From: an archaeon
Lineage (GTDB): Archaea > B1Sed10-29 > WALL01
Direction of reading: 5' to 3'
Length of the DNA: 64,000 nt
NCBI GenBank assembly: GCA_042584585.1
Contig: JBHOSQ010000006.1
Location: 266 to 64,265, forward strand
In this document: piece after piece, positions 1 to 64,000 of the stretch
Layout of the letters: each line of letters starts with the position of its first letter
How positions within the stretch are numbered: position 1 is the first letter of the stretch
The notes under the pieces: model-generated
The model's input: only the letters and a program-made list of their open reading frames with translations
Databases searched by the model: none
What the model was told of the DNA's origin: nothing
Made by a program: the position numbers and the translations under genes

Positions 1-863
1 GCCGTCTTCGGGTGCTCCGCCAAAAACTCTTGGACCTCCGGCACATCCGACACGCCCACAGGCTCTTCCTTGAAGCGAATCTTGTCAAGCACCGCCTCCC
101 ACTCAGCCCCCTGCAACTTGGCTTTCCCGGCCCGCCCGATAATGTCGTCAAAAACACTTATCGGCAAATCATACTCCTTCCCCATGGCGGCCTGTGCCAA
201 GGCCTTGTCGGCAGTCTTTTTGTCGACGAGCCCGAGCTCACGCAGTGCGCCAAGCGACCCCTTCGTGGACACCCGCACCACGGCAACCGTGATTTTGCCG
301 TTCTCGTCCACCACCACCTTGTGGGGGGAGAACGCGTCCGGCACCTCGTTCGAAATAAACACGCCCTTCACTGAATTCGGCTTGAACAATTTTTCGCGTG
401 CGTCACCGACCTCGGAAACAAACTTCTTCTTGAAGCCCTCCATCAGCTTGTTCTGCTTCTTCGAAAGCTCCGGAGAAATGTCTTTGATCGTGTACTTCAG
501 CGAATCGTAAAACTCTTTCCAGTTCTTGTTTGTCCTGGACTTTTGCCTGGAATAGGACAGGATGTCGTACGCCCATTGGCCAGTGCCGCCGCCGAACTCA
601 ACGACGTGAAACTTTTCGTTTTCTTTGAGGCTGCCGCCCTTGCGCATGCCCTTCCACATGTTGAACAATTGGTGCGCAGTGGCCCGCCCGAAATGAGGGC
701 TTATGGCGACGGGCACAGTGCTGAAGTGGGCTGTGCTATTCTGGACTCCAATATCGACCTTCCCGGTCGTGTAATACCCCGTCGGGCCGTACAGCGCCTT
801 GTTGAAATAGTCCTTGAACGTCATGTGGCGCTTGGGGTCAAACTTGGCCAGCTCCTTAGGCAT
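1..863 (-). CDS. SAM-dependent methyltransferase, MidA/NDUFAF7-like (DUF185 family); 3' end lies outside the window
   Basis: My own reverse-complement translation from ATG (863-861) gives MPKELAKFDPKRHMTFKDYFNKALYGPTGYYTTGKVDIG...KFHVVEFGGGTGQWAYDIL. The ALYGPxGYY and VEFGGGTG SAM loop are typical of the family. It is absent from the ORF track because its stop lies left of position 1. The three + strand track ORFs here look antisense. A TATA motif lies about 25 nt upstream. Confidence 0.7.
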   Translation of the reverse strand, partial: MPKELAKFDPKRHMTFKDYFNKALYGPTGYYTTGKVDIGVQNSTAHFSTVPVAISPHFGRATAHQLFNMWKGMRKGGSLKENEKFHVVEFGGGTGQWAYDILSYSRQKSRTNKNWKEFYDSLKYTIKDISPELSKKQNKLMEGFKKKFVSEVGDAREKLFKPNSVKGVFISNEVPDAFSPHKVVVDENGKITVAVVRVSTKGSLGALRELGLVDKKTADKALAQAAMGKEYDLPISVFDDIIGRAGKAKLQGAEWEAVLDKIRFKEEPVGVSDVPEVQEFLAEHPKT

Positions 864-883
864 GCAATAATTAACGCAGAAGA

Positions 884-900
884 GAGATAAAAGGGTTTTT
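884..900 (-). promoter_or_regulatory. BRE/TATA promoter motif (MidA-like gene)
   Basis: The reverse complement is aaaaacccttttatctc, about 25 nt upstream of ATG 863. Confidence 0.6.
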
Positions 901-910
901 GTTGATGGGG

Positions 911-1375
911 CTACTTCTTGCCGTCAAACTCTATCCAATCGAAATTGTCCGGCATTACGCGCCCTAGGTCCTCGGATTCCTTCATGTCTTTTTTAAACTG
1001 TTTTGCGCGGCGTTTCTTGCGCTTCTTTTTGGCCGCGCGATACATTTTGTTGACAAATGTCCCAGCCATTTTTTCTAGTTTGTCGTACGTCTTTTTTTCC
1101 GGGCCCGCCGGAGGAGATATTTTCGGGATGACATCCTGTTTCTTGGCAAACAATTCATCTCTCCGCAAGTACAATTCATTGGCTAACAGGTTTAACACAA
1201 TGTTAGTGTCTATATTAGCCAGCTTACCGATTTTGGCTAGTTCAGGAAAACGACGAAAGCGCTTGTCCCCCTTCGCCCTTTCATTCCATTTGACCTTAAT
1301 CTGCTGATTAAAATACACTCTATGACGAAGGTCTTTATGAGTCATCCTTTTGACGGCGAGGCGATAAGCCCCCAT
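911..1375 (-). CDS. hypothetical K/R-rich protein
   Basis: Track ORF of 154 aa. It ends just upstream of the promoter motif of the next minus-strand gene. The overlapping + ORF 918..1307 is S/L/F-rich and antisense-like. Start is uncertain (1375 or 1345). No domain recognised. Confidence 0.45.
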   Translation of the reverse strand: MGAYRLAVKRMTHKDLRHRVYFNQQIKVKWNERAKGDKRFRRFPELAKIGKLANIDTNIVLNLLANELYLRRDELFAKKQDVIPKISPPAGPEKKTYDKLEKMAGTFVNKMYRAAKKKRKKRRAKQFKKDMKESEDLGRVMPDNFDWIEFDGKK

Positions 1376-1648
1376 GTGCTCGGCGTAATGCCGGAGCTTG
1401 ACTATTTGGACAAGGACGGGAGGGTGAGCCTGGAGTCAATCCATAAGTTCATGCCAAAAGAGTACATTCGTGAAAAGGCTTCGTGGCTCAAAAGGCTCCA
1501 TGAATGCCTTGAGGGCGGGCCTTTGACGCTGGAGGAGTTTGGCAAAAAGTGGGGCGCGAGAAGTGCTTATGAAGCGAATGCCAAGCGCAACATTGAACGC
1601 CACTTGTTTAGTGCCATCAAATGGGAAGACAAGCGCACTAAGAAGTAA
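1337..1648 (+). CDS. hypothetical protein
   Basis: Track ORF 1322..1648. The ATG at 1337 lies about 28 nt after TATA-like ttaaaataca (1306-1315). The stop abuts the next promoter motif. The 5' end overlaps divergent ORF 911..1375, so one of the two starts is probably wrong. Confidence 0.4.
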   Translation: MSHPFDGEAISPHVLGVMPELDYLDKDGRVSLESIHKFMPKEYIREKASWLKRLHECLEGGPLTLEEFGKKWGARSAYEANAKRNIERHLFSAIKWEDKRTKK

Positions 1649-1664
1649 AAGCTTTTATCCCTCC
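1647..1664 (+). promoter_or_regulatory. BRE/TATA promoter motif
   Basis: aaaagcttttatccctcc, with ATG 28 nt after the TATA start. Confidence 0.65.
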
Positions 1665-1681
1665 ATCCCCTTACTCATTCT

Positions 1682-2086
1682 ATGCCCAAGGCAGACCGTG
1701 TTATCGGCGGCACTCGCCGCACGCTGTACACCGGCGGCGGGGGCGTGAGCATCAAGCGCACGCTTACGGACAAGGCTCCCCAGCACGAAAAAATGAAGGC
1801 GTGGGGCAGGAAGCGTGGTGTGGACCCCCAGGAACTAGTTGGTGTTTTAGTGGCCCACTTGACGGGCAAGGAGCTTCATCCCGATGCGAAGGCGCGGGTG
1901 GCGACTGCAAAGGAGCTTGTGGGGGTAGCGCATGAGTTCAGTGGCGTGAGCTTTGAGCTGCAGGACTTCAACAAATTATTGCGGTACGGCGTGGCGATTG
2001 GGAAGCTTGGCGTGAAAAAGGCGCACCCGAACAACGTGTGGCACTTGCCTGGCGAAGAGCCGGTGACGAACCCATTCGCGAAGTAA
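1682..2086 (+). CDS. hypothetical protein
   Basis: Track ORF of 134 aa. The ATG is 28 nt downstream of the consensus promoter motif at 1647-1664. No domain recognised. Confidence 0.6.
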   Translation: MPKADRVIGGTRRTLYTGGGGVSIKRTLTDKAPQHEKMKAWGRKRGVDPQELVGVLVAHLTGKELHPDAKARVATAKELVGVAHEFSGVSFELQDFNKLLRYGVAIGKLGVKKAHPNNVWHLPGEEPVTNPFAK

Positions 2087-2102
2087 AGCCTTTTATCCCT
2101 CC
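2085..2102 (+). promoter_or_regulatory. BRE/TATA promoter motif
   Basis: aaagccttttatccctcc, with ATG 2121 30 nt after the TATA start. Confidence 0.65.
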
Positions 2103-2120
2103 ATTGATTTAGTGCTTGCC

Positions 2121-3095
2121 ATGAAGCTCTTGTCCTTGTTTTCCGTGGTTGTTCTCGTTGTTTTGGGGGGCTGTTTGTGTGATGTTACAGTGGAAGAATA
2201 CAACGAGTTGCAGGCCGAGTTGATTGAGACACAGGCCGAGTTAATCGATGTAGAATACCAGTTGATGGATGCTCAGGAGCCGCCTTACGTAACCATTGAG
2301 GGCAGGAACGTTACGTTTGCGTTCAAAAAGCTTGACGGCGAAGTGGAGAGCTGGGTGTTTCCGTTTGATTCTTATGAGTCAAGCTATAACCGGGGGTATG
2401 ACTACCGGGAGGCCGGGCCTGAGTACTTGAAGGCGTACGGGGAGAGGATGCTGAGCGAAAACAACATGTGTGAAATGGATACAAAGGTGTCAGTGTCGTC
2501 GTGTAATTACGCCGCTGTCCTGGGCGGGAATGTTGATTGCGTACAAAGAAAAATAGATAGGGATGCGCATTGCAAGAAAATGGCCGAGATACAGATGATG
2601 ACGTATAGATACATCGAAAAAACGCGGACAATCCCGATAATGGATCTGAATTATGCGGGTAAGCAGACGTACACTCTCAACTTTTCGCTGTTTGTTGAGG
2701 GGTATATGTTCGAGAACGTTATTCCTCCGCTGTACGAGGAAGCGGGGAGTGACGAGGAATTCATTAAAGAAGTGTTTAACATAGTCCAGCAAATCACGAC
2801 TTATGTTTTGGACATAGGGGACACGCCTCGTTATTCGCTTGAGACGTTGACTGGGGCGGGTGGCGACTGTGAGGACAGCTCTATTCTTATGGCCAGCATG
2901 CTTAGGGCGGCAAGCCCGGATTGGATTGTTCAGCTTGTTTACTTGGACGCGGATAACCCGCTTGACCCACAAACCATGAATCACGTGATTGTCTACGTCG
3001 ACACGGGGACTTATTCGAGGTACGTCGAGACCACGGCAAAAACATACTATGATTATTACCCCGACGGCGTGAACGGCTGGATAGTTGAGGTCTAA
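2121..3095 (+). CDS. secreted lipoprotein with transglutaminase-like cysteine-protease core
   Basis: ATG 2121 is 30 nt after the TATA. N-terminus MKLLSLFSVVVLVVLGGC is a lipobox-like signal. The C-terminal GGDCEDSSILMASMLRA...NHVIVYVDTG fits the Cys-His-Asp transglutaminase-like core. Confidence 0.65.
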   Translation: MKLLSLFSVVVLVVLGGCLCDVTVEEYNELQAELIETQAELIDVEYQLMDAQEPPYVTIEGRNVTFAFKKLDGEVESWVFPFDSYESSYNRGYDYREAGPEYLKAYGERMLSENNMCEMDTKVSVSSCNYAAVLGGNVDCVQRKIDRDAHCKKMAEIQMMTYRYIEKTRTIPIMDLNYAGKQTYTLNFSLFVEGYMFENVIPPLYEEAGSDEEFIKEVFNIVQQITTYVLDIGDTPRYSLETLTGAGGDCEDSSILMASMLRAASPDWIVQLVYLDADNPLDPQTMNHVIVYVDTGTYSRYVETTAKTYYDYYPDGVNGWIVEV

Positions 3096-3105
3096 GCCAC
3101 GGGAT

Positions 3106-3124
3106 AAAAAGCCTTTTATCTCTC
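3106..3124 (+). promoter_or_regulatory. BRE/TATA promoter motif
   Basis: aaaaagccttttatctctc, with ATG 3143 29 nt after the TATA start. Confidence 0.65.
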
Positions 3125-3142
3125 TTCTGCATTAATTAGTGT

Positions 3143-3883
3143 ATGGCGGGCAAGCTTAAGAAACGGGCCGGGAAAAAGCTCAAGGAGCTAGGCACGGGGT
3201 TCAAGCTTCGGTTCCGCAGGGGTTTCAAGCCAAAAAACGTGCGCGAGGCAGTGGTGGCCAAGCACCATCTTGAGGGCAGTATTGCGTTCAAGAAGAGGAT
3301 AGGTGAGCTCCTCGTCAAGCACAAGAGCGAGTTGGCAAACGGCATTGTGCCCAAGGCCATAACTGACTTTATTGGCGAGCAAAATGCGCCGGGCTCCAAG
3401 GACTTTCCGGGCAAGCACTTCTTGAACTTCTACGTGAACTCTGATACTGGGAAAGTAACGTTTCACCCTGCGGCAAGAGTAGTTGCAGAGGCATTTACTT
3501 ACGGCCAATACTTCATGTACTACAACTTGCATGACATTCCTCCAATAGCCTCGGAGCCCGCGCCAATGCAGGTTCTCCGTTACGGCCTTGCACTCTCCGG
3601 GTTTTTTGTGCCGGAATTGGCTGCGGGCACTTACGCGGCGAGTAAGCGCACGATTAGTGGGGCGAAAAAGGTGCACGGCAAGTTGGTTGACACAGCAATT
3701 AACCACAACCAGAAGTTGATTGACGCGCACGAGGCCAAGCTTTCTGAAGTAAAGGCGTTCATCAAGAAGTCGATGGAAGCGGACGAACGGCGTACCCAGA
3801 AAAAAATTGAGGATGCAGAGCGTGAGATTCTTGAGGCTGTAAGGGTCTTCAAACAAGGCAGGAAGGCCTTGCGCGCGGCATAA
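3143..3883 (+). CDS. hypothetical protein
   Basis: Track ORF of 246 aa. The ATG is 29 nt downstream of the promoter motif at 3106-3124. No domain recognised. Confidence 0.6.
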   Translation: MAGKLKKRAGKKLKELGTGFKLRFRRGFKPKNVREAVVAKHHLEGSIAFKKRIGELLVKHKSELANGIVPKAITDFIGEQNAPGSKDFPGKHFLNFYVNSDTGKVTFHPAARVVAEAFTYGQYFMYYNLHDIPPIASEPAPMQVLRYGLALSGFFVPELAAGTYAASKRTISGAKKVHGKLVDTAINHNQKLIDAHEAKLSEVKAFIKKSMEADERRTQKKIEDAEREILEAVRVFKQGRKALRAA

Positions 3884-3893
3884 AACTTGTTAT

Positions 3894-3979
3894 CGCCTGA
3901 AACTCAGGCGGCACGTCGGGACTGGACGTTGACTTGGGTCAACGTCGGGCCACGCGGGGCACAAGGCCCCGCAGAGGCA
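3894..3979 (+). repeat. H element copy A (long form with internal 22-bp palindrome)
   Basis: cgcctgaAACtcaggcg-GCACGT..-gacgttgacTTGGgtcaacgtc-..gcggggcACAAggccccgc-AGAGGCA. Confidence 0.8.
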
Positions 3980-4010
3980 TGAAAAGGCTTAAATCTATCC
4001 CCCCGGGACA

Positions 4011-4031
4011 GGAAAAGGCTTTTATCCCTCC
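4011..4031 (+). promoter_or_regulatory. consensus promoter motif without an adjacent ORF (orphan)
   Basis: ggaaaaggcttttatccctcc. The next credible ATG (4183) is about 160 nt away and has its own TATA-like ttactatatgg. Confidence 0.45.
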
Positions 4032-4182
4032 GCCGCAGTATCCATCGTGAAAAAGGACAGGCGCCACGACTTAAGGAAGCGAATGCTGGGGACCCGCCAT
4101 TGATTTTCTTGGGCGGGCGCACACGGCATTATCCTAAAATGTTACTATATGGATTTAAACCAGAAAATACAGAGAGTTATGT

Positions 4183-6366
4183 ATGAAACCTTGGTCAGTG
4201 TTTCTACTTGTTTTTTTGATGAGTGTTTTTGCTATTAGCCCGAGCACAATGGATTGGGCCGATTATGGTGAGCAAGAGGGAGAAACTTATTACGAGTGGC
4301 ATGTTGCTGATTCCCAGACCGATGAGAATCAGTGTGACCTTGACTTTAGCTCCCAGTCTGGAAATAGCGCGAGAAGCCCGGTCGCAGTCACCTCGGGCAA
4401 GCTGTACATAGACGGAGAGTTGATAGCAAGTGCGGACGGCTACTGGGATGATTTTCCCACCGAAAAACTCCAAAAGTTTTGTGGAGGTGTACACCGAATT
4501 GTCTTCAAGTCATCAGGTTACCAAGATTATGAGCGCGATGTCCTCATCCGCTGCTTCAGGGACGAGAGGTACAGCCGCAACGAACTTACTTTAATTAAGA
4601 ATGGGGTGAGCCAAGCCAAAAACAGTTTGAAGGAGGTGTACATAGACAAATGGGATTTGTCTCCGGTAGTGGGCTCAAAATTATTTGTGGATGAACGTTT
4701 TGTGGGCACTACCGGTTCGAGCGGAGAAATTACTTATTCGGTTTATTGCCCAGCAGCAAATAAGTTTATGATTAGTGGTACCCACTGGTCGAGTTCGATG
4801 GGTTCAGTATGCCCTAAAGCGAGTAAAGGGCTTTTTGAGAGCCAGTTCCCAAACAATTTCGCCAAGTCATCAGCAAAATCTCTTTCTGATTTCCCTGAAT
4901 GGGCTAAAAAAGATGTCACTTTGATTGCTATTGACGCCAACACTGGCAAACGGCTTTCTGATGTTGTTGTTGCCATTGACGGCAAGTTGGTTGGAGTTAC
5001 TGACCAATCCGGTGTTTTGGGTACAGGCCTCCCCGATTGCTCAAAAGGCGACATCACTGTAAAAGGGGTTAAGGAGGGGTATCTTGACAAAACACGAAAA
5101 GTGTTTAAGACCTTCGACTGTGCGGATTGTTACGGGCAAGAATATTGTTTGTATTCGCATCCATTATGGCAGTCAGAGGAAATTCCTGAAGAATTCGACC
5201 ATGAGCCACTAAGTTTTAGGCGTACCGTGCACTTGCTCCGTATGGCTCCGGCACTCCCATGCACAAGTGGTCTTGACTGCCCGAGCGAATTGCTCTGCGG
5301 TGAGGACGGGTTCTGCCATGAGCCCGAAGGAAATGTGGCAAAGCTTAACAAAACAGTTGAGCTTAACGAAACAGTTGAGCTTAACGAAACAATCGAAGAC
5401 AACTGCACAGCTCCTGAGTTTTGGTGCGAGCAGAAGCAGGAGTGCACCTCAAGCGAGCTCGCGTGCTATTGGGACTATAAACTGGAGAGCCCGTGCACAG
5501 CGGGATGGCCTGCGCACCAGGGCTCGACGAAGCACGTAAAGATTAATGTATTTGATTTTGGCTACCCCCCGAACCACGTCCACGGCTGTGACCTCTACGA
5601 AGTAAAGGATAGCGCCCTGCAGGGCATCGTGGACGAGGCACTGGACTGTTGCCTCAATGGATGTGGACCGCACTGTCAAAGCAGTTGTGCTGACAACAGG
5701 GCTAATTCTGCTGCCGATGAGTTCAAGGCGAATATAACCCTCAAGACTTGTGCCGGGTATTATTTGATAGATGGGCTGGGCCGGGAAAAACAGACAATGA
5801 GGGGCTACTACACTCCTGAAGTAAACTGTGCAAAGGGCACCACTGGCTATGGCACGAGTTGGGATTGCGGCAAAAGCCCCCAAAAATCATTCCCGAATGC
5901 GGTGGAGATGGTTTGTGAAAGGGAGCACAGGGGCGATGACGGCGAATTCACCAATCCACTGGGGTGGGCAGATAATACGGACATGTCCAAAAACAGCTGC
6001 GTGCTTTCCCCGCTGCCGGCGCATGCAAGCGTGTTTGATTTGAATACCGGCACGTGTTATGATTATTCCCTCGTGCTCACAACCCTTCTCAGAATGGCAG
6101 GTTATTCAGCTGATGAAGTTTATTCGGTCCACCAGGGCGACCACGTTTGGAATATAGTTAAATTCCCAGTTGACTACAAGTGGACTTTTGTGGACACCAC
6201 CGGGAATATACCAACCCCGTTCAAAAGGGGGGGTCTGCCGGGCGCTTCCTTCGATTACTGTGGCACTTATCCCTACGCAGAATGTGAGAATGACGGGGGG
6301 TACAGCCTAAGCTGTCCAGCAATAAATTCAGTTTGGGGTTGTGCAGACATTAGGGGGGTGGTTTAA
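4183..6366 (+). CDS. large secreted Cys-rich protein with C-terminal transglutaminase-like domain
   Basis: 727 aa with signal peptide MKPWSVFLLVFLMSVFA and many Cys. Has a tandem LNKTVE/LNETVE/LNETIE repeat. C-terminal GTCYDYSLVLTTLLRMAGY...GDHVWNIV...FVDTTG matches a Cys-His-Asp core. Confidence 0.7.
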   Translation: MKPWSVFLLVFLMSVFAISPSTMDWADYGEQEGETYYEWHVADSQTDENQCDLDFSSQSGNSARSPVAVTSGKLYIDGELIASADGYWDDFPTEKLQKFCGGVHRIVFKSSGYQDYERDVLIRCFRDERYSRNELTLIKNGVSQAKNSLKEVYIDKWDLSPVVGSKLFVDERFVGTTGSSGEITYSVYCPAANKFMISGTHWSSSMGSVCPKASKGLFESQFPNNFAKSSAKSLSDFPEWAKKDVTLIAIDANTGKRLSDVVVAIDGKLVGVTDQSGVLGTGLPDCSKGDITVKGVKEGYLDKTRKVFKTFDCADCYGQEYCLYSHPLWQSEEIPEEFDHEPLSFRRTVHLLRMAPALPCTSGLDCPSELLCGEDGFCHEPEGNVAKLNKTVELNETVELNETIEDNCTAPEFWCEQKQECTSSELACYWDYKLESPCTAGWPAHQGSTKHVKINVFDFGYPPNHVHGCDLYEVKDSALQGIVDEALDCCLNGCGPHCQSSCADNRANSAADEFKANITLKTCAGYYLIDGLGREKQTMRGYYTPEVNCAKGTTGYGTSWDCGKSPQKSFPNAVEMVCEREHRGDDGEFTNPLGWADNTDMSKNSCVLSPLPAHASVFDLNTGTCYDYSLVLTTLLRMAGYSADEVYSVHQGDHVWNIVKFPVDYKWTFVDTTGNIPTPFKRGGLPGASFDYCGTYPYAECENDGGYSLSCPAINSVWGCADIRGVV

Positions 6367-7059
6367 ATGAAAACCGCATTTTTGTTGATACTGTTTTTAG
6401 GGCTTTGTTCTGCCCAGTTGGTTGTTACACAGAGCGCACCTGCTACAGCTACAACTGGTGAAGCCATAACCGTGGACATAGTCGTTGAGAATGTCGGTAA
6501 TGAAATAGTTGATGTAGTTCTTGAGCAGATGGTAGGATACACCCCCCTCGAGCCCGAGCCGCAGGACCTGGGCATTGAAGGCTTTGTCACACCCCTCTAT
6601 TACCAGTGGGAATTCACACTCGCTCCTGGCGATAACTCAAAGGTTTTTTTCAGGGAGCGGCTGGACCATGCCTACAATTCTTATGTTGTTGGGTCTGCTG
6701 TTGCTTATGTTGGCGGCGAGACTTACGAGTCGAATTCCATTCGTATCGAAATAAGCTGCAACGCCAACGGAGTTTGCGAGTTTGAGGAAGGGGAACAGGC
6801 AATCAACTGCCCGCAGGATTGTGCAGGCGGTTCAGAGGATTTTTTATGCTTACCTGTTGAGGACGGGGTTTGCGATCCCGATTGTGCCAAAACAACGGAG
6901 GGCTGGGACCCTGACTGCACCGAAGAGGATTCGGGGGAGAATAGCACCTCTGGCGATAAAACCAACTACGTTTTGGTTGCGTTAGTTTTGGCTATAGGAC
7001 TAGGTGCCTTGTTAGCCGTTAAAAAGGGGATAATCCCTAACTTGCTGGAGCGGCGTTGA
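6367..7059 (+). CDS. cell-surface protein (signal peptide, Cys-rich stalk, C-terminal TM anchor)
   Basis: The start follows the stop of the upstream gene directly (taaATG). Signal MKTAFLLILFLGLCSA. Cys-rich segment CPQDCAGG...CDPDCAK...DPDC. C-terminal hydrophobic anchor NYVLVALVLAIGLGALLAV. Confidence 0.65.
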   Translation: MKTAFLLILFLGLCSAQLVVTQSAPATATTGEAITVDIVVENVGNEIVDVVLEQMVGYTPLEPEPQDLGIEGFVTPLYYQWEFTLAPGDNSKVFFRERLDHAYNSYVVGSAVAYVGGETYESNSIRIEISCNANGVCEFEEGEQAINCPQDCAGGSEDFLCLPVEDGVCDPDCAKTTEGWDPDCTEEDSGENSTSGDKTNYVLVALVLAIGLGALLAVKKGIIPNLLERR

Positions 7060-7094
7060 ATTGGCTGAACCGGGTCACGAGGGCAGAGCTTTAA

Positions 7095-7154
7095 ATGCCT
7101 ACCTGGAGCCACTCCCGCATTTCGACTTACGAGTCCTGCCCCCTGAAATTCTTC
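7095..7154 (+). pseudogene. orphan 5' fragment (20 codons) of the Cas4-like nuclease gene
   Basis: ATGCCTACCTGGAGCCACTCCCGCATTTCGACTTACGAGTCCTGCCCCCTGAAATTCTTC. It differs from 22658-22717 at 4 positions, all synonymous. Confidence 0.85.
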
Positions 7155-7163
7155 TTAACGGTG

Positions 7164-7985
7164 TCAAAACAGCGTACCGCGTTCCTCGGAGTATACTTGG
7201 CCGTTGTGATGTAGTTTTACGGTGATTGTTCCCATTGGAAAAACACCGGTGGGTTGTTTGTCGTATGGAGCCCTTACCCCGTATCCAAATAGAGTGCTAT
7301 ACTTTTCTGGGTTTAGTTGTATGCCTTTGGCGTCAATAACCGTGTCTGTTACCGTGTACGGGTTGGAGTTGGCGTCAAATTTAGTGGCTTCTGTTATAGC
7401 CAAAACATCTACTGTGCCATCCACCTCCATCATGTTGTCCTGCGCGTCATATGCCCTTAAGTCAAACTCAAGCCCGTCATCTTCCGAATCACTGTCCCAG
7501 TTCTTGCTTATTGGTGTTGATACAGAGATGTATTGCACAACCGGCGTGGGTTCGGGGGTTGGTTCTGCGGTTGGCTCCGGCGTTGGCGTGGGTTCGGGGG
7601 TTGGCTCAACCGTTGGTTCGGGGGTGGGCGTTGTGGTTGGAGTGCGTGTGTAGTTAGTGGAATAGATATTGTCGGAGAAGTATTGTGTGATGCCATTAGT
7701 GTCTGTCGCAGTCACCTTGATGTTGTGTACTCCTTCTGGGTACTGCTTGTCTTCGATAAGCTTTTCGCCTGGACTAAGGCTTGTTGTTTTTCCGTCGTCG
7801 AGGTCAACAACACAGCCCGTTGATTGTTCTGAATTCACGCAGTCCACTTCAATGTGCACGTTGAGGGGCGCGGGCCCGATTGTGTCATTGATGGCCAGTA
7901 TTGCTAGCTCAACTGTCGCGGGTGTGTCGTCAATACACCCCGCCAGTATGACAAGCGCCATGATCGCGAACAAAACCAACTTCAT
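7164..7985 (-). CDS. lipoprotein with PKD/Ig-like domain and Pro/Thr/Glu-rich linker
   Basis: Start taken at MKLVLFAIMALVILAGC (lipobox), about 25 nt after the minus-strand TATA in 8005-8025. Linker TPTTTPTPEPTVEPTPEPTPTPEPT. The track ORF extends to 8045. Confidence 0.65.
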   Translation of the reverse strand: MKLVLFAIMALVILAGCIDDTPATVELAILAINDTIGPAPLNVHIEVDCVNSEQSTGCVVDLDDGKTTSLSPGEKLIEDKQYPEGVHNIKVTATDTNGITQYFSDNIYSTNYTRTPTTTPTPEPTVEPTPEPTPTPEPTAEPTPEPTPVVQYISVSTPISKNWDSDSEDDGLEFDLRAYDAQDNMMEVDGTVDVLAITEATKFDANSNPYTVTDTVIDAKGIQLNPEKYSTLFGYGVRAPYDKQPTGVFPMGTITVKLHHNGQVYSEERGTLF

Positions 7986-8004
7986 GACGCTAGAAACGTG
8001 CTTT

Positions 8005-8025
8005 GGAAATAAAAACCCTTTTATC
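8005..8025. promoter_or_regulatory. near-palindromic bidirectional TATA motif
   Basis: ggaaataaaaacccttttatc. The minus-strand TATA serves gene 7164..7985. The plus-strand TATA abuts H hairpin 1. Confidence 0.55.
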
Positions 8026-8080
8026 AGCTTAAACTCAGCTGGCACGTTAGGCTTAGGGGCCTTCAGGCCCCTAGAGACAG
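8025..8080 (+). repeat. H element copy C
   Basis: cagcttaAACtcagctg-GCACGTTAGGCTT-aggggccTTCAggcccct-AGAGACAG. Its 3' end overlaps the last codons of minus-strand gene 8071..8514. Confidence 0.8.
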
Positions 8081-8514
8081 ACGCATTCCAACTGATTCTT
8101 TATCTCGTTACAAGCCAGCGAGAAATGTGTTTTGTCTTGTGTTAGGCACAAGTCTCTGCAGGAAGCTTCGACGGTGTCTTTTGTTTCTTGGGTGCCGTAC
8201 TCGTAGTAAGAACAGTACTTCGGGAGGTCATGCCACGCTGGCGGTGGCGGAGTGGGGGTTGGTGTTGGTTCTGGCGTTGGAATTGGCGTGGCTATAGGAA
8301 CTATAGTAACCACTGGGATGGGTGGAAGAGGCGTAGGAATTGGCTGTGGAGTTGGTGTAGCAAGAAACTGGTTTACGGTTCCAATTATTTGGCTTCCGTA
8401 CATTGGCCACACTATAAATGCAGACCCAGCCACCAAAAACAGCAAGAGGATTAAGATTAACCAGTTTTGCACTTTTACTAGAACATCCTCGTATATTGGC
8501 TTTGGGTTAGACAT
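8071..8514 (-). CDS. membrane-anchored protein with PT-rich linker and Cys-rich C-terminus
   Basis: 147 aa with an N-terminal TM (WLILILLLFLVAGSAFIVW) and linker PTPQPIPTPLPP...PTPEPTPTPTPPP. The C-terminus has 6 Cys. A minus-strand promoter aaagcttttatcagg lies upstream. Confidence 0.6.
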   Translation of the reverse strand: MSNPKPIYEDVLVKVQNWLILILLLFLVAGSAFIVWPMYGSQIIGTVNQFLATPTPQPIPTPLPPIPVVTIVPIATPIPTPEPTPTPTPPPPAWHDLPKYCSYYEYGTQETKDTVEASCRDLCLTQDKTHFSLACNEIKNQLECVCL

Positions 8515-8570
8515 ACAACTCTATTAGATTCTCCATTCCCTGATAAAAGCTTTACCTAACACCCACACAG

Positions 8571-8655
8571 CAGCTGAAACTCAGCCCAGACGAGAATCCG
8601 TTGGGATTCACGTCATGGCACGTTGTCCGTGACCCATACGGAGCCAGCGGACTAA
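8571..8655 (+). repeat. H element copy D (GTCCG...CGGAC subtype, with ~30-nt insertion after hairpin 1)
   Basis: cagctgaaactcagc + insert (gaatccGTTGggattc) + GGCACGTTGTCCGTgacccatacggagccAGCGGACTAA. Confidence 0.65.
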
Positions 8656-8680
8656 TCCATCCATTCGGCTTGCCTGGGGC

Positions 8681-8857
8681 TTACTCACTTGGGTAAACGC
8701 TTACTTCTTTCCTAGGGGTGTGCATAACGTTTGTTGACCCACATTCGCTGCACTTCAGACCCACCCGTTTTTTTGACTTGAACATGTTCCCACATTCCCT
8801 GCAGGTGTGTACGTCTTCGTCCATAATGTCCATACGGTTATTGGGGGCAAGAAGCAT
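8681..8857 (-). CDS. small zinc-ribbon protein
   Basis: CRECG...CSECG (CxxC-x15-CxxC). Start trimmed to MLLAPNN to avoid overlap with the upstream gene that ends at 8878. An alternative start is at 8833. Confidence 0.5.
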   Translation of the reverse strand: MLLAPNNRMDIMDEDVHTCRECGNMFKSKKRVGLKCSECGSTNVMHTPRKEVSVYPSE

Positions 8858-8877
8858 AAAATGGTTTATGTGTGAGG

Positions 8878-9696
8878 CTACCCTAGAGTAACGGTGCCCT
8901 GCAGCCACAGGTTCCCGCTCACGTAGTCGCCTTTCTTGAATTTTTTGCACATGCATTTTGGGGTGTAGATAACTAAATCAGCCTCGTTTTCGTACGAGCC
9001 GTCCAGCCTGAGGACACCAACAGTCAATTCAAACATTTGCTGGTCGTAGCACTTGAACGACGTCATTTTCTTTACTTGCCCCTGAAAAAAGTAGTCGTCG
9101 CTGTTTGCGTTAGCGCTCGTAAAACTGGCTGGAACCAGGCAAGCCATTGTTTTTGTGCTGACTTCCCCCATGCCTTTTGCCTTGAACTTTTTTTCTTTGG
9201 CTTTTTCGACGTAGTAAGCCAACCCACAAAGGCTTACTGTGACCTCGTCTCCAACGTTATAAAACTGTTTTTTCTTGTAGTATTCGACGTCAAAGAAAGT
9301 TAAAGCTGTACTGCCGTCCATACTCCCCACGTTCACCACGACTTCTCCTTCAACTTCGTTCATCCATTCGTCAACGCCCTGTATTGTGCCATTGAGGCTT
9401 AATGTGGTGGGCCCAACTGGAAATCCGCTGTAGACCGTCTTGTCAACAACGAGCATTCGAGTAAAGATTTTTCCGGAGGAATCATAAACGTCTAGGTCGT
9501 GGTCTTTGCCCAAAACATCGACTTTTTGTTTTTCGGTGGAAGACGCGTTCTTGATTGTATCATCAACCATGTTTAGTAGTTTGTCCTTGTCTCCCCCAAA
9601 AAAAACGAACCAGTGGTTGCCTTGCCCGCCTTCTTTCCGGGGCTTGCCCGGCTTTCCCGGGACTAGTTTTTTTAGCTTGTCCAACACGTTAACCAC
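8878..9696 (-). CDS. hypothetical protein
   Basis: Track ORF of 272 aa with protein-like composition. No domain recognised. Confidence 0.6.
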   Translation of the reverse strand: MVNVLDKLKKLVPGKPGKPRKEGGQGNHWFVFFGGDKDKLLNMVDDTIKNASSTEKQKVDVLGKDHDLDVYDSSGKIFTRMLVVDKTVYSGFPVGPTTLSLNGTIQGVDEWMNEVEGEVVVNVGSMDGSTALTFFDVEYYKKKQFYNVGDEVTVSLCGLAYYVEKAKEKKFKAKGMGEVSTKTMACLVPASFTSANANSDDYFFQGQVKKMTSFKCYDQQMFELTVGVLRLDGSYENEADLVIYTPKCMCKKFKKGDYVSGNLWLQGTVTLG

Positions 9697-9772
9697 TCCT
9701 TCACTTGTTTTCGACGAATGCTACTTATGCACTCCAAAACACTTAAATCTACTGCCTACATTACTGCCATCA

Positions 9773-9802
9773 ATGCCTACTTGGTCCCACTCCCGCATCA
9801 CA
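9773..9802 (+). pseudogene. orphan promoter plus 5' fragment (10 codons) of the nuclease gene
   Basis: TATA cttaaatc is followed 25 nt later by ATGCCTACTTGGTCCCACTCCCGCATCACA, which is joined directly to H hairpin 1. Confidence 0.8.
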
Positions 9803-9803
9803 A

Positions 9804-9922
9804 CAGCTGAAACTCAGCTGGCACGTTAGACTTGGGCTTGGCCCTGGACGTCGGTCCCCTTGACGTTGACTTGGGTCAACGTCCAGACACGCAACGTCAA
9901 CCTCCGGGGCCCCGCAGAGGCA
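9804..9922 (+). repeat. H element copy E (long form)
   Basis: cagctgaAACtcagctg-GCACGTTAGACTTGGG...gacgttgacTTGGgtcaacgtc...ggggcCCcgc-AGAGGCA. Confidence 0.8.
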
Positions 9923-9961
9923 TGAAAAGGCTTAAATCTATCCCCCGCATTACCCTTACCA

Positions 9962-10045
9962 ATGCCCCCCTGGTCCCACTCCAGAATCAGTACCTACGAG
10001 TCCTGTCCTCTCAAATTCTTTTATAGTTACGTCGAGAAGCCGGAA
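9962..10045 (+). pseudogene. orphan promoter plus 5' fragment (28 codons) of the nuclease gene
   Basis: Encodes MPPWSHSRISTYESCPLKFFYSYVEKPE*. The nucleotide sequence is strongly diverged (AGC>TCC, CGC>AGA, TCG>AGT, TCT>AGT) yet only 2 amino-acid changes result. Confidence 0.85.
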
Positions 10046-10054
10046 TAATCCAAT

Positions 10055-10975
10055 TCATTTCTTTTTCCCGTGTTTTGAAGTGTATTCATCGAGTTCTTTG
10101 AGGGACACGTGCCATTTCCTGCCTATTTTGGTGGCGCCGAGGAGGCCTCGCCGCGAGAGGAGGCTTAGGTATTCCTGGCTGTACGGCGAGTGCTTGGCTG
10201 CCTCGGAGAGTGGGACGAGCCCCGTTTTTTTCCCTGGCTTTTGGAGTGCTTCGAGGTATATGTTCAGGGACTGCTCTACTGCGCGGGCAATGAAGTTCAC
10301 GAGGGGGGCGGGGTTGCCCTTGTCTGCTTCTTTTAGTGCGCGGTAGTACTTTTTTCTGTCGACGAGCCTTAGCACTGTTGGGGGGTAGCCTTCCCTGAAC
10401 AGCATTAGGTTCATCAAGAGCCTTGCGGTCCTGCCGTTGCCGTCGAAGAACGGGTGTATCCACACGAGCTTGTGGTGGGCGAGGGCGGCTTTTTCGATTG
10501 GGTCTTGTTTTGTCGCCTGCATCCACTTGACGAGTTCTCGCATGAGCCGCAGGAGCTTCTGTGGCGCCGGCGGGGTGAACGATGCCCCCGTAATCCTGAT
10601 TCTTTTGTCCCTGTACCTGCCCGCGTATTCGCTGGTCCCTTTCATGAGGATTTCGTGGGTCTCGAGAATGGTTTCTTCAGTGATTTTTTTGGTGCCTTTG
10701 GCTATTGACTCTGTCCACTCCAGCGCTTTTTCGTGGTTTTGTGCCTCGAGGTATTCGTTGAGTGGCTTGCCGCCGACGGTTATTCCTTCTTCCAGAATAA
10801 GCCGGGTTTCCTGGAGCGTGAGCGTGTTTCCTTCAATCGCGTTGGAGTTATAGGTAAGCTCGATGTTCATTTGGTGCCTCAAGCGCTCCACCGCGTCTCG
10901 CGGGAGGGGCCGGAGGCTGTCCAGCAAGGCCTTCTTTGCCTTGATTCTTTCGCGCAGACGCTCATTCAACAACAT
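10055..10975 (-). CDS. fic: Fic/DOC family protein (AMPylase-type Fido domain) with C-terminal HTH-like tail
   Basis: Canonical Fic motif HPFFDGNGRTARLLMN (HxFx[D/E]GNGRxxR). The N-terminal helical region is typical of Fic proteins. TATA-like gttaataaaacg lies about 20 nt upstream. Confidence 0.9.
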   Translation of the reverse strand: MLLNERLRERIKAKKALLDSLRPLPRDAVERLRHQMNIELTYNSNAIEGNTLTLQETRLILEEGITVGGKPLNEYLEAQNHEKALEWTESIAKGTKKITEETILETHEILMKGTSEYAGRYRDKRIRITGASFTPPAPQKLLRLMRELVKWMQATKQDPIEKAALAHHKLVWIHPFFDGNGRTARLLMNLMLFREGYPPTVLRLVDRKKYYRALKEADKGNPAPLVNFIARAVEQSLNIYLEALQKPGKKTGLVPLSEAAKHSPYSQEYLSLLSRRGLLGATKIGRKWHVSLKELDEYTSKHGKKK

Positions 10976-11071
10976 TATCGGATACCTCGTTTTATTAACT
11001 ACCCGATATTATGCAGTATCGGGTATTTAAGCTTTTCGCTTTCCCGATATACGGACAAGAAACCGTTTTAT

Positions 11072-11160
11072 CGCCTGAAACTCAGGCGGCACGTTAGGCT
11101 TGGGCTTGGCCCTGGACGTTGACCCAAGTCAACGTCAACCTCCGGGGTGCCCATAGGCAG
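11072..11160 (+). repeat. H element copy F1 (long form, palindrome loop inverted)
   Basis: cgcctgaAACtcaggcg-GCACGTTAGGCTTGGG..gacgttgacCCAAgtcaacgtc..ATAGGCAG. Confidence 0.8.
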
Positions 11161-11199
11161 GGAAAAACCTTTTATCCCTCCAACGCATTACCCTTAGCG

Positions 11200-11241
11200 A
11201 TGCCTACTTGGTCCCACTCAAGAATCAGCACGTACGATTCC
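11200..11241 (+). pseudogene. orphan promoter plus 5' fragment (14 codons) of the nuclease gene
   Basis: Encodes MPTWSHSRISTYDS, again with Ser/Arg codon-family switches, then H hairpin 1. Confidence 0.8.
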
Positions 11242-11296
11242 AGCTTAAACTAAGTTGGCACGTTTGGCTTGGGAACCTAACGGTTCCCAGAGGCAG
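11241..11296 (+). repeat. H element copy F2
   Basis: cagcttaAACtaagttg-GCACGTTTGGCTT-gggaaccTAACggttccc-AGAGGCAG. Confidence 0.8.
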
Positions 11297-11301
11297 AACA
11301 C

Positions 11302-11475
11302 TTATTTTTGTTGTATTCGGCCCACGAAGTTGACGAAGAACATGACTGCGGATATAAAGAAGATTGTTCCTCCGGTCGTATCGCCTTTGATGAAATAGTT
11401 TATGCTGGGCAACAGGAACGCTATGGTGGAAACCAGCCAGGGGTAAGGCCCGTCAAACCAGGTTTGTTTTTTCAT
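11302..11475 (-). CDS. small two-TM membrane protein (57 aa)
   Basis: My own translation: MKKQTWFDGPYPWLVSTIAFLLPSINYFIKGDTTGGTIFFISAVMFFVNFVGRIQQK. The ATG is about 25 nt after the minus-strand TATA of the palindromic motif 11496-11516. It is below the track's size cutoff. Confidence 0.4.
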   Translation of the reverse strand: MKKQTWFDGPYPWLVSTIAFLLPSINYFIKGDTTGGTIFFISAVMFFVNFVGRIQQK

Positions 11476-11495
11476 GACTCAAAAAACGCGCTTCT

Positions 11496-11516
11496 GGAAT
11501 AAAAACCCTTTTATCC
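11496..11516. promoter_or_regulatory. near-palindromic bidirectional TATA motif
   Basis: ggaataaaaacccttttatcc. The minus side lies 25 nt upstream of small ORF 11302..11475. Confidence 0.5.
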
Positions 11517-11521
11517 ATTTT

Positions 11522-12286
11522 TCACGCGATTCTTTTGTCGTGGAGCTTTAGCGCGGGGAGGGGCGTGCCGAGCAGTTTCTTGATTTTGCCTTTGTTGTAC
11601 TTGACGTGTTTTTCCCACTTTTTCTCGGCTTCTTTTTGCATGTGCTGGATGTTGTTGAGGACTTCTGTGAGGGCTTTCTGGTCGATTGTGGTGGCGCCGT
11701 CGCCTATGTGCCACCCGTCGCCGACTGTGATGCCGAGGACGTGGGGGAGGAACCTGTTTTCTTTTGGCGCCGCGTCCATTCTGAAGTAAAGCAGCACGAA
11801 GCACAGGGCTTTCTTGGTTTTTTTGCGGAGTTCATCGTATTTTTTTATGAAGGTGCCGTCGGCGTCGTTTGACGAGAGGACTAATAGGGCGGTGTCTTTA
11901 CTGTTGACTTCCGGGATTGTCTTTACTGGGACGCCAAGTGTTTTGGCCAGTGCAGTGGCAGTGAATATGTCGTGTGGGCCGGCGGTGACGACCACAGTAA
12001 ACTTTGTTTTGCTGGCCTTGATGTCCTGGACGAGCCTGTTGAGGGTGATTGCCAACTCCGGCTGGACCGTGTAGTTGTGGAGGAGATACCCAGGTATTGT
12101 TATTCCGTCGTCGTAGCTGGTTCCGAGTGCTATGACCCCGCCTTTCTTGATTGATTGTTCTATGCACTTACGGGTCTCTTCCACAGCGTCTAGGAGCTTG
12201 GCTTGGCTCTTTTCGCGGGCTTTTTTTGCTTCTTCCTCGCGCTTTTTTGCTGTGGGATCAATTTTGTCAAGCAGTTTGCGGAACAT
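11522..12286 (-). CDS. hypothetical protein
   Basis: Track ORF of 254 aa. Several overlapping ORFs in other frames look spurious. No domain recognised. Confidence 0.6.
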   Translation of the reverse strand: MFRKLLDKIDPTAKKREEEAKKAREKSQAKLLDAVEETRKCIEQSIKKGGVIALGTSYDDGITIPGYLLHNYTVQPELAITLNRLVQDIKASKTKFTVVVTAGPHDIFTATALAKTLGVPVKTIPEVNSKDTALLVLSSNDADGTFIKKYDELRKKTKKALCFVLLYFRMDAAPKENRFLPHVLGITVGDGWHIGDGATTIDQKALTEVLNNIQHMQKEAEKKWEKHVKYNKGKIKKLLGTPLPALKLHDKRIA

Positions 12287-12335
12287 ACTTTTTTACTTGT
12301 TTTTGGTTGATTTATTCTTTACGCCAGAAACCCTT

Positions 12336-13019
12336 TTATCCTACTTTTTTGGCTATGCTTGTGAGCATGTCGAGGACGGGAATTACTCTTTCTTGGTCGA
12401 ACAGCCTTACGCCTGCTACTGTGAGCTTGAGTTCGTTGTTTTGAATGGTTATTCCCTGGTTTTTTTGCCAGAGGCCCCTGTGCTCAAGCCGGTGTGGCAT
12501 GCTTATGTGCTCGAACAGCTTGTTTAGTTGCTGTGGGTCGTCCAGAACCTTCAGTGCTTTTTGTTGTTGGTTGGTTGCCACCTTGAATTCTGGGGCGAGG
12601 CCGGCGTCGGGTTGTTCAAGTTCTTTTCCTTCTTTTTCAACAAACGATGAGTAGCCCACCACGGTTTTTTGTGTTGTTGGCTTGGTGGTGATTATGAAGT
12701 CCGTGAAGTCAAGCCACTGGATTCCCAGGAACCTTTCGGCGAATTGTGTGGAGAGGGTGTACCACCTGATTTTCACGGCCATTCCTCTGTACGTGCCCGT
12801 TATTGTCCTTGCTTCGGTCACGTGATTGCCGCCGGTGAAGTCAGTCATTTGCCTGAGCAGTCCCATGCCTTTGCGCTCGACTGCGTACGTGAACCCCAGG
12901 CTCTTGGCCAGTTTCTTGAGTGGGTTTCCGCACAAAAGCTTGTAGACAACCCCTAGAATAATAAGGAAAAGGCCGAGGGACATGGAAACGACTTCCCATA
13001 CAGTAAACCCGAACCACAT
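12336..13019 (-). CDS. membrane-anchored hypothetical protein
   Basis: Start moved to MWFGFTVWEVVSMSLGLFLIILGVVYKLL (TM), 30 nt after the minus-strand TATA (gatttaag) of bidirectional motif 13039-13059. The longer track ORF (to 13295) would overlap the divergent gene. Confidence 0.55.
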   Translation of the reverse strand: MWFGFTVWEVVSMSLGLFLIILGVVYKLLCGNPLKKLAKSLGFTYAVERKGMGLLRQMTDFTGGNHVTEARTITGTYRGMAVKIRWYTLSTQFAERFLGIQWLDFTDFIITTKPTTQKTVVGYSSFVEKEGKELEQPDAGLAPEFKVATNQQQKALKVLDDPQQLNKLFEHISMPHRLEHRGLWQKNQGITIQNNELKLTVAGVRLFDQERVIPVLDMLTSIAKKVG

Positions 13020-13038
13020 GAAGAGGCAAACACGAAAG

Positions 13039-13059
13039 AAACACTTAAATCTATCGCCT
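13039..13059. promoter_or_regulatory. bidirectional TATA (cttaaatc / gatttaag) between divergent genes
   Basis: It lies about 30 nt from ATG 13019 (-) and about 25-30 nt from ATG 13075 (+). Confidence 0.55.
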
Positions 13060-13074
13060 GTTTTAGTGGTGGCT

Positions 13075-13860
13075 ATGAAGCGCGTTGTGTTGCTTTTGTT
13101 GTTGTTGTCGGTTGGCTTTGCTTGTATGGCTCCAGTATACGAACTGGATTTTGTGCCGGAAATGATTTCCGTGCTCAAAGAAATGCCGGACAATACGTGC
13201 GCCGAAACAGATTGGGCCTGGTCATCAGTCCTGGAAATCGTTAAGGAAACTGATGAATATCTTTTGATGGCAAACGCAGAAAAAACAAAGTACATAATCG
13301 CTCAACCAGAATGCGTAAACGCCACTTATGACAGTCAAAACGCTTCAAACAACTGGGCACTATTCAACTGTTCTCACGCAGATGGGTTCTCAGTCTTTGA
13401 CTGCAACACGAAGAACCCTGGCGGGTACTGCGCGCCGTACCGCGAGGACGACACGGTTGCAGTGGACGAAATCACTGCTGTTTCAGGAGTGACCAGGGAA
13501 CAATTGGTTTTTCAAACACCTGCGTACTACCCCGAAGAAGACGTTCTCGGGCAGGGCCCAATCGTCGTCATGAAATGCGGAGACGAATACATATTCACAG
13601 AAGAATACGAAAATTGTGGGAGATATTGGAACCCATTGGTTGTGGGGGTGGATGAATTCCTCAGAATGCTCCGCCCAATAAGCTTTTTAACCGCGCTGTT
13701 TTGTGGGTTCGCCATTTTTGTTTTGGCAGCCAGTAGGCTCTGGAACGAAAACATAAAAAAGCGGGAGCCAGACCGCCAAACAAAACTGCTCCTGAAAATA
13801 CTGGCAGTGGTTTTCATGGTTTCGCTGGTAGTATTCATAATCGCCATAACATTTTTCTAA
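13075..13860 (+). CDS. secreted protein with C-terminal TM anchors
   Basis: ATG 13075 gives MKRVVLLLLLLSVGFAC, 25-30 nt after TATA cttaaatc. Two C-terminal hydrophobic helices. Cys-rich ectodomain. Confidence 0.6.
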   Translation: MKRVVLLLLLLSVGFACMAPVYELDFVPEMISVLKEMPDNTCAETDWAWSSVLEIVKETDEYLLMANAEKTKYIIAQPECVNATYDSQNASNNWALFNCSHADGFSVFDCNTKNPGGYCAPYREDDTVAVDEITAVSGVTREQLVFQTPAYYPEEDVLGQGPIVVMKCGDEYIFTEEYENCGRYWNPLVVGVDEFLRMLRPISFLTALFCGFAIFVLAASRLWNENIKKREPDRQTKLLLKILAVVFMVSLVVFIIAITFF

Positions 13861-13870
13861 TGTGATTAAA

Positions 13871-13927
13871 ATGTCCACTTGGAGCCACTCCCGCTTGTCG
13901 TGCTATGAACACTGCCCCCTCAACTTC
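13871..13927 (+). pseudogene. diverged 5' fragment (19 codons) of a nuclease-gene homolog
   Basis: Encodes MSTWSHSRLSCYEHCPLNF followed by H hairpin 1. An in-frame stop falls in the hairpin (..SLN*). Confidence 0.7.
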
Positions 13928-13984
13928 AGCTTAAACTAAGCTGGCACGTTAGGCTTGGGCTGCATAAGGCAGCCCAGAGGCAGG
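13927..13984 (+). repeat. H element copy G
   Basis: cagcttaAACtaagctg-GCACGTTAGGCTT-gggctgcATAAggcagccc-AGAGGCAGG. Confidence 0.8.
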
Positions 13985-14019
13985 AAAAGGCTTTTATCCC
14001 TCTCCGCGCTAAAGGTGGC

Positions 14020-14460
14020 CTAATCCGCCACTATCAGTTCACACGCTATCGTCATTTCTTGTTCGTTGATGACTGCCATTGGAATCAGGTTTGGGTGGGT
14101 GGTTGACTCTAAAACGATTATCCTTTGGCCCCGGTTCACTTCTGCCGCATCTTTTTTGATTTGGCACGCTTCGACGGCTATTTGTATTGCTTCTTCGTCA
14201 GTGAGGGGGATGCTGACATCAGTTATTGTCATGTTTTCTGGTTGTTTTACTGGGGCGTTAACAGGGTATATGATTGTGAATGTCTCTTGTGTTGGCACTG
14301 GAGTCACCGTGGGAAGAGGGGTTGTTGTGGGCGTGGTTGTTGGTACCGGCGTGGGAGTAAGAGTTGCTTGGGGGGTGGGCGTGGCTGCTGGCTCGGCTTG
14401 CTGGACACACCCCCCTAACAAGACCAATGCAATCACCATCAACAAAGCCCAGTGTTTCAC
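14020..14460 (-). CDS. lipoprotein with PT-rich linker
   Basis: Signal ..KHWALLMVIALVLLGGC, then PTPQATLTPTPVPTTTPTTTPLPTVTPVPT. Start is uncertain (TTG 14469, GTG 14460 or ATG 14439). The minus-strand TATA lies within 14481-14505. Confidence 0.6.
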   Translation of the reverse strand: MKHWALLMVIALVLLGGCVQQAEPAATPTPQATLTPTPVPTTTPTTTPLPTVTPVPTQETFTIIYPVNAPVKQPENMTITDVSIPLTDEEAIQIAVEACQIKKDAAEVNRGQRIIVLESTTHPNLIPMAVINEQEMTIACELIVAD

Positions 14461-14480
14461 ACACACCAAAACACGTTTCA

Positions 14481-14505
14481 GGAATAAAAACCCTTTTATC
14501 TCTCC
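14481..14505. promoter_or_regulatory. near-palindromic bidirectional TATA motif between divergent genes
   Basis: ggaataaaaacccttttatctctcc serves 14020..14460 (-) and 14526..15158 (+). Confidence 0.55.
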
Positions 14506-14525
14506 ACCGCCTTAGTGGTGTTTGT

Positions 14526-15158
14526 ATGCTAATCGCGGAGTGGAAGGACTACCAGGGGTCGTTGGCGGCCATTGTTGTGGCCAACATGGTGCCTGTTCTT
14601 GGCGTGCTTTTTCTTGGGTGGAACGCGGGGCATGTTTTGCTTTTGTATTGGACAGAGAACATAGCGATTGGGTTTTACAACGTTTTGAAGATGGTTTTCA
14701 GCAGGGCGAAAATAACGCCGCTTAACAAAAACGCCAAGTTTTTTATTGTCCCGTTTTTCATCGTGCACTTCGGCATGTTTTCGTTGGGTCACTTGGTGTT
14801 TGTTGGTTTTCTTGCGAGTATGCTTGGCGCGACGCTGGGGGGCGCGGCGGTTGCCATGGCCATTGGTCTCGTGAGTTTGCTTGTGAGCCACGGGTATTCT
14901 TTCAAAGTGAATTATCTTGATGGTGGTGAGCGGGACAGGCTTACGCCTGGAGATCTTATGCTGGCGCCGTACAAGCGTGTGGTCGTGATGCACGTCACGA
15001 TAATTGCCGCGTTTTTCTTGATGGTGCCGGCGGGCTTTTTGACGTTGCTGGTCGGCGGATTGATTCCTTTCGCGAACCTCGTTCCTGTGCTCGTGTTAAT
15101 CGCGGTCAAGACCGTTGTTGACGGGGCAAGCCACTTGTTTGAACACAAAAGGGCATAG
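14526..15158 (+). CDS. polytopic membrane protein
   Basis: ATG 14526 (MLIAEWKDYQ) is 34 nt after the TATA. There are 5-6 hydrophobic helices. The track ORF start at 14364 overlaps the divergent gene and is rejected. Confidence 0.6.
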   Translation: MLIAEWKDYQGSLAAIVVANMVPVLGVLFLGWNAGHVLLLYWTENIAIGFYNVLKMVFSRAKITPLNKNAKFFIVPFFIVHFGMFSLGHLVFVGFLASMLGATLGGAAVAMAIGLVSLLVSHGYSFKVNYLDGGERDRLTPGDLMLAPYKRVVVMHVTIIAAFFLMVPAGFLTLLVGGLIPFANLVPVLVLIAVKTVVDGASHLFEHKRA

Positions 15159-15166
15159 CCCCCCCG

Positions 15167-15185
15167 GGAAAAGGCTTTTATCTCC
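15167..15185 (+). promoter_or_regulatory. BRE/TATA promoter motif
   Basis: ggaaaaggcttttatctcc, with ATG 15206 30 nt downstream. Confidence 0.6.
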
Positions 15186-15205
15186 CCAGTGCTTTAGTGG
15201 GGGGC

Positions 15206-16006
15206 ATGGAGCTTTCATGGGAATCTATTTCGTCGAACCCGCGCGTGCGGGCGTTTGTTGTTGGGGGCTTGGTCACTTTCTTGTTTTTACTCGCGCTTGT
15301 TGAGACGGATGAGTTTGGCGCGCTTATTGTAGCGGCGTTTGCCGGCTTGTTTGCCACTTACGCCACGCTGGGGATTCAAGAAAAAACCCTTTTGCCCCAC
15401 GGTTTTGCGTTGCCAAGCATGCTTTCTCCGTTTTTGGGCATTTTGTTGTATGCCCCTATCCTTATGCTAACTGGGGGCCTCACCCAAAACAATTTCACTG
15501 CGATAGCGGTTATTGGGGCGCCAGTATGGTTCTTTCTTCTTTTGCCGACTGTGCTGACTCTGTTGGTGGTGAGAGAGGTTGCGGATTTCATCAAGAAAAA
15601 GACTGACTCCAAGACGTATAACACATTGGCGAAAGTGGTTGTCCTTGGCGTGGGAGCGCTTGTAATCATAGCTTTTGCCCTGCCGTTTGTCCTTAGTTTC
15701 ATGGCCCGCTCGATTACTCCAGCTTCCAACCCCACGCCAGAACCAACTCTTGTGCCCACGCCGGTTGCAATTGTGGGCGCTTACGCGGACAAGTTCGAGT
15801 GGGCTGCTGCGTTTGGGTGTGGTCCCGCGGTTCCGCATGACGACGAAAACGTACGAAGTTGCCTCGAAGAACTGTATGCCGACACAAGCGGAGCAATGTC
15901 GTTCAACGAATGGCTCTCAACACAGCCGGACTTGGCGGACATGAACATCTGGGGCCAAGAAAACCGGTACGCTACGTACTTATTCCAAACAAAGTACGTG
16001 GGATAA
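15206..16006 (+). CDS. polytopic membrane protein with PT linker and C-terminal extracytoplasmic domain
   Basis: ATG 15206 is 30 nt after promoter motif 15167-15185. It has multiple TM helices followed by PTPEPTLVPTP. Confidence 0.6.
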   Translation: MELSWESISSNPRVRAFVVGGLVTFLFLLALVETDEFGALIVAAFAGLFATYATLGIQEKTLLPHGFALPSMLSPFLGILLYAPILMLTGGLTQNNFTAIAVIGAPVWFFLLLPTVLTLLVVREVADFIKKKTDSKTYNTLAKVVVLGVGALVIIAFALPFVLSFMARSITPASNPTPEPTLVPTPVAIVGAYADKFEWAAAFGCGPAVPHDDENVRSCLEELYADTSGAMSFNEWLSTQPDLADMNIWGQENRYATYLFQTKYVG

Positions 16007-16015
16007 AAGCGCTTT

Positions 16016-16543
16016 TTATCCCAGGGTTAGGCTATACACTACGAAGGCGGCAAAGCCGATTATGGCAAGGACTGAGGCGCCTAGCAAAATGTTGAGGCGG
16101 CGTGTGTTGCCTTCTTCAAATTGTTTTGCGATGAAAAAGTAGTTGACTGGCTTATTGGTAATGCTGTGGTACGCCATGTACACTTGGTACACGAGTGCCA
16201 GCGGCCCCCCCACGAAGACTATTGCAGTAGATATGAGATTAACCGCACCTGCGAAGAGAATCCAGGAGAACATGAACAGCAGGGCCAAGCCGCCTTCTTC
16301 AATGCCCTCGAGGAGAAGCCCGCCGCCGAGCGACAGAAGCATACTTAGCGAAGAGATAACGAGCGCCGCTGAAAACACGGTGGTGAGGACACCTGCCGTG
16401 ATCATTTGCCAATAAAACGCTTGTCTTGCCTCCAGCCCGGCTCGCGTGTCTTTTTTTGTGAGCCACACGGCCAATGGGAGGATTGGCCCAAGCGGCACTG
16501 GAAAGTGGCACCACGCAGCCAACCAATCAACATCAGTGTCCAT
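16016..16543 (-). CDS. DUF4870-like small membrane protein
   Basis: GPILPLAVWLTKKDTRAGLEARQAFYWQMI resembles the conserved loop-helix of the DUF4870 family. There are 4 TM helices. Confidence 0.55.
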   Translation of the reverse strand: MDTDVDWLAAWCHFPVPLGPILPLAVWLTKKDTRAGLEARQAFYWQMITAGVLTTVFSAALVISSLSMLLSLGGGLLLEGIEEGGLALLFMFSWILFAGAVNLISTAIVFVGGPLALVYQVYMAYHSITNKPVNYFFIAKQFEEGNTRRLNILLGASVLAIIGFAAFVVYSLTLG

Positions 16544-16582
16544 AATACATCACACTCACTCTTAGCATAAAAACCCTTTTAT

Positions 16583-16639
16583 CGCCTTAAACTAAGGCGG
16601 CACGTTAGACTTGCGGGGCGCAAGGCCCCGCAGAGGCAG
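16583..16639 (+). repeat. H element copy (16.6 kb)
   Basis: cgccttaAACtaaggcg-GCACGTTAGACTT-gcggggcGCAAggccccgc-AGAGGCAG. Confidence 0.8.
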
Positions 16640-16678
16640 CAAGAACCTTTTTATCCGTTGCCTGTGTTATTCCTAGTA

Positions 16679-17947
16679 ATGCAGAAAGAAATAGCCCAGA
16701 GACAGCAGAAGGCATTGGCTTACTGGGTCGCATTGTTGTTCAGGCATAATGACGGCCTGGAAGTCGGTGAAGTCAGTGAAATGCTGAATAAGCACTTCAA
16801 GGCGCTGCACTTCGATGCTCGTAGCTTAAAGCAATTCTTGAATGATCCGCCGCGTTACGTCCAAAAAGTGAGTGGCGAAGAAGCCGAGGCTGAGTACAAC
16901 AAGGCCCTCGCCCGCTTCACCCCAAGCCGATTCATTGGCAAGGGAGAAATCAAAAAAGGGAGGGCGTGGGCACCCCGGTCCGGGGACCCTCTTGAAAGAG
17001 TGCACATGCTGGGAGTGGCTTACAAGGTTTCTTTGTTGCTCAGGGACAAGCAGGGGCTAGGGCCTGGGCGGATTGCCGAGGTATTGGCCGAGCATTTTGG
17101 GGAGGGAAACTTCAGCGTACACAGCGTGAGCCGTAGCTTCAAGAACCCCCCGGGGTACGCTGACCGCATCACTGACGCTGAAGCCCGTGGAGAATATGCC
17201 AAGGTCGTGGAGAAGACTGGCATCGGAAAAAAGAAGGGGATAATGAAGCTGCACCAGTCGAGTGACAGTATAATGGCGTACCAGCTTTATCACCACTTGA
17301 TTGATAAGTTTGGCTGGGGGTCCACACGCACCCAGACCATTCTGAAGAAGTACACGGGCCTTGAGTTTAAGAGGATTCATTCCAGTGTGAAGCAGGACGT
17401 GCTGCACCCCAAGAAAGACGTTGCGAGTGCGGCCACTGCGTTGCGCGAGAAAATGTCTCTTGACCTTGGGAACTCGATTGTGGTGTTTGAGCTGGTCAAG
17501 CGCTTGAAACAGGATTTTGGGTGTGGCAACGATGACGCATACGACGTTTTGCAGGAGTACAGCGGTAACAATCTGAAGCCGGAACGGAGGACCGTTAAGG
17601 AGTGGCGTGGGGAGCGGAAGCCGCCGGGGTACAAAAAGGGCGTGTTGGTTAAGGCGGTTATTGACAGGCACTTGGACAAGATTTTTTCTGGGACTTCGCT
17701 GAAGAAAAAGTTGTTGGGGTACCACGTGTACAAGCTCGCGCGTGACCGGATTGGCACGGGAGGGGGCTTGAACTACGAAGAGATGCTGAACGAGCACTTT
17801 GGCTCGCCCATTTTTGTGGGGGTACGTTTCGCGCGCTGGGCGGGCAAGCCGAGGCCTCGTGGCTACAAGCAAAGAATTCCCGATGTCACAATCGAAAGGG
17901 AGTACAACCGCTTCCTCAAGACTCACAAAGACAAGCTCAAGAAGTAA
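16679..17947 (+). CDS. protein of about five tandem ~80-100 aa helical (HTH-like?) repeats
   Basis: Internal repeats end in NDPPRYVQK.., KNPPGYADR.., RKPPGYKKG.. and PRPRGYKQR... Each is preceded by a similar helical module (E.L.EHFG...). The ATG lies about 35 nt after the TATA. Confidence 0.6.
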   Translation: MQKEIAQRQQKALAYWVALLFRHNDGLEVGEVSEMLNKHFKALHFDARSLKQFLNDPPRYVQKVSGEEAEAEYNKALARFTPSRFIGKGEIKKGRAWAPRSGDPLERVHMLGVAYKVSLLLRDKQGLGPGRIAEVLAEHFGEGNFSVHSVSRSFKNPPGYADRITDAEARGEYAKVVEKTGIGKKKGIMKLHQSSDSIMAYQLYHHLIDKFGWGSTRTQTILKKYTGLEFKRIHSSVKQDVLHPKKDVASAATALREKMSLDLGNSIVVFELVKRLKQDFGCGNDDAYDVLQEYSGNNLKPERRTVKEWRGERKPPGYKKGVLVKAVIDRHLDKIFSGTSLKKKLLGYHVYKLARDRIGTGGGLNYEEMLNEHFGSPIFVGVRFARWAGKPRPRGYKQRIPDVTIEREYNRFLKTHKDKLKK

Positions 17948-17981
17948 ACCCTTTTATCCATCCCCCGCATTACCCTTACCA

Positions 17982-18032
17982 ATGCCTACCTGGAGCCACT
18001 CCCGCATTTCAACGTACGAGTCCTGCCCCCTC
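17982..18032 (+). pseudogene. orphan promoter plus 5' fragment (17 codons) of the nuclease gene
   Basis: aaacccttttatccatcccccgcattacccttaccaATGCCTACCTGGAGCCACTCCCGCATTTCAACGTACGAGTCCTGCCCCCTC. It abuts the stop of minus-strand gene 18034..18693. Confidence 0.85.
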
Positions 18033-18033
18033 G

Positions 18034-18693
18034 TTATCTTGCGGGCTTGAACCCAATGACACACGGGCTGGTTGTGTTTATGGGGCAGTAAGCCCATATC
18101 TTTCCATCTGTATCATTGGTTACTTCTAGTTCTTGGGGCGTGCATTGGAACGAGTCTTGTGGGAAGTAGTATCCCTCGCACTTGCCGTCCACGTCGTTCA
18201 CTCCCGCGCAGCAGAACTGCACGTAACCTGGCTTAAGCCCAACTATATGGGCCGCTACGTCTGCGGTGTACTCCTCGGCTTCACTGAAGAGAACCACTTG
18301 GGGAGACAACGAACCCAATCCCCCTTCACCCACGTGGTTTAGTTCTTGCTTTATTACGTTGATTGGGTCTTGGTCATAAAAAGAGGAGGATGATGGGAAT
18401 ATGGCAGCGAATACAACTGTTGAGAGAAGCATGGTGATCACTATGATTGACAAGCGTTTGATGTGGGCATCCATGGGCTTGTGGAGAACTCTTTCCGCTA
18501 TTTTAAGTGCGACGAGCAGGACTATTGCGATAGCGATGTATGCCGCGTCTAGCATTAAGGCCGCTTCCATGTCCAGCCAAACACTTGTACTAAGGCCTCC
18601 GCTTATGAAGAATGCCACGAACACCCCCACGACTACAAGGGCTAGTTTGTTAATGATTGCGTTGATGCCTTCCCAGTCCATACCCCCAAACAC
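18034..18693 (-). CDS. membrane protein with C-terminal Cys-rich domain (paralog family with 20148 and 20552)
   Basis: Three N-terminal TM helices. The C-terminus FCCAGVNDVDGKCEGYYFPQDSFQCTPQELEV...AYCP...CVIGFK is shared with the two lipoproteins at 20148-20965. Confidence 0.6.
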   Translation of the reverse strand: MFGGMDWEGINAIINKLALVVVGVFVAFFISGGLSTSVWLDMEAALMLDAAYIAIAIVLLVALKIAERVLHKPMDAHIKRLSIIVITMLLSTVVFAAIFPSSSSFYDQDPINVIKQELNHVGEGGLGSLSPQVVLFSEAEEYTADVAAHIVGLKPGYVQFCCAGVNDVDGKCEGYYFPQDSFQCTPQELEVTNDTDGKIWAYCPINTTSPCVIGFKPAR

Positions 18694-18735
18694 TCGCCCA
18701 AAACACTTAAATCTACCGCCTGCTTATTGCCAGTG

Positions 18736-18792
18736 ATGCCCACTTGGAGCCACTCCTGCATATCCACGTACGAGTCCTGTCCCCTCAACTTC
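18736..18792 (+). pseudogene. orphan promoter plus 5' fragment (19 codons) of the nuclease gene
   Basis: Encodes MPTWSHSCISTYESCPLNF and is then joined to H hairpin 1. Confidence 0.8.
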
Positions 18793-18848
18793 AGCTTAAA
18801 CTAAGCTGGCACGTTAGGCTTGGGAGCCTAAAGGCTCCCAGAGGCAGG
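18792..18848 (+). repeat. H element copy J
   Basis: cagcttaAACtaagctg-GCACGTTAGGCTT-gggagccTAAAggctccc-AGAGGCAGG. Confidence 0.8.
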
Positions 18849-18857
18849 GAAAAGGCT

Positions 18858-19214
18858 TTAGGGCGCAACGTATTTTGTTTGTATTCCTGTTGGTTGGCCG
18901 GGATTTTGTTGGGTATGGAACACGATTAGTTGTATTCCTTGGTCTATTGCGTCTTGAGTAATCAGGGAGAGCTCTTCTTGTGTTGCGCTCTTTTTGTTGT
19001 GGAGTATTCTCAACAAGCCGTTTTCTTGGAGCTGACCGACCGGCCAATTGTTTTTCTTGATGAGTGGCCAGAGTTCCTGCGTCCCGCCGAAGTCACTGAT
19101 GAATAGTGTTTTGGTGCCGGCCTTGCTTGCGGTGACTGCTTGGCCAAACGCGTCTTCTAGTGTTGACGAGGGCGCGGCTGCCGGCTTTGGCTTCAGGAAG
19201 TCAAGGAGTCCCAT
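18858..19214 (-). CDS. hypothetical protein
   Basis: Track ORF of 118 aa. No domain recognised. Confidence 0.55.
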   Translation of the reverse strand: MGLLDFLKPKPAAAPSSTLEDAFGQAVTASKAGTKTLFISDFGGTQELWPLIKKNNWPVGQLQENGLLRILHNKKSATQEELSLITQDAIDQGIQLIVFHTQQNPGQPTGIQTKYVAP

Positions 19215-19240
19215 GGTTTTTGGCTAAGCGCTTGTGGTAT

Positions 19241-19750
19241 TTAAGCGAGGTATGCCCAGGCCACTGCGATTAGCATTGTTACGTCCATTACGCGAATGAA
19301 TTTGTTCATTGCCGGGCGGTATTCGTGGATTGCTTCTACGTTGAGGCCTATCATGTCGACTATCCACCTGGCGGAGGCCGCGATGAGGAAGAGTTGTCCC
19401 ATTCCGGGGAGCGAGGTGAGTGCGAGGCCGCCGGGGGGCTGGCCGGGGAAGGGCAACATCATTGCGGCGACCCAGGCGTCGAAGTAGTACAGCATCGCGA
19501 GGCCCATTCGCATGAAGCCCCATTTTTTGGCGATTACGTTGCCCAACAATGAGTTGACTATGAACAGGAACAATGCGAGTATGGCTATGTGTTCGACGTA
19601 TCCCGTGAAGTATTCCGCGAGGATGGACACGCCCCAGAACAGGAATATGGCGAGGGCCAGGAACGTGATTTGCTTGTCGCCGTAGGCCTTTCTCCACAGT
19701 GCCCCATGCACATCAGGAGGGAGTATGCGGTAGCCTTTCTTCTTGGCCAT
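19241..19750 (-). CDS. polytopic membrane protein
   Basis: 169 aa with 4-5 hydrophobic helices. The overlapping R-rich ORF 19224..19697 is rejected. Confidence 0.6.
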   Translation of the reverse strand: MAKKKGYRILPPDVHGALWRKAYGDKQITFLALAIFLFWGVSILAEYFTGYVEHIAILALFLFIVNSLLGNVIAKKWGFMRMGLAMLYYFDAWVAAMMLPFPGQPPGGLALTSLPGMGQLFLIAASARWIVDMIGLNVEAIHEYRPAMNKFIRVMDVTMLIAVAWAYLA

Positions 19751-19791
19751 GCCTCGAAAAACGCTTCCAAAACACTTAAATCTATCCCCCG

Positions 19792-19847
19792 CAGCTTAAA
19801 CTAAGCTGGCACGTTGTCCGTGCCGGCTTGCGGGGCCAGCGGACTAA
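19792..19847 (+). repeat. H element copy K (GTCCG...CGGAC subtype)
   Basis: cagcttaAACtaagctg-GCACGTT-gtccgtgccggcttgcggggccagcggac-TAA. Confidence 0.75.
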
Positions 19848-19876
19848 GGTTTTTTATTCTCCGGGCGCTTTGAGAG

Positions 19877-20143
19877 TTGATAATGGTGCTCATTCCAGGG
19901 GACACAACACCAATAACTGTCTCAGCTGTATCGCTCTTGGGGTTGGTTTTGCCTTTCGTGGTTTTGATTTATGCTTACTTTCGTGTTTCCAAAGGAAAAA
20001 TAAATCTCCTCAAAAAGATGACGCCCATACAACTCGGGATACTGCTCCTTTTGATAGTGTGGTTTTGTGTCACCCTAATCTCAGTAATCACCCCGTTTTT
20101 CCGTATTGCGGTGATGGGTAGCCCCTTAGTGTTTACATGGTGA
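19877..20143 (+). CDS. small membrane protein
   Basis: 88 aa with 3 hydrophobic segments. The ATG is 29 nt after TATA ggttttttattc. Confidence 0.5.
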   Translation: MIMVLIPGDTTPITVSAVSLLGLVLPFVVLIYAYFRVSKGKINLLKKMTPIQLGILLLLIVWFCVTLISVITPFFRIAVMGSPLVFTW

Positions 20144-20147
20144 AGAA

Positions 20148-20555
20148 ATGAAACGAATCGCTTTGCTCGCAATCGTGACTCTTGTCGTGCTGGCGGGATG
20201 CTTAGAGACTACATGTTGTGCGTCGACAGCTGCCTACATGGGTAATGAAGTGCAGCAAGTAGACGTCAATCAAAAAAGTATCAGTTCCGTGATTATTGTA
20301 TTTGGTGAGGGTGACACATACACTACAGAACAAGTGGCGTTTGAAGCCAATCGTGAAGGAGAACAAGTGTTGTTTTGTTGTGTTGACTCGCCAGAAGAAA
20401 AATGCGCTGGTTACGAATTCCCGAGCAGTGAATTTGACTGCACCCCAGAAAAAGTCGTGGTAAAAACAGAAACACAAGGCAACATAATGGCCTACGCCGG
20501 CTCTCAAGAACAAGGAACACGCTACTTTTTGGTTGGCATTAAGGTGGTTTCATGA
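20148..20555 (+). CDS. lipoprotein with Cys-rich C-terminal domain
   Basis: MKRIALLAIVTLVVLAGC lipobox. C-terminus LFCCVDSPEEKCAGYEFPSSEFDCTPEKV. It overlaps the next gene by 4 nt (ATGA). Confidence 0.6.
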   Translation: MKRIALLAIVTLVVLAGCLETTCCASTAAYMGNEVQQVDVNQKSISSVIIVFGEGDTYTTEQVAFEANREGEQVLFCCVDSPEEKCAGYEFPSSEFDCTPEKVVVKTETQGNIMAYAGSQEQGTRYFLVGIKVVS

Positions 20556-20965
20556 TATCCAACGCCTTGCTTTTCATTGTTGTTCTGGCCATGCTGGTGG
20601 GTTGCTTGACCCCGCTTTCAACTAACCACAGCCCGATTGTCATGATGGGGCAGGGGCTTAATTTAATCAAGAAGGGTGGGGCAGTCACCATATCGGATTT
20701 GTCTGCCGAATTCATTGAAGGCGGGATTTATGCTGCGGACGCGGCTGCCAGTGAAGCGGTTGGATTGGCTAACGGCAGCGTGTCTTTTTGTTGCCAATTC
20801 ACTCAAGAAGAAAAATGCAGTGGGTTTGAGTTCCCAGAAGATACTTTCGACTGCCAGCCAAGCACGCTAACAGCAAAGAAAACAATACAAGGCAGGATTA
20901 TGGCCTATTGCCGAAAAACCAAGGAAGACTGCTTCATTGGATTCAAATCAGTGGAGGGCGTCTAA
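20552..20965 (+). CDS. lipoprotein with Cys-rich C-terminal domain
   Basis: MISNALLFIVVLAMLVGC lipobox. C-terminus SFCCQFTQEEKCSGFEFPEDTFDCQPSTL...AYC...CFIGFK. Confidence 0.6.
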   Translation: MISNALLFIVVLAMLVGCLTPLSTNHSPIVMMGQGLNLIKKGGAVTISDLSAEFIEGGIYAADAAASEAVGLANGSVSFCCQFTQEEKCSGFEFPEDTFDCQPSTLTAKKTIQGRIMAYCRKTKEDCFIGFKSVEGV

Positions 20966-20984
20966 TGCCTACCTGGTCCCACTC
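20965..20984 (+). pseudogene. shortest 5' fragment (20 nt) of the nuclease gene
   Basis: ATGCCTACCTGGTCCCACTC overlaps the TAA stop of gene 20552..20965 (TAATG) and is joined to H hairpin 1. Confidence 0.6.
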
Positions 20985-21038
20985 AGCTTAAACTAAGCTG
21001 GCACGTTGTCCGTGGCCCCTGCGGGGCCAGCGGACTAA
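20984..21038 (+). repeat. H element copy L (GTCCG...CGGAC subtype)
   Basis: cagcttaAACtaagctg-GCACGTT-gtccgt-ggccccTGCggggcc-agcggac-TAA. Confidence 0.75.
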
Positions 21039-21072
21039 ACACTTTTTATAGGTGGAAAGTGTTGTGGGGGAT

Positions 21073-21378
21073 ATGAACCTAAAGCAAGTCTTGAAGCCAC
21101 GAAAAGGCAGTTTAAAGGTCCTCCTCGTCTTGTTTGTAGTCTTAGTAATTCTGACAATGTACTCCTTTGTGGGACGGAGCTATTCGATACTGGCCCCCTT
21201 CCCCATGATAAGCCAGACTTGTGGTGTAATAGACCCCGTTTGTGCCGTTGAAATTAGCTGGCTTGGGATTATTGGCAGCCTGATAATTTGGATTCTGGTT
21301 TATGTCGCGTCATCCTACTTCTTTTACCAAAAAGAAAAAAAGACGCTGTCTATTGTGAAAAGCACATTCGAAAAATAA
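21073..21378 (+). CDS. small membrane protein
   Basis: ATG 21073 is 30 nt after TATA ctttttatagg. Two or three TM helices. Confidence 0.5.
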   Translation: MNLKQVLKPRKGSLKVLLVLFVVLVILTMYSFVGRSYSILAPFPMISQTCGVIDPVCAVEISWLGIIGSLIIWILVYVASSYFFYQKEKKTLSIVKSTFEK

Positions 21379-21401
21379 GTTGGCAGTGCATAGTCGTTGT
21401 A
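21378..21401 (+). repeat. distant copy of the 23S 3'-trailer processing-stem half
   Basis: agttggcagtgcatagtcgttgta is identical over 24 nt to 35165-35188 and near-identical to the functional stem half at 35329-35354. Confidence 0.8.
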
Positions 21402-21404
21402 AAT

Positions 21405-21460
21405 CAGCTGAAACTCAGCTGGCACGTTAGACTTGGGAGCCTAAAGGCTCCCAGAGGCAG
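21405..21460 (+). repeat. H element copy M
   Basis: cagctgaAACtcagctg-GCACGTTAGACTT-gggagccTAAAggctccc-AGAGGCAG. Confidence 0.8.
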
Positions 21461-21499
21461 CAAAAACCTTTTTATCCTTCCACTGCCTATTCTTTGTTA

Positions 21500-22615
21500 A
21501 TGCCGGGAAAAGAGCTGGAGGAGCGGGCGCCTTTCGACAGGGACAAGTTCTTGTTGAAGATGGGCAAGAAGTCTGCTAGGGACGTCAAGAAATTGATGAG
21601 CGCCAAGCCTCCGGAACTCAAGTCATTGGACCCCGAGTTGAAGAAGCTTGTTGAGGAGCGGATGAAGACCCCTCTCAGCGCGTTTGACCTTAAGTACCGG
21701 TTGTTTGGGGTAGGGAACTACGGCAAGAAGTACAAAAAAGAACAAGTCGGTAGGTACAAGCTTGAGTCCCAAGCAATGTTTATCGCGGGCCAGTTGCACC
21801 TCAAGGACGAGCCGCTTGACGCGCTGTACAGTTATTTTTGGCCTGTTGCCCAGGCGCACTTGAGTATGCCTGAGTACAAGATGCCGGGGGGCATTGGCCG
21901 CAGGAGCCTTAGGGTGGCCAAGCTTATTTCGAAGGCATGGGTTCATTCGCACGCGTTTGATTACGCCAATCTTGAGTTGAAGGACTTCAAGCCGTTTTAT
22001 GGTGGCCACGAGACGCGGACCGTATGGTCTGCGTTGGGCGTGGACATTTTGGGGCGGGCTGGTGACGTGGAAGACATTCCTGCGCTTGACCAGATTTCCG
22101 AGAAGTGTTGGGAGGGCTCGATGGAAGGTGATTGTGGTGCGGCTCGCCGCAAGATTATTTCGAGGGCTGCGCTGAAGGCCACGCTGGACCGTGAGCAGTT
22201 GGAAAAGGTGGGGTTGAAGACGAAGTTGAGTGACGTGCACTTGATTGACAAGCTTGTTCCGTTGATGAACGTTAGTGGGTTGTCGTATGTTTTGCAGGCG
22301 TTTCCGGGGATGAAGGGCATGGCTCGGCTGTCAACGAATCCTGTGGAGGCTTCGTTGGAGGCAAAGGAAATCAAGAAGATTGTTCAGAAGGGTGTGGGCC
22401 GGGAGTTTGAGTTCAAGCCAGGAATGTTTGCTGAGGGCGAGGAGTACGCGTACTACGGGTCCGCACAGTCGTTTGCCGAGGAACACGGCCTGATAAAAGA
22501 CACCGGCAGAAAAGAATACCGCTCCAGCAGAAAGTTCTTCAAGTTCACGCCCAAAGGCAAAAAATTCATCAAGGCCTTGTTCAAAGGGCTGAAAGACATA
22601 CAAATCAAGTTCTAG
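21500..22615 (+). CDS. hypothetical protein
   Basis: 371 aa with a consensus promoter upstream. I recognise no recombinase or nuclease motif. It lies directly upstream of the nuclease gene. Confidence 0.6.
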   Translation: MPGKELEERAPFDRDKFLLKMGKKSARDVKKLMSAKPPELKSLDPELKKLVEERMKTPLSAFDLKYRLFGVGNYGKKYKKEQVGRYKLESQAMFIAGQLHLKDEPLDALYSYFWPVAQAHLSMPEYKMPGGIGRRSLRVAKLISKAWVHSHAFDYANLELKDFKPFYGGHETRTVWSALGVDILGRAGDVEDIPALDQISEKCWEGSMEGDCGAARRKIISRAALKATLDREQLEKVGLKTKLSDVHLIDKLVPLMNVSGLSYVLQAFPGMKGMARLSTNPVEASLEAKEIKKIVQKGVGREFEFKPGMFAEGEEYAYYGSAQSFAEEHGLIKDTGRKEYRSSRKFFKFTPKGKKFIKALFKGLKDIQIKF

Positions 22616-22623
22616 TGCCCCGC

Positions 22624-22640
22624 AACCCTTTTATCCCTCC
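22624..22640 (+). promoter_or_regulatory. BRE/TATA promoter of the intact nuclease gene
   Basis: aacccttttatccctcc, with ATG 22658 29 nt after the TATA start. The same promoter-leader-ATG architecture is seen in the orphan fragments. Confidence 0.65.
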
Positions 22641-22657
22641 ACCGCGTAAAACCGTTG

Positions 22658-23806
22658 ATGCCTACCTGGAGCCACTCCCGCATTTCGACGTACGAGTCCT
22701 GTCCCCTTAAATTCTTTTATTCTTACGTCGAGAAGCCGGATGTTGAGGAGGTATTGGGGGACAATATCGCTCTTGTGCTGGGCAAGAGCTGTCACGAGGC
22801 GCTTGAGTGGCTGTACAAAGAGCTGTCCATGGGCGGGGAGCCCACTCTGGACGACGCTATCGACTATTATACCCAATCCTGGGGCAAGATGTGGACCCCT
22901 GACGTCATTATCCCCAACCACGACGAAAAGACGTGGAAAAGCCTTGGGGTGCGGTACCTTGGCGACTTTTACAACAGGCATTCGCCGTTCATCGAGGACC
23001 GGACGGTTGCCCTCGAGAGAATGATTCGCCTTAAGCTCGGCAAATACAGCTTAATCGGCTATATTGACCGTATTGCCGAGGCTGGTCCCGGCCATTACAA
23101 GGTCATTGACTACAAAACGAATAAGTGGCTGGCGCCCCAGGAAAAGTTTGATTCCGACAGGCAGTTGGCGCTGTACGAGTTGGGGGTTCGTCAAATGTTT
23201 CTTGACGCCAAGAAAGTTGATTTGGTGTGGGAAATGCTTCACTTCAACAAGACCATTGTTTCGCATCGTTCTCCGGCGCAGCTCGCGGAACTGAAGCGCG
23301 ACACCATTGCTATTATACAAGAAATCGAGGAATGCGAAGACTACCCGGCCAAAACCAGTAAGTTGTGTGACTGGTGTTCGTTCCAGGAGATTTGTCCGAA
23401 GAAGAAGCACGAGCGCGCGACCACGCGCATGACGGTACGCGAGTTCCGCAAGGACGAGGGTGTGAAGGTCGCGAACAAGTTTGTGCAGACAAAGCTGAAG
23501 CTGGACGAGTGGGGGTTGAAGACCAACGAGGCGCGGAAGGACGTGTTGGCTTACAGCGAACAGCAGGATACTGCGAGAGTCATTGGGTCGAAGGCGGCTG
23601 TGTCGGTAAGCACGATGAAGAGGGTCTCATTCGACCCGAAGGTTGAGAAGCTGCTGAAGAAAGAGGGGTTGTGGGAGAGGTTTAGTAGGTTGGATAGTGG
23701 GGCTTTGGTTAAGGCGCTGGATGAGTTGGAGCCAAAGCTGAAGAAGAAGCTGGAGAAGCTTGAGGAGAGTAAAGAATCTTTGTCTGTGAGGGTTGTTAAG
23801 AAATAG
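22658..23806 (+). CDS. Cas4/RecB-like PD-(D/E)XK nuclease with predicted 4-Cys (Fe-S) cluster
   Basis: N-terminus MPTWSHSRISTYESCPLKFFY (first Cys). GYIDRI...YKVIDYKT is the D...(D/E)xK motif. QLALYELG is the QxxxY motif. C-terminal CDWCSFQEIC is CxxCx5C. The ATG is 29 nt after the promoter motif. No cas genes are nearby. Confidence 0.85.
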   Translation: MPTWSHSRISTYESCPLKFFYSYVEKPDVEEVLGDNIALVLGKSCHEALEWLYKELSMGGEPTLDDAIDYYTQSWGKMWTPDVIIPNHDEKTWKSLGVRYLGDFYNRHSPFIEDRTVALERMIRLKLGKYSLIGYIDRIAEAGPGHYKVIDYKTNKWLAPQEKFDSDRQLALYELGVRQMFLDAKKVDLVWEMLHFNKTIVSHRSPAQLAELKRDTIAIIQEIEECEDYPAKTSKLCDWCSFQEICPKKKHERATTRMTVREFRKDEGVKVANKFVQTKLKLDEWGLKTNEARKDVLAYSEQQDTARVIGSKAAVSVSTMKRVSFDPKVEKLLKKEGLWERFSRLDSGALVKALDELEPKLKKKLEKLEESKESLSVRVVKK

Positions 23807-26678
23807 TTTCTTCCACAATCCGCCGTTCTTTGGCACTTAAACCGTAGATATCATAAACGAGTTTATCAATCTTTGCATCAATAACAACGATTTCTTTTTC
23901 TAGTTTAGCACGCGCGTCCGTTTGTTTATCTCCAAATTCAGCACATTTGGAAGTTAAGCGCATCAGGACTTTTGCAAGTTTAATAATACTAGTTTTATTT
24001 TTCTCACTTGCGTTCGCTATAGGTAACCGCTCTAAGTACTGTTTATTACAAGAATAGAACCCCCCCCTGAAGGGCGTGCTTATCTTAGTTAAATAAAATG
24101 TTAATAACTTACTATTTAGTATGGCAGTAACATACTCGTAATCGTCATTGTTATCAAGTATAACTCCATTAACATCCACATTATCAAGGCAAAATTCCCC
24201 CTCAGAATCATAAACAGCATTAATACGGTGTGCTAACCGCGGGATGCAAATCTTCGGTAAGTGTTGTTTTGCTAGATTTTTAGGATAAACATATGCATAC
24301 CACTTTGATCCTTTCATCTTACCCTTTTCGCGATTTTCAAGCATTGATTTATTCTTGATTAGGTATTTTGCTAATTTGGGGTATGTTTTCTGCAATCTAT
24401 CAAATGGTAACAATACAGCTCGCCCCTCGGAAAGCACATATGGAAAAACCACGTGCTGTCTTGTTTTTAGTTCTTGGTAACGTTTAACATCAACACCGCT
24501 TAAAACTGGCTTTAGTAAAGGCGATTCAAGAGCAACCTCTTCTTTCAAAGAAACACTAACTAGTTTAGTGGATTCTACTCCGGAAAGTATCAGTGCCTTG
24601 TCTGCACTAGTTTGTACACCCACAAAAATTGATTGGGCTATATCGCCGAGTTTTGGGGATTTTTTTAACTTGTTAATTATTGGAAGCTCACTACTTGAAG
24701 CTAAAATCCAGGGGTCATCTTCTGTTGGGCGCGGAATCACAGATTTACTCAGATTTGTTTCGTTTAGACTCTGATCATTTTTTGTTTGTGTTGTCTTCAA
24801 CTCAGTATATTCAATTGGTTGTTTCGTTCCTTTTTTTAAGAAGAGTAAACAAGTGTATGTTGTGGCCCCTGAGAAAACTTGGAATTGTTTGAAATCAACT
24901 ATTTTGTGGAGCGCTTTCTTTGTGTGTATCACTTTGCGCAAGCCTTTACCATACTCTGCCGTAAAGAACTTAGAGGGTAAAATGTAACCCAACACCCCGC
25001 CTTCCCGCAGAAGACTCAATCCTTTCTCAACAAAAAGGCAATACATGTCATAGTTTCTTGTCGCGGCTTCATAATTAGAACTAAAATAGTTAACATCCTT
25101 CTTATTCATAGTTTGTAAGCGGATATACGGAGGGTTCCCAATTATTACGTCAAACCCACCCTCCTTCATCACATTCTCAAAGTTATCATTCCAGTCGAAA
25201 GTCTTGTCACCCGCCACTCCAGAGTCATCAATAAGGGAATTACCACACTTGATGCTGCCCTCCAAAGAGGGCAAAAGATGCCGTTTCTCAGTCATCTTCA
25301 GTAAAAGATTCAGCTGAGCTATTTCTACTGCTTTTTCATCAAGGTCAACACCGTGGATGTTATTTTTCAATATCTCAATCTTCTTTGTGATACGAGCACC
25401 ATCATCTCCGAGTTTCGACTGTGCATACTGCTTATCGTTCTTCATGTAATACTCATCAAGCACGTCAAAGGCTTTTATCAGAAATGAACCTGAGCCACAT
25501 GCAGGATCAAGTACGCGGATTTTATCCACATCCGCAGGCTTCTTTTTCTTTATTAGTTCGCCCAAAGTGTTCTTCACTATGTAGTCCACAATGTAAGTTG
25601 GTGTGTAGTAAATGCCTTGCTCCTTACGGTGTGATTTGCCCCCCGAAAGCTTAGCGCGTTTAGCCGTCGTCCGCAGGACAGAACCTAAATACTGCTCATA
25701 AACATTCCCAAGTACGTCTGCATCAATCAGCGCGAAGTCATATCGGACATTTCCATCCTTTGAGTAATACAAGGCATCTATGACACCATCAAGAACCGTA
25801 TCTGTTACTTTAACCTTGTCCGCTTCGTGCTCTTTTTCAGCGGTGCGACCGAACAGCTTACTGTCGTAGTTTTCACGATAATAACCAAAAATCTCCTTGA
25901 GTTCACGCGAGAGACTCCCACCCTTTTCGCGATAAGCATTCATGGATTCTTTGAGTTTGTTGCCCTCAATCTTTCTGTCCTCACAAGCACGAATAAAGAT
26001 CAAACGATCGATGATACGTTGAACTATCTCATCGATTTCTTCTTGCGAGTACTTGTCGGGGTGTGCCTTTTTTATGTCTTTTGACAAGGCTGCGCGCCAG
26101 ACTAATAGTTCTTTCAGCAATAGTTCGGAAACGCTCTTGCGTGGCGTCCTCTTGCCAACTGTAATTGCGTAGTCAACCATGGCATTTTTGTCGAACGCTT
26201 CCTTGCTAAGTAACCAGAGCTTGTCGAATTCGTTAAGAAATTGAGTGTAGCGGAGCTCAAACACTTGGTTACGCCAGATGTTTTGCTCATTCCACTCACA
26301 ATTAAAGACCTTGAGTCCCTCAAAATCAGTAAGCACGGCCCAGGTCACTCCTTTGTTGAAACCATAGGATATAGCCTGTTTCGCGAACTCGCTGTTATCT
26401 AAGTTTGCTTTTGCCCCTTTAGCTTCAACGAAAAATCTTATGACGCCATCTAAGCGGAAGGCATAATCCGCACGACCCCGAAGCACGCGCTGCTCTTTAA
26501 TAACCTCATCATCTGTGCGCTCGTTGCGCATATCCCAACCGAGCGCTTCGAATAAGGGTTCAATGAACTCATTTTTAGTGCGTTCCTCGGAATAACCACG
26601 TAACTTGTCCTCGTCAACAATACGCTGGAACTTAGTGATTAACCCTTCAATTCGTTGTTTAGCATTTCCTTTATCCAC
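23796..26678 (-). CDS. Type IIG restriction-modification enzyme (Eco57I/MmeI-like: N-terminal PD-(D/E)XK nuclease fused to gamma-class N6-adenine methyltransferase and target-recognition region)
   Basis: 960 aa. N-terminus RADYAF...FFVEAKG is D...ExK. GIYYTPTYIVDYIV, then VLDPACGSGSFLI (motif I) and FDVIIGNPPYIR (NPPY motif IV). GTG start. AT-rich codon usage unlike the flanks. Confidence 0.85.
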   Translation of the reverse strand: MDKGNAKQRIEGLITKFQRIVDEDKLRGYSEERTKNEFIEPLFEALGWDMRNERTDDEVIKEQRVLRGRADYAFRLDGVIRFFVEAKGAKANLDNSEFAKQAISYGFNKGVTWAVLTDFEGLKVFNCEWNEQNIWRNQVFELRYTQFLNEFDKLWLLSKEAFDKNAMVDYAITVGKRTPRKSVSELLLKELLVWRAALSKDIKKAHPDKYSQEEIDEIVQRIIDRLIFIRACEDRKIEGNKLKESMNAYREKGGSLSRELKEIFGYYRENYDSKLFGRTAEKEHEADKVKVTDTVLDGVIDALYYSKDGNVRYDFALIDADVLGNVYEQYLGSVLRTTAKRAKLSGGKSHRKEQGIYYTPTYIVDYIVKNTLGELIKKKKPADVDKIRVLDPACGSGSFLIKAFDVLDEYYMKNDKQYAQSKLGDDGARITKKIEILKNNIHGVDLDEKAVEIAQLNLLLKMTEKRHLLPSLEGSIKCGNSLIDDSGVAGDKTFDWNDNFENVMKEGGFDVIIGNPPYIRLQTMNKKDVNYFSSNYEAATRNYDMYCLFVEKGLSLLREGGVLGYILPSKFFTAEYGKGLRKVIHTKKALHKIVDFKQFQVFSGATTYTCLLFLKKGTKQPIEYTELKTTQTKNDQSLNETNLSKSVIPRPTEDDPWILASSSELPIINKLKKSPKLGDIAQSIFVGVQTSADKALILSGVESTKLVSVSLKEEVALESPLLKPVLSGVDVKRYQELKTRQHVVFPYVLSEGRAVLLPFDRLQKTYPKLAKYLIKNKSMLENREKGKMKGSKWYAYVYPKNLAKQHLPKICIPRLAHRINAVYDSEGEFCLDNVDVNGVILDNNDDYEYVTAILNSKLLTFYLTKISTPFRGGFYSCNKQYLERLPIANASEKNKTSIIKLAKVLMRLTSKCAEFGDKQTDARAKLEKEIVVIDAKIDKLVYDIYGLSAKERRIVEETIS

Positions 26679-26700
26679 GGACTAGGCTATTGATTTGACG

Positions 26701-26717
26701 AATTTATGCCTACCGGT
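26701..26717 (-). promoter_or_regulatory. island-specific promoter motif (type IIG gene)
   Basis: The reverse complement is accggtaggcataaatt, with the TATA about 28 nt upstream of the GTG start at 26678. Confidence 0.5.
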
Positions 26718-26775
26718 AGCGAGATAGGATCTGATGAACCGAAAAGATCAAAAATGGGGCCTTCGTTAGGCCCCT

Positions 26776-27927
26776 ATGGCGAAGAGTATCTGGGAAACCG
26801 CAGTTGAGGTCCTTAAAAAACACGGTCAACCAATGCATTACACTGAACTATCCAAAAATGTCTTTAAGAGCCATGATACAAAAGGCAAAACCCCTTGGCA
26901 AACACTAAACGCTCAGATGAATCGAAAAAATATGGTTTTCCAGAGATTCGGACCAGGGATATACGGCCTTGTTGAATGGAAGGGACGCAATATCCCTGCG
27001 GGCGAAAAGTACAGGGGATTGTGGCCACTACCAGGAGGAACCAAACAGTACGTAGATACATTATTTTCAGCATTGCGTTATGTAAAAAGAAACAAACCAA
27101 AAATGAAGGAGTTTGTAAAGTGGTTTCTGAAGGAATATGGCAAATTGAAAAGCCCGGGGGTGGCAAGATCTTATATTTACTTGATTAAAAAGCTGGGTTT
27201 CATCAAGAAAGAAGGAAAAATTTACATTCTGACGGACCTCGGAAAAACTGCAGTGAAGACCCGGTCTTACTCTTTTGTTTTTGATGTGTTAGATGCTAGC
27301 TTTTTGGGTGTTAGAGATCTGCTTCAAAGGGTTAAAGGAAAATCGTCCTCTTTAGAAGAGTTAAACAAATTTCTCAAAAATAAATATGGCACGGGTTGGA
27401 AGGGAACCGCACAAGCATTATGGAGAACACGTTGGTTGATAAGTCTAGGCGCACTTGAGAAAAAAGGGGGTAACTATTTTATCACAAAAACCGGGGAAAA
27501 ACTCCTTTCCAGACCACTATTAACAGTTGCAGTAAAAAAAGAAAAAGTAAAGGTTCAAAAAACGCCTCAAGCAAGGATTCGCCGCATAGTCGGGAAAAGA
27601 ACTAGTTTAGCTGGAATGAGTTACGAGCCAGTAAACGAGAAAGGCGTTATATTCCTTTTTGGATACTACCTCAAGAAACTAGGTTTTTCTCATGTCGAAG
27701 CAGTACAAGCAGGATTCCCTGATGCTACGGCAATACGGCCGATAGGCAAAAATAAACTAGAGGAAGTAAGGATAGAGTTTGAGTTCAAAAGCAGTAACTT
27801 CAAACAACACAAGCATATTGTCCAACAATGCGACCTCATAGTATGCTGGCAACATGATTGGAAAGATTGTCCCTTGGACGTTATAGAGTTAAAGAGCAAA
27901 TTGGAAGAGCTTGAAAAGGGTACGTAA
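26776..27927 (+). CDS. HARE-HTH domain protein with C-terminal PD-(D/E)XK-like nuclease fold
   Basis: N-terminus SIWETAVEVLKKHGQPMHYTEL...TPWQTLNAQM...FQRFGPGIYGL is the HARE-HTH signature. C-terminus GFPDATA...VRIEFEFKS...CDLIVCWQHDW fits PD...ExK. It is divergent from the type IIG gene. Confidence 0.6.
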   Translation: MAKSIWETAVEVLKKHGQPMHYTELSKNVFKSHDTKGKTPWQTLNAQMNRKNMVFQRFGPGIYGLVEWKGRNIPAGEKYRGLWPLPGGTKQYVDTLFSALRYVKRNKPKMKEFVKWFLKEYGKLKSPGVARSYIYLIKKLGFIKKEGKIYILTDLGKTAVKTRSYSFVFDVLDASFLGVRDLLQRVKGKSSSLEELNKFLKNKYGTGWKGTAQALWRTRWLISLGALEKKGGNYFITKTGEKLLSRPLLTVAVKKEKVKVQKTPQARIRRIVGKRTSLAGMSYEPVNEKGVIFLFGYYLKKLGFSHVEAVQAGFPDATAIRPIGKNKLEEVRIEFEFKSSNFKQHKHIVQQCDLIVCWQHDWKDCPLDVIELKSKLEELEKGT

Positions 27928-27931
27928 GTAG

Positions 27932-28150
27932 TCAACAAACCCTCGCCATCCTATACCCTCCTTCTTCCGCTTCCTCGGCGCCTCTAAACCAAACCCTGTT
28001 CTCCACCTTTATACGATTAGCGTACATGCAGCCTGGCCGGTGGTAGACGTCCGAGTTCTTACTGCCCACGAACGGGCCTCCGTAGGTCAAGTCGTCCCAT
28101 TGGAGGGCGAGGACGAGAATTAAGAGGATGAGGATTAAACGGTAGTCCAT
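27932..28150 (-). CDS. small membrane-anchored protein with Ada-like metal-binding motif
   Basis: 72 aa with an N-terminal TM (LILILLILVLAL). VYHRPGCMYANRI...FRGAEEAEEGGYRMARVC resembles the YHxxxC...GYRxC motif. Confidence 0.4.
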   Translation of the reverse strand: MDYRLILILLILVLALQWDDLTYGGPFVGSKNSDVYHRPGCMYANRIKVENRVWFRGAEEAEEGGYRMARVC

Positions 28151-28188
28151 AAACTAAGTGAGCAAAAATTCGTTTAAATAGGCTTCGC

Positions 28189-28536
28189 CTATGTAACTTG
28201 CCGAGAATGTCTCTCTTTTTCCCTTGCTTTAGCCTTCTGGCGATATTCCTTCAGATAGGCCTTCCTTTTCGTTGTCTGGTCTCGTTTCCGTAACCGTTTC
28301 TTCACTTCGGGACGCCGATTATACTCATAAGCATACTCGCGCTTCCGTTCTTTAGCTTCAGGACGCTGCTGATACTCACGTATGTACTTTCGCCTACGCT
28401 CCTTGACGTCTGGACGCTGGAAATACGCCTTAGCATACTCTGCCCTACGCGTCTTGGGTTCATCCTTTTTGTAGTACTCCCGCATATACTCTCGTAAGTA
28501 CTCACGTCGCTTTTGTTCAGGTGTTGATGTAGGCAT
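28189..28536 (-). CDS. highly basic tandem-repeat protein
   Basis: 115 aa with about three repeats of a ~17-aa unit (QRPDVKERRRKYIREY / QRPEAKERKREYAYEY / RRPEVKKRLRKR). Function unknown. Confidence 0.5.
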   Translation of the reverse strand: MPTSTPEQKRREYLREYMREYYKKDEPKTRRAEYAKAYFQRPDVKERRRKYIREYQQRPEAKERKREYAYEYNRRPEVKKRLRKRDQTTKRKAYLKEYRQKAKAREKERHSRQVT

Positions 28537-28597
28537 TGATTGCTTCTTTGGAACACACGATTGATAAAGCTTTGGCTAATAACCCTTCATCGCCTTC

Positions 28598-29716
28598 CTA
28601 CACTCCTTTCCTAACCCATTCGCCGATAGTACCATTTTTCTCAATTTTCTTGACTAATCCCGAATCTGGAAAATTGTCACCTAGAGACGAATTACACCAT
28701 TTGCAGGTTAGGTAAAGATTATCTGGATGGTTTACATTAGTATGCAAAAAAGTAAATTTACTGGCCCAGTTTTGGGGGATTATATGGCCAAACGCCAGGT
28801 CTTTATCCAGAATGTCTGCAAAGGGCTTGTGTTCACAACCAGTCCCCGGGCAGGTCTTAGCATGTTTCCGTGCATAGCTCTTTAGCTTCTTTGATCTATG
28901 GCCCTTAAGATTCTCAAAACTATATTCCATAGCCATTTCTTCATCAAGAGGTCGCCGTTGTTTTATATCGTGGGATATTTCTGAAGCAAAAAGTCCATTT
29001 ATGATTTCCATGGCATCGTTTCTGCCTAGTAACTGCACCTCAACTGGATCCTGTATCCGGCTTTTTCTTTTTGTAGGCTTAATCTTACCTGGGCAGATTA
29101 TGAATACTTGGTTTAACCCTTCATCTATCTTGTAATCAAACCACATTACCACAAGAACTAACCCAGAATAATACAACTCTTTTGCGAGTAACTCAGTGAA
29201 ACGATATCGGAGCATGCCCACCCAATTTAAAGGAGGTTGATATACAAAAGTACCATCTGGCGAGATTTCGTCTTTATAGTTCCCAAAAGAATGTCTGAAT
29301 GCTAACAGCGTAAGTTTATTTTTGGAGAGTAAGACACCATGTTCTTCTGGACGGAGTATCCGTGATTTTTTGTTTGTGGGTAACAATTGAGCCCCTAAAG
29401 AAACTAATTTATCTGCAGTGAATACATCTAAATCCCGATCCCGCATCTGCCAAGCACGAATGAATGCTGGGGGCGTACTTACTAATGGGAGCATACGGCG
29501 TATTTGAGCGTAGGTGTAATGCAATTCTTGTTCATAAAAAACGGGTTTTTTGTTAAGACGACTAAAACTTCTCATTAAAGAATCTTTACTTACTAGAATC
29601 GTCCCTTCGTGCCCGTGAATAGAAACTTTCTTGTCTGTATCACTGTATGACTCAATGTATTCAACAAGCTTGCCTTTAGTCTTTTTTATGCGCTGTTGAA
29701 GGAGAGTTTCCACCAT
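28598..29716 (-). CDS. HNH endonuclease with large uncharacterised N-terminal domain
   Basis: C-terminus CPGTGCEH...FGHIIPQNW...HPDNLYLTCKWCNSSLG is an HNH beta-beta-alpha-Me motif with flanking Cys pairs. The N-terminal ~280 aa is unassigned. It shares promoter motif CCGRTAGGCATAAATT with the type IIG gene. Confidence 0.7.
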   Translation of the reverse strand: MVETLLQQRIKKTKGKLVEYIESYSDTDKKVSIHGHEGTILVSKDSLMRSFSRLNKKPVFYEQELHYTYAQIRRMLPLVSTPPAFIRAWQMRDRDLDVFTADKLVSLGAQLLPTNKKSRILRPEEHGVLLSKNKLTLLAFRHSFGNYKDEISPDGTFVYQPPLNWVGMLRYRFTELLAKELYYSGLVLVVMWFDYKIDEGLNQVFIICPGKIKPTKRKSRIQDPVEVQLLGRNDAMEIINGLFASEISHDIKQRRPLDEEMAMEYSFENLKGHRSKKLKSYARKHAKTCPGTGCEHKPFADILDKDLAFGHIIPQNWASKFTFLHTNVNHPDNLYLTCKWCNSSLGDNFPDSGLVKKIEKNGTIGEWVRKGV

Positions 29717-29737
29717 AACTGCCTTAGTGGGTGGCTT

Positions 29738-29754
29738 AATTTATGCCTATCGGT
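29738..29754 (-). promoter_or_regulatory. island-specific promoter motif (HNH gene)
   Basis: The reverse complement is accgataggcataaatt, with the TATA about 25 nt upstream of ATG 29716. It matches 26701-26717 at 16 of 17 positions. Confidence 0.5.
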
Positions 29755-29900
29755 CCATCAACCATAGGCCACGTCTATATCCTCCGTCCCTTTAGCAATC
29801 CATCGCTCAAGCATCAAACCGAGCTTCTAGGCATACTAATATATTAAAAATGGGTGTACCACTATAATCTTTATTCCATGAAGTCCCATAGTGATAATCC

Positions 29901-32042
29901 ATGAAAAAACCCGTGAAAACCATCAAGTTTACGGTTGACGCCAAACTCCTTGAAGAACTTGGTGAACGTTTGGTAGGAAAACCGTACGTAGCCCTAGCCG
30001 AATTGATCAAAAACAGTTATGACGCAGATGCCACGAAGGTAACAATAAAACTTGATGATCAAAACGATTCAATAACTATAGAGGATAACGGACACGGCAT
30101 GAATAAGACTGAATTCACGAACTTTTGGATGCGCATAGGATCAAGGCATAAGGAAAGACAGAAATTTTCAACGGGATTTAAGAGGCCAATCACGGGATCT
30201 AAGGGAGTCGGGAGACTGGCGGTACAACTCTTAGCAAATAACCTACTACTTGAGACCGTGTCCAAAAAGGATAAGACTAAAAAGATAATCTCACGTGTTG
30301 ATTGGAAAAAAGCGATTAACCAAGGTGAGCTGACCAACGCCGAAGCGGAGTATGAGACTAAAAAATCAAAAGAAGGCTTCAAGCCTGGGACAAAGATTAC
30401 TCTCAATGGATTAAAACAGAAGTGGGATGACGAAAAGATAGGTGGTTTGGCTACGCAGATATGGGTTTTACAGCCCCCCTTTGGTGGAAAGTCGCTTGGA
30501 AAGAAAGAACAAAGAATTGCTTTTGATATAGATCTTGAATCTCCTAACAAAGAATTGGAGAAAGAATTTAAGGATAAAATTAACGCGATTAGAGGGATAT
30601 GGCACGCAAGGATAGTTGGCGAAAACAAAAAAGGCCGCGTTAAAATCCACTTTGAGTTCCGAGGGGGAGAACCAAAAACGTGGGAATTTAGAATACCCCA
30701 CGCTGCCCTTGAGGGTGGAAACTTCGACATACGAGTGTATAAATTACAAGGAAAACAGCCAGAAGGGATACTGGTGGATGACGCCCGTGACTATTTAAGA
30801 ACCCACGGGGGAGTCCATGTGTATGACACTGGCTTCCATCTCCCACAGTATGGGAGCGGCCCTGAAGAAGATTGGTTGGGTCTAGAAATGCAACACGCAC
30901 ATCGATTGAGTAAGTCTCAGCTGTTGCCAGACAATATGCAAAAGGACTTTGAACACCCACTGAATAACATTCCTACCCTAACCCGTGTTTTGGGTGTTGT
31001 AAATGTGAACACATCAAAAGAAACAGATTTAGACATACTTGTAACCAGAGATAGACTAAAAGACACCCAAGCGTTTCAGGATCTAAAACTGATCTGCCAG
31101 ACTGCCATGCATTTCTATGCAGTGGAAGAAACGAGAAGGAAAAATCGGGTGAGGGCAAGATGGGGCGAGATAAAGAAAAAAGATGAGGAATTTAAGAGAG
31201 TGGAGGAAGTTCTTGAAAAGCACAAGTCGCAGATTCCTAAAAAAGTGTATGAAGAAGTCCACGAGAACATTGAACGGGTTATGGACAAGATTGGAACAGA
31301 ATCGAAGGCAGTAACGAAGAGACTGTCTTTAATGGGTGCTCTCGCCACGGCTGGCATTTCGTCTCTAGCAGTGCAACACGAATTGAAGAGACAGTTTAAA
31401 GGTATTAGGGACATAACTGTCCAGATAGACCAACTCAACATAAAAGATAAAGAAGAGAGAGCAAGATTACAGAACTTGAAAAGGAAGTTAACGGATTGGC
31501 TCCATCGAGCTGAAGCAGTAAATAATCTCTTTGCTTATGTGACTGATGAAAGTAACAGGGGCAAAGCGAGTAGATCCCGCGCCCTAAGTGTTGTAAAAGA
31601 GCTCGTGGGACAATTAGGGCCAGTTATGGAGGGGGCAACTATTCATACAGATAGATTGGATAAGGATATACTCCTCCCCAAAGCAACAATGGCGGAATGG
31701 GGCTCAATATTCCAAAATGTGTTCTTGAACGCATTTAATGCCATGCTTAGTTCTAAGAAAAAGATTATCGATGTGAGTTCAAGAAGGGAGGGTAAATCGC
31801 GCGAGATTGTAATACAGGACACCGGTTGTGGTCTTGAACTCAAGAATTCGGAGAAACTATTCGAACTTTTCGAACGGGGGGCGGAGTTATCCTCCGCACG
31901 ACGGGATCTGGGATATGGTGGGGGCGGAATGGGACTCACGATAGTGAGGTTCATTGCGAGGAATATAGGCTGTAAAGTCGCATTCGTAGAACCAGAGGAT
32001 GGATTCAAAACTGCATTTAGCATAAAATGGGAGGAGATATGA
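29901..32042 (+). CDS. dual GHKL protein: N-terminal MORC/Hsp90-like ATPase (HATPase_c_3-type) fused to a C-terminal histidine-kinase core (HisKA-like H-box plus HATPase_c)
   Basis: N-terminus: LAELIKNSYDADA (Bergerat motif I), IEDNGHGM (motif II), GSKGVGRLA (motif III). C-terminus: SLAVQHELKRQF (H-box-like), IFQNVFLNAFNAM (N box), IQDTGCGL (G1), LFELFERG (F), GGGGMGLTIV (G2). Confidence 0.8.
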   Translation: MKKPVKTIKFTVDAKLLEELGERLVGKPYVALAELIKNSYDADATKVTIKLDDQNDSITIEDNGHGMNKTEFTNFWMRIGSRHKERQKFSTGFKRPITGSKGVGRLAVQLLANNLLLETVSKKDKTKKIISRVDWKKAINQGELTNAEAEYETKKSKEGFKPGTKITLNGLKQKWDDEKIGGLATQIWVLQPPFGGKSLGKKEQRIAFDIDLESPNKELEKEFKDKINAIRGIWHARIVGENKKGRVKIHFEFRGGEPKTWEFRIPHAALEGGNFDIRVYKLQGKQPEGILVDDARDYLRTHGGVHVYDTGFHLPQYGSGPEEDWLGLEMQHAHRLSKSQLLPDNMQKDFEHPLNNIPTLTRVLGVVNVNTSKETDLDILVTRDRLKDTQAFQDLKLICQTAMHFYAVEETRRKNRVRARWGEIKKKDEEFKRVEEVLEKHKSQIPKKVYEEVHENIERVMDKIGTESKAVTKRLSLMGALATAGISSLAVQHELKRQFKGIRDITVQIDQLNIKDKEERARLQNLKRKLTDWLHRAEAVNNLFAYVTDESNRGKASRSRALSVVKELVGQLGPVMEGATIHTDRLDKDILLPKATMAEWGSIFQNVFLNAFNAMLSSKKKIIDVSSRREGKSREIVIQDTGCGLELKNSEKLFELFERGAELSSARRDLGYGGGGMGLTIVRFIARNIGCKVAFVEPEDGFKTAFSIKWEEI

Positions 32043-32043
32043 C

Positions 32044-33252
32044 ATGGGCAAGGGCAAGATATTTGTGTATGATGATGAACCAGAAAGCGCAACACAATAC
32101 AAAAATAAATTAGAACACCTTGGGATTGTTTCAAAGAAGTTCAAAGTCGAACGTATAACAAAAGAAGAGTTTGAAAATCCGAAAAAAGGGATTGGAATAT
32201 TGCGAGATAGACGAGAAAAGTTAAGATCCAAAAAGATAAGGTTAGAGGGCTCTATATTCGACGAAGAAAATGCCATATTTCTTATAGATTACGATCTTGT
32301 TGGGGGTGCTGAACAACTCGGTATCCGGACTGGCGAAGATGTAGCATACTTTCTACGCTGTTTTTCGAAGTGTGGTTTGATAATCGGGGTGAGCACATTA
32401 TGGGATAATGTTTTCGACCTCTCACTCAAAAGCGAATCAGAGCATTATTTAGACTTGCGGATTGGTGGAGCTCAAGTGGATAATGCGAGGTTATGGGGTG
32501 AAGGAGAAGAGGAGTTCAGGCCATGGTCCTGGCCTGACTTAAACCGCTTATCCGAGACCTTTGAAAAGAGAGTACGAGATGTGAAAAGTAACTTTGACAA
32601 AGAGATATACGACACACTCGGTTTCTCAACTAGCATAGCTAAATACCTCCCCCCGTCCGTAAGTGAGTTTTTGGGTGGTGAACCACTTAAAGTGACATTC
32701 AGAGACTTCCTCACAGGATCTGAGAAAGGCTTAGATGGCAAAGACCGGGATTACGTCGATAACCTCCCAAAAAATCAACAAGCCAGGTTAACTGCGGCAC
32801 GGTTGTCCAGATGGCTTGAAACGGTTGTCTTGCCCGATCAGGATATTCTTGTGGATGCCCCCCACCTCGTCTCCAGGCTACCAACTCTCTTGAAAAAGAC
32901 CAACCCAACTGTAGAGGATCTAAATAAGACAGCTAGTTTTGGAGACGCGGAAAAACTTGGGCTGAAACATGAAGATATAGAAGAGTTCAGATTCAAGAAG
33001 GACTATTGGTTATCCAGATCAGCGTGGTTTTGGAGTGAACTCTCTGAGAATATAGACTGGTTAAAACAAAAAGGGGGAAAAAGAGTGTTGCTCAATGATA
33101 ACGTATTCTGTGAAGATACATCTAGATTTCACAAAAGAGAGCGATGTAAGGAATTCGAGGCAGATATATCCTCCCCGTATAGACGGCGTTACGTGAAAAA
33201 ACTGGGCGGCGATTTTAGGTATGAGAACCCCGGCAGACTCTCCAGCATTTGA
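32044..33252 (+). CDS. receiver(REC)-like N-terminal domain protein with uncharacterised ~270-aa C-terminal domain
   Basis: The start is 1 nt after the upstream stop, with GGGAGGAG SD-like sequence upstream. KIFVYDDEPE (acidic pocket-like) and AIFLIDYDLVGG (candidate phospho-acceptor Asp) suggest a divergent REC fold. The spacing is longer than canonical. Confidence 0.5.
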   Translation: MGKGKIFVYDDEPESATQYKNKLEHLGIVSKKFKVERITKEEFENPKKGIGILRDRREKLRSKKIRLEGSIFDEENAIFLIDYDLVGGAEQLGIRTGEDVAYFLRCFSKCGLIIGVSTLWDNVFDLSLKSESEHYLDLRIGGAQVDNARLWGEGEEEFRPWSWPDLNRLSETFEKRVRDVKSNFDKEIYDTLGFSTSIAKYLPPSVSEFLGGEPLKVTFRDFLTGSEKGLDGKDRDYVDNLPKNQQARLTAARLSRWLETVVLPDQDILVDAPHLVSRLPTLLKKTNPTVEDLNKTASFGDAEKLGLKHEDIEEFRFKKDYWLSRSAWFWSELSENIDWLKQKGGKRVLLNDNVFCEDTSRFHKRERCKEFEADISSPYRRRYVKKLGGDFRYENPGRLSSI

Positions 33253-33295
33253 ATTGGCGTTATTCCAATAAAAAAATACGGAGTAGGAATTGAAA

Positions 33296-33976
33296 ATGAG
33301 TTATGGATCTTCACCCGATCAGATTTTTTCCACAATGTTAGGAATGTTCAAAGGACTACTCGATCACTCAGCTAGTATGTATAACACCGACCGAGGAGAG
33401 CGGATCCCAGATAGCGCGAAAGAGTCGTATAACGGACTAGCACGAAAACTTGAACCCATAACAACGAAAGAGCTTGAGGTGGTGTTTAAAGATAAGGATT
33501 TCTCTCTTTTGGAAACAAAGCCATTGTATCTGCCTTATGCTGATGACGACCAAAAAGTCATACCAATAATCCAAGGTATAGAGTTTGATTTCGCTAGGGA
33601 AACCGATAATATCAAAATCAAATTAGCACTTTGTGATTATTCCAAACCAGAAGAGTATGGTTGCAGGTGTGTTTGTTTCCGACTTGAAGGACCCCACCCC
33701 TCAAACAGTAAACATAACTATTATCATTTGCAAGTCACCGCAGTAGAGGGCGCATTAAAGGAATTTGTGCGGGACACACAAACTGAAGATCTGCAAGAGC
33801 CTATTGATTGGATCCCCGAACATGCGCCACGTATCCCCCTAATGGCAGAGTGCCCTGTAACTCTCCTCATAGCTCTTTTACTCAGTTTGTACGGGAGCAA
33901 ACGAATAGTGAAATATGTTGATCTTAATCGGTTGGATGGGAAATGGCCAGGACTGTTTAACGACATAATGTCCTGA
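33296..33976 (+). CDS. hypothetical protein, third gene of the GHKL operon
   Basis: About 226 aa, same strand, 40-nt gap with GGAG upstream. A hydrophobic segment VTLLIALLLSLYG lies near the C-terminus. No domain recognised. Confidence 0.55.
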   Translation: MSYGSSPDQIFSTMLGMFKGLLDHSASMYNTDRGERIPDSAKESYNGLARKLEPITTKELEVVFKDKDFSLLETKPLYLPYADDDQKVIPIIQGIEFDFARETDNIKIKLALCDYSKPEEYGCRCVCFRLEGPHPSNSKHNYYHLQVTAVEGALKEFVRDTQTEDLQEPIDWIPEHAPRIPLMAECPVTLLIALLLSLYGSKRIVKYVDLNRLDGKWPGLFNDIMS

Positions 33977-34010
33977 GGGGCAGCTTTTTTACTTCGTGAA
34001 TGCCAAGGTA

Positions 34011-35072
34011 TTATGCACATCGCTTCAAATGCTCTTGTATGGAGCGCCCTATTGCCTCTGCCAATTTAACAGGAACTGCATTGCCAATTAGCCGTCCTAA
34101 CTCACCCTTACATACCCGTGCACCATCTGGAACAAATCTATAGTTTGCTGGAAAGGTTTGTAGCAAAGCCGCTTCCCTGAAAGAGATGGCCCTGTCTTGT
34201 TCGGGATGTCCAAAACGACCAGTTCCGTAGATGTATGATTGTGTTGTGATTGTGGGGGACGGTTTGTCCCATTCCATCCGACCATACACCGGCGTATAAC
34301 TTTTACCGGAAGGTTTTTTGTGGCATTCTAGCCTGAGGCGTGGTGGCCAGTCCATCCAAGTGCCACCTGGTTTAGAAGCTCTTATCCTTTCCAGGTTTTT
34401 GCTGCTCAAGCGTGAAGCTTCGTGTATAAAATCGTTAGCATCTTGCTCACCTGCATGTAGAGGTGAGAGAGCGCCTATCGCTCCTCTGACTGTGGAGTAT
34501 TCTGTTTCATCAGCACAAATCGGCGGGATCATATTTATCTTACCAAGCCGTGAAGCTAAAAGCACTAACCTACGCCGACTTTGTGGCACCCCATAACCCC
34601 GGCAATCTCGTATCGCCCAATCTGTTTGATATTCCAACTTGTCAAGTGCCGACAAAAAATCCTGGAACACTTCGTGCCTACACAGCCCGGGCACATTCTC
34701 CATCGTAACTATATCAGGAGTGATATTGCGAATGCACCGAGTGAAGGAGTTCAACAGCCTCCACTTATCATTTTTCTTGTCGCTATCATCTTTCTTGTCG
34801 CGCTTATGCCCTAACTGGGAGAACGGTTGACAAGGCGCACACCCCGCCAGTATCCGCACGCCATTTTTGGGATAAAGAGCTTCAATGTCTCGACTGGTCA
34901 TTCTTTTGATATCCCCTTCAATAAAGACTGCGTCCGTGTTCTCCTCGTAGGGGAAACGGCACGCGGGATCGTTGTCTATGCCCGCCACGACCTTAATGCC
35001 TTCTCGCTCCAAACCATAGGTTAACCCCCCAGCACCGCAAAATAGGTCAATGGCGTAGGCATCTGAGGGCAT
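34011..35072 (-). CDS. dcm: DNA (cytosine-5)-methyltransferase
   Basis: All hallmark motifs are present: DLFCGAGGLTYG (I), GCAPCQPFS (IV, PCQ), TMENVPGL (VI, ENV), QSRRRLVLLAS (VIII), GNAVPVKLAEAIG (X). TATA ttataaata lies 25 nt upstream. Confidence 0.92.
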   Translation of the reverse strand: MPSDAYAIDLFCGAGGLTYGLEREGIKVVAGIDNDPACRFPYEENTDAVFIEGDIKRMTSRDIEALYPKNGVRILAGCAPCQPFSQLGHKRDKKDDSDKKNDKWRLLNSFTRCIRNITPDIVTMENVPGLCRHEVFQDFLSALDKLEYQTDWAIRDCRGYGVPQSRRRLVLLASRLGKINMIPPICADETEYSTVRGAIGALSPLHAGEQDANDFIHEASRLSSKNLERIRASKPGGTWMDWPPRLRLECHKKPSGKSYTPVYGRMEWDKPSPTITTQSYIYGTGRFGHPEQDRAISFREAALLQTFPANYRFVPDGARVCKGELGRLIGNAVPVKLAEAIGRSIQEHLKRCA

Positions 35073-35164
35073 CGCGTAAGATACAGCGGAGGGGTATTTA
35101 TAACCTTTATAGGGCCTTACCTGACTTCCACTAGAGCTACAGCTAACCTTTTAAACCAAAAAAA

Positions 35165-35188
35165 TAGTTGGCAGTGCATAGTCGTTGT
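35165..35188 (+). repeat. second copy of the 23S 3'-trailer processing-stem half
   Basis: agttggcagtgcatagtcgttgta, located 140 nt outside the functional copy and at the right edge of the AT-rich island. Confidence 0.8.
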
Positions 35189-35328
35189 ATATGCCGGATT
35201 AACCGCCAATGCTGGCCTTCCAACAAATAACTATGAACTCAACCAGTAGGAGTGGCACGTACATATGTGCCATTATATATCCTTTAGTTAAATGAATCCG
35301 CATAAGCTCAAACTCAAATAATTGGGGT

Positions 35329-35354
35329 AGTTGGCGTGTGCATAGTCGTTGTGA
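35329..35354 (-). other. 23S rRNA 3' processing-stem half
   Basis: Its reverse complement ..CACAACGACUAUGCACACGCCAACU pairs with 5' flank GUGCAUAGUCGUUGU (38429-38443). A further GUAGGUU/AACCUAC pairing lies next to the mature ends. Confidence 0.75.
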
Positions 35355-35383
35355 ATGAGGTGTAGGTTTCTGTGCAATTCCAT

Positions 35384-38397
<3,014 letters not shown>

Positions 38398-38428
38398 TAT
38401 TTCTTTCACGGGAACCTACATTTCCTCT

Positions 38429-38443
38429 ACAACGACTATGCAC
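38429..38443 (-). other. 23S rRNA 5' processing-stem half
   Basis: acaacgactatgcac on the + strand is complementary to 35340-35354. Confidence 0.75.
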
Positions 38444-38606
38444 GTAAGTTTTACCGACAACACCTGCCAAAGCGCCGTCTCCTTACATCGCATCACGAAA
38501 TTACTCGCGATGTTCATTCGTAATCGGTCCATGCCCGACTCAGCTCCGGCCGAAGCCGGCGTCATTGCCTTCGATACATGGACAATGGTTGTTAAATGGA
38601 TGAACG

Positions 38607-39047
38607 TTATTTCTTCTTTTTTTCTTCCTCGAGCTCTTCAATGGCCCGAAGCTTTTCCTTGACGCCGAGCTGTTTCAACAGCGCGTCGTCCTCGGCCGCC
38701 TCTTTTTTCGCGCGCGACTTTGCCTTGATTTCTTCGATTTTCCGCAGCACCTTGATGCGGCCCTCGAGGCTCTTCACGAACGCGTTGCGCGCGTCCCACT
38801 CCTCGTTAATCGCGGCCTTTTCTTTATCGGTAAAAGGCTCTGCGCCCTTCTGCCCCGCCTCCAAGTCCTCCGGACGTACCGGGCGGGGAAGGATGAGCTC
38901 CGAATTCTTGATTGCTTCTTCCAATGCCTTGACCGTGTTTTTGCAGTCGTGGCAAACCGACAAATGGTCTCCTACTCGCATCGCCGGGACTTTTTGTTTC
39001 TGGCAAGACGCACAAAGCACCTTCTTTTCCTCAATTATCTCGGGCAT
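38607..39047 (-). CDS. zinc-ribbon / coiled-coil protein encoded inside the rRNA operon spacer
   Basis: 146 aa with CASCQK..x15..CHDCK followed by a K/E-rich helical tail. The ATG is only 16 nt downstream of the tRNA-Ala 3' end. The overlapping + ORF 38596..39051 is S-rich and antisense-like. Confidence 0.55.
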   Translation of the reverse strand: MPEIIEEKKVLCASCQKQKVPAMRVGDHLSVCHDCKNTVKALEEAIKNSELILPRPVRPEDLEAGQKGAEPFTDKEKAAINEEWDARNAFVKSLEGRIKVLRKIEEIKAKSRAKKEAAEDDALLKQLGVKEKLRAIEELEEEKKKK

Positions 39048-39063
39048 GTGAACTCACTTGAAA

Positions 39064-39137
39064 TGGACTCGGGGGGATTTGAACCCCCGACCCCCCGCTT
39101 GCAAAGCGGGTGCTCTTCCGAACTGAGCCACGAGCCC
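39064..39137 (-). tRNA. tRNA-Ala (anticodon UGC), no encoded CCA
   Basis: Hand-folded: acceptor GGGCUCG/CGAGUCC with G3:U70. D arm GCUC..GAGC. Anticodon arm CCCGC-UUUGCAA-GCGGG. T arm GGGGG-UUCAAAU-CCCCC. Discriminator A. Confidence 0.9.
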
Positions 39138-39157
39138 AGCTCAATTAAGTGTTAAAA

Positions 39158-39171
39158 ATGTGGGTAACTGC
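39158..39171 (-). other. 16S rRNA 3' processing-stem half
   Basis: atgtgggtaactgc is perfectly complementary to gcagttacccacat at 40890-40903. Confidence 0.7.
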
Positions 39172-39298
39172 CTCAAACGAGTGGTCATAGGATAAAGCAA
39201 AAAGTTTGCTCCAATTAGCTGCACACTCGTAAGTTAGGTGGGGAGGCAGCCGACCGACGTTGACCGAAGTCAACGTCAATGGCTGCTCCCCGAATCTA

Positions 39299-40772
<1,474 letters not shown>

Positions 40773-40889
40773 CAAACCAAACAACAAACGACAAGAGTGT
40801 TGAGTGGCTTTTTTCGCATTATTGGAGCTTGTTTTTTGCCTGAATTGGCAAAAGAGAACTTTTCACGTTTCTCCTTTCACTAGTTTTAA

Positions 40890-40903
40890 GCAGTTACCCA
40901 CAT
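40890..40903 (-). other. 16S rRNA 5' processing-stem half
   Basis: Perfect 14-nt complement of 39158-39171, and together they bracket the 16S. Confidence 0.7.
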
Positions 40904-41132
40904 CAGACCCAAGCGCTCCGCGATGGGAAGCGTTATTCGGGTCCTCATTGAGCCCTCGCGAACGAGGGTCGATGAGCATGAATGAGCATAGCTCAATTCA
41001 AATCATCCATCCAACCCCGGGCAAACTCTAAATCGCCCTGAACGGGGTTTTCACCGGTATTTCAGCTCAATCCCGGTCCGGGATTGAAAAATAATTGCAC
41101 CAAGACGGTGCAGGCTATAGTTTGTTTTAAGT

Positions 41133-41146
41133 GCCTTATAAAGGTA
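41133..41146 (-). promoter_or_regulatory. candidate rRNA operon promoter
   Basis: The reverse complement cctttataagg resembles the local TATA consensus. It lies about 360 nt upstream of the 16S 5' end. Confidence 0.35.
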
Positions 41147-41165
41147 TCGATTTACGGTGTTTTTT

Positions 41166-43478
41166 CTAGGGCCACGACGTCGTATTCAGCAGTTCGGGCC
41201 CCCAAACCAGATAAGTGCAATCCGACGGTTCGACGACAGTATTTGTGTAAAACCCGTCACTTGTAGTGCCGTTGTGCGGAGTGGTGGTCGAACCGCCACA
41301 AGTCTGGTTCAGCGCAACCCACGTCGCGGTGTCCTGGTTGACCGTGTAAGTCAATCGGACGTGCGGGCGGTACACCGACGAAACCGAAGTAACGGCCGCG
41401 CTGTTGTTTGTGTCGCCCGCGAGATAAACCTTCACGGTGAAGTCGTCGTCCACGTCGTCGAACGAGCCCGCGGTGGGAGCGGTGATTGTCTTTGATGACT
41501 CGTTGTAGAGCTGCAGGACTTCGTCGGAGGAAAGCGAGCGGTTGAAAATCGCGACGTCGTCGATTGTGCCGTTGAAATAAGTGTCTTCGTCGGGCTGATA
41601 ACCGATATAGACCGGCTGTGCGTTGTTTGGTATGGAATCGGCAATGGCAGTGTCCGTGTCATCGAGTTCCCGGGTTCCGTTGACAAATATTTGTATGTGG
41701 TCTTGCTCGAACGTGGCGACCACATGATACCAATTGCTTGCCTGAACTTGTGTGGAACCACATAGTTGCGGTTTTCCGGTGTACGGTGTTGTTGTCGAAG
41801 ACACTGTTAAGCAAATACTGGAGTCGTCTGCGTCGTTGTTTTTTCCGACTTGCAGGCTCCACGCCCTGTCTCCGCCGGTGCCGTCGTACTTGGCCAACAG
41901 CCCAGTCCTGTCACTCCAGGAAACAGAGGCCACGTAAACCCAGGCGGACAGGCTTATTGCAGACGAGGGGGTGAGGCTGTCGTGGTCACTGATGGTAACT
42001 CTGTCATTACTGCCGTCAAAGCTGTACGCGCCATTGAACATTCCTGACGGAGTGGATGTTGCACCATTAACTACGCCATTGTTAGTACCCTGTTCGTCGT
42101 TGGCGTTGCCGTTGAGCTTCCAGTAAGAAACAAGCCCTGAGTCGTCGCGCAGCGTAGTTCCGTCCAGGTCGCCAATCAAATCCGTTGCGTAAGTCGCTTC
42201 CACCGAGTCGTCGACGAGCCACTCGATTTTGTCTATGTAGTTGTTGGTATCGGCGTTGGAATAAGCAATGGTTGTGTTCGCAATTTTTCCGGTGTCCACT
42301 TCTTGCTCCGCTGCCTCCCACGTGCCGCTGGGGCTGATGCGGTGGCCTTCGTTGTACATTTCCAGCACTTCGTCCGCGCTCAAGGCGCGCTCGTAGAGCT
42401 TGACTTCGTCGACCGTGCCGTTTAGGCACCGGGTCGGGTAGCCACCGTACGAGTACCGCCCGATGCGAAACGGGTTCGTGTTGTACTTTATGTTGCGTGT
42501 CTCGGACACGTTGTTGCCGACCACGCCGTCCTTGTAAATTATTAATCGGTTGTGGTCATACGTCCCAACAATGTGGTGCCAATTGTTGTCCGTTTCAGTG
42601 ACCTCGACAGTAGTCATCCAGCCACCCGTGAGGTTGCGAATGTACATCCTGTATCTATTGGAGAGGTAAGTAAGTGTCCACCCATAGCCAGTCGTGTGCG
42701 GCGAGCCCTTATCCAAAATAGCATTGGTGCTAGACGAACTTATGTCGTTCAGCTGAACCCACACCGAAAAGCTAAAGTTGTCATTGAAGTTCCCGATGTT
42801 AGCGGCATCGGAATAATTGTTGCCCGTGCCGTCGCCGTGCCTACCGTCGTCGAAAAATCCGGTCACGGGATTCAACGTCGAAGAAACCAAGTCATAGTTC
42901 CCTGTTTCGTCAACCAAGTCACCCTCCAAGCGCCAGTAGGTATACAAGTCGTCGTCCTTGGAAGCATACGGGAAGTCCAGTTCCAAAGTACCGGCGGACT
43001 GGTTGTATCGGTCCGTGGAAGTGGAGGTATTTGTTTTTGTTCCCGAGTCGAACGCTGGGGTGTACGTGGATAATGTAACAGTGGAAGCAGTCAAGGACTC
43101 TTCCTGGATCGCACTTCCCGGGAACGTGAACGTGACCGCCCCGCCAGAAGGCGCGTAAATAGTGACTGTGCCGTCCCGGGGCGGAACGGTGCAAACTGCC
43201 TGGTGCCCGGGCTCAATCGTTACCTCGCCGTCGAAAAAGCAAGCGGTTCCATCAGTGCCGTTCAAATAACTGTACGTGACCGGGGTGCTCCCGAGGTTTG
43301 CCACGGCGACCTCGCCCGTGGCCGGGTCAAGCAAAACGGCTGTTAAGGCAGTGGGGGTAGTGGGGCTGGATTTGGCCGTCGCTAGCCCACCACTAAAGAA
43401 GTAAACACCCACCACGCCCACAATGACCACGGCAGTCACAAGCGCGATGCTCACGGTTGCGGAAAGGCCTTTCTGCAT
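41166..43478 (-). CDS. large pilin-like (class III signal peptide) adhesin with two LamG/concanavalin-like domains
   Basis: N-terminus MQKGLSATVSIALVTAVVIVGVVGVYFFSGG is archaeal type IV pilin-like. It has two LamG_3-like modules (YWRLEGDLVDETGNYDL...FSFSVWVQL...WHHIVGTYD and YWKLNGNANDEQGTNNG...SLSAWVYV...WYHVVATFE). Confidence 0.8.
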   Translation of the reverse strand: MQKGLSATVSIALVTAVVIVGVVGVYFFSGGLATAKSSPTTPTALTAVLLDPATGEVAVANLGSTPVTYSYLNGTDGTACFFDGEVTIEPGHQAVCTVPPRDGTVTIYAPSGGAVTFTFPGSAIQEESLTASTVTLSTYTPAFDSGTKTNTSTSTDRYNQSAGTLELDFPYASKDDDLYTYWRLEGDLVDETGNYDLVSSTLNPVTGFFDDGRHGDGTGNNYSDAANIGNFNDNFSFSVWVQLNDISSSSTNAILDKGSPHTTGYGWTLTYLSNRYRMYIRNLTGGWMTTVEVTETDNNWHHIVGTYDHNRLIIYKDGVVGNNVSETRNIKYNTNPFRIGRYSYGGYPTRCLNGTVDEVKLYERALSADEVLEMYNEGHRISPSGTWEAAEQEVDTGKIANTTIAYSNADTNNYIDKIEWLVDDSVEATYATDLIGDLDGTTLRDDSGLVSYWKLNGNANDEQGTNNGVVNGATSTPSGMFNGAYSFDGSNDRVTISDHDSLTPSSAISLSAWVYVASVSWSDRTGLLAKYDGTGGDRAWSLQVGKNNDADDSSICLTVSSTTTPYTGKPQLCGSTQVQASNWYHVVATFEQDHIQIFVNGTRELDDTDTAIADSIPNNAQPVYIGYQPDEDTYFNGTIDDVAIFNRSLSSDEVLQLYNESSKTITAPTAGSFDDVDDDFTVKVYLAGDTNNSAAVTSVSSVYRPHVRLTYTVNQDTATWVALNQTCGGSTTTPHNGTTSDGFYTNTVVEPSDCTYLVWGPELLNTTSWP

Positions 43479-43546
43479 CTAGCCACAAAAACGTAAAACT
43501 CACTTAAAAAATAGAGGGATGGGGACAAAAAGCCCCCACGCACGAT

Positions 43547-43699
43547 CTACTTCATGAAGAAGTGGTACGCGCCCAGTCCCATTAGACAAATTATGCCGAT
43601 GCCAGAAGCCACGAGTGGCTGCCAGGTCGCGGCGACGAATACAACGCCTGCTGCAACGAACGGCAATGCAACTTCAATTTGTTTTTCTTCTTTTTTCAT
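43547..43699 (-). CDS. small membrane protein (50 aa)
   Basis: MKKEEKQIEVALPFVAAGVVFVAATWQPLVASGIGIICLMGLGAYHFFMK. The longer track ORF upstream part is R-rich and implausible. Confidence 0.35.
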   Translation of the reverse strand: MKKEEKQIEVALPFVAAGVVFVAATWQPLVASGIGIICLMGLGAYHFFMK

Positions 43700-43767
43700 G
43701 TTTGAATCCACTCCAAGAGTGCCTTGCCTAAGCATTAGAAAGGCTTTCTTTTTAAAGGAAACTGGTT

Positions 43768-43980
43768 CTAGAGGCGCGAAAGGGCTTCCTTCATGTCTCT
43801 TCTCGTGATAAACAAGTAGTAGAGCGAGACGGTAAACACACCCCACCACGCGAACCACGGCCCACCGAACGCGCTTGCATCGAGATAAATCAATACGATA
43901 TAGAGCCACGAGACCAGCACGAGCACCATTGCCGCCGCCTCGAAGTGGCAAACCGCGGCGACGCATGTTTTCTTTGCCAT
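43768..43980 (-). CDS. small membrane protein (70 aa)
   Basis: MAKKTCVAAVCHFEAAAMVLVLVSWLYIVLIYL...WWGVFTVSLYYLFI gives two TM helices. Confidence 0.4.
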   Translation of the reverse strand: MAKKTCVAAVCHFEAAAMVLVLVSWLYIVLIYLDASAFGGPWFAWWGVFTVSLYYLFITRRDMKEALSRL

Positions 43981-44013
43981 GGAATTAAATATCAAGTGGA
44001 GCAATATAAGTGT

Positions 44014-44652
44014 ATGGGGAGAGGGCTTGTGGTTGTGCTGTTATTGCTTAGCGTTGCGGTTGCGTGGGACGGGGACACGCATCGCGCGCTCGGCGCCGAG
44101 GTATGCGAACATATACAGTGCGGTTGCCCCGAAGAAATGCGGAACGGCTCCACTGCGCCGGACCTCGTGTTCCACGACACGGCGAGGCATCATTATTATG
44201 ATACTACTTGGGATTGCCCGCCCGGGGAGTGGGTTTGCCCGAACGAAACGGACAAAGTGGCGATGGACTTCGCAGAACAATGGGTTGCGGCGGCCGAAAA
44301 CAGCACGGGGTGCGAGCGGGACTACGCAATCGGAGTCGCGGGCCACTACTTCTTTGACTCCAAAGTGTTTTGGCACAAGGTGCAGAAGGAAAAAAGCAGC
44401 CAGCACTCGTACTGGGAGCAAAAAGTCGGGGAGGCGTATGGCGAGGGGCTTGACTACTGCAAGTATGGTATATGCGTCACGTGGCAGGAGTTCGAGGGGT
44501 GGAAGGAAGAGTTCAACGGAATGCTTGGGCCCAATGGGGCACAATGCATGAGTGACCTGAACTGCAATTGTGTGCAGGGGAAGTGCGTAAAGCCAGAATG
44601 GTGGGAAAATATTATAAACATTGTTCTCAAAATAATCGCTGAGTGGTTCTGA
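44014..44652 (+). CDS. secreted protein, possible zinc-dependent phospholipase C / S1-P1 nuclease-fold
   Basis: ATG 44014 is 25 nt after TATA ttaaatatc. Signal MGRGLVVVLLLLSVAVA is followed directly by WDGDTHRAL, like the mature N-terminal W...H zinc ligands of that fold. His- and Asp-rich. The assignment is tentative. Confidence 0.4.
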   Translation: MGRGLVVVLLLLSVAVAWDGDTHRALGAEVCEHIQCGCPEEMRNGSTAPDLVFHDTARHHYYDTTWDCPPGEWVCPNETDKVAMDFAEQWVAAAENSTGCERDYAIGVAGHYFFDSKVFWHKVQKEKSSQHSYWEQKVGEAYGEGLDYCKYGICVTWQEFEGWKEEFNGMLGPNGAQCMSDLNCNCVQGKCVKPEWWENIINIVLKIIAEWF

Positions 44653-45162
44653 ATGGACGAAGGAAAAAAACCGTGGCGCAGGAAAAACCCGTTCTTTGAC
44701 TTGTTTTCCGAATTCGATAAAATGGACGAGATGATGGACGACATGATGAGCCGCGCCTTCAAGGACTCCAAGTCCATGGAGGGCAAGCCCATGACGTACG
44801 GGTTTTCCATGAAAATCGGTCCCAACGGCAAGCCCAAAATCCAGAACTTCGGCAACGTACGCCCCACCGAAGAGCGCCTTGAGGTGAAGGATCACCGCGA
44901 GCCGTTGGTGGACGTAATGAACCGCGAAAAAGAGATTGACGTGCTGGCCGAATTGCCGGGCGTCGAAAAGAAGGACATTGACCTGCGGTTCGACAACGGC
45001 GACCTGGTTATTTCTGTGCCCAAAAAGTTCCACAAGCAAGTGCACTTGACCGAGAAAGTGGACGAAAACAAGATCAAGGCGACGTACAAGAACGGCGTGT
45101 TGAGCGTGACGCTGAAGAAAGTGGCCGTAAAAAAGAAGGGAAAGAAAGTAAAGGTCGAGTGA
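44653..45162 (+). CDS. hsp20: small heat-shock protein, Hsp20/alpha-crystallin family
   Basis: Alpha-crystallin domain: PLVDVMNREKEIDVLAELPGVEKKDIDLRFDNGDLVISV...ATYKNGVLSVTLKK. Confidence 0.88.
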   Translation: MDEGKKPWRRKNPFFDLFSEFDKMDEMMDDMMSRAFKDSKSMEGKPMTYGFSMKIGPNGKPKIQNFGNVRPTEERLEVKDHREPLVDVMNREKEIDVLAELPGVEKKDIDLRFDNGDLVISVPKKFHKQVHLTEKVDENKIKATYKNGVLSVTLKKVAVKKKGKKVKVE

Positions 45163-45167
45163 CCGAC

Positions 45168-45674
45168 TCACCACCACTGGAACAGGGTGAGGATTACGTG
45201 GACGCCCCCGAAACCCGCGTAGGCAAGGATAAGACAGCGCGGCAGCCGCCCGGCGAACGAAGCCAGGACAAACTTTTTCCAGTCGTAGCGCAGCGCCCCG
45301 GCCAATACCCCCATGACGTCCATTGGAAGGGGAGACAAGGCAAAGAAGGCAATGGCCCAGAACCCGTATTTCTCAAGGTATTCCGTGGCCTGCTTGTATT
45401 TTTTGCCGTGCTTTTTCTTGAGTAGGTGCTTGTCGGCCTCGAGGCCGATGGAGTACGCGACGAGCCCCCCGATGGTCGCGGCCACGCCGGCGACTATTCC
45501 AACGAACAGGGGGTTGAGGAAAAAGTTTTCTGCGCCGAGTGAGCCCGCGAAGAACACGATTAGGTCCGCGGGAAGTGGCAGGACTATGGTGTAGAACAGC
45601 ATGGTCGAGATGAACACACCAAATAAGTGGTACTGCATGACTAATTCTTGCGCAAAGATTATCGGGTCTACCAC
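45168..45674 (-). CDS. DedA/VTT (SNARE-associated) family membrane protein
   Basis: YLEKYGFWAIAFFALSPLPMDVMGVLAGALRYDWKKFVLASFAGRLPR matches the DedA core. Confidence 0.8.
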   Translation of the reverse strand: MVDPIIFAQELVMQYHLFGVFISTMLFYTIVLPLPADLIVFFAGSLGAENFFLNPLFVGIVAGVAATIGGLVAYSIGLEADKHLLKKKHGKKYKQATEYLEKYGFWAIAFFALSPLPMDVMGVLAGALRYDWKKFVLASFAGRLPRCLILAYAGFGGVHVILTLFQWW

Positions 45675-45695
45675 TTGGCAACATACTCCAAACGG

Positions 45696-46181
45696 CTATT
45701 TAAAGTCAACGTTTGCTTCGGTGAGGACATGGTCTATCTTTTTGAAGAGGGCCTCAACATGGGGTTGGACTTCACCCCAATCACTTTCGTCTTGCGGCTC
45801 ACGCCGCAGTATGTCGTCAATTTCGTCCAGCAAGCCGAAACGCGTGTTTAACTCGTCGATGTTGAGGCTGTTCGCGTCTGTGTTAAGCATGTCGGCAATT
45901 GTTTGGTTCCGTTTCTGAATTTCTATCTCGGTAAAAGCAGGGTTGTCTTTGCATTCCCTCCAATAGTCCCGGACGGGAGTGAAGTGTGATTCTAGGGGGT
46001 GGCTGATGCCCAATGGGGTGCCTTCAGTGAATCGCGAAGGCCGCTTGTCGGGCGACATGTTCGCTACTATGCTGTCTATAAGAGAATACTTTTTTGCGTG
46101 GAGCTCGTCTTTTTGCTTCTGGAGGAATGTGGTAAACGTCTTTTTCATTGCCTCTTTGGCGGGTTCTTCACCAGGGATCAT
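45696..46181 (-). CDS. hypothetical protein
   Basis: Track ORF of 161 aa with acidic helical composition. No domain recognised. Confidence 0.55.
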   Translation of the reverse strand: MIPGEEPAKEAMKKTFTTFLQKQKDELHAKKYSLIDSIVANMSPDKRPSRFTEGTPLGISHPLESHFTPVRDYWRECKDNPAFTEIEIQKRNQTIADMLNTDANSLNIDELNTRFGLLDEIDDILRREPQDESDWGEVQPHVEALFKKIDHVLTEANVDFK

Positions 46182-46213
46182 TGAGCCAATAACTCAACAA
46201 GGGAATAAAAACC

Positions 46214-46768
46214 TTATACCCCTGCCACGAGTGCGGTGAACAAAAACAGGACGACTGCCCACGCGGTGCCTGCGCGGGGCTGGTTCATGAACCCCATCAG
46301 CCCCAGGACAATGCGCGCAGGTATGAGGAGGGGGAGGGTAAGCCAGTGCAGGAGCGTTGACACGACGCCTTTCTGGAGAAGTAGCCGGCTTTTGTAGTGG
46401 CGCCACAGCACTTTCCACCCGCTCTTCAAGTCGGTCTCGCTGGGAAAAGCGAAGTAGGCGAACGATGCGCCGAGCCAATAAAACAGGAGGATGTACCCGA
46501 TTTTTCCGGGGACAAAGAAAGCGGTTTTCATGAGCGCGATGTGGCCCACCCACAAAGCGACGACAGCCAAGAGGGTATTCAGGAAAAACGGCGCGATGGC
46601 GACCACAAAGTTTTTCCATCCCGTGGTGGGGCGGTGCGTGACGCTGGCCCCGCTTTTTCCCCAGAGCTTTATTTTGGTCATGTCCACGCCGAGCAGCACA
46701 CAAGCCACTGCGTGCGCTATTTCGTGCAGCATCATTCCAGGGAAGAAGAGGAAGGAATTCATCAACAA
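46214..46768 (-). CDS. membrane-embedded HExxH metalloprotease-like protein
   Basis: N-terminal MMLHEIAHAVACVLLG (HExxH) followed by 4-5 TM helices. The overlapping 282-aa ORF 46194..47042 is rejected. Confidence 0.55.
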   Translation of the reverse strand: MLMNSFLFFPGMMLHEIAHAVACVLLGVDMTKIKLWGKSGASVTHRPTTGWKNFVVAIAPFFLNTLLAVVALWVGHIALMKTAFFVPGKIGYILLFYWLGASFAYFAFPSETDLKSGWKVLWRHYKSRLLLQKGVVSTLLHWLTLPLLIPARIVLGLMGFMNQPRAGTAWAVVLFLFTALVAGV

Positions 46769-46886
46769 CCATTAAAAAGCGCTTGAATAAAACACTACCG
46801 GCAATGATGATACCGCCCCAGGTCGAGGCGCCCTCTTCGCGAGGGAAGGCCAATGAGATTCGGAGTAGCTTCTGAGCCAATGCATG

Positions 46887-46943
46887 CCTGTTTGCGGAGG
46901 CTTGCCTCCGCTTTAGTCTAACGTGCCGCCTGAGTTTCAGGCG
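46887..46943 (-). repeat. H element copy, minus orientation
   Basis: Reverse complement reads cgcctgaAACtcaggcg-GCACGTTAGACTAAA-gcggaggcAAGcctccgc-AAACAGG. Confidence 0.7.
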
Positions 46944-47032
46944 CTGCTGAGCCATAATAAGTACCCCATAGGCGAAATGCTTTTTGCCGTCTTTTTCTAT
47001 TTCATTCACCATAGGATTAGTTGTGTACTGCC

Positions 47033-48079
47033 CTAATTCCATTGAAACTTTTTCTTGTTCCGTTTCATTATCTCGACTAATGAGAGCATTACAGGCACTT
47101 CCACTAGCACCCCCACCACAGTAGCCAGAACAGCTCCGGAATTCATTCCAAATAGGATTAAAGCAACTGCCACAGCCAGCTCAAAGAAATTACTGGCCCC
47201 TATGAATGTTGCCGGAGCAGCTTCGCTGAACGGTATTCTCAACTTCTTTGTTGCGAAATAACCTATGGAAAATATGAGGTAGGTTTGAAGCATCAATGGG
47301 ATTGCGATCAATACTATATGGAATGGGAACTTGATGATTTTGTCGCCTTGGAGTATGAAAAGCAACACCAGTGTGACCAGCAACCCAGCAGGGGCCACCC
47401 ACGCTATAGGCTTAATGACTTTTTCTTCAAACCAGGTTACACCCTTTTTCTTTGTTATCCAATACCTCGTCAGTATGGCTAGTACCAAAGGCACTGCCAC
47501 ATAAAGTAGTACTGAAAAGAATATGGTGTCAAATGGCACAGGTATATCTGCAGTATAATTTAAGAGAAACGCGCCAAGTGGCGCGAACAGCACTAAGAGG
47601 ACTAAATCATCAATAGACACCTGGACTAGCGCATAGTTTATATTGGCTTTTGCCAGATGAGTCCATACCAAAACCATTGCAGTACACGGAGCTAATCCTA
47701 AAAGAATCATTCCGGCCATGTACTCTGTTCGTAAATCAGGGGGTATAAACCCCGCAAACAACACATGCATGAAAAGCCATGCAATAAACGCCATTGTAAA
47801 TGGCTTGATAGCCCAATTTAGTATAGATGTAAGAATAATCGGTTTGGGTTTAGCCCTTACCTCTAACACTTTTTTAAAGTCTAGGTTAAGCATGATGGGA
47901 TACATCATCACCAACAGCACTGCAGCGACTGGAATGGAAACTTTTGCGACCTCGAATCCACCAAGAGCAGTGGCAAACCCCGGAAAGAGGTATCCTATTG
48001 CCGTGCCTAGCATTATGCAAATCACTACCCACAACGGCAGGTACTTCTCAAAGACACCCAGTCCAGAACCTTTTTTCAT
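47033..48079 (-). CDS. acr3: ACR3-family arsenite efflux permease
   Basis: N-terminus GLGVFEKYLPLWVVICIMLG and LLGLAPCTAMVLVW (conserved Cys region) are typical of ACR3/ArsB(Bacillus-type). Ten TM helices. Confidence 0.8.
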   Translation of the reverse strand: MKKGSGLGVFEKYLPLWVVICIMLGTAIGYLFPGFATALGGFEVAKVSIPVAAVLLVMMYPIMLNLDFKKVLEVRAKPKPIILTSILNWAIKPFTMAFIAWLFMHVLFAGFIPPDLRTEYMAGMILLGLAPCTAMVLVWTHLAKANINYALVQVSIDDLVLLVLFAPLGAFLLNYTADIPVPFDTIFFSVLLYVAVPLVLAILTRYWITKKKGVTWFEEKVIKPIAWVAPAGLLVTLVLLFILQGDKIIKFPFHIVLIAIPLMLQTYLIFSIGYFATKKLRIPFSEAAPATFIGASNFFELAVAVALILFGMNSGAVLATVVGVLVEVPVMLSLVEIMKRNKKKFQWN

Positions 48080-48157
48080 GTTAGTCGTGTCCTTCGAACA
48101 TGATTACTGCCCACAAGTAGGTATGAGAGCTATAAAAATGTGCTGCTCACTAATAGC

Positions 48158-48202
48158 GCCGATGAGTGGCTTACTAGGCGTTAGAAGAGTAGCTGCTGAG
48201 CC
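48158..48202 (+). ncRNA. candidate k-turn / C/D-box-like small RNA (copy 1)
   Basis: gcCGATGAgtggcttactaggcgttagaagagtagctgCTGAgcc. TATA ctataaaaatg lies about 25 nt upstream. It lacks clear C'/D' boxes. Confidence 0.25.
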
Positions 48203-48207
48203 AATTA

Positions 48208-48263
48208 CTGTCTCTGGGAACCGTTAGGTTCCCAAGCCTAACGTGCCAGCTGAGTTTCAGCTG
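48208..48263 (-). repeat. H element copy, minus orientation
   Basis: Reverse complement reads cagctgaAACtcagctg-GCACGTTAGGCTT-gggaaccTAACggttccc-AGAGACAG. Confidence 0.8.
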
Positions 48264-48312
48264 CTTTTCGAGCAAAAAACGTATAAATGGCAGTGATGTT
48301 AAACCGGTTCTG

Positions 48313-49164
48313 ATGAAAAAGCATCTTACGAAGGGAGCGAAAGCAGCTGTTCTCGCACCCTTACTCTTCGTCGGCGTGAGTATCACGCTCAACTTATTTA
48401 GCCCAGGCACTTCACTTGCGGCACTGCACTTTCTGCGGCCATTCGTGTCAGCACTGCTCCTTCTGCCGTTTGTCGCGTTCACAGACCCAAAAACACTGAA
48501 GCCAACCAAGGGGGATATCCCGATTTACTTGGCCGTGGGGTTCGCACTGGCTGCGTCCATGGCAGCGTTCAACACAGCCATGATTTCCGCGCCAGTGGGG
48601 ACGATGACACTCCTGAGCAACTCAGTCATATTCATGGTCATCGGCCTCTCATACATGTTCCTGAAGGAAAAGGTAACGCGAAGGGAGGTCATCGCCTGCG
48701 CCATTGCCTTTGTAGGCCTCGTTATAATCAACCCACTTGAACCAACGCACGCGTTCGGCACAGTACTCATCCTTGCAAGCGCCCTCACCTACGCAATCGC
48801 GATTATAATAATCCGCAAGGAAGAGCGCGACCACAGCATCGGCATCGCGTTTTGGTACCTATTGTTTGCATCCGCGTTCCTCTTCCCGTTTGCCGCGACA
48901 GCAGGGTTCGGCGGCCTCGAGAACTCTATTGGCTTGGTGGTGCTGCTCGGCGCGTTCAACGGTTTCGCCTACCTCACCAAGACATACGCACTGAAGTATG
49001 AGACAGTAGACCTTGTGCAAGTAATAGCGTTGGTCGCCAGCCCAATTACTGCGATTATCTTCGGGTTCATCCTGCTGGGGCAATCACTGACGGCAAACGT
49101 CTTAATCGGCGGGGCAATCATGATGGCTGCGGGCTTGGTAATCAGCAAAGAGCTGTTCACATAA
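48313..49164 (+). CDS. EamA/DMT-superfamily transporter
   Basis: 283 aa with about 10 TM helices in two similar halves. TATA cgtataaatgg lies 30 nt upstream. Family call rests on topology and general resemblance only. Confidence 0.6.
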   Translation: MKKHLTKGAKAAVLAPLLFVGVSITLNLFSPGTSLAALHFLRPFVSALLLLPFVAFTDPKTLKPTKGDIPIYLAVGFALAASMAAFNTAMISAPVGTMTLLSNSVIFMVIGLSYMFLKEKVTRREVIACAIAFVGLVIINPLEPTHAFGTVLILASALTYAIAIIIIRKEERDHSIGIAFWYLLFASAFLFPFAATAGFGGLENSIGLVVLLGAFNGFAYLTKTYALKYETVDLVQVIALVASPITAIIFGFILLGQSLTANVLIGGAIMMAAGLVISKELFT

Positions 49165-49218
49165 GCTACTCAAGCGCAAGATGCTGAACACCGGGAATTA
49201 ATAGTTGTGCTCGAACTT

Positions 49219-49263
49219 GCTGATGAGTGGCTTATTAGGCGTTAGAAGAGTAGCTGCTGAGCC
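49219..49263 (+). ncRNA. candidate k-turn / C/D-box-like small RNA (copy 2)
   Basis: gcTGATGAgtggcttattaggcgttagaagagtagctgCTGAgcc. It differs from copy 1 at 2 positions. AT-rich ttaatag lies about 20 nt upstream. Confidence 0.25.
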
Positions 49264-49297
49264 AATCTTTATTAATCCTAAACCCTTTTTTTGTGGT

Positions 49298-49564
49298 ATG
49301 AAGCTCAATCCGAAACTTGAAGCGATTGTTCTCGTGGCATTGGCAGGAATAATATGGTTTTTGGGCCTGTTCGAGGGCAGAATAGTGGACGATTACTGGC
49401 ACTGCATTCCGCTTGTCGAGTTCCCGTACGTCATCTATGACATGGGGTACGCGTGCGCCTTCAACACAAATCTTTACGTGTTGGCCATACTCGTTGTGTT
49501 GGCAATTTACCACAAGAAAGAAATCAAGAAATTCCTGAAGAAAAAGAAAAAGGCAAAGAAATGA
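49298..49564 (+). CDS. small membrane protein
   Basis: MKLNPKLEAIVLVALAGIIWFLG... with a C-terminal K-rich tail. It overlaps the next gene by ATGA. Confidence 0.5.
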   Translation: MKLNPKLEAIVLVALAGIIWFLGLFEGRIVDDYWHCIPLVEFPYVIYDMGYACAFNTNLYVLAILVVLAIYHKKEIKKFLKKKKKAKK

Positions 49565-50754
49565 AGCGGTGTTTGTTGCCAATCGTTGCGCTATTGATAG
49601 TCGCAGGATGCCTTAACTCCGGGACCGCGACTTCGTCGGGCGGAGCCAGCATCAGCGGAGTCCATTTCCTGCCCGTGGCGCAAAGCGGGCAGAGCTACCA
49701 GGCAACGATTACGCCCGCGGGCGGGGCCAGCCCGTACACGTGCGAGTTAATGAACAGCACGATAGCGGGGAACCTGGGCCTAAGCGACGCTTGTGTTATA
49801 GAGGGGAGCGCGCCCACCGTGGCAGAAACAACGATTTACCCGTTCACCGTGAAAATCACTGAAGCCAACGGGGAGTGGAGAATCTTCGACATGACGCTCA
49901 CGGTCGAGGCGGGAAACCCATTCGTCTACCAGGCGCCGCAAAAAGTAAAGGACGGAACACAAGGGAAAAAGTACAAAGACTATTTCTGCGAGCCCGTGGG
50001 GCAAATGAACTGCGGGAAAAACACAAACCAAGCCAACCCGGCCGGCGGGAACCCGCCGTACAGCTTTACCGTAAGCGGGCAGCCAATGGGATTGATAATG
50101 AAGCTGAACGGCATTCTGGAGGGGACGATTCCCGAAAACGCGCGGCCAGGCAACTACCCGATGACTGTTTGTGCCAGGGACTTGAGTGGGGCACAGGGGT
50201 GCGGGCAGACAACTCTCTATGTAAAGGAAGCAGAGGCCACTCCGACGCCGACGGCCACCGCAACGGCAACGGCAACGCCCACCGCAACGGCAACGGCAAC
50301 GCCGGAGCCGGAGAAGACCGAATGGAAAATCAGGGTCATGGGGAACGGCCCATACAATGAATATGACTTGATGTATGGCTTTGGCGGGGAGTTCACTATC
50401 ACTGCCTCGGGGAACAAGTTGGAGGGCAGTGGCTTCGGGCATGCCGCGGTGGATCACAAGAGCGGCGATTGTAGTGGCGAGGCCGAGTTTGAAGTAGAGG
50501 GTTACGACGTGGAAGGAACGATTACGCAAAACCAGGCCACTGTGACTTTGTACAACAGCGACCCGCCGGATTACATGCTGCAGTACCACTGCAGCTCACT
50601 TAACTACGACGTTGGGTTCGACGCAAAGTCGCCGTATGACTTTGAGGGCGTGTACGTCACGTTTAGCCTGGAACAAGGTGTGGAGACCAAGAAGACAGTA
50701 AAGATTCCGGGGGAGCACGCCCGGACTCTTGAGTGGACGTTCACGGTGGTGTAG
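49561..50754 (+). CDS. lipoprotein with putative Ig-like (He_PIG-type) repeats and Thr/Ala/Pro linker
   Basis: MKRCLLPIVALLIVAGC lipobox. GGASPYTCEL and GGNPPYSFTVSGQP...GILEGTIPENARPGNYPMTVCARD are typical of putative-Ig repeats. Linker TPTPTATATATATPTATATATPEPE. Confidence 0.65.
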   Translation: MKRCLLPIVALLIVAGCLNSGTATSSGGASISGVHFLPVAQSGQSYQATITPAGGASPYTCELMNSTIAGNLGLSDACVIEGSAPTVAETTIYPFTVKITEANGEWRIFDMTLTVEAGNPFVYQAPQKVKDGTQGKKYKDYFCEPVGQMNCGKNTNQANPAGGNPPYSFTVSGQPMGLIMKLNGILEGTIPENARPGNYPMTVCARDLSGAQGCGQTTLYVKEAEATPTPTATATATATPTATATATPEPEKTEWKIRVMGNGPYNEYDLMYGFGGEFTITASGNKLEGSGFGHAAVDHKSGDCSGEAEFEVEGYDVEGTITQNQATVTLYNSDPPDYMLQYHCSSLNYDVGFDAKSPYDFEGVYVTFSLEQGVETKKTVKIPGEHARTLEWTFTVV

Positions 50755-50785
50755 TTTTTTAAACCAAAATGGGGTAGGTAGTCTC

Positions 50786-52378
50786 ATGCGTAGAGTGTTC
50801 TTGCTTTTGCTGGTTGTTTCGGCGATTGTTTTAGCCGGGTGCATGGATGGGGGAGAGTCCGCGTACAAGGAAAGCCCTGAGCTGGATATCCGCCGCACGT
50901 CGGGGGACCCCCCGTTCGAGGCCGAGTTCGAAGTGGAGTGCGAGAAGCACGCACTGTTGGAGCGGTGTGTCCTGGACTATGGGGACGGGGAGCAAATAGA
51001 CTTGGTTCCGGGCGAAAAACACACGGTGACCCACGTGTACCCGGAGGGGTATTATACGATCTGGGCAAGGGCGTACTACAGTGACGGGAGGGAGACAAAG
51101 TCGGTTGACGCCATTTACTCGGGAGACCCGTTCGGGTTCCCGGGGGGGTTTGAAGTGTTTTTGACCACCAACAAGGGCTCGGACAAAGTCCTTCTTTCCC
51201 ACGTCAGTTTCATTGCCTTCTGCAATTACAAGGGCGTGAAAGTGAATTTGGAGAGCTGTGTGCTGGACTTCGGGGACGGCAGTAGCCCGGAGGCAATTGA
51301 CCCAAGGCATTGGGGCCAAGCCATCGAAGGACCGATTATTTACCACGGGTACGAGCCGGGGGAGTACAACGCGACGCTGACGGCGACGCACTCGAGCGGA
51401 AAAACACGGGTGAGCAGTGTAGTGGTCGTCGCCAGGGAAGGCGTGAGCTGGACGGACCTTGGGCAGGCGTACTACCGGTGGAGCTACAAGGGCTACCACT
51501 TCAACTGGAACCCGATGTACAACCATTCTGACTACAAGTATTTCAAGACGCAGCCAAGGGTCAAGACAATACCGACGGAATACGGCTATTACGTGTATGA
51601 CGAGCGCGACGACGAAATAATCCAAAACTTTACTAACGCAATACTCGATTACCAAGACGAGTACAACTTCACCAAGGCAGAGACCCGGGACTTCGTCACT
51701 GCTTTCGTCCAAAACCTGAAGTATTCGTTTGACAACGCGACAACGCCTTACGACGACTACCCCCGGTTCCCGCTGGAGACGCTGTACCTGGAGCAAGGCG
51801 ACTGCGAGGACACCGCGATTTTGTTGGCGGCCCTGCTAAGCGAAATGGGGTACAAAGTAGTGCTCGTGCACGTTCCCAGGCACATGGCAATTGGCGTGGA
51901 ATGCCACCCAAGCGATGGGTACCACTACATTGACGACGAGGGAGACGCTTACTGCTACGTTGAGACCACGAACCCCGGGTGGATATTCGGGCAAGTTCCG
52001 AGCGAATACGTTGGGGTTGACCCAATACGGCTGTTCCACCTTGACCCAAGCCCGCTGCTCCAGCTCCCCAGCCCCTGGTGGTACAAATGGCCGCCCAAGG
52101 CGGAGGGGGGCCACTGGGTATACGAGTACAACATCCAAATAGAAAACCTCGGGTCTGCCACGGCAGAAGACATTGAGTTGTGGATGGCGCTTGACTCCCG
52201 CACAGAAGGAAAAGTTTGGGACCAAACAACCATTAGCGTAGAGGACATAGCCGCCGGGGAAAGAGTGACCGTACAAGGAGACCTCAAAAAGCCCAAAAGT
52301 GTCGAGACCCGCCTCTTGTTGAGCGTTTCCTACGGCGACGGCAAACGTACGTACAAATCACAGGACTGGCCGGAGTAA
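50786..52378 (+). CDS. lipoprotein with two PKD-like domains and a transglutaminase-like core
   Basis: MRRVFLLLLVVSAIVLAGC lipobox. Two repeats of ..C.LD(Y/F)GDG....(Y/H)VY..G.Y. EQGDCEDTAILLAALLSEMGY...RHMAIGVE...YVETT fits Cys-His-Asp/Glu. Confidence 0.7.
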   Translation: MRRVFLLLLVVSAIVLAGCMDGGESAYKESPELDIRRTSGDPPFEAEFEVECEKHALLERCVLDYGDGEQIDLVPGEKHTVTHVYPEGYYTIWARAYYSDGRETKSVDAIYSGDPFGFPGGFEVFLTTNKGSDKVLLSHVSFIAFCNYKGVKVNLESCVLDFGDGSSPEAIDPRHWGQAIEGPIIYHGYEPGEYNATLTATHSSGKTRVSSVVVVAREGVSWTDLGQAYYRWSYKGYHFNWNPMYNHSDYKYFKTQPRVKTIPTEYGYYVYDERDDEIIQNFTNAILDYQDEYNFTKAETRDFVTAFVQNLKYSFDNATTPYDDYPRFPLETLYLEQGDCEDTAILLAALLSEMGYKVVLVHVPRHMAIGVECHPSDGYHYIDDEGDAYCYVETTNPGWIFGQVPSEYVGVDPIRLFHLDPSPLLQLPSPWWYKWPPKAEGGHWVYEYNIQIENLGSATAEDIELWMALDSRTEGKVWDQTTISVEDIAAGERVTVQGDLKKPKSVETRLLLSVSYGDGKRTYKSQDWPE

Positions 52379-52412
52379 AGAGATATAAACCCCCAGCGTT
52401 TTAGTGGTAAAC

Positions 52413-52859
52413 ATGAAACCGCTGCTGTTCTTTTTGCTGTTAATCGCGCCTGCGTTCGCGGACGTGCTGCCGACGCCTGGTGAAGGGGCCGTGCTGCCAC
52501 TGTTGTTGGTGACCATTGCGATTGAGCTCGGCGTGTTCTACTTTCTTTACAAGAAAACGGCTAAGCAAAGGCAGTACCTCACGGTGCTCGGCGCCAACAT
52601 TGTCTCTTACGGAGTAATCACGGGATTGTTCTTCGAAGAAATCGCTTACGGCGGCGGGCTGCTGAGCGTGTGGATACTCGAAATCCCGATAATACTCTTT
52701 GAGGGAGGAGTGCTCCATTACTTCAACAAGAAGATGTTCCCACTGAAGGAAGCAATGATGGCAAGCCTCAAAATGAACCTGACGACAATAGTCATTGGGT
52801 TCTTGCTCGCGCTGTTAATGATGCTCGACTACAGCCCGGCACTCGAACCAATGGTGTAG
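52413..52859 (+). CDS. membrane protein
   Basis: Signal-like MKPLLFFLLLIAPAFA followed by 4 TM helices. Confidence 0.55.
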   Translation: MKPLLFFLLLIAPAFADVLPTPGEGAVLPLLLVTIAIELGVFYFLYKKTAKQRQYLTVLGANIVSYGVITGLFFEEIAYGGGLLSVWILEIPIILFEGGVLHYFNKKMFPLKEAMMASLKMNLTTIVIGFLLALLMMLDYSPALEPMV

Positions 52860-52870
52860 TGGCTTTGGCA

Positions 52871-53620
52871 ATGAAAATGACTTACTTCGGCATGCAGGCC
52901 GAGATGGGCATCACGAAACACATGGGCGGCAAGGTTGCCACGGACACGCTCGTGAATATGTGCGACATCAAGAAAGGCGACAAGGTCTTGAACATCGGGT
53001 GCGGCATCGGCACGGCTTCTGTTTATCTCGCGAAAAAAGGAATGCACGTCACGGGGATTGATATCAACCCAAAAATGGTGCGGCACGCCAAGGACCGGGC
53101 GAAGCGCAAAGGAATGGAAAAAAGCACGAAGTTCGTTGTGGCGGACGCGCAGTCCCTACCCTTCAAGACGGGCGAGTTCGACGCCGTGGTAATGGAATCA
53201 GTAATGGTGTTCGTGCCCAACAAACAAAAAGCAATGAAGGAAATCAAGCGCGTGCTGAAGAAAGGCGGGAGCGTGGGGCTGAACGAAGTCACATGGAAAA
53301 AGAAGCCGCCGCAGAGAATTGTTGACTATATCCACCGCGCGATTGGGGGCATCGAGCCGCTGACGAAGGGCGGGTGGATAGCGCTTTTTGAAAAAGCGGG
53401 GTTCACAAAAGTGCAGGCGCGCACGCCCAAGGAAAGCATGCTGTCGCTAATGCTTGGCGAGTTAACGTGGCTCGACCCAATGACGAGCATCAAGGCAGGG
53501 ATTGCTTTGTTCAAAATGATGTTCCGGAAAGAAGTGTGGGGATACGTGATGGGCATGTTCCCACTGCAGTTTGATATAATGGATTACTACGGTTATGGGC
53601 TTTACGCGGGGAAGAAGTAA
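52871..53620 (+). CDS. class I SAM-dependent methyltransferase
   Basis: VLNIGCGIGTASVYLAKKGMHVTGIDINPKMV (motif I plus acidic loop) and FDAVVMESV. Confidence 0.8.
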   Translation: MKMTYFGMQAEMGITKHMGGKVATDTLVNMCDIKKGDKVLNIGCGIGTASVYLAKKGMHVTGIDINPKMVRHAKDRAKRKGMEKSTKFVVADAQSLPFKTGEFDAVVMESVMVFVPNKQKAMKEIKRVLKKGGSVGLNEVTWKKKPPQRIVDYIHRAIGGIEPLTKGGWIALFEKAGFTKVQARTPKESMLSLMLGELTWLDPMTSIKAGIALFKMMFRKEVWGYVMGMFPLQFDIMDYYGYGLYAGKK

Positions 53621-53637
53621 GCGTTGGGCTAATGCCA

Positions 53638-54969
53638 CTAAAGGTCCCAAACCGTGGCGTCAGTCGTGCCACGGACGTAAATCTGGGTGGTTCCGTTTTC
53701 CAGTGCCTCGAAGGCAATCCAATAAACGGCGTTGCTTGTTTGAGTCAAAGCTGGTTTGCGCTCAACAACCTCCAACTCGCTTATTCTTTGGCTCTCCAAC
53801 CACAAGATGCCGTCAGTAGAACACATTATCCAAATGTGTGAATACTCGCCGTCCTCGGCGTCGTAGGCAAGCTGGTAAACGCCATTACTGTCATATATCA
53901 GGGACGGCGTCTTTGCGTTGGGCCTGGTCGACAATTGCCATGGCTCGGACCAGTCAATGCCATCAATAGAATAAGTAATCCAAATGCCGTCACTTCCTGA
54001 CTGGTTTGAGTAAAACGCAATCCAGTAAGTGCCGCTCGCGTCCTGAATCAGTGAGGGGAATGAATCCAAGGCATCATTCTCGGTCACAACACGGGCTGGC
54101 TCCGGGTCAAAAGTAGTGCACTCCGTCGAGTTTTTTATCCTCAAGTCATAGTCACCATCAATACCCGACGACCACGCAATCCAGTGAATGCCGGCGTCAT
54201 CAACAATTATGGACGGCTGCCGGTTGTTGTTGGCTTCGTTTTCTGCCTGGTACTTCTCGCCCCATACTTCACCGTCAGTCGATTGCTTCACGAAAACGTG
54301 TTCGACCCCGGACGGATTTGTGATGGTCCATGCCACGCAGGACTCGCCGTCACCAAACGCGGCGGCGGGGTTGGTGTTTTCTTGGGAATCACTGACACGC
54401 GTCTCGGGCGACCACCCACCTCCCCGGCTCGCGTCAGAAACGAAAACGTGGCGTTTGTTGTTTCCGTCAGACTCCCAAAAAACAAATAACTCGCCATCAC
54501 TTCCCTCTGTGAGCACAGGATTGGCGGGCATGGAAGACGGGTCTAATGCAAGAGGAACACTCCCAAGCACCACAAGGGTTGAGACTGGGACCGCACTGAT
54601 TACAGAGGAGCCCGTTTTTGTCCCGTAGATGGTGTAGCTCCCAGCAGGAAAAAATATGGGGTTGTTGCTCTCAACACCCCCAAACATTATGAGTGCCTGC
54701 TGGTCGGGTAGCAGGTCGTTATCGAGCGTTACAATGGCGCCGTTTTCGGCGAGCACAAAGACTGTGCCTGCAGGAATAGTTCTTTCCCCCATGTTGGCGA
54801 CAAGAACTTGTAGTGATAGGTAGTCATTCGACAATAAATTGGCCGTTATCGGGACAATGGGCACGGATATGCCCTTGCTAGACAGGCCCTCTGCGGCCCA
54901 GAAGAAGAATGCCATTCCGACTATCGCAATAAGAGCTAACAACAAGACGGTTGAAAGTGTCTGGTTCAT
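53638..54969 (-). CDS. membrane-anchored BNR/Asp-box repeat beta-propeller protein (sialidase-like fold)
   Basis: N-terminal anchor LSTVLLLALIAIVGMAFFFW. Repeated SxDxGxxW boxes (STDGEVWGE, SIDGIDWSE, STDGILWLE). Confidence 0.75.
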   Translation of the reverse strand: MNQTLSTVLLLALIAIVGMAFFFWAAEGLSSKGISVPIVPITANLLSNDYLSLQVLVANMGERTIPAGTVFVLAENGAIVTLDNDLLPDQQALIMFGGVESNNPIFFPAGSYTIYGTKTGSSVISAVPVSTLVVLGSVPLALDPSSMPANPVLTEGSDGELFVFWESDGNNKRHVFVSDASRGGGWSPETRVSDSQENTNPAAAFGDGESCVAWTITNPSGVEHVFVKQSTDGEVWGEKYQAENEANNNRQPSIIVDDAGIHWIAWSSGIDGDYDLRIKNSTECTTFDPEPARVVTENDALDSFPSLIQDASGTYWIAFYSNQSGSDGIWITYSIDGIDWSEPWQLSTRPNAKTPSLIYDSNGVYQLAYDAEDGEYSHIWIMCSTDGILWLESQRISELEVVERKPALTQTSNAVYWIAFEALENGTTQIYVRGTTDATVWDL

Positions 54970-55104
54970 GGCTGGACTCCCAGTGTCTCCTGCGCGACAT
55001 AAAGTAAAGCCCGCTTATAAAGTTTACATTGCTTCGCCGAGCTGCAAATCATTTGGAAAGGGTTATATTCCCGCGCCGCTTTCGTATAAGCAGAGGTTTT
55101 CAAG

Positions 55105-55257
55105 ATGGGAATTAGCAAGAAACAGACTCACGCAAGGGCTAAGGGGCTCAAGGAAAAGATTGCCAGGATAGAACAAGAGCTTCTCATGCCCATCATGGAC
55201 AAGAAAAAGCGAGGGGACCTTGAGTACGACCTCGCCCGCTTAAAGAAGCAGCTCTGA
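55105..55257 (+). CDS. small coiled-coil protein (50 aa), tentative
   Basis: My own translation: MGISKKQTHARAKGLKEKIARIEQELLMPIMDKKKRGDLEYDLARLKKQL. Below the track cutoff. The promoter is unclear. Confidence 0.3.
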   Translation: MGISKKQTHARAKGLKEKIARIEQELLMPIMDKKKRGDLEYDLARLKKQL

Positions 55258-55277
55258 CCCCAAAGGGGAAATGGCTC

Positions 55278-55505
55278 ATGGTCAAGATGAAAAAGCTCAT
55301 GAAAAAGTCGCGGAAGAAGCTGTCCGAGGACTTCGTGATTATTATTGTCGCTGCGCTGGCCAGTGCGTACGCCAGCAAACTGTTGGACCTGCAGTTCTCG
55401 GCGAACCCGCTGCTCAACGTGGGAATTGTTATCGGCCTCACGGTCGCGGTGGTGCTCGCGCTGTTGCTTGGGATAATGGCGCTCGAAAAGCTTTACAAGT
55501 CTTAA
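55278..55505 (+). CDS. small membrane protein
   Basis: 75 aa with a K-rich N-terminus and two TM helices. Confidence 0.45.
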   Translation: MVKMKKLMKKSRKKLSEDFVIIIVAALASAYASKLLDLQFSANPLLNVGIVIGLTVAVVLALLLGIMALEKLYKS

Positions 55506-55924
55506 CAAACGACTGTGGCCTGGCCCGTGCCGGCGCCGTAAATGATGTACGTCACTCCTTTCGTAAGCTCAGCCGCGGCAGCCGTGCTTTGCTCGAAGGT
55601 CCATGCCTCTTGTCCGCCGGGCCCGATGTCCGGCGCGGTTGTGGCAATCATTATTTCGAGGTTGTCGTCCAAGAGCCTTAGGGGCTGTGACACGTTATCC
55701 AAAGTAGCTGAAGCATCAAGGTTTTGGATGAGGACAGTCATTGAGTCCGACGCTGCGAGCGTGCATCGATAGGTTTGTGCGTTTATCACGATTGGCCTTT
55801 CCGGAGTTGCTTGCTTGGTGGCGAGCCCCCCAACCCAAAAGTACAGGCTGACCGCCGAAATGACTGAAATCGCTATCAGCAAAACAACGGACACGATTGG
55901 TGAAATCCCTTTCCTCATCTGCAT
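55502..55924 (-). CDS. archaeal type IV pilin-like protein (DUF1628-type N-terminus)
   Basis: MQMRKGISPIVSVVLLIAISVISAVSLYFWVGG is the class III signal peptide / pilin N-terminal helix. Confidence 0.75.
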   Translation of the reverse strand: MQMRKGISPIVSVVLLIAISVISAVSLYFWVGGLATKQATPERPIVINAQTYRCTLAASDSMTVLIQNLDASATLDNVSQPLRLLDDNLEIMIATTAPDIGPGGQEAWTFEQSTAAAAELTKGVTYIIYGAGTGQATVVC

Positions 55925-55991
55925 GAGTACCCCGTCTTCGTATAAAAAGTTTTTTATACGTGGAGCGTGTTTTGGGTAGCAGGTGAGGCAA

Positions 55992-56771
55992 ATGAACTAC
56001 AAAGCAATCCTTTTAATGTTGGTTATGATGGCGGGCGTGCTCGCGCAGCCAATCGACTTGAATTATATCAAGAACACGTACAACAGCAACATTGACTTGC
56101 TCCCCCAATTCGTCAAGAGTGTTATCGGAAACGAAAACTTGCACATTTATTACACGACGTCGGACGGAAGCACTCACGAATACGCGGCGATTACCAAGGA
56201 CGCGATGATTACCGAGGCCGCGAACTGGGTTGACGCCAACGGCGACGGCAACCACGACCCATGGGCAGTAAAGGGCATGAGCCCGTCGATGGAGCTTCGC
56301 GTGACCGAAGCCACATTGCTGCAAATAGCTTCTTCAAGCGACCCACTCAAGGCCTTGCAGAAGGCATGGGGCAAGGACATTAAGTTCAAGGGGCTCGGGA
56401 TTATACCCGGGGTAAAGACTTTTTTCATGGACATCAGCATGGCAATCGCGGGCTGGTTTGGCTCACCGGAACCACAGGCCAAGGGCGCGGCAGGCGCGCT
56501 GTGTGACCACGGCGGGGAATGCGAGAGCGGGAACTGTATTGGCGTCGGCCAAGGACCGCCCTGGACGTACAAGTGCTCCTGTGACCCGTTCAAGTACGTG
56601 GTCGAGGACCCGTGCCAGCCCACGCAGCCGGCACAGACCACCGGCAAGGCGGTCGGCGAGACGTGCAACCACGGAGGCGAGTGCGTGACCGGCAACTGCA
56701 TAGGCATTGTGCCGGGGCAGCTCTACAAGTGCTCGTGCGACCCGTTCAAGTATGACGCGTACAGCTGCTGA
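55992..56771 (+). CDS. secreted protein with duplicated Cys-knot-like C-terminal motif
   Basis: Signal MNYKAILLMLVMMAGVLAQ. Two copies of G..C.HGGEC.(S/T)GNCIG....YKCSCDPFKY. Confidence 0.6.
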   Translation: MNYKAILLMLVMMAGVLAQPIDLNYIKNTYNSNIDLLPQFVKSVIGNENLHIYYTTSDGSTHEYAAITKDAMITEAANWVDANGDGNHDPWAVKGMSPSMELRVTEATLLQIASSSDPLKALQKAWGKDIKFKGLGIIPGVKTFFMDISMAIAGWFGSPEPQAKGAAGALCDHGGECESGNCIGVGQGPPWTYKCSCDPFKYVVEDPCQPTQPAQTTGKAVGETCNHGGECVTGNCIGIVPGQLYKCSCDPFKYDAYSC

Positions 56772-56855
56772 AAAGTGGTAGGTTGGCACCGGCCCAAGCC
56801 GGTGCCCCCGCCCTAACCCCCCTCCTTTTTAATTCTATTTTTGCATTAAACTAGT

Positions 56856-58370
56856 GTGGAAAAGGCAAGGACGCTTATTGTGTCGCACACGCTAAGCGGC
56901 GGGGCACAGCGGGCAATAGAGTCGCCAGCACTCGGCGCGATGGCGATTGCGGACGCCATGCACGCAAAGGTCTATCCCTACGAAAATCCGGTGGAGCTGC
57001 TGCCGAATTTTTTGCACAAAAAGCGGTTCAACATCGTGGGATTCAGCACGTTCAGGCCCAGCGCGGACAGGCCCGAGCAAAAAAAAGCGACCGAGAAGTT
57101 AGTCGACTCGATAGAAAAAGTTCGTGGGCAAAAGCCTGGCATGCTCATAATGCTTGGCGGCCACGGGGTCACGACTTATCCCGAGCAGTTCATGAAGAAC
57201 ACGGGCGCGCACATTGGTGTTCTGGGCGTGCACGGCGAGGCAATCGCGACTGGGAAGGAGCTGGCAAAGAAGCTGCCGAAGAGCGCGGTAAAGAACGGCG
57301 AGCTCACGAAACCTGGGTTCAACGCATTGATGAAAATCCCTGGGCTTGTCGTCAAGTACAATGGCGAGCTGCACTGGACGGGTGAGAGAGAGCCGCCCGC
57401 AGAGCTGCCCGTACCGTCGTACAAGCACGAGGTTGGGGGGGGCCAGCATTTTGCGTATATGCCAGAGCCATGGGGCGTCATAGCTGTTTTCGCCGAAAGG
57501 GCGCTTTGCGAAAAATCACTTTCCGAATTGGCGTGTATTTACTGCCAGCCCGCACACTCTCTGCAAAGGATTGAAAAAAAGTCTTTGCGGAACATGACGC
57601 AAGCTAATCCAAAGGATTGCGTGCAGGCCATCAAAAACGCGGTCGGGGCATTCCGCAGGAAGCGCAAGGGAAAAAAGCCCGAGAAGTTCATGATTGGTTT
57701 CCACAACGACGCCATGCCCATTGGGCTCATGGAAGGTATACTGGAGGAAATCCGCGAAGCCCCCAGCCTTGACCTCAAAAAAATGCAGATGGGGTTTATG
57801 ATGAGGCCAGACCAGCTCAGCCCGGAAAACATGGAAAAGCTTATCGAAATGAACGGTCAGTGCAACGGAATCAACATTACCGTGGGGATGGAGTTCGCCA
57901 ACGAAAACGAAATACAGGGGCTAAGACGTGCGAAGAAGGGGTCAAGATACGAGTACCCGGCGGACATTAAGGAGAGGCTGCTGAAGCTCTACAAGTCAGG
58001 CGTGAACGTCTCGACCTTTCACATCATGACCAGCATGCTCACCGACTACGAGGGGCTGAAGAGGAACCTTGAGCTGCTGCAGTGGTGCCAGAAAAACCTT
58101 CGCGATACCTCCAGCCACGCATACCTCGAGCCAAGAGGGCTGCTGCTGGAAAAAAAGGTCTTGGTGAGGAACTTTAAGTTCAAGGTCAACGGGAAAGAAT
58201 GGGAGTTCCCAGACGCGTGCCGCCCCACCGTGAAGACGGGCGAGCTCAAGAAAATGATTGCGTACTTGGAAGAAAAAAGGACTGGCAGCCCTTGGATACG
58301 GGGGCTGCTGCGGCAGATGTCGAACCACTTGATAGAAGAGTACGAGCAAAGGGAAAAAGAAGAAGGCTAG
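56856..58370 (+). CDS. hypothetical protein (possible B12-binding-like N-terminal module)
   Basis: 504 aa with a GTG start. FNIVGFSTF...IMLGGHGVT resembles the Rossmann-like module found before radical-SAM cores, but no CxxxCxxC is present. Confidence 0.5.
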   Translation: MEKARTLIVSHTLSGGAQRAIESPALGAMAIADAMHAKVYPYENPVELLPNFLHKKRFNIVGFSTFRPSADRPEQKKATEKLVDSIEKVRGQKPGMLIMLGGHGVTTYPEQFMKNTGAHIGVLGVHGEAIATGKELAKKLPKSAVKNGELTKPGFNALMKIPGLVVKYNGELHWTGEREPPAELPVPSYKHEVGGGQHFAYMPEPWGVIAVFAERALCEKSLSELACIYCQPAHSLQRIEKKSLRNMTQANPKDCVQAIKNAVGAFRRKRKGKKPEKFMIGFHNDAMPIGLMEGILEEIREAPSLDLKKMQMGFMMRPDQLSPENMEKLIEMNGQCNGINITVGMEFANENEIQGLRRAKKGSRYEYPADIKERLLKLYKSGVNVSTFHIMTSMLTDYEGLKRNLELLQWCQKNLRDTSSHAYLEPRGLLLEKKVLVRNFKFKVNGKEWEFPDACRPTVKTGELKKMIAYLEEKRTGSPWIRGLLRQMSNHLIEEYEQREKEEG

Positions 58371-58391
58371 CCGATGCCGTCCGGCAAGGCC

Positions 58392-58823
58392 TTAGCGCTC
58401 GTACGTTCCGACCAATTGTGCTTGGGCGAGGATGTGGCTGTCCATTGCCCTCTCGAGCTCTTCTTTTGACAGTCCGTCTTCCAGGTCAAGCTTTGTGTCG
58501 AGGGCGTACATCTTGAAGAAGTAGCGGTGCTTTCCGCTTGGGGGGCACGGCCCGCCATAGTCCAGCTTCCCGAAGCTGTTCATTCCCTGGATTCCGCCGA
58601 ACTCAAGCTTGTTTTCGGGCATGTTTTTCACGGGAAGGTTCCACACGACCCAGTGCACCCAAATGCCCAGCGGCGCGTCGGGGTCGTCGACAATAAGCGC
58701 GAGTGACTTTGTTCCCTCGGGGACGTCGCTGACGTCGAGTGGGGGGTTCACGTCGTCGCCGTCACAAGTGTATTTTGCGGGAATCGGCTGCATTTCGCCG
58801 AAAGCACTGCTCGTTAGTTTCAT
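58392..58823 (-). CDS. YbhB/YbcL family PEBP (Raf-kinase-inhibitor-like) protein
   Basis: IPAKYTCDGDDVNPPL, LIVDDPDAP.G.WVHWVVWN and GPCPPSGKHRYFFKMYALD are family hallmarks. Confidence 0.85.
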   Translation of the reverse strand: MKLTSSAFGEMQPIPAKYTCDGDDVNPPLDVSDVPEGTKSLALIVDDPDAPLGIWVHWVVWNLPVKNMPENKLEFGGIQGMNSFGKLDYGGPCPPSGKHRYFFKMYALDTKLDLEDGLSKEELERAMDSHILAQAQLVGTYER

Positions 58824-58923
58824 GCCAATAGCCTCACACAAAACAAAACGATAGAGGCATTAATTAAGTTTACGCTTGTGCCAACCCCCTATTATTATAT
58901 GGCTGTTTTGCGTGCTTTTGGGC

Positions 58924-59589
58924 GTGGAAGAAGAAAATGTGTTTTGGGCACAGCACCACAAAGGGCTTCAAAAAGCGTTGACCCCGCCAGGCGTTGGCAC
59001 GCCCCAACAAAAAGTAGAGCTCGGCTTCGAGAACAGGGTTGTGGCGGCGCTGCACACGGCTTTCCGTGGCACTCCAGTGACTGTATTGGGCCAAAAAGAA
59101 TCCGATGTGCGTTACGTGCTCCAAAAAACCAAGAAGCGCGACGGCATCGACATTTTTTCTTCGCCCGACGCTCACTTAATCACGCCGACGTCTTACATAC
59201 CAATCGAAATAAAGTTTGCGCATGACTACACGAGCAAGGCGGCAAAAAAGAAGTTCAACGCGAACGACGTCCCGCAGGCCAAGAGGTACATTGGGGGAAA
59301 TCTGTTGAAGGAAGTGTGGAGCGGGGCGTTCGCCGAATACGGCGCTCCAAAAAGCAAGAAGTCCATACTGATAACCGCACTGCCCTTGTCCAAAGAAGCG
59401 GTGCAAAGAATAATACGCGAGCATCACGTGCGCCCGGTAAGCATTTACAATTTGGAAGAGCTGGCCAACTTTTTGCCGAAGGAACTGGGCCCGCAAAGAA
59501 AAGTGATTCACGACAACTTGGCCAGCCTAAAGCGAGAGATAATAGAGTTTTTCGAGGAATACCCGGAAAAGCCAGGGCCGGCGGCGTGA
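58924..59589 (+). CDS. hypothetical protein with PD-(D/E)XK-like motif
   Basis: GTG 58924 is about 25-30 nt after TATA attattatatgg. SPDAHLITPTSYIPIEIKF fits PD-x(n)-ExK. Tentative. Confidence 0.4.
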   Translation: MEEENVFWAQHHKGLQKALTPPGVGTPQQKVELGFENRVVAALHTAFRGTPVTVLGQKESDVRYVLQKTKKRDGIDIFSSPDAHLITPTSYIPIEIKFAHDYTSKAAKKKFNANDVPQAKRYIGGNLLKEVWSGAFAEYGAPKSKKSILITALPLSKEAVQRIIREHHVRPVSIYNLEELANFLPKELGPQRKVIHDNLASLKREIIEFFEEYPEKPGPAA

Positions 59590-59604
59590 GCGAAACAACC
59601 AGCA

Positions 59605-60555
59605 TTATTTCGGTTTGACAATCGCGGCAACAATCTTCAAGTGTTCTAGGTAGTCATCCATTTCTTCGAATTCCGAGAACTGATCCCTAAGCTTTTTGAC
59701 CAGCCGGGACTGTTCCTTAATCGTTTCCGCCATTGCAGTGCGTTGCGCAACCCGAGAACTGGGTTCTTTTACTTCTTCGGCACCAGGCTTGCCGCCAACC
59801 GTTTGCCTAATCTGTTCCATCTTTTCCGACTGCGCGCGATCCTTCGCTTGCTTAAGGTCGTCCGCCACCACCTGCAGCCGTTCGTCCGCTGACGCAATCC
59901 CGAGCAAGGGATGGGACAGGAGCCCATTGTAAATTATTCTGTGGTTTTCGCTAAGCTTTATCCCGTTGACACTTTTGCTAAGGTCTTTAATGTTCGTGAC
60001 TAGGGTGTTAAAACTTGTATGAGCCCCCATAATACGCCCCTTTTTGTCTTGGGGTGGGAGTAAGCTCTTGATGTTTTCTAAGTGGGCCTGGTACTCCCGA
60101 AGGTTCTCAATCAAGTCATCGAGATCAAAGTCTACCAGTTTGTCAGCGGGTTCTTTCCTTGCCCCAACGCCGTTCCTGATATCCATTAGCTGCTCGCCAG
60201 CCTGGTCAACACAGAGCAACTGCCTGTTAAGAATCTCGTGAGCCTCTTGGTCCGCCTCGCGGGTGGTCGCGGCAGCCAGTGAATCTTCTTCACTCTCAAT
60301 ACCGGGCAGGTTGTACTCCTTCAGTACCCTGTACACCTCGTCATGGCCATCCGGGAATAATCCCTTGGCCCAGGGCATGTCGTCCCTCATCTCATCTATA
60401 ACTGGGCTAATTCGCTCATTGAAGTTCAAGTGCTTTGCAATCAAGTCCAGGCGCTTGTTTACCTTGAGGGGAGCGTCCACGAGGTCGTTCTCCATGAGTA
60501 CGCCTGGCTTGTGTCTTTCTTCATGGTTCTGGATTGGCTCCTCATGAATCGCCAT
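59605..60555 (-). CDS. hypothetical helical protein
   Basis: Track ORF of 316 aa. No domain recognised. Confidence 0.55.
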   Translation of the reverse strand: MAIHEEPIQNHEERHKPGVLMENDLVDAPLKVNKRLDLIAKHLNFNERISPVIDEMRDDMPWAKGLFPDGHDEVYRVLKEYNLPGIESEEDSLAAATTREADQEAHEILNRQLLCVDQAGEQLMDIRNGVGARKEPADKLVDFDLDDLIENLREYQAHLENIKSLLPPQDKKGRIMGAHTSFNTLVTNIKDLSKSVNGIKLSENHRIIYNGLLSHPLLGIASADERLQVVADDLKQAKDRAQSEKMEQIRQTVGGKPGAEEVKEPSSRVAQRTAMAETIKEQSRLVKKLRDQFSEFEEMDDYLEHLKIVAAIVKPK

Positions 60556-60982
60556 GACTAATTATTGCACACCAGAGGTTAAAAAGGTTTTTAAGCAAAG
60601 GCGCAATAAACCCAGTATGCAGACGGTGGGACTCACAAAGGAAGTCGTTTTGGTCGGCAAGAAGAGAGTCAAGGCACTCGCCAAGTTCGACACCGGCGCC
60701 AAAACAACGAGCATCGACTCCGGGTTGGCCAAGGCTGCGGGGCTCGGGCCAGTGCTGCGCCACAAAAAAGTCAAGAGCGCGTCATCAACCGGCCACCGGC
60801 GCGCAGTCAAAAAAGCCAGGATAACAATCGGAAAAAAGAGCTACACTGCCGAGGCGAACATCACTGCACGCCCGCACTCCCGCTGCAAAATACTGATTGG
60901 CCGCGACATAATACTGAAGAACTTTGTGATAGACGTTTCGAAGACGCACAAGGGCCCCGGCGAAGCCGAGTTCAAGCCTTAG
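60554..60982 (+). CDS. retropepsin-like aspartic protease domain protein (RimK-associated 'Zn_protease'/RimB-like)
   Basis: AKFDTGAKTTSIDSGLA (DTG) and ILIGRDIL. Convergent with, and overlapping, the RimK-like gene. The start may be the internal MQTVGL (60617). Confidence 0.6.
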   Translation: MTNYCTPEVKKVFKQRRNKPSMQTVGLTKEVVLVGKKRVKALAKFDTGAKTTSIDSGLAKAAGLGPVLRHKKVKSASSTGHRRAVKKARITIGKKSYTAEANITARPHSRCKILIGRDIILKNFVIDVSKTHKGPGEAEFKP

Positions 60983-61859
60983 CTTGCTTGTGGATGTAGC
61001 CCATTACTTTTGTGTACAAGTCAACGTCAGTCACGGTGCTGATTCCCTTGAAGCTCGGGCCGTCGTTCACTTCAATCAAAACGGGGCCGTTTTCGCTTGG
61101 GATTAAGTCGACGCCGCAAATTTCCATGCCGATTACGTTTGCCGCCTTCAAGGCAATCTCTATTTCTTCCTGCGTGGGCTTGTACGGCTTGGGCTCCCCG
61201 CCAATGGTTATGTTCGCGCGGAACTCGCCTTCCTTAACGGCTTTTCGCTTCATGGACGCGGCGATTTCGTCGCCGACCACGATGAGCCGGTGGTCCTCGC
61301 CCGGGTTCTTGACGAATTCCTCGACGTTGACTGTCTGGTTCAGCTTGGCCATCGCGTCAATAATCGGGGCGAAGTCGTTCTGTGAAGAAACAAGCATGAC
61401 TCCTTTGCCCGCCATTCCCTGCTGCAGTTTCACGACAACGGGAAACTCAAAGTCCTTCACCACGCTTTCGACGATGCGCGGCGACGTGATAAGCACTGAC
61501 TTCGGGGTCGGGAGCCCGGCCTCGGCCATTACTTTTTGGGTGTAGAACTTGTTCTTCGCGATTGAGATTGCGTCGGGCTGCACCGGCGAATAAACACCGG
61601 AGTCAACGAGCATGTCAACGATGATTGGCGCGTAGTCAATGTCCGGAGTCGAGGTGCGGGGATAGACTGCGTCGAACTCGCACAAGTTGGTGTCCTCGAA
61701 AATTACTGCGTTGCCTTTTCTGTCTGCCACTGCCTTTACTTCTTGGAACGGCGTGGTGATTGATTCTGTGAAGAACTTGCTGGATGCCTTTATCAGTTTC
61801 TCGTTTACTGCCTTGTAGTTGGTTGAACCCGCCAACAGGGCAAACTTCATGGCTTCCAC
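60972..61859 (-). CDS. rimK: RimK/LysX-family ATP-grasp ligase
   Basis: FPVVVKLQQGMAGKGVMLV, EFVKNPGEDHRLIVVGDEI, EFRANITIGGE, GVDLIPSENGPVLIEVNDGPSFKGI. Confidence 0.85.
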   Translation of the reverse strand: MEAMKFALLAGSTNYKAVNEKLIKASSKFFTESITTPFQEVKAVADRKGNAVIFEDTNLCEFDAVYPRTSTPDIDYAPIIVDMLVDSGVYSPVQPDAISIAKNKFYTQKVMAEAGLPTPKSVLITSPRIVESVVKDFEFPVVVKLQQGMAGKGVMLVSSQNDFAPIIDAMAKLNQTVNVEEFVKNPGEDHRLIVVGDEIAASMKRKAVKEGEFRANITIGGEPKPYKPTQEEIEIALKAANVIGMEICGVDLIPSENGPVLIEVNDGPSFKGISTVTDVDLYTKVMGYIHKQAKA

Positions 61860-63343
61860 AACCTCTCTATGCGCTCGCTTTCGGCGGAGCGGAACTCGTC
61901 AAGGAATTCCCGCACGTACTCGGGGAACACCTCCTCGCCCGCGCGCGTGGCCTCGCGGAATATTTGTTTCATCTTCCGCTCGAGTGCCTTGCTCAGTGTC
62001 TTGTAGTGCACCGGGTCTGAATAGTACAGCTTGTTCTTGATGCGCCAGAACGCCTTGGTCCCCTTCGGCGCGTACGCAATGTAGCTCCTTTCCTCGCCCT
62101 CGAACGGCCCCATCGCGCGCTCCATTTCCTTGTGGTTCACGACGTAGACGCCGCCTGTTTGCGCATTGGGGTCCATTATCAGCAGGCTTTCGCCTTCGAC
62201 GCCGAGGCAGAGCACAGCGTGCTTTTGGTCGCGCTTGACTCCTGGGAACAGCGCGGCCTTGTAAAAGTTAAGGACGACCAAAGCGCCTTCGGCGAGCCAC
62301 GCCTTCACTTCATCGCGCAGGTTAAGGATGTCCTTGTGTGGGACAAGCAGGCCCTGCACGTTGTTTTCGGTGAGGGCGCCCATTGCCTTCAGGGCGTTGG
62401 CTGCGGTGGTTCCGCCGGGGACGACGGTCTTGCATTCCTTGGCGATGGCTTTTTGCCCGCCCTTTGTTGGGTAGCCGAACAAGTCGAGTATCATGTTGAG
62501 GACTGCGGGCACGCACAAAGACTTTTCTTGTGCAATGTAATGCCTGCGCATTGACTCCAGGGTCTTCAATTCAAACCTGGACTTCTTGAGCCGCACTTCG
62601 TTGCTGACGAGCCGGTGGTGCGGGACAGACAAGTAGTAGCCCTTGCCCGTGTCGAGGAGTGTGGCGAAAGACGAGAAGCCGGAGACTTCGCCGTCCGCGT
62701 CGTCGACGAACACGCGCTGCCCCATCTTGAGGAAGCGTGACGACTTCAGGTAGAACCCCGCGAGCCAATCCTTCACCAGTTCTTTGCTGGAGAAGAACAC
62801 GAGCGCGGCGAGGAGGAACGCGAACGCGTAGCTGATTGCGGACATCGAGCTTTCGACGACGCTCTGGGGAATTCCGAGTTGCGTGAGCGACGCCTGCACG
62901 ACGATTAGGTAAAGGAATAATCTCAGCCCAAGCAAAAGTATTTTGATTAGTGACTCGTCGACGCCGAGCCGCTTGGAATAAATCTGTAGCTTGATGCTTG
63001 TGAACAGCAGGTCGACGAGTTCCATGACGAGGTTCACGAGCATGATGCCGAGTATGAGTAGTAGTATTGTGGACACGAGGATTGGCATGTAGTTCCCGAG
63101 GTTCACGAGCATCGCGCTCGTCAGTGACGCGTCCAGCGAGTAGACCGCCATGAACACCGTGCCGATTATGAGGGTGTAGTCGACTGCTTTTATCAACACT
63201 CTTCCGGCGGCTGACCTCTTTTTGTATTCGTCGCTGGCTATGCTGAAAAGCCTCAGCACAACAAAGCCGCCGATAAGTACGATAAGGACTTGAATGGCGC
63301 TAATCAATGCGTTGACGCCGAGCCCGGGGATTAAGTCTGCCAT
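61847..63343 (-). CDS. MscS-like membrane protein fused to a C39-like papain-fold peptidase domain
   Basis: About 5 N-terminal TM helices. MGQRVFVDDADGEVSGFSSFATLLDTGKGYYLSVPHHRLVSNEV is an MscS beta-domain-like segment. C-terminal SLCVPAVLNMILDLFGY ... QKHAVLCLGVEGESLLIMDPN gives Cys and His as in C39 peptidases. Confidence 0.6.
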   Translation of the reverse strand: MADLIPGLGVNALISAIQVLIVLIGGFVVLRLFSIASDEYKKRSAAGRVLIKAVDYTLIIGTVFMAVYSLDASLTSAMLVNLGNYMPILVSTILLLILGIMLVNLVMELVDLLFTSIKLQIYSKRLGVDESLIKILLLGLRLFLYLIVVQASLTQLGIPQSVVESSMSAISYAFAFLLAALVFFSSKELVKDWLAGFYLKSSRFLKMGQRVFVDDADGEVSGFSSFATLLDTGKGYYLSVPHHRLVSNEVRLKKSRFELKTLESMRRHYIAQEKSLCVPAVLNMILDLFGYPTKGGQKAIAKECKTVVPGGTTAANALKAMGALTENNVQGLLVPHKDILNLRDEVKAWLAEGALVVLNFYKAALFPGVKRDQKHAVLCLGVEGESLLIMDPNAQTGGVYVVNHKEMERAMGPFEGEERSYIAYAPKGTKAFWRIKNKLYYSDPVHYKTLSKALERKMKQIFREATRAGEEVFPEYVREFLDEFRSAESERIERLWKP

Positions 63344-63402
63344 AGTACAACCTCGCCTCCATTAATGAACAGCGTCTTTAAAAAGCATTGCCCGGAATCC
63401 GA

Positions 63403-63993
63403 TTATTTAAAGGCGGGGCCGCCTGCAGTGGCGTCGTTGTTGTACCCCAGGGTCTCCCAGTACCCTTCTTCTTCCCCGGAAACGACTTCTATTCGCGTTA
63501 TCCACTTCACCCACTTGTAGCCGTACTTGCTTTTGGCGACGAGCTGGAGGGGAAATCCCCTGTCGGCAGGCAAAGTCAGGTCATTGATGCCATAGGCCAA
63601 CAAAACGCTGTTTTCGCGCAAATACTCCATTGGCAGCCCAGAGGAATAGCCGTCAGACGCGTAAAACATGACATACGGGCCGGTTACACCCGCTCTATCC
63701 AGCAAATCAGTGGCCCTGAGCCCCGTCCACTTCGCTGTGAAGCCCCAGCCCTCCACACAGGGCATATACGCCACTTCCGAGTAGCGAGGGAACACAAGGA
63801 GCTCGTCATAGGACAGGGATAGCTCGTTGTCCACGAGGCCTGTGACCGCCAATGAATAGCTTTCCCTATCGATGTATTGCGTGCCTTTAATGGCGTTGTT
63901 TCCCTGCTCGCTCAAGGAATCCAGTTCCACGCCCAGGTACTCCGTGGCCTCTACTTCGGGGAGCACGGACTCAAGGACTTGCTGCTTGGGCAA
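63403..63993 (-). CDS. molybdopterin-binding oxidoreductase domain protein (MsrP/YedY / sulfite-oxidase-like)
   Basis: LAVTGLVDNELSLSYDEL...MPCVEGWGFTAKWTGL...FYASDGYSSGLP...LLAYGINDLTLPADRGFPLQLVAKSKYGYKWVKWITRIEV. The true N-terminus may lie beyond the window end. Confidence 0.75.
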   Translation of the reverse strand: MPKQQVLESVLPEVEATEYLGVELDSLSEQGNNAIKGTQYIDRESYSLAVTGLVDNELSLSYDELLVFPRYSEVAYMPCVEGWGFTAKWTGLRATDLLDRAGVTGPYVMFYASDGYSSGLPMEYLRENSVLLAYGINDLTLPADRGFPLQLVAKSKYGYKWVKWITRIEVVSGEEEGYWETLGYNNDATAGGPAFK

Positions 63994-64000
63994 ATCCGGG

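Follow-up and report, generated by a model that had tools for sequence, protein, structure and literature searches.

IS200/IS605 and REP/RAYT elements have subterminal hairpins that an HUH enzyme recognises in single-stranded form, and these elements insert at a fixed tetra- or pentanucleotide with neither target duplication nor target mimic. CIMEs are kb-sized, integrase-less elements derived from ICEs with known integrases; they are flanked by att sites, mobilised in trans and have no hairpin element. Integrases typically cross over in the T-loop region of tRNA genes. Islands that restore their target are known from tRNA genes and gene ends and include Islander/TIGER-type islands, islands at the 5′ end of dusA and Prochlorococcus tycheposons (PMC4383910, PMC9897764, PMC4482086, 10.1101/2020.12.28.424599). 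After integration a complete and a partial copy of the target remain (PMC9897764, PMC4383910), and at dusA it is the 5′ end of the gene that is restored (PMC4482086). Integrons and CALINs (attC clusters without integrase) are known in Archaea (PMC9668308).

We analysed a stretch of 64,000 nucleotides (the window) from a single MAG assembly, whose host is an Iainarchaeum-like DPANN archaeon, and a relative, two genomes being compared. Upstream of a nuclease gene, about 15 small gene cassettes stand in tandem (Table 1). Each opens with a conserved two-hairpin element, called H here, and usually closes with a copy of the nuclease gene start. A full cassette has four parts: H, usually an outward archaeal promoter, 0–4 cargo genes, and a target mimic consisting of the nuclease promoter and/or the first 19–86 nt of the nuclease gene. 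A BRE/TATA-like box lies within a few nt after H in 9 of the 13 array copies, and empty cassettes, without cargo, are formed by H copy 4 with 9924–10047 and by H copy 5 with 11160–11240. The segment 3965–4003 is 100% identical to 9908–9946. Cassette-like blocks ending at the nuclease gene had been proposed in a preliminary description of this DNA, and the boundaries that it listed were all found to be real using the H pattern, a covariance model and BLASTN/TBLASTN detection of gene fragments (stumps).

Table 1. Positions of H copies, target fragments, selected cargo genes and the target gene in the window
Feature	Position	Strand	Remarks
Left edge of array	3894		H copy 1 joined to TATA-like box directly 3′ of gene 3143–3883
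H copy 1	3894–3979	+	long variant; extra 9-bp hairpin GACGTTGAC-TTGG-GTCAACGTC
Two promoter-only remnants	3980–4040	+	BRE/TATA-like
Cargo	4183–7059	+	727-aa Cys-rich secreted protein (weak transglutaminase-like match) and 230-aa secreted/TM protein
Nuclease 5′ stump	7095–7153	+	+1 to +59; 95% identical to live gene; no H after
H copy 2	8025–8080	+	pattern search, covariance model
H copy 3, split variant	8571–8655	+	hairpin 1, ~30-nt inserted hairpin, GGCACGTT, 3′ half
Promoter and nuclease 5′ stump	9735–9803	+	ATG 9773; ends ~+31; abuts H copy 4
H copy 4, long variant	9804–9923	+	covariance model
Promoter and nuclease 5′ stump	9924–10047	+	ATG 9962; to ~+86; no H after
Cargo	10055–10975	-	Fic/DOC protein (Pfam, PF02661), C-terminal HTH
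H copy 5, long variant	11072–11159	+	covariance model
Promoter and nuclease 5′ stump	11160–11240	+	ATG 11200; to +41; abuts H copy 6
H copy 6	11241–11296	+	covariance model
Nuclease 5′ stump	13871–13926	+	+1 to +56; start codon overlaps stop region of upstream cargo gene
H copy 7	13927–13982	+	covariance model
H copy 8	16583–16638	+	covariance model
Promoter and nuclease 5′ stump	17944–18032	+	ATG 17982; to +51; no H after
Promoter and nuclease 5′ stump	18697–18791	+	ATG 18736; to +56; abuts H copy 9
H copy 9	18792–18847	+	covariance model
Promoter-only stump	19765–19791	+	ends 14 nt before expected ATG position
H copy 10	19792–19847	+	3′ half of GTCCGT...GCGGAC type; covariance model
Nuclease 5′ stump	20965–20983	+	+1 to +19/20; TAATG overlaps stop of cargo gene 20552–20965
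H copy 11	20984–21039	+	covariance model
23S rRNA 3′-flank copy (different target)	21371–21404	+	91% identical to 35159–35192; abuts H copy 12
H copy 12, last before nuclease gene	21405–21460	+	promoter follows; covariance model
Last cargo gene	21500–22615	+	371-aa all-alpha protein, C-terminal winged-helix-like part
Target: promoter and intact nuclease gene	22619–23806	+	PD-(D/E)XK (Cas4/RecB-like); ATG at 22658
Two more 23S 3′-flank copies	35159–35192, 35323–35356	+	second adjoins 23S gene (second target kind)
Solo H	46882–46943	-	12-nt target duplication on both sides (TGGCTCAGCAGC / TGGCTCAGAAGC)
Solo H	48202–48263	-	adjoins same short repeated sequence as 46882–46943 copy (ATTGGCTCAGCAGCTACTC...)

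H measures about 56 nt, with long variants of up to 120 nt, and comprises a 7-bp hairpin with the loop AAC (hairpin 1), the invariant GGCACGTT and a second hairpin that pairs perfectly although its sequence varies. A search for CTKAAACTMAGSYGGCACGTT that allowed 2 mismatches gave 13 matches in the window, compared to none in 100 shuffles. With filters off, the covariance model detected 12 full copies and one split copy (8573–8660), all on the plus strand between 3894 and 21466; elsewhere in the window it found the two minus-strand copies and no more. There are thus 13 copies in the 17.6 kb of the array versus 2 in the remaining 46.4 kb, a 17-fold local enrichment. H is under base-pairing constraint: hairpin 1 is paired in 99.6% of alignment cells, with compensatory changes at 3 of its 7 pairs, and hairpin 2 forms 7–9 Watson-Crick pairs in the majority of copies; those that are degenerate or of GTCCGT type have fewer. 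No Rfam 15 covariance model matched at E≤1 in 3800–22700, and rRNA and tRNA were the only Rfam matches across the whole window. Hairpin-1 variants and 3′-half types occur in 17 of 24 combinations which, together with the presence of an rRNA-type cassette inside the nuclease array, argues for exchange within H.

The insertions have the nuclease gene as their target. It is an archaeal gene of single-copy type, widespread and conserved in DPANN as well as other archaea, and nothing indicates that it encodes the enzyme. Eight stumps of its 5′ end (first 19–86 nt) were located by BLASTN and TBLASTN. Five of them abut H without any spacer, and at the other three (7095, 9962, 17982) no H follows. On the H side all junctions are alike, beginning at the foot of hairpin 1 (C-AGCT/GCCT...), while the gene side varies: about −14 (19791), +19/20 (20983), +31 (9803), +41 (11240) and +56/57 (13926, 18791). 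The same fixed and variable sides had been described before, at positions that agree to within 1 nt. At four junctions (3894, 8025, 11072, 16583) a TATA-like box, ...TTTTAT|C, directly precedes H. Compared to the live gene, the stumps carry 37 synonymous versus 14 non-synonymous codon differences, including AGC/TCC and CGC/AGA switches, and the stump at 13871–13926 has an allele like that of a distant lineage (RLSC...). This mainly synonymous divergence shows that the stumps are imported target mimics of foreign origin and not local duplications.

H is the defining end of a sparse, genome-wide family across Iainarchaeum-like DPANN genomes, and about 35 further copies were recovered from the relative and from metagenomes. 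In the relative, H is scattered over at least 10 contigs amid housekeeping genes, at a density of roughly 1 per 25–30 kb versus 1 per 1.35 kb in the array. The relative's nuclease is 81% identical to that of the window and its cargo is different; stumps lie at both ends of its gene. One 5′ stump meets hairpin 1 at +57, exactly as in the window, and this junction is inherited together with H in three diverged copies from two genomes. The four 3′ stumps downstream all lack H and, together with the three H-less stumps of the window, show that H is not strictly needed for stump formation. A second H array stands beside the 23S rRNA flank of the relative, with at least 5 cassettes, each composed of a 23S-flank stump, H, a promoter and cargo. 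Three outcomes that would have spoken against the preliminary description did not occur: H is concentrated in the array and not evenly spread, the cargo is not shared with the relative, and the regularity of the junctions holds in >40 further copies.

Many members of the family are only 57–290 nt long, without cargo. A duplicated stretch of the target, 12–41 nt in length, flanks most solo copies. For 18 solo H copies the left flank is repeated 57–291 nt downstream (12–41 nt, some perfect) and, with one exception, ends 0–5 nt from the H boundary, which ties H itself to the insertion event. The duplicated target is often the last 17–25 nt of a tRNA gene, and in at least 12 cases a tRNA on the opposite strand has its 3′ end 60–250 nt from the solo copy. 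Mismatches in these duplications are concentrated beside H, as in hybrid att sites. The architecture recurs at the 3′ ends of tRNAs, in the 23S rRNA 3′ flank and at the ends of other genes; both the anatomy of the array and its recurrence across genomes are direct observations.

Neither integrase, transposase nor other recombinase families were found by a Pfam scan of 57 window ORFs (the preliminary description had likewise seen no integrase or transposase in the 64 kb), and PHROGs and NCBIfam scans of window ORFs of unknown function gave no recombinase. Beyond the window, 89 ORFs flanking H copies yielded no recombinase among the top 25 families per scan, and no integrase fragment adjoined the ~35 H loci, within the same top 25 families. 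No HUH gene (TnpA/RAYT) was found in the DNA examined.

We propose that the region is probably a tandem accretion of about 15 small, non-autonomous, target-restoring cassettes at the 5′ end of the nuclease gene. Recombination inside the mimic would place a cassette before the nuclease gene and rebuild a complete gene; the old nuclease 5′ end would stay upstream as a stump, now abutting the H of the incoming cassette, and repeated rounds would give the succession stump, H, cargo, stump, H, cargo and so on up to the intact gene. That the stumps are displaced target fragments is suggested by the same layout (target fragment, H, optional cargo, target) at tRNA 3′ ends and the rRNA flank. A putative enzyme encoded elsewhere probably recognises H, most likely as folded single-stranded DNA, and carries out the crossover there; cassettes could also move between arrays through H-by-H exchange. 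The very small size of the elements points to a small single-stranded or copy-choice intermediate and not to a double-stranded circle with a classical integrase. Some points count against accretion: the scans described above gave no recombinase, some stumps lack H, the comparison covers two genomes and the window a single MAG assembly, one conserved H for very different targets does not resemble the arm site of a classical integrase, 57–130 nt is too little for an element to pass through a double-stranded circle, and the promoter-only 'stumps' may perhaps be just the consensus promoter of the genome.

Several described systems come close. The DNA of target-restoring islands brings along the end of the target in copy, so that the target is restored while the displaced fragment marks the opposite end; here, regenerated target and displaced fragment were found as direct repeats for the nuclease stumps, the 17–25 nt tRNA fragments and the 23S-flank copies. 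Repeated insertion builds tandem arrays with several partial target copies in both, and tRNA 3′ ends are used, as is a protein-gene 5′ end in one known case (dusA). Unlike the islands, which span tens of kb, the units here measure 0.06–3.2 kb, many are MITE-sized and without cargo, one two-hairpin end is common to elements with unrelated targets, and no integrase was found in or near the elements (top 25 families per scan near H loci). PATE-type MITEs of the IS200/IS605 group and REP/RAYT elements resemble H elements in being small, non-autonomous, devoid of terminal inverted repeats and dispersed in intergenic DNA, with conserved hairpins beside a short single-stranded motif and one sharp end, but H elements show target duplications and no fixed flanking motif at their junctions. 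They also differ from transposase-derived MITEs, since their two ends are unlike each other and the duplications measure 12–41 nt (solo) or up to ~100 nt (nuclease). CIMEs are likewise non-autonomous, att-flanked and accreted beside their target, but kb-sized and ICE-derived, whereas H cassettes carry the hairpin element. Rather than a true integron, the array seems to represent target-restoring insertion elements of a new kind, without a recombinase.

A tentative reading goes further: H could be the recombination site of a new archaeal cassette system, in which a putative unlinked, perhaps unrecognised, enzyme would cut the foot of the single-strand-folded hairpin. It would free small circles or copy-choice templates carrying H, cargo and target mimic; these would integrate by base-pairing of the mimic with tRNAs, the rRNA flank or the nuclease gene, and H-by-H exchange at the invariant GGCACGTT would shuffle cassettes further. 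If true, the system would function like an integron that has neither IntI nor attC and builds arrays of accessory genes in reduced DPANN genomes. Other explanations were weighed against accretion. That the region is a genuine chromosomal integron or CALIN, with H as attC and an IntI tyrosine recombinase encoded elsewhere, is very improbable. Small, mostly orphan accessory genes split by a repeated structured site (PMC9668308), empty cassettes, shuffled H halves resembling attC-by-attC exchange and the lack of an adjacent integrase, as in CALINs, are common to both, and 7 H copies carry GTTAGGC or GTTAGAC, matching the attC R′ consensus GTTRRRY. Nevertheless, the complementary RYYYAAC is absent from the 150 nt upstream of the heptamer in all copies, GTTRRRY itself is missing from the GTCCGT-type copies, and H consists of two independent perfect-stem hairpins, not one long imperfect R′′-L′′/L′-R′ stem with extrahelical bases. 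Integron cassettes are mostly promoterless, in one orientation and expressed from Pc, while those of the array have their own promoters and genes on both strands, with 11 of the 25 cargo ORFs in minus orientation. The boundaries here carry fragments of target genes and duplicated target sequence, neither of which is made by integron recombination, and the arrays occur at several conserved genes instead of a single attI. No IntI was found in the window ORFs scanned, although a CALIN would not require one. Of the integron-like architecture first proposed, the cassette array with its fixed repeat end therefore stands and membership among integrons does not.

It is unlikely that H is a generic intergenic structural repeat (REP/BIME-like, terminator or RNA-stability element) found at cassette borders only by coincidence, the stumps having been left by circles that bore part of the nuclease gene and underwent Campbell-type homologous recombination. 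Its dispersal among the relative's housekeeping genes, its co-occurrence with other short repeated modules and the H-less stumps (at the relative's 3′ end and 3 window sites) would suit such a repeat, and homologous recombination could use direct repeats of 50–110 nt; but the left flank of solo copies is duplicated just downstream in 18 cases, 12–25 nt is below what RadA-type recombination needs, most stumps abut H directly with the +57 junction inherited together with it, Rfam holds no matching family, and the orientation is inconsistent, antisense downstream of tRNA/rRNA and sense upstream of the nuclease. Decay of classical tyrosine-integrase islands, with H as the P′ arm of attP and the small elements as deletion remnants, seems quite unlikely, even though a complete and a partial target copy at the ends are its textbook signature (PMC9897764, PMC4383910), crossover falls in the tRNA T-loop region and mismatches are bunched beside H. 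It would need >15 independent remnants, each losing everything except an intact H, with no integrase fragment left at ~35 loci (top 25 families per scan); the same H serves tRNA T-loops, the 23S flank, the nuclease 5′ end and protein 3′ ends, and covarying stems are unexpected in a double-stranded arm site. It is scarcely credible that the 5′ region of the nuclease gene was duplicated locally in tandem, or that ordinary transposon target-site duplications arose, with decay afterwards. The repeats are indeed direct and adjoin the live gene, but the synonymous bias and distant-lineage alleles of the stumps largely refute it, a transposase would give a fixed length where duplications range from 12 to ~100 nt, and H has no terminal inverted repeats.

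The cargo shows the bias noted earlier toward secreted, lipobox, Cys-rich and membrane proteins, accompanied by the Fic gene. An N-terminal signal/transmembrane segment, or several transmembrane segments, was predicted in 16 of 25 cargo ORFs and a lipobox-like L[AGV]GC in 5 of 25; one protein has 34 Cys. The 371-aa protein encoded last before the nuclease gene belongs to a rare family, and a fold search gave no known match. A homolog of it on another contig adjoins tRNA stumps and an H copy.

A degenerate 21-mer spanning hairpin 1 of H and the adjoining GGCACGTT gave 13 matches in the window and none in shuffled sequences, so the repeat recognised in the preliminary description is real. The covariance model proposed there was built and run with filters off; it recovered 12 full copies and one split copy, all on the plus strand between 3894 and 21466, and in the rest of the window two minus-strand copies near 47-48 kb and nothing more. 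Hairpin 1 has a 7-bp stem and an AAC loop. Across 35 H copies from three sources, pairing is kept in 99.6% of cells and three pairs show double changes (AU/GC, GC/CG and GC/UA switches). Directly 3' of it lies the invariant GGCACGTT. The second hairpin is very divergent in sequence, yet most copies retain 7-9 perfect Watson-Crick pairs. Four types of 3' half can be recognised, and 17 of the 24 possible pairings of hairpin-1 variant with 3'-half type are present. Since wobble pairs are nearly absent and H has no consistent orientation to transcription, the fold would fit a DNA-level structure, single-stranded or cruciform, better than an RNA. Long H variants (3920-3950, 9860-9890 and 11112-11135) carry an extra perfect 9-bp hairpin, GACGTTGAC-NNNN-GTCAACGTC. 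As the same module lies within a solo element of the relative (L012), H elements appear to be mosaics of several short hairpin modules.

The target at the end of the array, gene 22658-23806, encodes a nuclease (PF12705) with a Cas4-like Cys motif. The protein is identical to one from an NCBI 'archaeon' MAG and 81% identical to one from Candidatus Iainarchaeum/Diapherotrites MAGs, which places the host among the DPANN archaea. Homologs number 988 at E<=0.001 and come from DPANN, Thermoplasmata and Methanoperedens; the gene is thus conserved in archaea and is a chromosomal target, not a gene of the element. It was also considered as the recombinase and dropped, as it has no relation to solo H copies. 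Used as query in BLASTN and TBLASTN, the nuclease gene detected eight 5' fragments of itself in the window. At stump-H junctions the H side is constant, starting at the C that closes hairpin 1, whereas the gene side ends at -14, +19/20, +31, +41 or +56/57, bearing out the fixed and variable sides originally described. Four H junctions lie immediately 3' of a TATA-like box, at 21405 H abuts a further copy of the sequence flanking the 23S gene on its 3' side, and three nuclease stumps carry no H. The recurring AAAGGCTTTTATCC-type boxes are, by the archaeal promoter consensus, BRE/TATA promoters and not a mobile repeat as such; promoter-only 'stumps' may in part be strong consensus promoters. The array comprises about 15 blocks of 0-4 genes each, on both strands, and proteins with a signal peptide, a lipobox, many Cys residues or several membrane passes are over-represented in its cargo, which also includes a Fic protein; block architecture and cargo bias thus agree with the preliminary description.

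Compared codon by codon with the live gene, the eight stumps show 37 synonymous and 14 non-synonymous codon differences, including multi-step Ser and Arg codon switches, and stump 13871 has residues characteristic of a homolog with 50% identity. Because a decaying local duplicate would gain mostly non-synonymous changes, this synonymous excess means that the stumps diverged inside working genes of other lineages and were brought in by the cassettes. Three stumps of the window and one of the relative have an ATG that overlaps the stop of the cargo gene before it (TAATG, TAAATG); other stumps carry a full promoter. The adjacent cassette thus supplies expression signals and first codons to the nuclease.

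The simplest form of the arrangement is given by solo H copies. In 18 cases, a sequence ending 0-5 nt from the H boundary recurs 57-291 nt downstream (one case being a weak 11-nt match located further upstream of the boundary). These target repeats measure 12-41 nt and several are perfect, e.g. 39/39 and 21/21. At least 12 solo copies lie just past the 3' end of an opposite-strand tRNA, whose final 17-25 nt, as far as the T-loop, are duplicated. At two other tRNA-like targets adjoining H (loci L027 and L030), ARAGORN detected no tRNA gene. The few mismatches concentrate in the 3-6 nt beside H, where TTCGAAC becomes TCCTAAC, TCCAAAC or TTATAAC. This is the classic pattern in which the target is regenerated and a fragment of it displaced (PMC9897764, PMC4383910), except that the inserted DNA is H alone or, in some cases, H plus further short modules. 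In general, then, a target fragment is followed by H, by 0 to several kb of DNA and by the target, and the nuclease and rRNA arrays are the repeated, cargo-bearing versions of this architecture.

The window holds a minus-strand archaeal rRNA operon (16S, tRNA-Ala and 23S, 35.4-40.8 kb). The 23S 3'-flank (processing-stem) sequence is present in three direct copies, at 21371-21404, 35159-35192 and 35323-35356, the last being the intact flank beside the 23S gene; the first two are 91% identical. Between these two lie 13.8 kb that include the nuclease gene, H copy 12 and a defence island of low GC content; this stretch may represent a single, very large H-type insertion at the rRNA flank, or else a cassette that changed arrays. 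In the relative, the cluster L006 contains at least five array units of 23S-flank sequence, H, promoter and 1 to 1.5 kb of cargo, a counterpart of the single 23S-flank/H junction of the window (21371-21460).

The comparison covers one MAG contig and one related species. The assemblies L001-L003, all three from a single Iainarchaeum population, are practically the same, and strain polymorphism can therefore not be read from them. In the relative, two 5' stumps precede the nuclease gene, one of them joined to hairpin 1 at +57 by the same junction as in the window (CTCAACTTC abutting AGCTGAAAC). Four nuclease 3' stumps of 22-106 nt, without H, lie downstream of the intact gene among other genes and cargo (see table); insertion thus has hot spots at both gene ends, perhaps with the participation of a second type of element. 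No cargo is common to relative and window. About 21 exact matches to the H pattern lie on 10 contigs of the relative's MAG and two in another DPANN MAG, and 10 metagenome contigs carry it, one of these probably as a chance match; it was found in no viral contig, and BLASTN of H against phage and plasmid collections gave nothing.

The element thus has one fixed end, the H 5' boundary; its other end is a copy of the target, which varies in extent. The target is restored upon insertion, and insertions pile up in tandem. To account for this, we infer that H-cargo-mimic, as a circle or as a template, undergoes recombination with the chromosome within the mimic (the cassette's own target copy), which would give exactly U-mimic/H-cargo-mimic-gene. 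The smallest elements, of 57 nt with a duplication of 18-23 nt, are too short to make double-stranded circles. With elements so tiny and hairpins that covary, a single-stranded or copy-choice intermediate would be favoured, with a candidate enzyme recognising the folded hairpin; a classical integrase is less likely. In L011, the nuclease codons between about +55 and +84 stand directly after H, a hint that very short duplications exist. Exchange inside H itself is suggested by two features. The 17 of 24 combinations require recombination between the halves, which would occur most simply at the invariant GGCACGTT. In addition, cassette 20984-21404, ending in an rRNA-flank mimic, sits within the nuclease array, a position that a circle H-ORF-rRNA mimic entering by H-by-H recombination would take.

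In line with the earlier remark that no integrase or transposase is in view, Pfam, PHROGs and NCBIfam scans of window and cassette ORFs found no recombinase. None was present among ten ORFs near H in the relative, where a recurrent ORF pair proved to be AAA_14+DUF4143 ATPases and not integrases. In batch scans of 89 further H-flanking ORFs, the top 25 families listed were of housekeeping genes only. ORF 21500-22615, which follows the last H and precedes the nuclease, was put forward in the preliminary description as a candidate enzyme. It has no companion in its 90% cluster, has about 30 remote relatives and belongs to a rare family. Its confident AF2 model is all-alpha (pLDDT 88), and its C-terminal part has weak winged-helix similarity. 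On another contig, a homolog adjoins a tRNA that appears to contain an intron, two 3' stumps of tRNAs and one copy of H; the family therefore travels with H elements. As it bears no recombinase mark, with no PDB fold or Pfam match, it is best treated as cargo.

In array form, H cassettes resemble an integron or CALIN, and this part of the integron-like reading first put forward stands. The array is not an integron: H is negative in the attC test, IntI is missing, promoters come with the individual cassettes, both strands carry genes and stumps of the target occur. The palindrome spacing of H is likewise wrong for a Xer/dif-like site. The end of the element, with its hairpin and conserved motif, recalls IS200/IS605 and REP elements; those make no duplications, and no HUH gene was seen in the DNA scanned. 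A MITE is rejected since H lacks inverted ends and the duplication length varies. A retroelement could leave variable target duplications but is contradicted by the synonymous-biased divergence of the stumps; no reverse transcriptase was seen. A self-cleaving ribozyme is not supported either, as no Rfam family matches H at gathering or E-value thresholds and the fold is unlike HDV or hatchet. In its working, the system resembles target-restoring integrative islands (tRNA islands, dusA 5'-end islands, tycheposons), which also accrete in tandem. No description of H was found in the literature searched.

The genomes of DPANN archaea are tiny and the cells rely on hosts; little is known about the way in which they gain accessory genes for surface and defence functions. 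The H system is a sequence-defined gene vehicle: small cassettes marked by one conserved hairpin element, which stack at conserved genes, rebuild those genes and carry their own promoters. Secreted proteins, lipoproteins and membrane proteins, as would be expected for host contact, make up most of their cargo. The H covariance model is a searchable marker with which flexible regions can be mapped and the enzyme sought through its phylogenetic co-occurrence with H. Should this enzyme prove to be other than a classical integrase, site-directed insertion by target mimicry would be a new mechanism.

Coordinates of cargo, island and stump features (window positions unless a contig is named)
Feature	Position	Strand	Remark
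Small lipoprotein/membrane protein	18034-18681	-	one of three paralogs, separate cassettes
Small lipoprotein/membrane protein	20148-20555	+	paralog
Small lipoprotein/membrane protein	20552-20965	+	paralog
Cargo protein, 429 aa	16658-17947		four ~100-aa repeats
Lipoprotein, Pro/Thr-rich linker	7164-7985	-	low complexity
Lipoprotein, Pro/Thr-rich linker	14020-14469	-	low complexity
Lipoprotein, Pro/Thr-rich linker	L001 7000-7300		low complexity
Eco57I/MmeI-like type IIG restriction-modification gene	23796-26678	-	defence-type island
HARE-HTH protein	26776-27927		defence-type island
HNH-like protein	28598-29716		defence-type island; weak match
GHKL/HATPase protein, 713 aa	29901-32042		defence-type island; partner ORF 32044-33252
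Dcm methylase	34011-35072		defence-type island
Nuclease 3' stumps of relative	L001 12693-12741, 13303-13351, 14123-14144, 15735-15840		
tRNA beside H and stump cluster	L038 3100-3215		intron apparent

A 53%-identical homolog of the three small paralogs adjoins H in an unrelated DPANN (Nanobdellati) MAG (L014 1052-1585), and the C-terminal part of the Fic gene has a 62% match in the same MAG (L026); together these suggest that cassette cargo moves between lineages. Each repeat of the 429-aa protein ends in a PP(R/G)Y-like motif, and the protein has no family match in Pfam, PHROGs or NCBIfam. The Pro/Thr-rich linkers give spurious cross-matches among cassettes and genomes. Immediately 3' of the nuclease gene, the defence-type island (23796-35072) has a GC content of 40-43%, against about 51%; an MmeI-like RM gene also lies downstream of the nuclease in the relative. 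A 48-nt repeat (48158-48205 and 49219-49266, plus strand, 96% identity; also 46860-46885) has C-box-like (TGATGA) and D-box-like (CTGA) motifs on the plus strand and may be a small RNA gene, with no Rfam match at gathering scores. Its complement (ATTGGCTCAGCAGCTACTC...) is the target adjoining both minus-strand H copies, and also adjoins H in the relative (L009).

Follow-up and report, generated by a model that had tools for sequence, protein, structure and literature searches.

Organization of the locus and copies of the H element

The 64,000-nt stretch of DNA analyzed here (the window) carries a minus-strand rRNA operon, beside which lies an island of gene cassettes and defence genes. A genuine intergenic repeat of ~55–120 nt, termed the H element, is found in the window (Table 1). 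Each copy consists of a 7-bp hairpin 1 with an AAC loop, the sequence GCACGTT and a hairpin 2, whose stem sequence is variable and always pairs. Searching the window for the pattern CNSCTNAAACTNAGSNGGCACGT with up to three mismatches resulted in 13 matches, compared to 0.09 expected from shuffled sequences. These start at the first position of copies 1, 2 and 4 to 12 on the plus strand, and at 46943 and 48263 (copies 13 and 14) on the minus strand. In the remaining copy at 8.6 kb, an extra hairpin separates hairpin 1 from GGCACGTT. The covariance model, run with filters off, identified no additional convincing copy in the window. The number of 14 copies (12 on the plus and 2 on the minus strand) given in the preliminary description is thus correct.

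All four hairpin-1 variants and all hairpin-2 stems listed in that description were found in the window copies. Its statement that every change in hairpin 1 is compensated does not hold, since copy 2 contains a T-C mismatch and copy 6 a G-T wobble. The loop of hairpin 2 comprises 3–5 nt, rather than 3–4 nt. The tail AGAGGCAG, proposed as a general consensus, was found to be valid for one subtype but not for the element as a whole; the 3′ module occurs in four types, namely AGAGRCA, CAGCGGAC, GGCGGCA and AATAGGCA.

Between 3.9 and 21.5 kb, H is present in 12 copies, all of which lie on the plus strand and point to the 3′ end of the rRNA operon. Confirmed minus-strand genes are interspersed among them, for example Fic/DOC (E=1e-27). 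A window-specific C-rich repeat, the Y module, lies between a TATA-like box and H, with a Y-H joining point that varies among copies. The DNA behind H ranges from none, through ~70–290 nt of other repeat modules and promoter-plus-gene cassettes, to a 13.8-kb defence segment.

Table 1. Positions of H copies, Y modules, direct repeats and associated features in the window.
Feature	Position	Strand	Remarks
H copy 1	3894..3979	+	CGCC-type hairpin 1; GCACGTCG linker; GACGTTGAC...GTCAACGTC palindrome module inserted 5′ of hairpin 2
H copy 2	8025..8079	+	type I; T-C mismatch in hairpin 1; AATAAAAACCCTTTTAT upstream
H copy 3	8571..8652	+	hairpin 1, then inserted hairpin CCAGACGAGAATCCGTTGGGATTCACGTCAT, then GGCACGTTG, then type II 3′ module
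H copy 4	9804..9922	+	long insert variant; upstream segment 9774-9793 repeated at 9963-9982
H copy 5	11072..11159	+	insert variant; flanks AAACCGTTTTAT (11060-11071) and AAACCTTTTAT (11165-11175)
H copy 6	11241..11295	+	type I; G-T wobble in hairpin 1
H copy 7	13927..13982	+	type I
H copy 8	16583..16638	+	type I, CGCC hairpin 1; duplicated promoter-like flanks AAAAACCCTTTTAT (16569-16582) and AAGAACCTTTTTAT (16641-16654)
H copy 9	18792..18846	+	type I
H copy 10	19792..19844	+	type II, GTCCGT...CAGCGGAC
H copy 11	20984..21035	+	type II; 19 nt past stop codon of co-oriented ORF 20552-20965
H copy 12	21405..21459	+	type I; left end of 13.8-kb insertion
H copy 13	46885..46943	-	type IV; converges on C/D sRNA, starting 7 nt from its 3′ end; flanks GCTGCTGAGCC (46944-46954) and GCTTCTGAGCC (46868-46878)
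H copy 14	48209..48263	-	type I; starts 5 nt from end of + segment ...GTAGCTGCTGAGCC (to 48203)
Y module, full	9935..10017	+	
Further Y copies	7092-7150, 9750-9803, 11178-11240, 13871-13926, 17955-18035, 18735-18791, 20961-20983, 22655-22713	+	
Left direct repeat AGTTGGCAGTGCATAGTCGTTGTA	21378..21401	+	partial reverse-complement copy of 23S 3′ trailer
Right direct repeat	35166..35189	+	24/24 nt identical to 21378-21401
Resident copy of repeat sequence	35329..35352	+	reverse complement of 3′ strand of 23S rRNA processing stem
13.8-kb segment	21402..35165		bounded by perfect 24-bp repeat of 23S trailer
Probable C/D box sRNA, target of copy 13	46800..46878	+	C box AUGAUGA, D box CUGA, GGC/GCC terminal stem

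Covariation and folding

The covariance model identified 58 H copies in the window plus 29 related loci. In an alignment of 61 distinct copies from the same sources, which was fitted to this model, 95.3% of the cells were paired, compared to 75.5% in shuffles, and the observed level was matched by none of 500 shuffles. Slid controls were paired in 23–51%. Changes on both sides were found in 12 of the 14 pairs, with a total of 134 compensated cells. The same three pairs of hairpin 1 were also found to covary in an independent analysis using MAFFT and RNAalifold. Compensatory change keeps both hairpins, as had been proposed, which indicates folding of a single strand.

The 134 double changes compare with 3 wobble cells, and hairpin 2 contains no wobble at all. 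This near-pure Watson-Crick covariation favours H acting as a DNA hairpin. An RNA would fit as well, since in 38 copies the fold of the sense strand is slightly more stable than that of its complement, against 9 copies with the reverse, and type I copies are predicted to have a U-G pair at the hairpin-2 base. Hairpin 2 was found to be wholly different between inserts that are otherwise 93% identical, which would require module shuffling or gene conversion.

Insertion junctions and target-derived direct repeats

At the insert junctions, H begins exactly at the first base of hairpin 1. A direct repeat of 11–39 nt, which recurs at the far side of the insert, lies immediately next to hairpin 1 in related genomes and at four or five of the window copies. 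The repeated sequence reproduces the 3′ terminus of a nearby tRNA (T-loop to 3′ end), C/D sRNA (D box and terminal stem), rRNA trailer (23S processing stem) or protein gene (last codons). The 40 nt upstream of hairpin 1 were compared to the 600 nt downstream, and an exact repeat of at least 10 nt was found for 14 of 35 copies at related loci (3% of random positions) and of at least 14 nt for 9 of 35 (0.25% of random positions). With mismatches allowed, the repeats span 16–29 nt and reach the first base of H. The right-hand repeat is the genuine 3′ end of tRNA-Ser, Arg, Val, Leu or Gly, of intron-containing tRNAs or of a C/D sRNA, and all of these H copies are convergent with the RNA gene.

The inserts at L017 and L019 are 93% identical over 191 nt, although they are located on different contigs and flanked by different repeats of 17–18 nt. 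Those at L031b and L039, also 93% identical, are found at different tRNAs. The repeat is therefore derived from the target and not from the insert. An E1-type insert occurs both at a tRNA and at the end of a protein gene (L010 and L022). For L051a, the third insert of this type, neither a target nor a flanking repeat was mapped. In L020, L016, L030 and L001, tandem degenerate fragments of tRNAs or trailers are each followed by H. Repeated insertion at one target is the origin of such same-strand arrays.

In the window, flanking repeats abutting or near hairpin 1 were also identified at copies 4, 5, 8 and 13, while most window copies had no recognisable flanking repeat. A TATA-like box had been described as abutting hairpin 1 of several copies. 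At copies 5 and 8 the box indeed adjoins, but it belongs to a promoter sequence that is present twice: the box represents the left copy, and the right copy lies directly past H. At copy 1 the abutting motif is TTGTTAT, not TTTTAT. The C/D sRNA next to copy 13 is 95% identical to that in L008, and the flanking genes are 77–82% identical.

The largest insert has copy 12 at its left end. Its left repeat stops 3 nt (given as AAAT) before hairpin 1, and the alignment continues imperfectly across this gap. Within the resident copy of the repeat, 15 nt pair with the 5′ flank of the 23S rRNA. The segment has a GC content of 44.6%, compared to 50–53% in its surroundings, and encodes an unknown 373-aa protein, a PD-(D/E)XK nuclease, an Eco57I-like R-M enzyme, a HARE-HTH protein, a GHKL ATPase and a C5 DNA methylase.

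H as the proposed terminus of insertion elements

We consider H to be the conserved cis-acting left end of mostly non-autonomous DNA insertion elements of Iainarchaeia-type DPANN, an explanation that we hold with about as much confidence as doubt. Among the functions offered previously (terminator or insulator, small RNA, recombination site), the recombination site is favoured, because hairpin 1 lies exactly at the junction of inserted DNA and duplicated target. A recombinase or transposase would recognise hairpin 1 and GGCACGTT, perhaps together with hairpin 2, as a folded single DNA strand. The enzyme would join the base of hairpin 1 to a stem-loop-rich target, a stretch of which would be duplicated meanwhile. 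The target gene would survive, since the duplication restores its 3′ end. The A-rich or TTTTAT box often found 3′ of H may be an outward promoter for the cargo, and the hairpins may also stop read-through into it.

No pair of empty and filled sites was recovered, so that the probable mobility of H-bounded segments is deduced from sequence and not observed. Integrase, transposase, Cas1 and reverse transcriptase were not found in the window, nor among the best 25 of 70 families formed by 98 H-flanking ORFs at 29 loci.

Several features resemble integrons. Like attC, H is a site formed by a structured single strand, with a stem sequence that is free as long as it pairs, and same-strand cassettes of 0.2–4 kb carry accessory, toxin or defence genes in either orientation. 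In 7 of the 12 copies on the plus strand, the central GTTAGGC/GTTAGAC fits GTTRRRY, the R′ consensus of attC. However, a complementary R″ (RYYYAAC) was not found within 150 nt of H, and the bulged R″-L″...L′-R′ hairpin of attC is therefore absent; H instead forms two separate perfect hairpins. In addition, the target is duplicated upon H insertion but not in integrons, H cassettes bring their own promoter, and no IntI was found with H. The archaeal integron hosts in PMC9668308 do not include Iainarchaeota.

Short non-coding multi-copy inserts with target-derived direct repeats are also known from MITEs, insertion sequences with long duplications (IS1634/IS1549, IS1202) and casposons. Casposons duplicate ~14–15 bp at the 3′ ends of tRNAs or other genes. 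Some composite inserts terminate with a truncated H-like unit in inverted orientation, e.g. CTCAGCGTCCTTAGGGGGAGC...GCTCCCCC, and those at L031b and L039 in a full inverted H variant. In contrast, minimal H inserts, and most inserts overall, have no terminal inverted repeat, the left end alone is conserved, the repeat length is variable, unlike the fixed target duplications of most transposases, and neither a DDE transposase nor Cas1 was found with H.

Alternative explanations

H could primarily act at the RNA level, as a 3′ UTR, terminator or insulator that folds within the upstream gene's transcript and merely travels with mobile cassettes. It would then stabilise or end this transcript and prevent read-through into the next promoter or into a convergent RNA gene. 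In approximately 11 of 47 copies, H begins between -12 and +30 nt relative to the stop codon of an ORF in the same orientation, with TGA or TAA being contained in two frames of hairpin 1, and a T-run or TATA-like box follows within ~30 nt of 11 of 13 window copies. UUCG-type and RCAAG loops, the more stable sense strand and the recurrent basal U-G pair also fit an RNA. Furthermore, H is retained at orthologous sites, an observation that speaks for the insertion-end explanation too: in L024 and L043 it is identical at 56 of 59 nt, with more diverged flanks (~70%, estimated by eye). We nevertheless regard a primary role in RNA as unlikely. H stays on the plus strand at 8–13 kb and ~18–19 kb despite minus-strand genes, for example Fic/DOC, 8071-8514 and 18034-18693, which have homologues in other loci. 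Together with the scarcity of G-U pairs, this argues against a terminator, insulator or small RNA as the primary role. A passenger terminator would not explain the exact junction position in more than 14 independent inserts, and archaeal transcription termination relies on oligo-T and does not need hairpins.

A distinctly unlikely alternative is that H marks the attP-proximal arm of elements integrated by an integrase, with parallels in genomic islands, CIMEs and tycheposons. Here, the flanking repeats would be element-borne attL/attR identity blocks, and the short inserts deletion remnants or trans-mobilised satellites. A rule for the sublocation of integrases within tRNA genes reportedly goes back to Williams in 2002. 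Repeats of 16–23 nt that extend from the T-loop to the end of the tRNA are the typical trace left by tyrosine integrases with a crossover in the T-loop, and integrating elements are known to duplicate tRNAs partially (PMC9897764). As in those systems, the distal junction carries the T-loop-to-end copy, the tRNA is restored, accretion occurs in tandem and low-GC defence genes are carried. Mismatches in the left repeat are concentrated on the H-proximal side, as in a hybrid att site, and a plasmid-like segment with iteron-like repeats adjoins such repeats in L030. On the other hand, near-identical small inserts with different repeats at different targets would each need a separate attP, and the 64-nt insert at L038 is hard to picture as a double-stranded circle. 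The targets also include C/D sRNAs, the rRNA trailer, protein-gene ends and promoters, and an integrase was found neither in the 13.8-kb element nor in the best 25 of 70 families near the 29 loci.

It appears improbable that H represents small RNA genes transcribed on their own, or a REP-like host element to which a structural protein binds, with no role in insertion. Some copies have a TATA-like box directly upstream, the order TATA-Y-H-T-run is recurrent in the window, and the two-hairpin plan is kept across subfamilies with unrelated hairpin 1, CAGCCCAGACCTGGGCTG and TCCAATTGCGATTGGA. However, a promoter abutting hairpin 1 would place the transcription start past it, most copies have no upstream promoter, and the flanking repeats and the orientation rule are left without explanation. 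With REP/BIME, IS200/IS605 PATE and BOX/NIME/Correia repeats, H shares compensatory changes in an intergenic hairpin repeat, a mosaic of short modules and strand-specific folding, which suggests recognition of single-stranded DNA. REPs and PATEs insert without duplication, and REPs are mainly paired in inverted orientation and have a GTAG-type tetranucleotide and a RAYT gene, whereas adjacent H copies are mostly tandem on the same strand; neither RAYT nor a Y1 transposase was seen with H.

Least probable of all is a small retroposon, the H-sense RNA of which would enter the T-run terminators of RNA genes through target-primed reverse transcription: the variable duplication length, its outer boundary 0–3 nt from the RNA 3′ end beside the T-run, the A-rich 3′ side of many inserts, the constant antisense orientation to the targeted gene, the 5′-truncated copies (L024 803-863, window 4006-4030) and variable 3′ extensions that recall 3′ transduction would fit, but no reverse transcriptase was found in the window or in the best 25 of 70 families near the 29 loci, a 13.8-kb insert with genes on both strands is implausible as an RNA, many right ends are not A-rich, and a TATA adjoining hairpin 1 would start transcription within H and not at its first base.

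Distribution of the H family

The possibility, raised earlier, that H matches an already described family found no support in Rfam, where zero matches were obtained even at E<=5. IMG/VR, PLSDB and phage records also contained no match. Within the databases searched, the family is confined to Iainarchaeia-type DPANN genomes and a few metagenomes. With H as the end of an insertion element, the gene-cassette and defence island beside the rRNA operon of this DPANN (Iainarchaeia-like) archaeon was most likely built by H insertions.

Copies and Variants of the H Element

A degenerate pattern of hairpin 1 (the 7-bp stem with an AAC loop that opens the intergenic H element) followed by GGCACGT was found at 13 sites of the window, compared with 0.09 expected, and a 14th copy carries a third hairpin (see table). 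The 14 copies of the preliminary description could be confirmed, 12 on the plus strand between 3.9 and 21.5 kb and two on the minus strand at 46.9 and 48.3 kb, and so could its four hairpin-1 variants and all listed hairpin-2 stems. Its statement that every change in hairpin 1 is compensated has two exceptions, a T-C at copy 8025 (copies are named by start coordinate) and a G-T at copy 11241.

In a scan of one genome per species, the hairpin-1/GGCACGTT pattern was identified 25 times in an Iainarchaeum MAG and twice in a 'Nanobdellati archaeon' MAG; outside these two it gave single chance matches in bacteria only. In a metagenome scan, three sample sets contributed 11 further true copies. Around the hits, the sampled loci have about one H per 4 kb. 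The related copies contain an additional hairpin-1 variant, CGGCTKA/TMAGCCG, and the 3' module of H was found in four types: GGCTT-hairpin-AGAGRCA (type I), GTCCGT-hairpin-CAGCGGAC (type II), GACGA-hairpin-GGCGGCA (type III) and GACTAAA-hairpin-AATAGGCA (type IV). Distant subfamilies keep the two-hairpin layout with a first hairpin of different sequence (CAGCCCAGACCTGGGCTG with GCGAGGTA; TCCAATTGCGATTGGA with GCAACCGC).

Two further modules occur inside H. Three copies contain a perfect palindrome between linker and hairpin 2, and an extra hairpin, YCARACGAGAATCC...GGGATTCACGTYAT, recurs between hairpin 1 and GGCACGTT (window 8586-8616 and the related loci L007, L008, L013 and L022). The loop of the latter can hold 40-80 nt of further hairpins (L007, L022).

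H was absent from IMG/VR, PLSDB and the GenBank phages, with one IMG/VR pattern match judged to be chance. Neither blastn of H against phages and plasmids nor megablast of the window from 3 to 23 kb against phage records gave a match, and a virus or plasmid origin was rejected on the basis of these searches. The possibility that H belongs to an already described RNA family was not borne out, since no Rfam covariance model matched at gathering thresholds, nor any at E<=5 over positions 3800-21600 and 46500-48500. No description of a repeat of this kind in Diapherotrites or Iainarchaeota was found in the literature. H is a genuine repeat family without a match in the libraries and literature searched.

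Direct Repeats at Gene Ends in Related Loci

In the related loci, a sequence of about 10-39 nt directly 5' of hairpin 1 recurs downstream, at a distance of 60-300 nt. Exact repeats of 10 nt or more were found for 14 of 35 related H copies (3% of random positions) and exact repeats of 14 nt or more for nine of the 35 (0.25% of random positions). When mismatches are allowed, the repeat extends right up to the first base of H. Its downstream copy forms the true 3' end of an opposite-strand gene, and the targets comprise tRNA-Ser, Arg, Val, Gly and Leu, several intron-containing tRNAs and one C/D box sRNA; in two cases the repeat corresponds to the last codons of a co-oriented protein gene. In tRNAs, with mismatches allowed, it is 16-23 nt long, starting in the T-loop (at about positions 53-59) and stopping 0-3 nt beyond the 3' end. 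The layout is a partial copy of the gene 3' end, H, 0-290 nt of other repeat modules, and the intact gene 3' end, with H converging on every RNA gene. Repetition of the tRNA part up to the 3' end, by which the tRNA is regenerated, was observed in L010, L016, L020, L026, L028, L031 (twice), L038 and L019. The repeat adjoining H derives from the target and is a copy of transcription-unit 3' ends.

Degenerate target fragments, each followed by H, are arranged in tandem upstream of one tRNA (L020, L016) and at one gene end (L030), which is the outcome expected of repeated insertion at one target. In L008 the duplicated part is not the 3' end but the first 13 nt of a C/D sRNA, including the C box, and the intact sRNA has, at promoter distance, a TTTTTTAAA box contributed by the insert.

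Two contigs of one MAG carry the inserts of L017 and L019, which share 93% identity over 191 nt and are flanked by 17-18-nt repeats that differ between them. Those of L031b and L039 are likewise 93% identical and lie at different tRNAs. The E1 insert type (H with TTTTCCATCGACGCTTTTCCACC...GTAACAGAAAAAGGGTCG) was found at a tRNA and at a protein-gene end, with another copy lacking a mapped target (L051a). Near-identical inserts with different repeats are the signature of a transposable unit whose repeat comes from the target, and argue against an attachment site carried by each copy. Hairpin 2 is wholly unlike between L017 and L019, the remainder being about 95% identical, which suggests that H modules are shuffled or converted among copies.

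Adjoining H in L030 (WALL01000028.1), a plasmid- or virus-like segment was noted at 1-7100. CTCCCCCGCAGCGCT, the 3'-terminal part of an HTH_17 gene that shows 62% identity to the C-terminus of the window's Fic/DOC protein, is present four times in this segment, together with iteron-like TTTTTCCATAG repeats and a 458-aa P-loop/wHTH protein.

Setting and Orientation of H in the Window

The window is archaeal chromosome, with a 16S - tRNA-Ala - 23S operon on the minus strand at 35391-40771. The region from 40.5 to 46.8 kb is syntenic with a contig of 'Candidatus Iainarchaeum archaeon RS_17_2' (JAGMCR01) at 77-82% nucleotide identity, which indicates that the window's DPANN archaeon is a related but different species or genus. 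In the spacer of roughly 670 nt between tRNA-Ala and 23S, a 146-aa ORF (38607-39047, minus strand) with a CxxC...CxxC N-terminus and a Lys/Glu-rich C-terminus was observed; a protein-coding gene in this position would be unusual.

Features of the window associated with the H element
Feature	Position	Strand	Details
H copy	8571-8652	+	14th copy; third hairpin inserted between hairpin 1 and GGCACGTT
H copy	9804	+	20-nt repeat
H copy	11072	+	flanks AAACCGTTTTAT / AAACCTTTTAT, abutting hairpin 1
H copy	16583	+	flanks AAAAACCCTTTTAT / AAGAACCTTTTTAT, abutting hairpin 1
H copy	21405	+	preceded by AGTTGGCAGTGCATAGTCGTTGTA (21378-21401); perfect recurrence 35166-35189, imperfect 35329-35352
H copy	46885-46943	-	7 nt past 3' end of the sRNA; flanks GCTGCTGAGCC, GCTTCTGAGCC
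Probable C/D box sRNA	46800-46878	+	79 nt; C box AUGAUGA, C'-like AAUGAGA, D box CUGA, GGC/GCC terminal stem
Palindrome GGACGTTGAC(TTGG/CCAA)GTCAACGTC	3921-3948, 9846-9892, 11117-11140		standalone beside H in L013
Y module	7092-7150, 9750-9803, 9935-10017, 11178-11240, 13871-13926, 17955-18035, 18735-18791, 20961-20983, 22655-22713	+	
PD-(D/E)XK nuclease	22655-23806		
Eco57I/MmeI-like type IIG R-M enzyme	23796-26678		
HARE-HTH protein	26776-27927		
GHKL ATPase	29901-32042		
C5 DNA methylase	34011-35072		

The probable C/D box sRNA beside one of the minus-strand H copies is preceded at about 25 nt by a TATA-like box and shares 95% identity with L008 1651-1731, compared with about 80% (77-82%) for the neighboring genes; its sole Rfam signal was a weak SNORD31 match (E=2.6). 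In L008 the same sRNA bears other H types and extra modules, a sign that this single target was hit independently in the two loci. Repeat scores of the size found at copies 16583, 11072 and 9804 were reached by 0.03-4% of random positions. A TATA-like box abutting hairpin 1 had been described for several copies; it is present at 16583 and 11072, but is read here as the left copy of a duplicated promoter. The other window copies have no recognizable flanking repeat and are assumed to be older insertions.

All 12 H copies at 3.9-21.5 kb are on the plus strand, as are all nine copies of the Y module, a window-specific repeat next to H. Confirmed minus-strand genes lie among them, namely Fic/DOC (10055-10975, E=1e-27), 8071-8514 and 18034-18693, and homologs of the latter two adjoin H in other loci. 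The 12 copies point toward the rRNA operon, which is on the minus strand, and face its 3' end. Both minus-strand copies are located beyond the operon's other side and point at small RNA genes of the plus strand, one probable and one possible. According to this pattern, the orientation of H tracks the targeted RNA gene and not the adjacent protein genes.

The Y module is C-rich, G-poor and about 80 nt long (ATCCCCCGCATTACCCTTACCAATGCCTACYTGGTCCCACTCC...ACGTACGAGTCCTGYCCCCTCAACTT). It begins directly after a TATA-like box and meets H at variable points; its reverse complement folds at -16 to -21 kcal/mol and the strand as written at -9 to -10. It was not found in the JAGMCR01 loci. Another motif, AATAAAAACCCTTTTAT, occurs four times in the window (8008-8024, 11498-11514, 14483-14499 and 16567-16582), is TATA-like on both strands and may be a shared bidirectional promoter or terminator motif. 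The segment 48141-48203 (plus strand) is preceded by CTATAAAAATG and ends in ...GTAGCTGCTGAGCC, resembling the 3' end of the C/D sRNA, with the reverse complement of the H copy at 48.3 kb 5 nt further on. It may be a second small RNA gene, or merely the divergent promoter region that belongs to the SBF transporter gene at 47033-48079 (minus strand).

A 13.8-kb Segment Beside the rRNA Operon

The largest insert follows H copy 21405. Where the sequence preceding this copy recurs imperfectly, it corresponds to the 23S 3' trailer in reverse complement; 15 nt of the trailer pair with the 23S 5' flank to form the processing stem. The enclosed 13.8 kb have a GC content of 44.6%, compared with 50-53% around them. 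Within it, 22655-35072 is a low-GC (about 42-46%) defense island, which encodes the five proteins of the table, with the R-M enzyme and the C5 DNA methylase on the minus strand, and also several proteins of 370-400 aa without a Pfam or PDB match. In L001, three H-promoter-gene units in tandem are preceded by the same trailer fragment, with varying inner cut points. The 139 nt that separate the second trailer repeat from the resident 23S trailer (35190-35328) contain a GGCACGT-bearing palindrome, GTGGCACGTACATATGTGCCAT, and no H, and may represent an insert that has decayed or is of another kind.

Covariation and the Folding Molecule

A covariance model built from 35 copies detected 58 significant H copies in 243 kb, comprising the window and 29 related loci. 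With filters off, it found no new copy in the window; a weak match at 58532-58578 (minus strand) lies within a coding region and was treated as chance. In the H alignment, which was fitted to this model, 95.3% of the cells pair, compared with 75.5% in shuffles, and both sides have changed in 12 of 14 pairs, with 134 compensated cells. None of 500 shuffles reached these values, and pairing fell to 23-51% when partners were slid. Independently, MAFFT with RNAalifold identified three covarying hairpin-1 pairs (A-U/G-C, G-C/C-G and G-C/U-A). The outer stem of type II also covaries, from GTCCG/CGGAC to GCCCG/CGGGC in L046.

The predicted fold consists of two separate hairpins. A GRC...GRCA junction or linker-tail pairing, predicted by RNAfold in some types, was dropped because the GGC/GAC variants do not covary. 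By eye, the invariant and variable positions fit none of K-turn, C/D, H/ACA, tRNA-like or CRISPR-repeat structures.

Wobble cells number only three, none of them in hairpin 2, compared with 134 double changes. Such near-pure Watson-Crick covariation fits the prediction for a DNA hairpin and usually would not be given by an RNA helix. The sense strand folds better in 38 copies and the complement in nine. This difference stems mainly from a U-G that is predicted for the base of hairpin 2 in copies of type I, and it leaves room for an RNA reading. The GC skew of the window was uninformative on a replication-strand bias.

An RNA terminator or insulator would agree with the eleven copies that begin right at the stop codons of co-oriented ORFs and with the T-run after most copies. 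Since it leaves the junction position, the strand rule and the scarcity of wobble pairs unexplained, this role is unlikely as the primary one, and may be a secondary function.

Search for an Enzyme and Comparison With Known Systems

No integrase, transposase, Cas1 or reverse transcriptase was found by Pfam in about 60 ORFs, essentially all larger ORFs of the window, where a search for Phage_integrase was also negative, or in the ORFs of L001 and L030. For 98 ORFs flanking H in the 29 loci, no such enzyme, and no Y1_Tnp, was among the best 25 of 70 families. A phmmer search against the PDB with three unknown proteins of the 13.8-kb segment revealed no recombinase.

The direct repeats over a tRNA part up to the 3' end, with regeneration of the tRNA, resemble those of tyrosine-integrase elements. 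A location of H beside classical integrase att sites would fit the T-loop-to-3'-end repeats, which reportedly correspond to a tRNA sublocation of integrase attachment described by Williams in 2002, as well as the clustering of mismatches beside H. Such elements carry their own att block and integrase, whereas 93%-identical H inserts bear different repeats, some inserts measure only 64 nt and no integrase was found in the 13.8-kb element or among the best 25 of 70 families of the ORFs flanking H; the explanation is distinctly unlikely. Partial tRNA duplication by integrating elements has been described (PMC9897764).

The integron attC core R' (GTTRRRY) is present as GTTAGGC/GTTAGAC in seven of the 12 plus-strand H copies, but in the middle of H rather than at the 3' end of the site; it is lacking in type II copies (GTTGTCC), 11241 (GTTTGGC) and 3894 (GTCGGGA). 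The inverse core R'' (RYYYAAC) of attC lies 50-140 nt upstream, giving one long bulged hairpin, whereas in none of the 12 copies did the 150 nt to each side contain a reverse complement of the core. The 75 archaeal integron MAGs (PMC9668308) include no Iainarchaeota. A canonical attC was excluded on the grounds that GTTRRRY lies centrally, that a complementary R'' is lacking and that the published set does not contain this lineage.

With regard to MITEs, an inverted H-like unit ends the E2-type and the L031b/L039 inserts, but terminal inverted repeats are absent from minimal inserts (L038; window 46885-46943) and from all window copies. Target repeats are present, but vary between 11 and 39 nt, in contrast to the fixed-length duplication of MITEs. 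REP/RAYT elements are imperfect palindromes that form mostly inverted pairs and flank a RAYT (Y1 transposase) gene, whereas adjacent H copies are in tandem in L016, L020, L024, L007, L013, L022 and at window 11072/11241, and inverted only in L021. The PATEs of IS200/IS605 have subterminal hairpins at both ends and insert without duplication, whereas duplications flank H. Both models fail due to the duplications and the mostly tandem arrangement.

Of the traits of non-LTR or SINE-like retroposons, variable duplications and some 5' truncations were observed; A-rich tails are inconsistent. Insertion by target-primed reverse transcription would explain why the repeats vary, why their boundary lies at the T-run of the terminator, why the orientation is antisense and why 5'-truncated copies exist, but is highly improbable given the misfit of the 13.8-kb cargo with genes on two strands and the lack of a reverse transcriptase in the ORFs searched.

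H was classed with a known kind of sequence, the structured ends of mobile elements that are non-autonomous. What is unusual about it is that one hairpin end is conserved, that the duplications are long and vary in length, that the 3' ends of RNA genes are targeted in an oriented manner and that promoter-bearing cassettes build up beside the rRNA operon in an integron-like way.

Interpretation and Significance

H is a structured, lineage-restricted repeat whose first base is the insertion junction. Its orientation is fixed relative to RNA genes, and its cargo ranges from nothing to 13.8 kb. That it is the terminus of a mobile element stands at about an even chance. As such a terminus, H would be a cis-acting end, probably read as folded single-stranded DNA by a recombinase or transposase. 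The duplication would regenerate the hit gene, which could explain why insertions persist in a compact genome, and the A-rich/TTTTAT box after H would drive the cargo.

A more specific version is put forward tentatively and is rather doubtful as a whole. According to it, H may be the site recognized by a DNA insertion system of DPANN archaea that is guided by structure and has not been described before; this system would be aimed at the 3' ends of stable-RNA genes (the tRNA T-arm, the C/D sRNA terminal stem and the 23S processing stem) in fixed orientation. It would combine a target duplication of variable length, promoter-equipped cassettes and integron-like cargo and defense arrays downstream of the rRNA operon, and its enzyme would fall outside the integrase, transposase and Cas1 families known so far. 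A form of this system working by target-primed reverse transcription takes a smaller share and is very improbable.

DPANN genomes are small and are thought to be repeat-poor. In the loci studied here, inserted DNA ranging from 64 nt to a 13.8-kb defense segment has its borders marked by one structured module of 55 nt. If H were an RNA terminator or insulator instead, it would be the first hairpin-based one documented in the lineage. If it is the working end of an insertion system, it would provide a sequence handle by which mobile cargo and defense islands in uncultured Iainarchaeia can be delimited, and would account for odd annotations, among them duplicated promoters and incomplete pieces of tRNAs and sRNAs. 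It would also point to an enzyme able to read folded DNA and to target the 3' ends of RNA genes in a single orientation, and would represent an archaeal analog of integron-type cassette accumulation that standard attC searches miss.

Follow-up and report, generated by a model that had tools for sequence, protein, structure and literature searches.

Integrative elements known to restore a protein gene's end on insertion, and to accrete there in tandem, include phage 21 and e14 (icd, E. coli) and ICESt1/ICESt3 with CIME elements (3' end of fda, Streptococcus thermophilus). The IMEX elements CTX, TLC and VGJ occupy the dif site of Vibrio cholerae, and She et al. are said to have described, in 2001, successive captures at archaeal tRNA genes by SSV-type integrases. 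Tycheposons are island builders that target tRNA genes (Hackl et al., bioRxiv 10.1101/2020.12.28.424599), and integrons occur in archaea too (Ghaly et al. 2022, PMC9668308).

Here, we analyzed a 64-kb stretch of DNA (the window) from the chromosome of an Iainarchaeum-like DPANN archaeon, in which the region of ~3.9-22.6 kb is a stack (about 18 kb) of small foreign gene blocks ahead of a Cas4-like nuclease gene. As with the icd and fda elements, an apparently incoming surrogate gene end differs from the resident one mainly at synonymous sites, the displaced end remains as a direct repeat, tandem blocks are divided by gene-end copies after repeated events, and some blocks have no recombinase of their own. 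Unlike these elements, the array has no integrase inside or adjoining, its blocks measure just 0.2-4 kb, its stump lengths and junctions are variable, its target is a 5' end including the promoter (a related genome, L001, also uses the 3' end of the same gene), and its host is a DPANN archaeon. With tycheposons and other tRNA island builders the window shares island growth via repeated integration into a single conserved gene, partial copies of the target between cargo modules, and many modules in which an integrase was lost or never present; the target here, however, is a protein gene and not a tRNA, integrase remnants were not found in the window, and a hairpin repeat that we call M is present.

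Integrons resemble the window in their co-oriented arrays of small cassettes, in ~60-nt structured sites whose structure is kept better than their sequence, in a platform gene transcribed away from the array, and in cargo mostly without known function. In contrast to integrons, the window has no IntI, its cassettes have promoters of their own, lie in both orientations and bear pieces of the platform gene at their ends, and M consists of two separate hairpins around an invariant GGCACGTT, whereas attC is an imperfect palindrome. The IMEX parallel lies in recombinase-less elements that integrate serially via host enzymes (putative in the window), in a target restored each time, in arrays with orphan target copies, and in a folded single strand able to serve as substrate (again putative here); the target in the window is nevertheless a gene end rather than dif, and no Xer-type site is recognisable, hairpin 1 of M having 7-bp arms and a 3-nt spacer. 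For M alone, REP/BIME and IS200/IS605-derived hairpin MITEs offer a comparison, being likewise short, hairpin-forming, strand-biased intergenic repeats without terminal inverted repeats, but M is flanked by duplicated, often diverged target, has no conserved left-flank tetranucleotide, and no RAYT or TnpA was seen.

Results

Gene-start stumps ahead of an intact nuclease gene

The intact gene (22658..23806, + strand; 1149 nt, 382 aa) encodes a PD-(D/E)XK, Cas4-like nuclease (Pfam PF12705, E 4e-30), with matches to Cas4 models lying under the curated cut-off, and is a conserved chromosomal gene with 987 homologues across archaea. Elsewhere, a T4SS-like gene cluster lies downstream of a 66%-identical nuclease, which shows that the neighbourhood of this gene is used by mobile elements. 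Its putative promoter (22619..22657, + strand) was recognised by sequence motif, the BRE/TATA-like CAACCCTTTTATCC, which also lies 34-36 nt ahead of many ATGs in the window; we take this motif to act as a promoter, and its spacing at the intact gene suggests a leaderless transcript.

A reading made earlier from the sequence alone (the sequence-only reading) had listed eight copies (20-84 nt) of the 5' end of the nuclease gene, all on the + strand and upstream of it, and each of them was found. Searching the window with the 20-mer ATGCCTACCTGGAGCCACTC (<=3 mismatches) gave eight matches, all on the + strand, against 0.00 expected (100 shuffles), and a ninth copy, at 9962, has four mismatches. 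Stump 1 (7095..7154; 60 nt, promoter absent) is followed by the 3' end of ORF 7164-8045 (-). Stump 2 with its promoter (9737..9803; ATG 9773, about 30 nt) adjoins M at its right end, and its 65-nt promoter and start recur, 72% identical, straight after the M copy. Stump 3 with promoter (9926..10045; ATG 9962, 84 nt) runs up to the 3' end of a Fic gene (10055-10975, -). Both stump 4 with promoter (11164..11241; ATG 11200, 42 nt) and stump 5 (13871..13927; 57 nt, promoter absent) adjoin M on the right, the latter beginning 10 nt past the stop of ORF 12982-13860. Stump 6 with promoter (17946..18032; ATG 17982, 51 nt) is joined to the stop codon of ORF 18034-18693 (-), and the right ends of stump 7 with promoter (18700..18792; ATG 18736, 57 nt) and stump 8 (20965..20984; 20 nt, promoter absent) again adjoin M, the ATG of stump 8 directly adjoining the stop of ORF 20552-20965 (TAATG).

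The BRE/TATA-like promoter is kept ~35 nt ahead of the ATG in five of the eight copies (9773, 9962, 11200, 17982 and 18736) and is missing from three (7095, 13871 and 20965). The leader 'cccccgcattacccttaccaATG' has the same sequence in copies 9962 and 17982 and a similar one in 11200; that of the intact gene is different. Two promoter-only stumps, overlooked before, lie on the + strand at 19771..19792 (adjoining M and ending 13 nt short of the expected ATG, with the same TATA and 'CTATCCCCCGC' leader as copy 9962) and at 3984..4006 (a nuclease-type promoter that immediately follows a long-form M copy); the stretch 3922-4003 shares 83% identity with 9859-9946. Stump junctions range from just past the TATA box to +84.

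Block sizes in the stack range from 0.24 to 4.1 kb, the smallest block (9803-10045, 243 nt) being without cargo. The cargo consists mostly of orphan membrane or secreted proteins plus one Fic gene, and one cargo protein has zero relatives among 5.8 billion sequences. Many blocks have a putative promoter of their own, and cassettes are found in both orientations.

Coding-type divergence and mosaic gene ends

A formal count found the synonymous enrichment that the sequence-only reading had claimed. Over 131 aligned codons, the window stumps and the intact gene show 62 nucleotide differences and 45 differing codons with 10 amino-acid changes, whereas random placement of the same number of changes (5000 trials) gave a mean of 42.6 amino-acid changes and a minimum of 33. 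As described earlier, the 60 positions of copy 7095 include 4 differences, every one of them synonymous, and copies 9962 and 11200 show Ser/Arg codon-family switches; copy 9962 has 15 nucleotide differences with one amino-acid change in 27 codons, and the three differences of stump 6 are all synonymous. The L001 nuclease is 81% identical to that of the window, and its gene is accompanied by two 5' stumps on the upstream side and four stumps of the 3' end on the downstream side; these mirror-image 3' stumps had also been overlooked. Here the 5' stumps hold 27 differences with 5 amino-acid changes (17.1 expected) and the 3' stumps 71 with 18 (43.4 expected), one 3' stump having 11 differences over 33 nt and zero amino-acid changes. 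Coding-type divergence in both genomes bears out the proposal that the stumps derive from different functional alleles. The stumps are also not simple decayed duplicates, given the synonymous bias and the absence of any increase in divergence away from the gene: stump 7095, although the most distant, matches the intact gene best, and such non-monotonic divergence excludes simple duplication followed by decay.

Polarity is uniform, with 5' stumps upstream in 10 of 10 cases and 3' stumps downstream in 4 of 4 across the window and L001, and all 14 are shorter than 110 nt. The cargo is wholly different in L001; no conserved partner gene was found either, which counts against serial insertion. The functional genes of the window and L001 have 17 mismatches in nt 1-64 and 4 in nt 65-171 (Fisher p = 2e-5, with the break point picked post hoc), and both are mosaic exactly in the stump zone. 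L001 stumps are closer to window alleles than to L001's own nuclease gene; the one closest to that gene agrees with the intact window gene at ~41/52 aligned positions and with its own gene at ~33/52, the expected look of a displaced resident end. Three stumps, two from the window (13871 and 18736) and one from L001 (L001:5079), have a common junction of CCCCTCAACTTC with AGCT, at which the 12 nt by M are identical and the upstream 45 nt differ at ~13-19 positions, indicating that the junction-proximal part travels with the insert.

A two-hairpin repeat at block boundaries

M, which the earlier reading had missed, is a 57-nt element with two hairpins, compensatory changes in both of them, no terminal inverted repeats and zero matches in Rfam. 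The window holds 14 copies, and all 12 in the island lie on the same (+) strand. By covariance model, these are at 3893..3982 (long form with nested palindrome, 35.8 bits), 8024..8082 (75.5 bits; supplying the last codons and stop of ORF 8071-8514, -), 8571..8655 (a variant with an extra hairpin inserted and a type-2 second hairpin, the model matching hairpin 1 only), 9803..9923 (long form with nested palindrome), 11071..11162 (long form, 54.4 bits), 11240..11298 (74.3 bits), 13926..13985 (73.5 bits), 16582..16641 (70.5 bits; between a promoter stump and a full promoter), 18791..18849 (82 bits), 19791..19847 and 20983..21039 (both with a type-2 second hairpin), and 21404..21462 (84.4 bits), the copy closest to the intact gene, which is preceded by a stump (21371-21404) of sequence also present at 35159-35192. 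The model also found two copies outside the island on the - strand, one at 48206..48264 in a second small cassette stack and one at 46886..46944 between a 13-nt stump and a full copy of the same sequence.

Most blocks begin on the left with M, which adjoins five of the eight nuclease stumps; these five and the promoter-only stumps stop exactly at its first base, each time after C, with junctions from just past the TATA box to +57. It is also found at block boundaries without a nuclease stump, and a transporter gene elsewhere is bracketed by two copies. At least nine other metagenome contigs carry M; outside the window it is found next to tRNA genes, in some cases with a duplicated target end on either side. 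In at least five places M is flanked by duplicated, often diverged target sequence (12-65 nt), and no conserved target tetranucleotide was found to its left. By tRNA-Ser, M occupies an orthologous position in two species, with compensatory changes. Each hairpin-2 class is paired with 2-3 hairpin-1 classes, so that the halves of M reassort. M is probably a cis-acting cassette site for recombination or single-strand processing.

The recombinase that the sequence-only reading had suggested looking for was not detected: neither the 64-kb window nor 21 kb of the L001 locus yielded an integrase or other recombinase, and a Pfam scan of the window's scanned ORFs and L001's larger scanned ORFs gave no integrase, transposase or HUH protein. 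There is likewise no fixed crossover core, as the 20 nt common to the window copies are not conserved in L001 and are wholly absent from the promoter-only stumps.

Discussion

Starting from the directly observed stumps, their coding-type divergence and polarity, the mosaic 5' ends and the unshared cargo, we propose with moderate confidence that DNA bringing its own nuclease gene end was inserted serially at the 5' edge of the conserved Cas4-like gene. Each incoming piece would bring its own promoter, the initial 20-84 nt of a nuclease allele that belonged to a different lineage, or both. A single Campbell-type crossover inside the short shared stretch would place the piece ahead of the gene, which stays whole, while a truncated gene start would remain beyond the distal end of the insert. 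Repeated insertion and block shuffling could then yield co-oriented stumps that differ mainly at synonymous sites, and in L001 the same process would also act at the 3' end. We infer a circular or permuted intermediate and a crossover in the shared segment, carried out either by the host's homologous recombination, which would work on 20-120 nt, or by a recombinase whose gene lies elsewhere. Of the att-site-like serial integration suggested earlier, serial insertion still fits best, but neither a recombinase nor a conserved att core accompanies it. Several observations count against serial insertion: some shared segments are just 20 nt with mismatches, short for homologous recombination; several blocks bounded by M end on the right without a nuclease stump; the simple model does not predict the cargo-free M copies with duplicated flanks at tRNA and other gene ends; no circular or empty-site form was seen; and the window array is known from one assembly only.

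Possibly, although we hold this tentatively, the locus is an integron-like system centred on M, whose cassettes move via M x M recombination, probably of folded single strands. The stumps would then be pieces of the flanking gene taken at excision via a degenerate secondary site in the promoter or first 84 nt, and the nuclease gene itself would never have been interrupted. Such a system would accord with the co-orientation of the 12 island copies, the stumps (5/8, plus the promoter-only ones) that end after C at M's first base, their continuum of junctions up to +57 from just past the TATA box, the compensatory changes in both hairpins, the transporter gene between two M copies, and the integron-like layout with a platform gene read away from the array. 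Reassortment of the M halves is expected for crossovers in the invariant GGCACGTT, but all four combinations also occur inside hairpin 1, so recurrent mutation or gene conversion could equally account for it. M moreover does not form the imperfect palindrome seen in attC, an IntI-like gene was not found, and 8 of the 14 stumps lack M (three window stumps, L001:7935 and each of the four 3' stumps), while the mosaic functional 5' ends and the window-like stump by the L001 gene point to replacement of the gene end itself.

It is unlikely that no dedicated element was involved and that chromosomal DNA of related strains entered by homology-facilitated illegitimate recombination, with one-sided homology anchored in the nuclease gene and a microhomology join at the other end. 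Only products with short repeats would survive, because long repeats would recombine out. The missing recombinase, the varying stump lengths, the junctions at a shared C or TC, the mosaic gene body and orphan-gene cargo typical of strain-specific DNA are all compatible with this, and the widespread, conserved nuclease family makes a good anchor. Yet three stumps, one of them in another species, have one and the same junction (n = 57, identical 12-mer plus M), 14 of 14 stumps are <110 nt within a 1149-nt gene, cargo-less blocks go down to 243 nt (9803-10045), and the defined left end at M of most blocks needs an extra assumption.

We consider it improbable that M is a miniature transposable element (an IS200/IS605-type hairpin MITE or REP-like) in a tolerant island, with the stumps as unrelated leftovers of tandem duplication and decay. 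M is indeed short, two-hairpinned, strand-biased and dispersed over at least nine further metagenome contigs, lacks terminal inverted repeats and in some copies has a nested palindrome, but IS200/IS605 elements do not produce the duplicated target (12-65 nt, in at least five places) that flanks it, its left side has no conserved target tetranucleotide, it is kept with compensatory changes at the orthologous tRNA-Ser site in two species, and duplication with decay is rejected by the synonymous bias and non-monotonic divergence. That an assembler chained strain variants of one locus via the shared gene start is scarcely credible, even though the window comes from one metagenome assembly and its exact protein was not traced to a second contig, since the stump-to-M and stump-to-cargo junctions have no common sequence able to mislead an assembler and the sister L001 array was recovered identically from three assemblies and a Logan contig, so arrays of this type are not assembly artefacts.

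The sequence-only reading had presented an array of this kind on a Cas4/RecB-family gene as not known to be described; serial integration with restoration of a gene end is, in general form, already known for other genes. Hotspots at which blocks accrete in tandem beside a gene end are thus familiar, and the layout here is integron-like; what this one adds is the new hairpin repeat M and accretion with no visible recombinase.

Results

The intact gene at 22658-23806 encodes a 382-residue PD-(D/E)XK nuclease (PF12705, E 3.9e-30 over residues 3-247 in a profile search). Its translation contains the Cas4/RecB motifs GYIDRI, IDYK and QLALY along with CDWCSFQEIC, and four cysteines, including C15, are predicted to form a putative Fe-S cluster; C15 falls in the segment encoded by the truncated copies of the gene's 5' end that lie upstream of it (stumps). 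PADLOC Cas4 models matched the protein at E 4e-14, whereas TIGR00372 (Cas4) gave 46.7 bits against a cut-off of 65. As this curated score was not reached, and as we found neither cas genes among the scanned window ORFs nor a CRISPR-like repeat upon comparing the window with itself, we rejected a bona fide CRISPR-associated Cas4. The family of ~400-residue nucleases to which the protein belongs is widespread, occurring in DPANN, Thermoplasmata and Methanoperedens. Exact-protein look-ups with the window nuclease retrieved no contig, and a PDB sequence search gave no match. The scan of the genome collection yielded only one related locus, L001, in a 'Candidatus Iainarchaeum' MAG (DPANN), where the sole close relative of the nuclease gene is found (81% amino acid identity). 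In distant relatives (39-50% identity), a 200-residue CARF/Csa3-like gene sits immediately upstream of the nuclease gene (L002:9383-9985, L034:9384-9986); this pair is missing from the window and L001, where cassettes fill the position. On contig ERZ1426843, a T4SS-like cluster and a methylase lie downstream of the gene for a 66%-identical nuclease, and therefore mobile elements do lodge at this gene.

As the sequence-only reading had reported, copies of the nuclease 5' end (20-84 nt) are present at 7095, 9773, 9962, 11200, 13871, 17982, 18736 and 20965, all on the + strand, and a 20-mer of the gene start, allowing ≤3 mismatches, had eight matches in the window against 0 expected. A BRE/TATA-like motif P (AAAnCCTTTTATC or AACACTTAAATCTA) lies 34-36 nt ahead of ATGs in the window, a spacing that suggests leaderless transcripts, and P is retained in five of the eight stumps. 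Two extra stumps, at 19771-19792 and 3984-4006, consist of the nuclease-type promoter alone. Each inserted block is flanked by direct repeats of the target end, and one intact gene closes the array. The first 20 nt are the stretch common to 9/9 window copies and are absent from the promoter-only stumps; CCACTC is not kept in L001.

We found the divergence of the stumps to be of the coding type, as claimed from the sequence alone. Across 131 codons, 62 nucleotide differences in 45 codons led to 10 amino acid changes, compared to 42.6 ± 3.0 (minimum 33) upon random placement of the same number of changes in 5000 trials. The Nei-Gojobori pN/pS of the window 5' stumps was 0.25, a value that understates the synonymous bias because Ser AGC/TCC switches are scored partly as non-synonymous, so that the amino acid count is the cleaner measure. 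Divergence did not increase with distance: the farthest stump, 7095, is nearly identical to the intact allele, as is 17982, while 9773, 9962 and 11200 belong to a second allele type and 13871 to a third. For the nuclease stumps, the synonymous bias and a divergence that does not increase with distance rule out target duplication or copying followed by neutral decay. The stumps are young fragments from different functional alleles. The near-identical 23-nt repeat at L014, another of the loci compared, may have arisen by target-site duplication and neutral decay.

The related locus L001 carries stumps on both sides of its nuclease gene (10001-11149), with 5' stumps upstream at 5079 and 7935 and four 3'-end stumps downstream, ending at 12741, 13355, 14145 and 15842. 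Every 3' stump codes for ...LEETKESKAVRVVKK-stop, codon-family switches included, and their 71 nucleotide differences amount to 18 amino acid changes versus 43.4 expected; in one stump, none of the 11 differences across 33 nt alters an amino acid. Polarity is complete in the window and L001 combined, with 10/10 5' stumps upstream and 4/4 3' stumps downstream. The L001 array is the same in three assemblies and one Logan contig, so it is not an assembly artefact; block-level polymorphism was not seen among these L001-type assemblies, which are identical. No gene between stumps is common to the window and L001 arrays, and the arrays are clade-specific, as the loci of the more distant homologues of the nuclease (L002, L034-L037) have no stumps.

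The functional genes of the window and L001 are 77% identical overall yet mosaic, with 17 mismatches in nt 1-64, only 4 in nt 65-171, and 15-40% divergence beyond that (Fisher p = 2e-5 for the contrast, with the break point picked post hoc); the break coincides with the stump zone. L001 stump 7935, the nearest to its gene, matches the window allele at ~41/52 positions versus ~33/52 for its own gene, as would a displaced resident end. Furthermore, window stumps 13871 and 18736 and L001 stump 5079 all end at position 57 with an identical 12-mer, CCCCTCAACTTC, whereas the 45 nt upstream of it differ by ~13-19 positions. Therefore, the junction-proximal part travels with the right-hand DNA and the remainder with the left-hand DNA, and a crossover inside the shared segment would give exactly this split.

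While the sequence-only inventory held for the nuclease-start copies, it had overlooked a second repeat, M, of 57-60 nt, which reads C-AGCTK-AAAC-TMAGCT-G, GGCACGTT, a variable GC-rich hairpin and AGAGRCAK. A covariance model located 14 copies in the window, 12/12 on the + strand in 3.9-21.5 kb and two on the - strand (46.9 and 48.2 kb). Hairpin 1 shows double compensatory changes in 3/7 pairs and one break among 17 sequences, hairpin 2 varies freely in sequence with its pairing kept, and wobble pairs fall on the strand as written. Between copies, the halves of M are reassorted, every hairpin-2 class being seen with two or three hairpin-1 classes, which suggests exchange inside the invariant centre, but all four combinations also occur within hairpin 1 itself. 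Rfam gave no match to M at gathering score in the window and none at E ≤ 10 in 18600-21600, which holds four copies. Viral, plasmid and phage collections contained no match to M, and BLAST of the stump plus M unit against plasmid and phage collections gave none either; the gene-start pattern matched viral contigs six times, each time in a chance ORF of 10-22 codons, and no nuclease was present there.

In a metagenome scan, true M copies were found in nine other contigs, 6/9 of which carry tRNA genes near M. M adjoins the 5' end of an orthologous tRNA-Ser in two species, with compensatory differences between the two copies. At L026:860-1001 and L027:1061-1201, M overlaps the 5' end of an opposite-strand tRNA-Ser by 1-2 nt and therefore sits at the expected tRNA promoter/leader position; the L026 pair lies at the end of an EF-2/EF-1alpha/S10 gene cluster. 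On a 1.6-kb metagenome contig (L009:856-1521, - strand), two M copies enclose the gene for a free-standing LAGLIDADG endonuclease together with a tRNA-Asp gene. Long M copies at 3893-3982, 9803-9923 and 11071-11162 contain a nested perfect palindrome, GACGTTGAC-loop-GTCAACGTC, with a 4-nt loop that reads TTGG in two copies and CCAA in the third, and which looks like a small palindromic insert in both orientations (flip/flop).

Several known identities of M were rejected. A coding segment is contradicted by AG..CT to GC..GC swaps that preserve pairing and alter residues, an archaeal terminator by the lack of a T-run on either strand, a C/D or H/ACA RNA by the absence of boxes and of an Rfam match, and a dif/Xer site by the wrong geometry. 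Nor is M an attC, since it forms two independent hairpins and not a single imperfect palindrome with R''/L''-L'/R' pairing; a GTTRRRY-like GTTAGGC occurs mid-M, not at the 3' end, and does not covary with the upstream GCTTAAAC. An IS200/IS605-type hairpin MITE was dismissed for want of a common left-flank motif (TC, AC, CC or GC were seen) and for the presence of duplicated flanks.

Many stumps, though not all, adjoin M directly. The first base of M, invariably preceded by C, marks the exact end of five of eight window stumps, of one of the two 5' stumps of L001 and of promoter-only stump 19771, and a promoter often comes directly after M. In at least five places, M lies between a truncated and a full copy of one local sequence, and these duplicated flanks abut M: 23 nt of a tRNA 3' end at L014, a protein-gene 3' end at L009, 65 nt of promoter plus nuclease start at window 9803, 12 nt upstream of a protease gene at window 46944 (-), and promoter-proximal sequence at window 21404. 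However, 8/14 stumps lack M, including all four 3' stumps, and therefore stump formation does not require M.

The window is archaeal chromosome, its 16S-tRNA(Ala)-23S operon spanning 35.4-40.8 kb, and related arrangements occur elsewhere in it. Another small stack of cassettes, at 46867-49266 (- reading), has 48-nt direct repeats (49219-49266 and 48158-48205, 96% identical) enclosing an EamA transporter gene (48313-49164, +) and one M; another M is enclosed by a third start of the repeat sequence (46867-46885) and a 13-nt stump (46945-46957), and an SBF/ACR3-like transporter gene (47033-48079, -) lies in between, upstream of an M50-like protease gene. The sequence GTGCATAGTCGTTGT occurs in four exact copies (21386-21400, 35174-35188 and 35338-35352 on the + strand, 38429-38443 on the - strand; 0 expected by chance), two of which form opposite sides of the 23S rRNA processing stem. 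A further copy, 35159-35192, lies 150 nt outside the rRNA operon, where a low-GC restriction-modification block has its edge; the segment 21371-21404 is 91% identical to it and runs exactly up to an M copy. Such an arrangement suggests the flank of the rRNA operon as a further target of insertion, with 21.4-35.3 kb, including the nuclease gene, possibly being inserted DNA. The low-GC block itself (23796-35072, 40-43% vs about 51%) directly follows the nuclease gene and holds a type IIG restriction-methylase (23796-26678, -), HARE-HTH and GHKL-ATPase proteins, several orphan ORFs and a C5 cytosine methylase (34011-35072, -); past the 3' stump array of L001 there is a type IIG enzyme as well. 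Additionally, a 40-nt promoter and leader, up to the ATG, occurs twice in inverted orientation (861-900 and 3106-3145, 90% identical) before unrelated genes, one a - strand ORF leaving the window on its left, the other ORF 3143-3883; it seems that promoter modules have been copied about within this genome.

The cargo of the array consists mostly of small membrane or secreted proteins without family assignment, besides a Fic protein, a DUF6498 protein and a small paralogous Cys-rich family. Members of the latter, secreted or lipoprotein-like with 37-38% identity, lie in different blocks at 18034-18693 (-), 20148-20555 (+) and 20552-20965 (+). The cargo protein beside the nuclease had no relative but itself among 5.8 billion sequences. 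Linkers rich in Pro/Thr/Glu, present in cargo proteins from both arrays, are encoded on the - strand by degenerate 12- to 18-nt tandem repeats (window 7543-7650 and 8237-8290; L001 6991-7291). Pfam scans of ~60 main window ORFs and five larger L001 ORFs detected no integrase, transposase or HUH protein. A recombinase next to the array, sought on the strength of the sequence-only reading, was thus not found in these scans, and the contig ends ~0.9 kb left of the island; a recombinase gene may lie elsewhere in the genome.

Discussion

The serial insertion proposed from the sequence alone, made more precise, is the best-supported reading: it gains from the allele origin of the stumps, their polarity and the mosaic gene ends, all of which are observed; no recombinase was found in the scanned ORFs. 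Small cassettes would insert one after another at the edges of a conserved gene, each bringing a short copy of the gene end within which the crossover would fall, such that the gene would remain whole and displaced ends would accumulate outward. The recombination intermediate is what we infer. If M were instead the recombination site of an integron-like system, with the stumps representing captured flank, the exact stump-to-M junctions and the promoter-only stumps would be better accounted for, but such a system fails on the M-less stumps and the mosaic gene ends. Homologous recombination on one side combined with an illegitimate join on the other needs no element at all, but leaves the recurrent junction unexplained. 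These models are not exclusive, as a cassette could enter at the gene end by serial insertion and later be shuffled via M.

The general kind of locus is already known. Phage 21 and e14 regenerate the gene end at icd, ICESt/CIME elements show tandem accretion at fda, and IMEX form recombinase-less arrays at dif; all follow the same logic, as do tycheposons, the tRNA-targeted island builders (bioRxiv 10.1101/2020.12.28.424599). The layout resembles that of an integron (PMC9668308), with short co-oriented cassettes and structured sites between them, 12/12 M on the + strand, but M lacks attC architecture and Pfam scans found no IntI tyrosine recombinase beside the array, where a PD-(D/E)XK nuclease occupies the IntI position. 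Unlike a Campbell-type gene-end integrative element, the locus showed no integrase in the scanned ORFs of or beside the array. Other departures from known systems are the absence of any recombinase gene from the scanned ORFs, the variable junctions, the use of both ends of one protein gene, a duplicated segment that includes the promoter, the presence of M, and a host belonging to the DPANN. Hence, the locus is a variant, of which M is the most novel component.

We also entertain the speculative and rather unlikely notion that M and short target homology constitute a minimal recombinase-less DPANN integration module, where the junction would be set by a structured single-stranded site and the target (nuclease gene end, tRNA end or promoter) would be picked by the 12-120 nt of homology beside it. 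The neighbouring Cas4-like nuclease might act as its processing enzyme. If true, such a module would be a previously undescribed route to integron-like cassette arrays.

Little is understood of the ways in which DPANN archaea, host-dependent and with tiny genomes, acquire and turn over genes for surface and defence functions. The locus is a compact gene-capture hotspot, with a conserved nuclease gene kept intact, foreign cassettes stacked at its ends and no recombinase seen; its hallmark is a new 57-nt repeat under structural constraint, which is also present at tRNA genes of related organisms. If M is not a cis-acting site, the locus nonetheless offers a clear natural record of how alleles were serially replaced at the end of a gene; if it is, M would define a new archaeal cassette system and provide a searchable marker for such islands.
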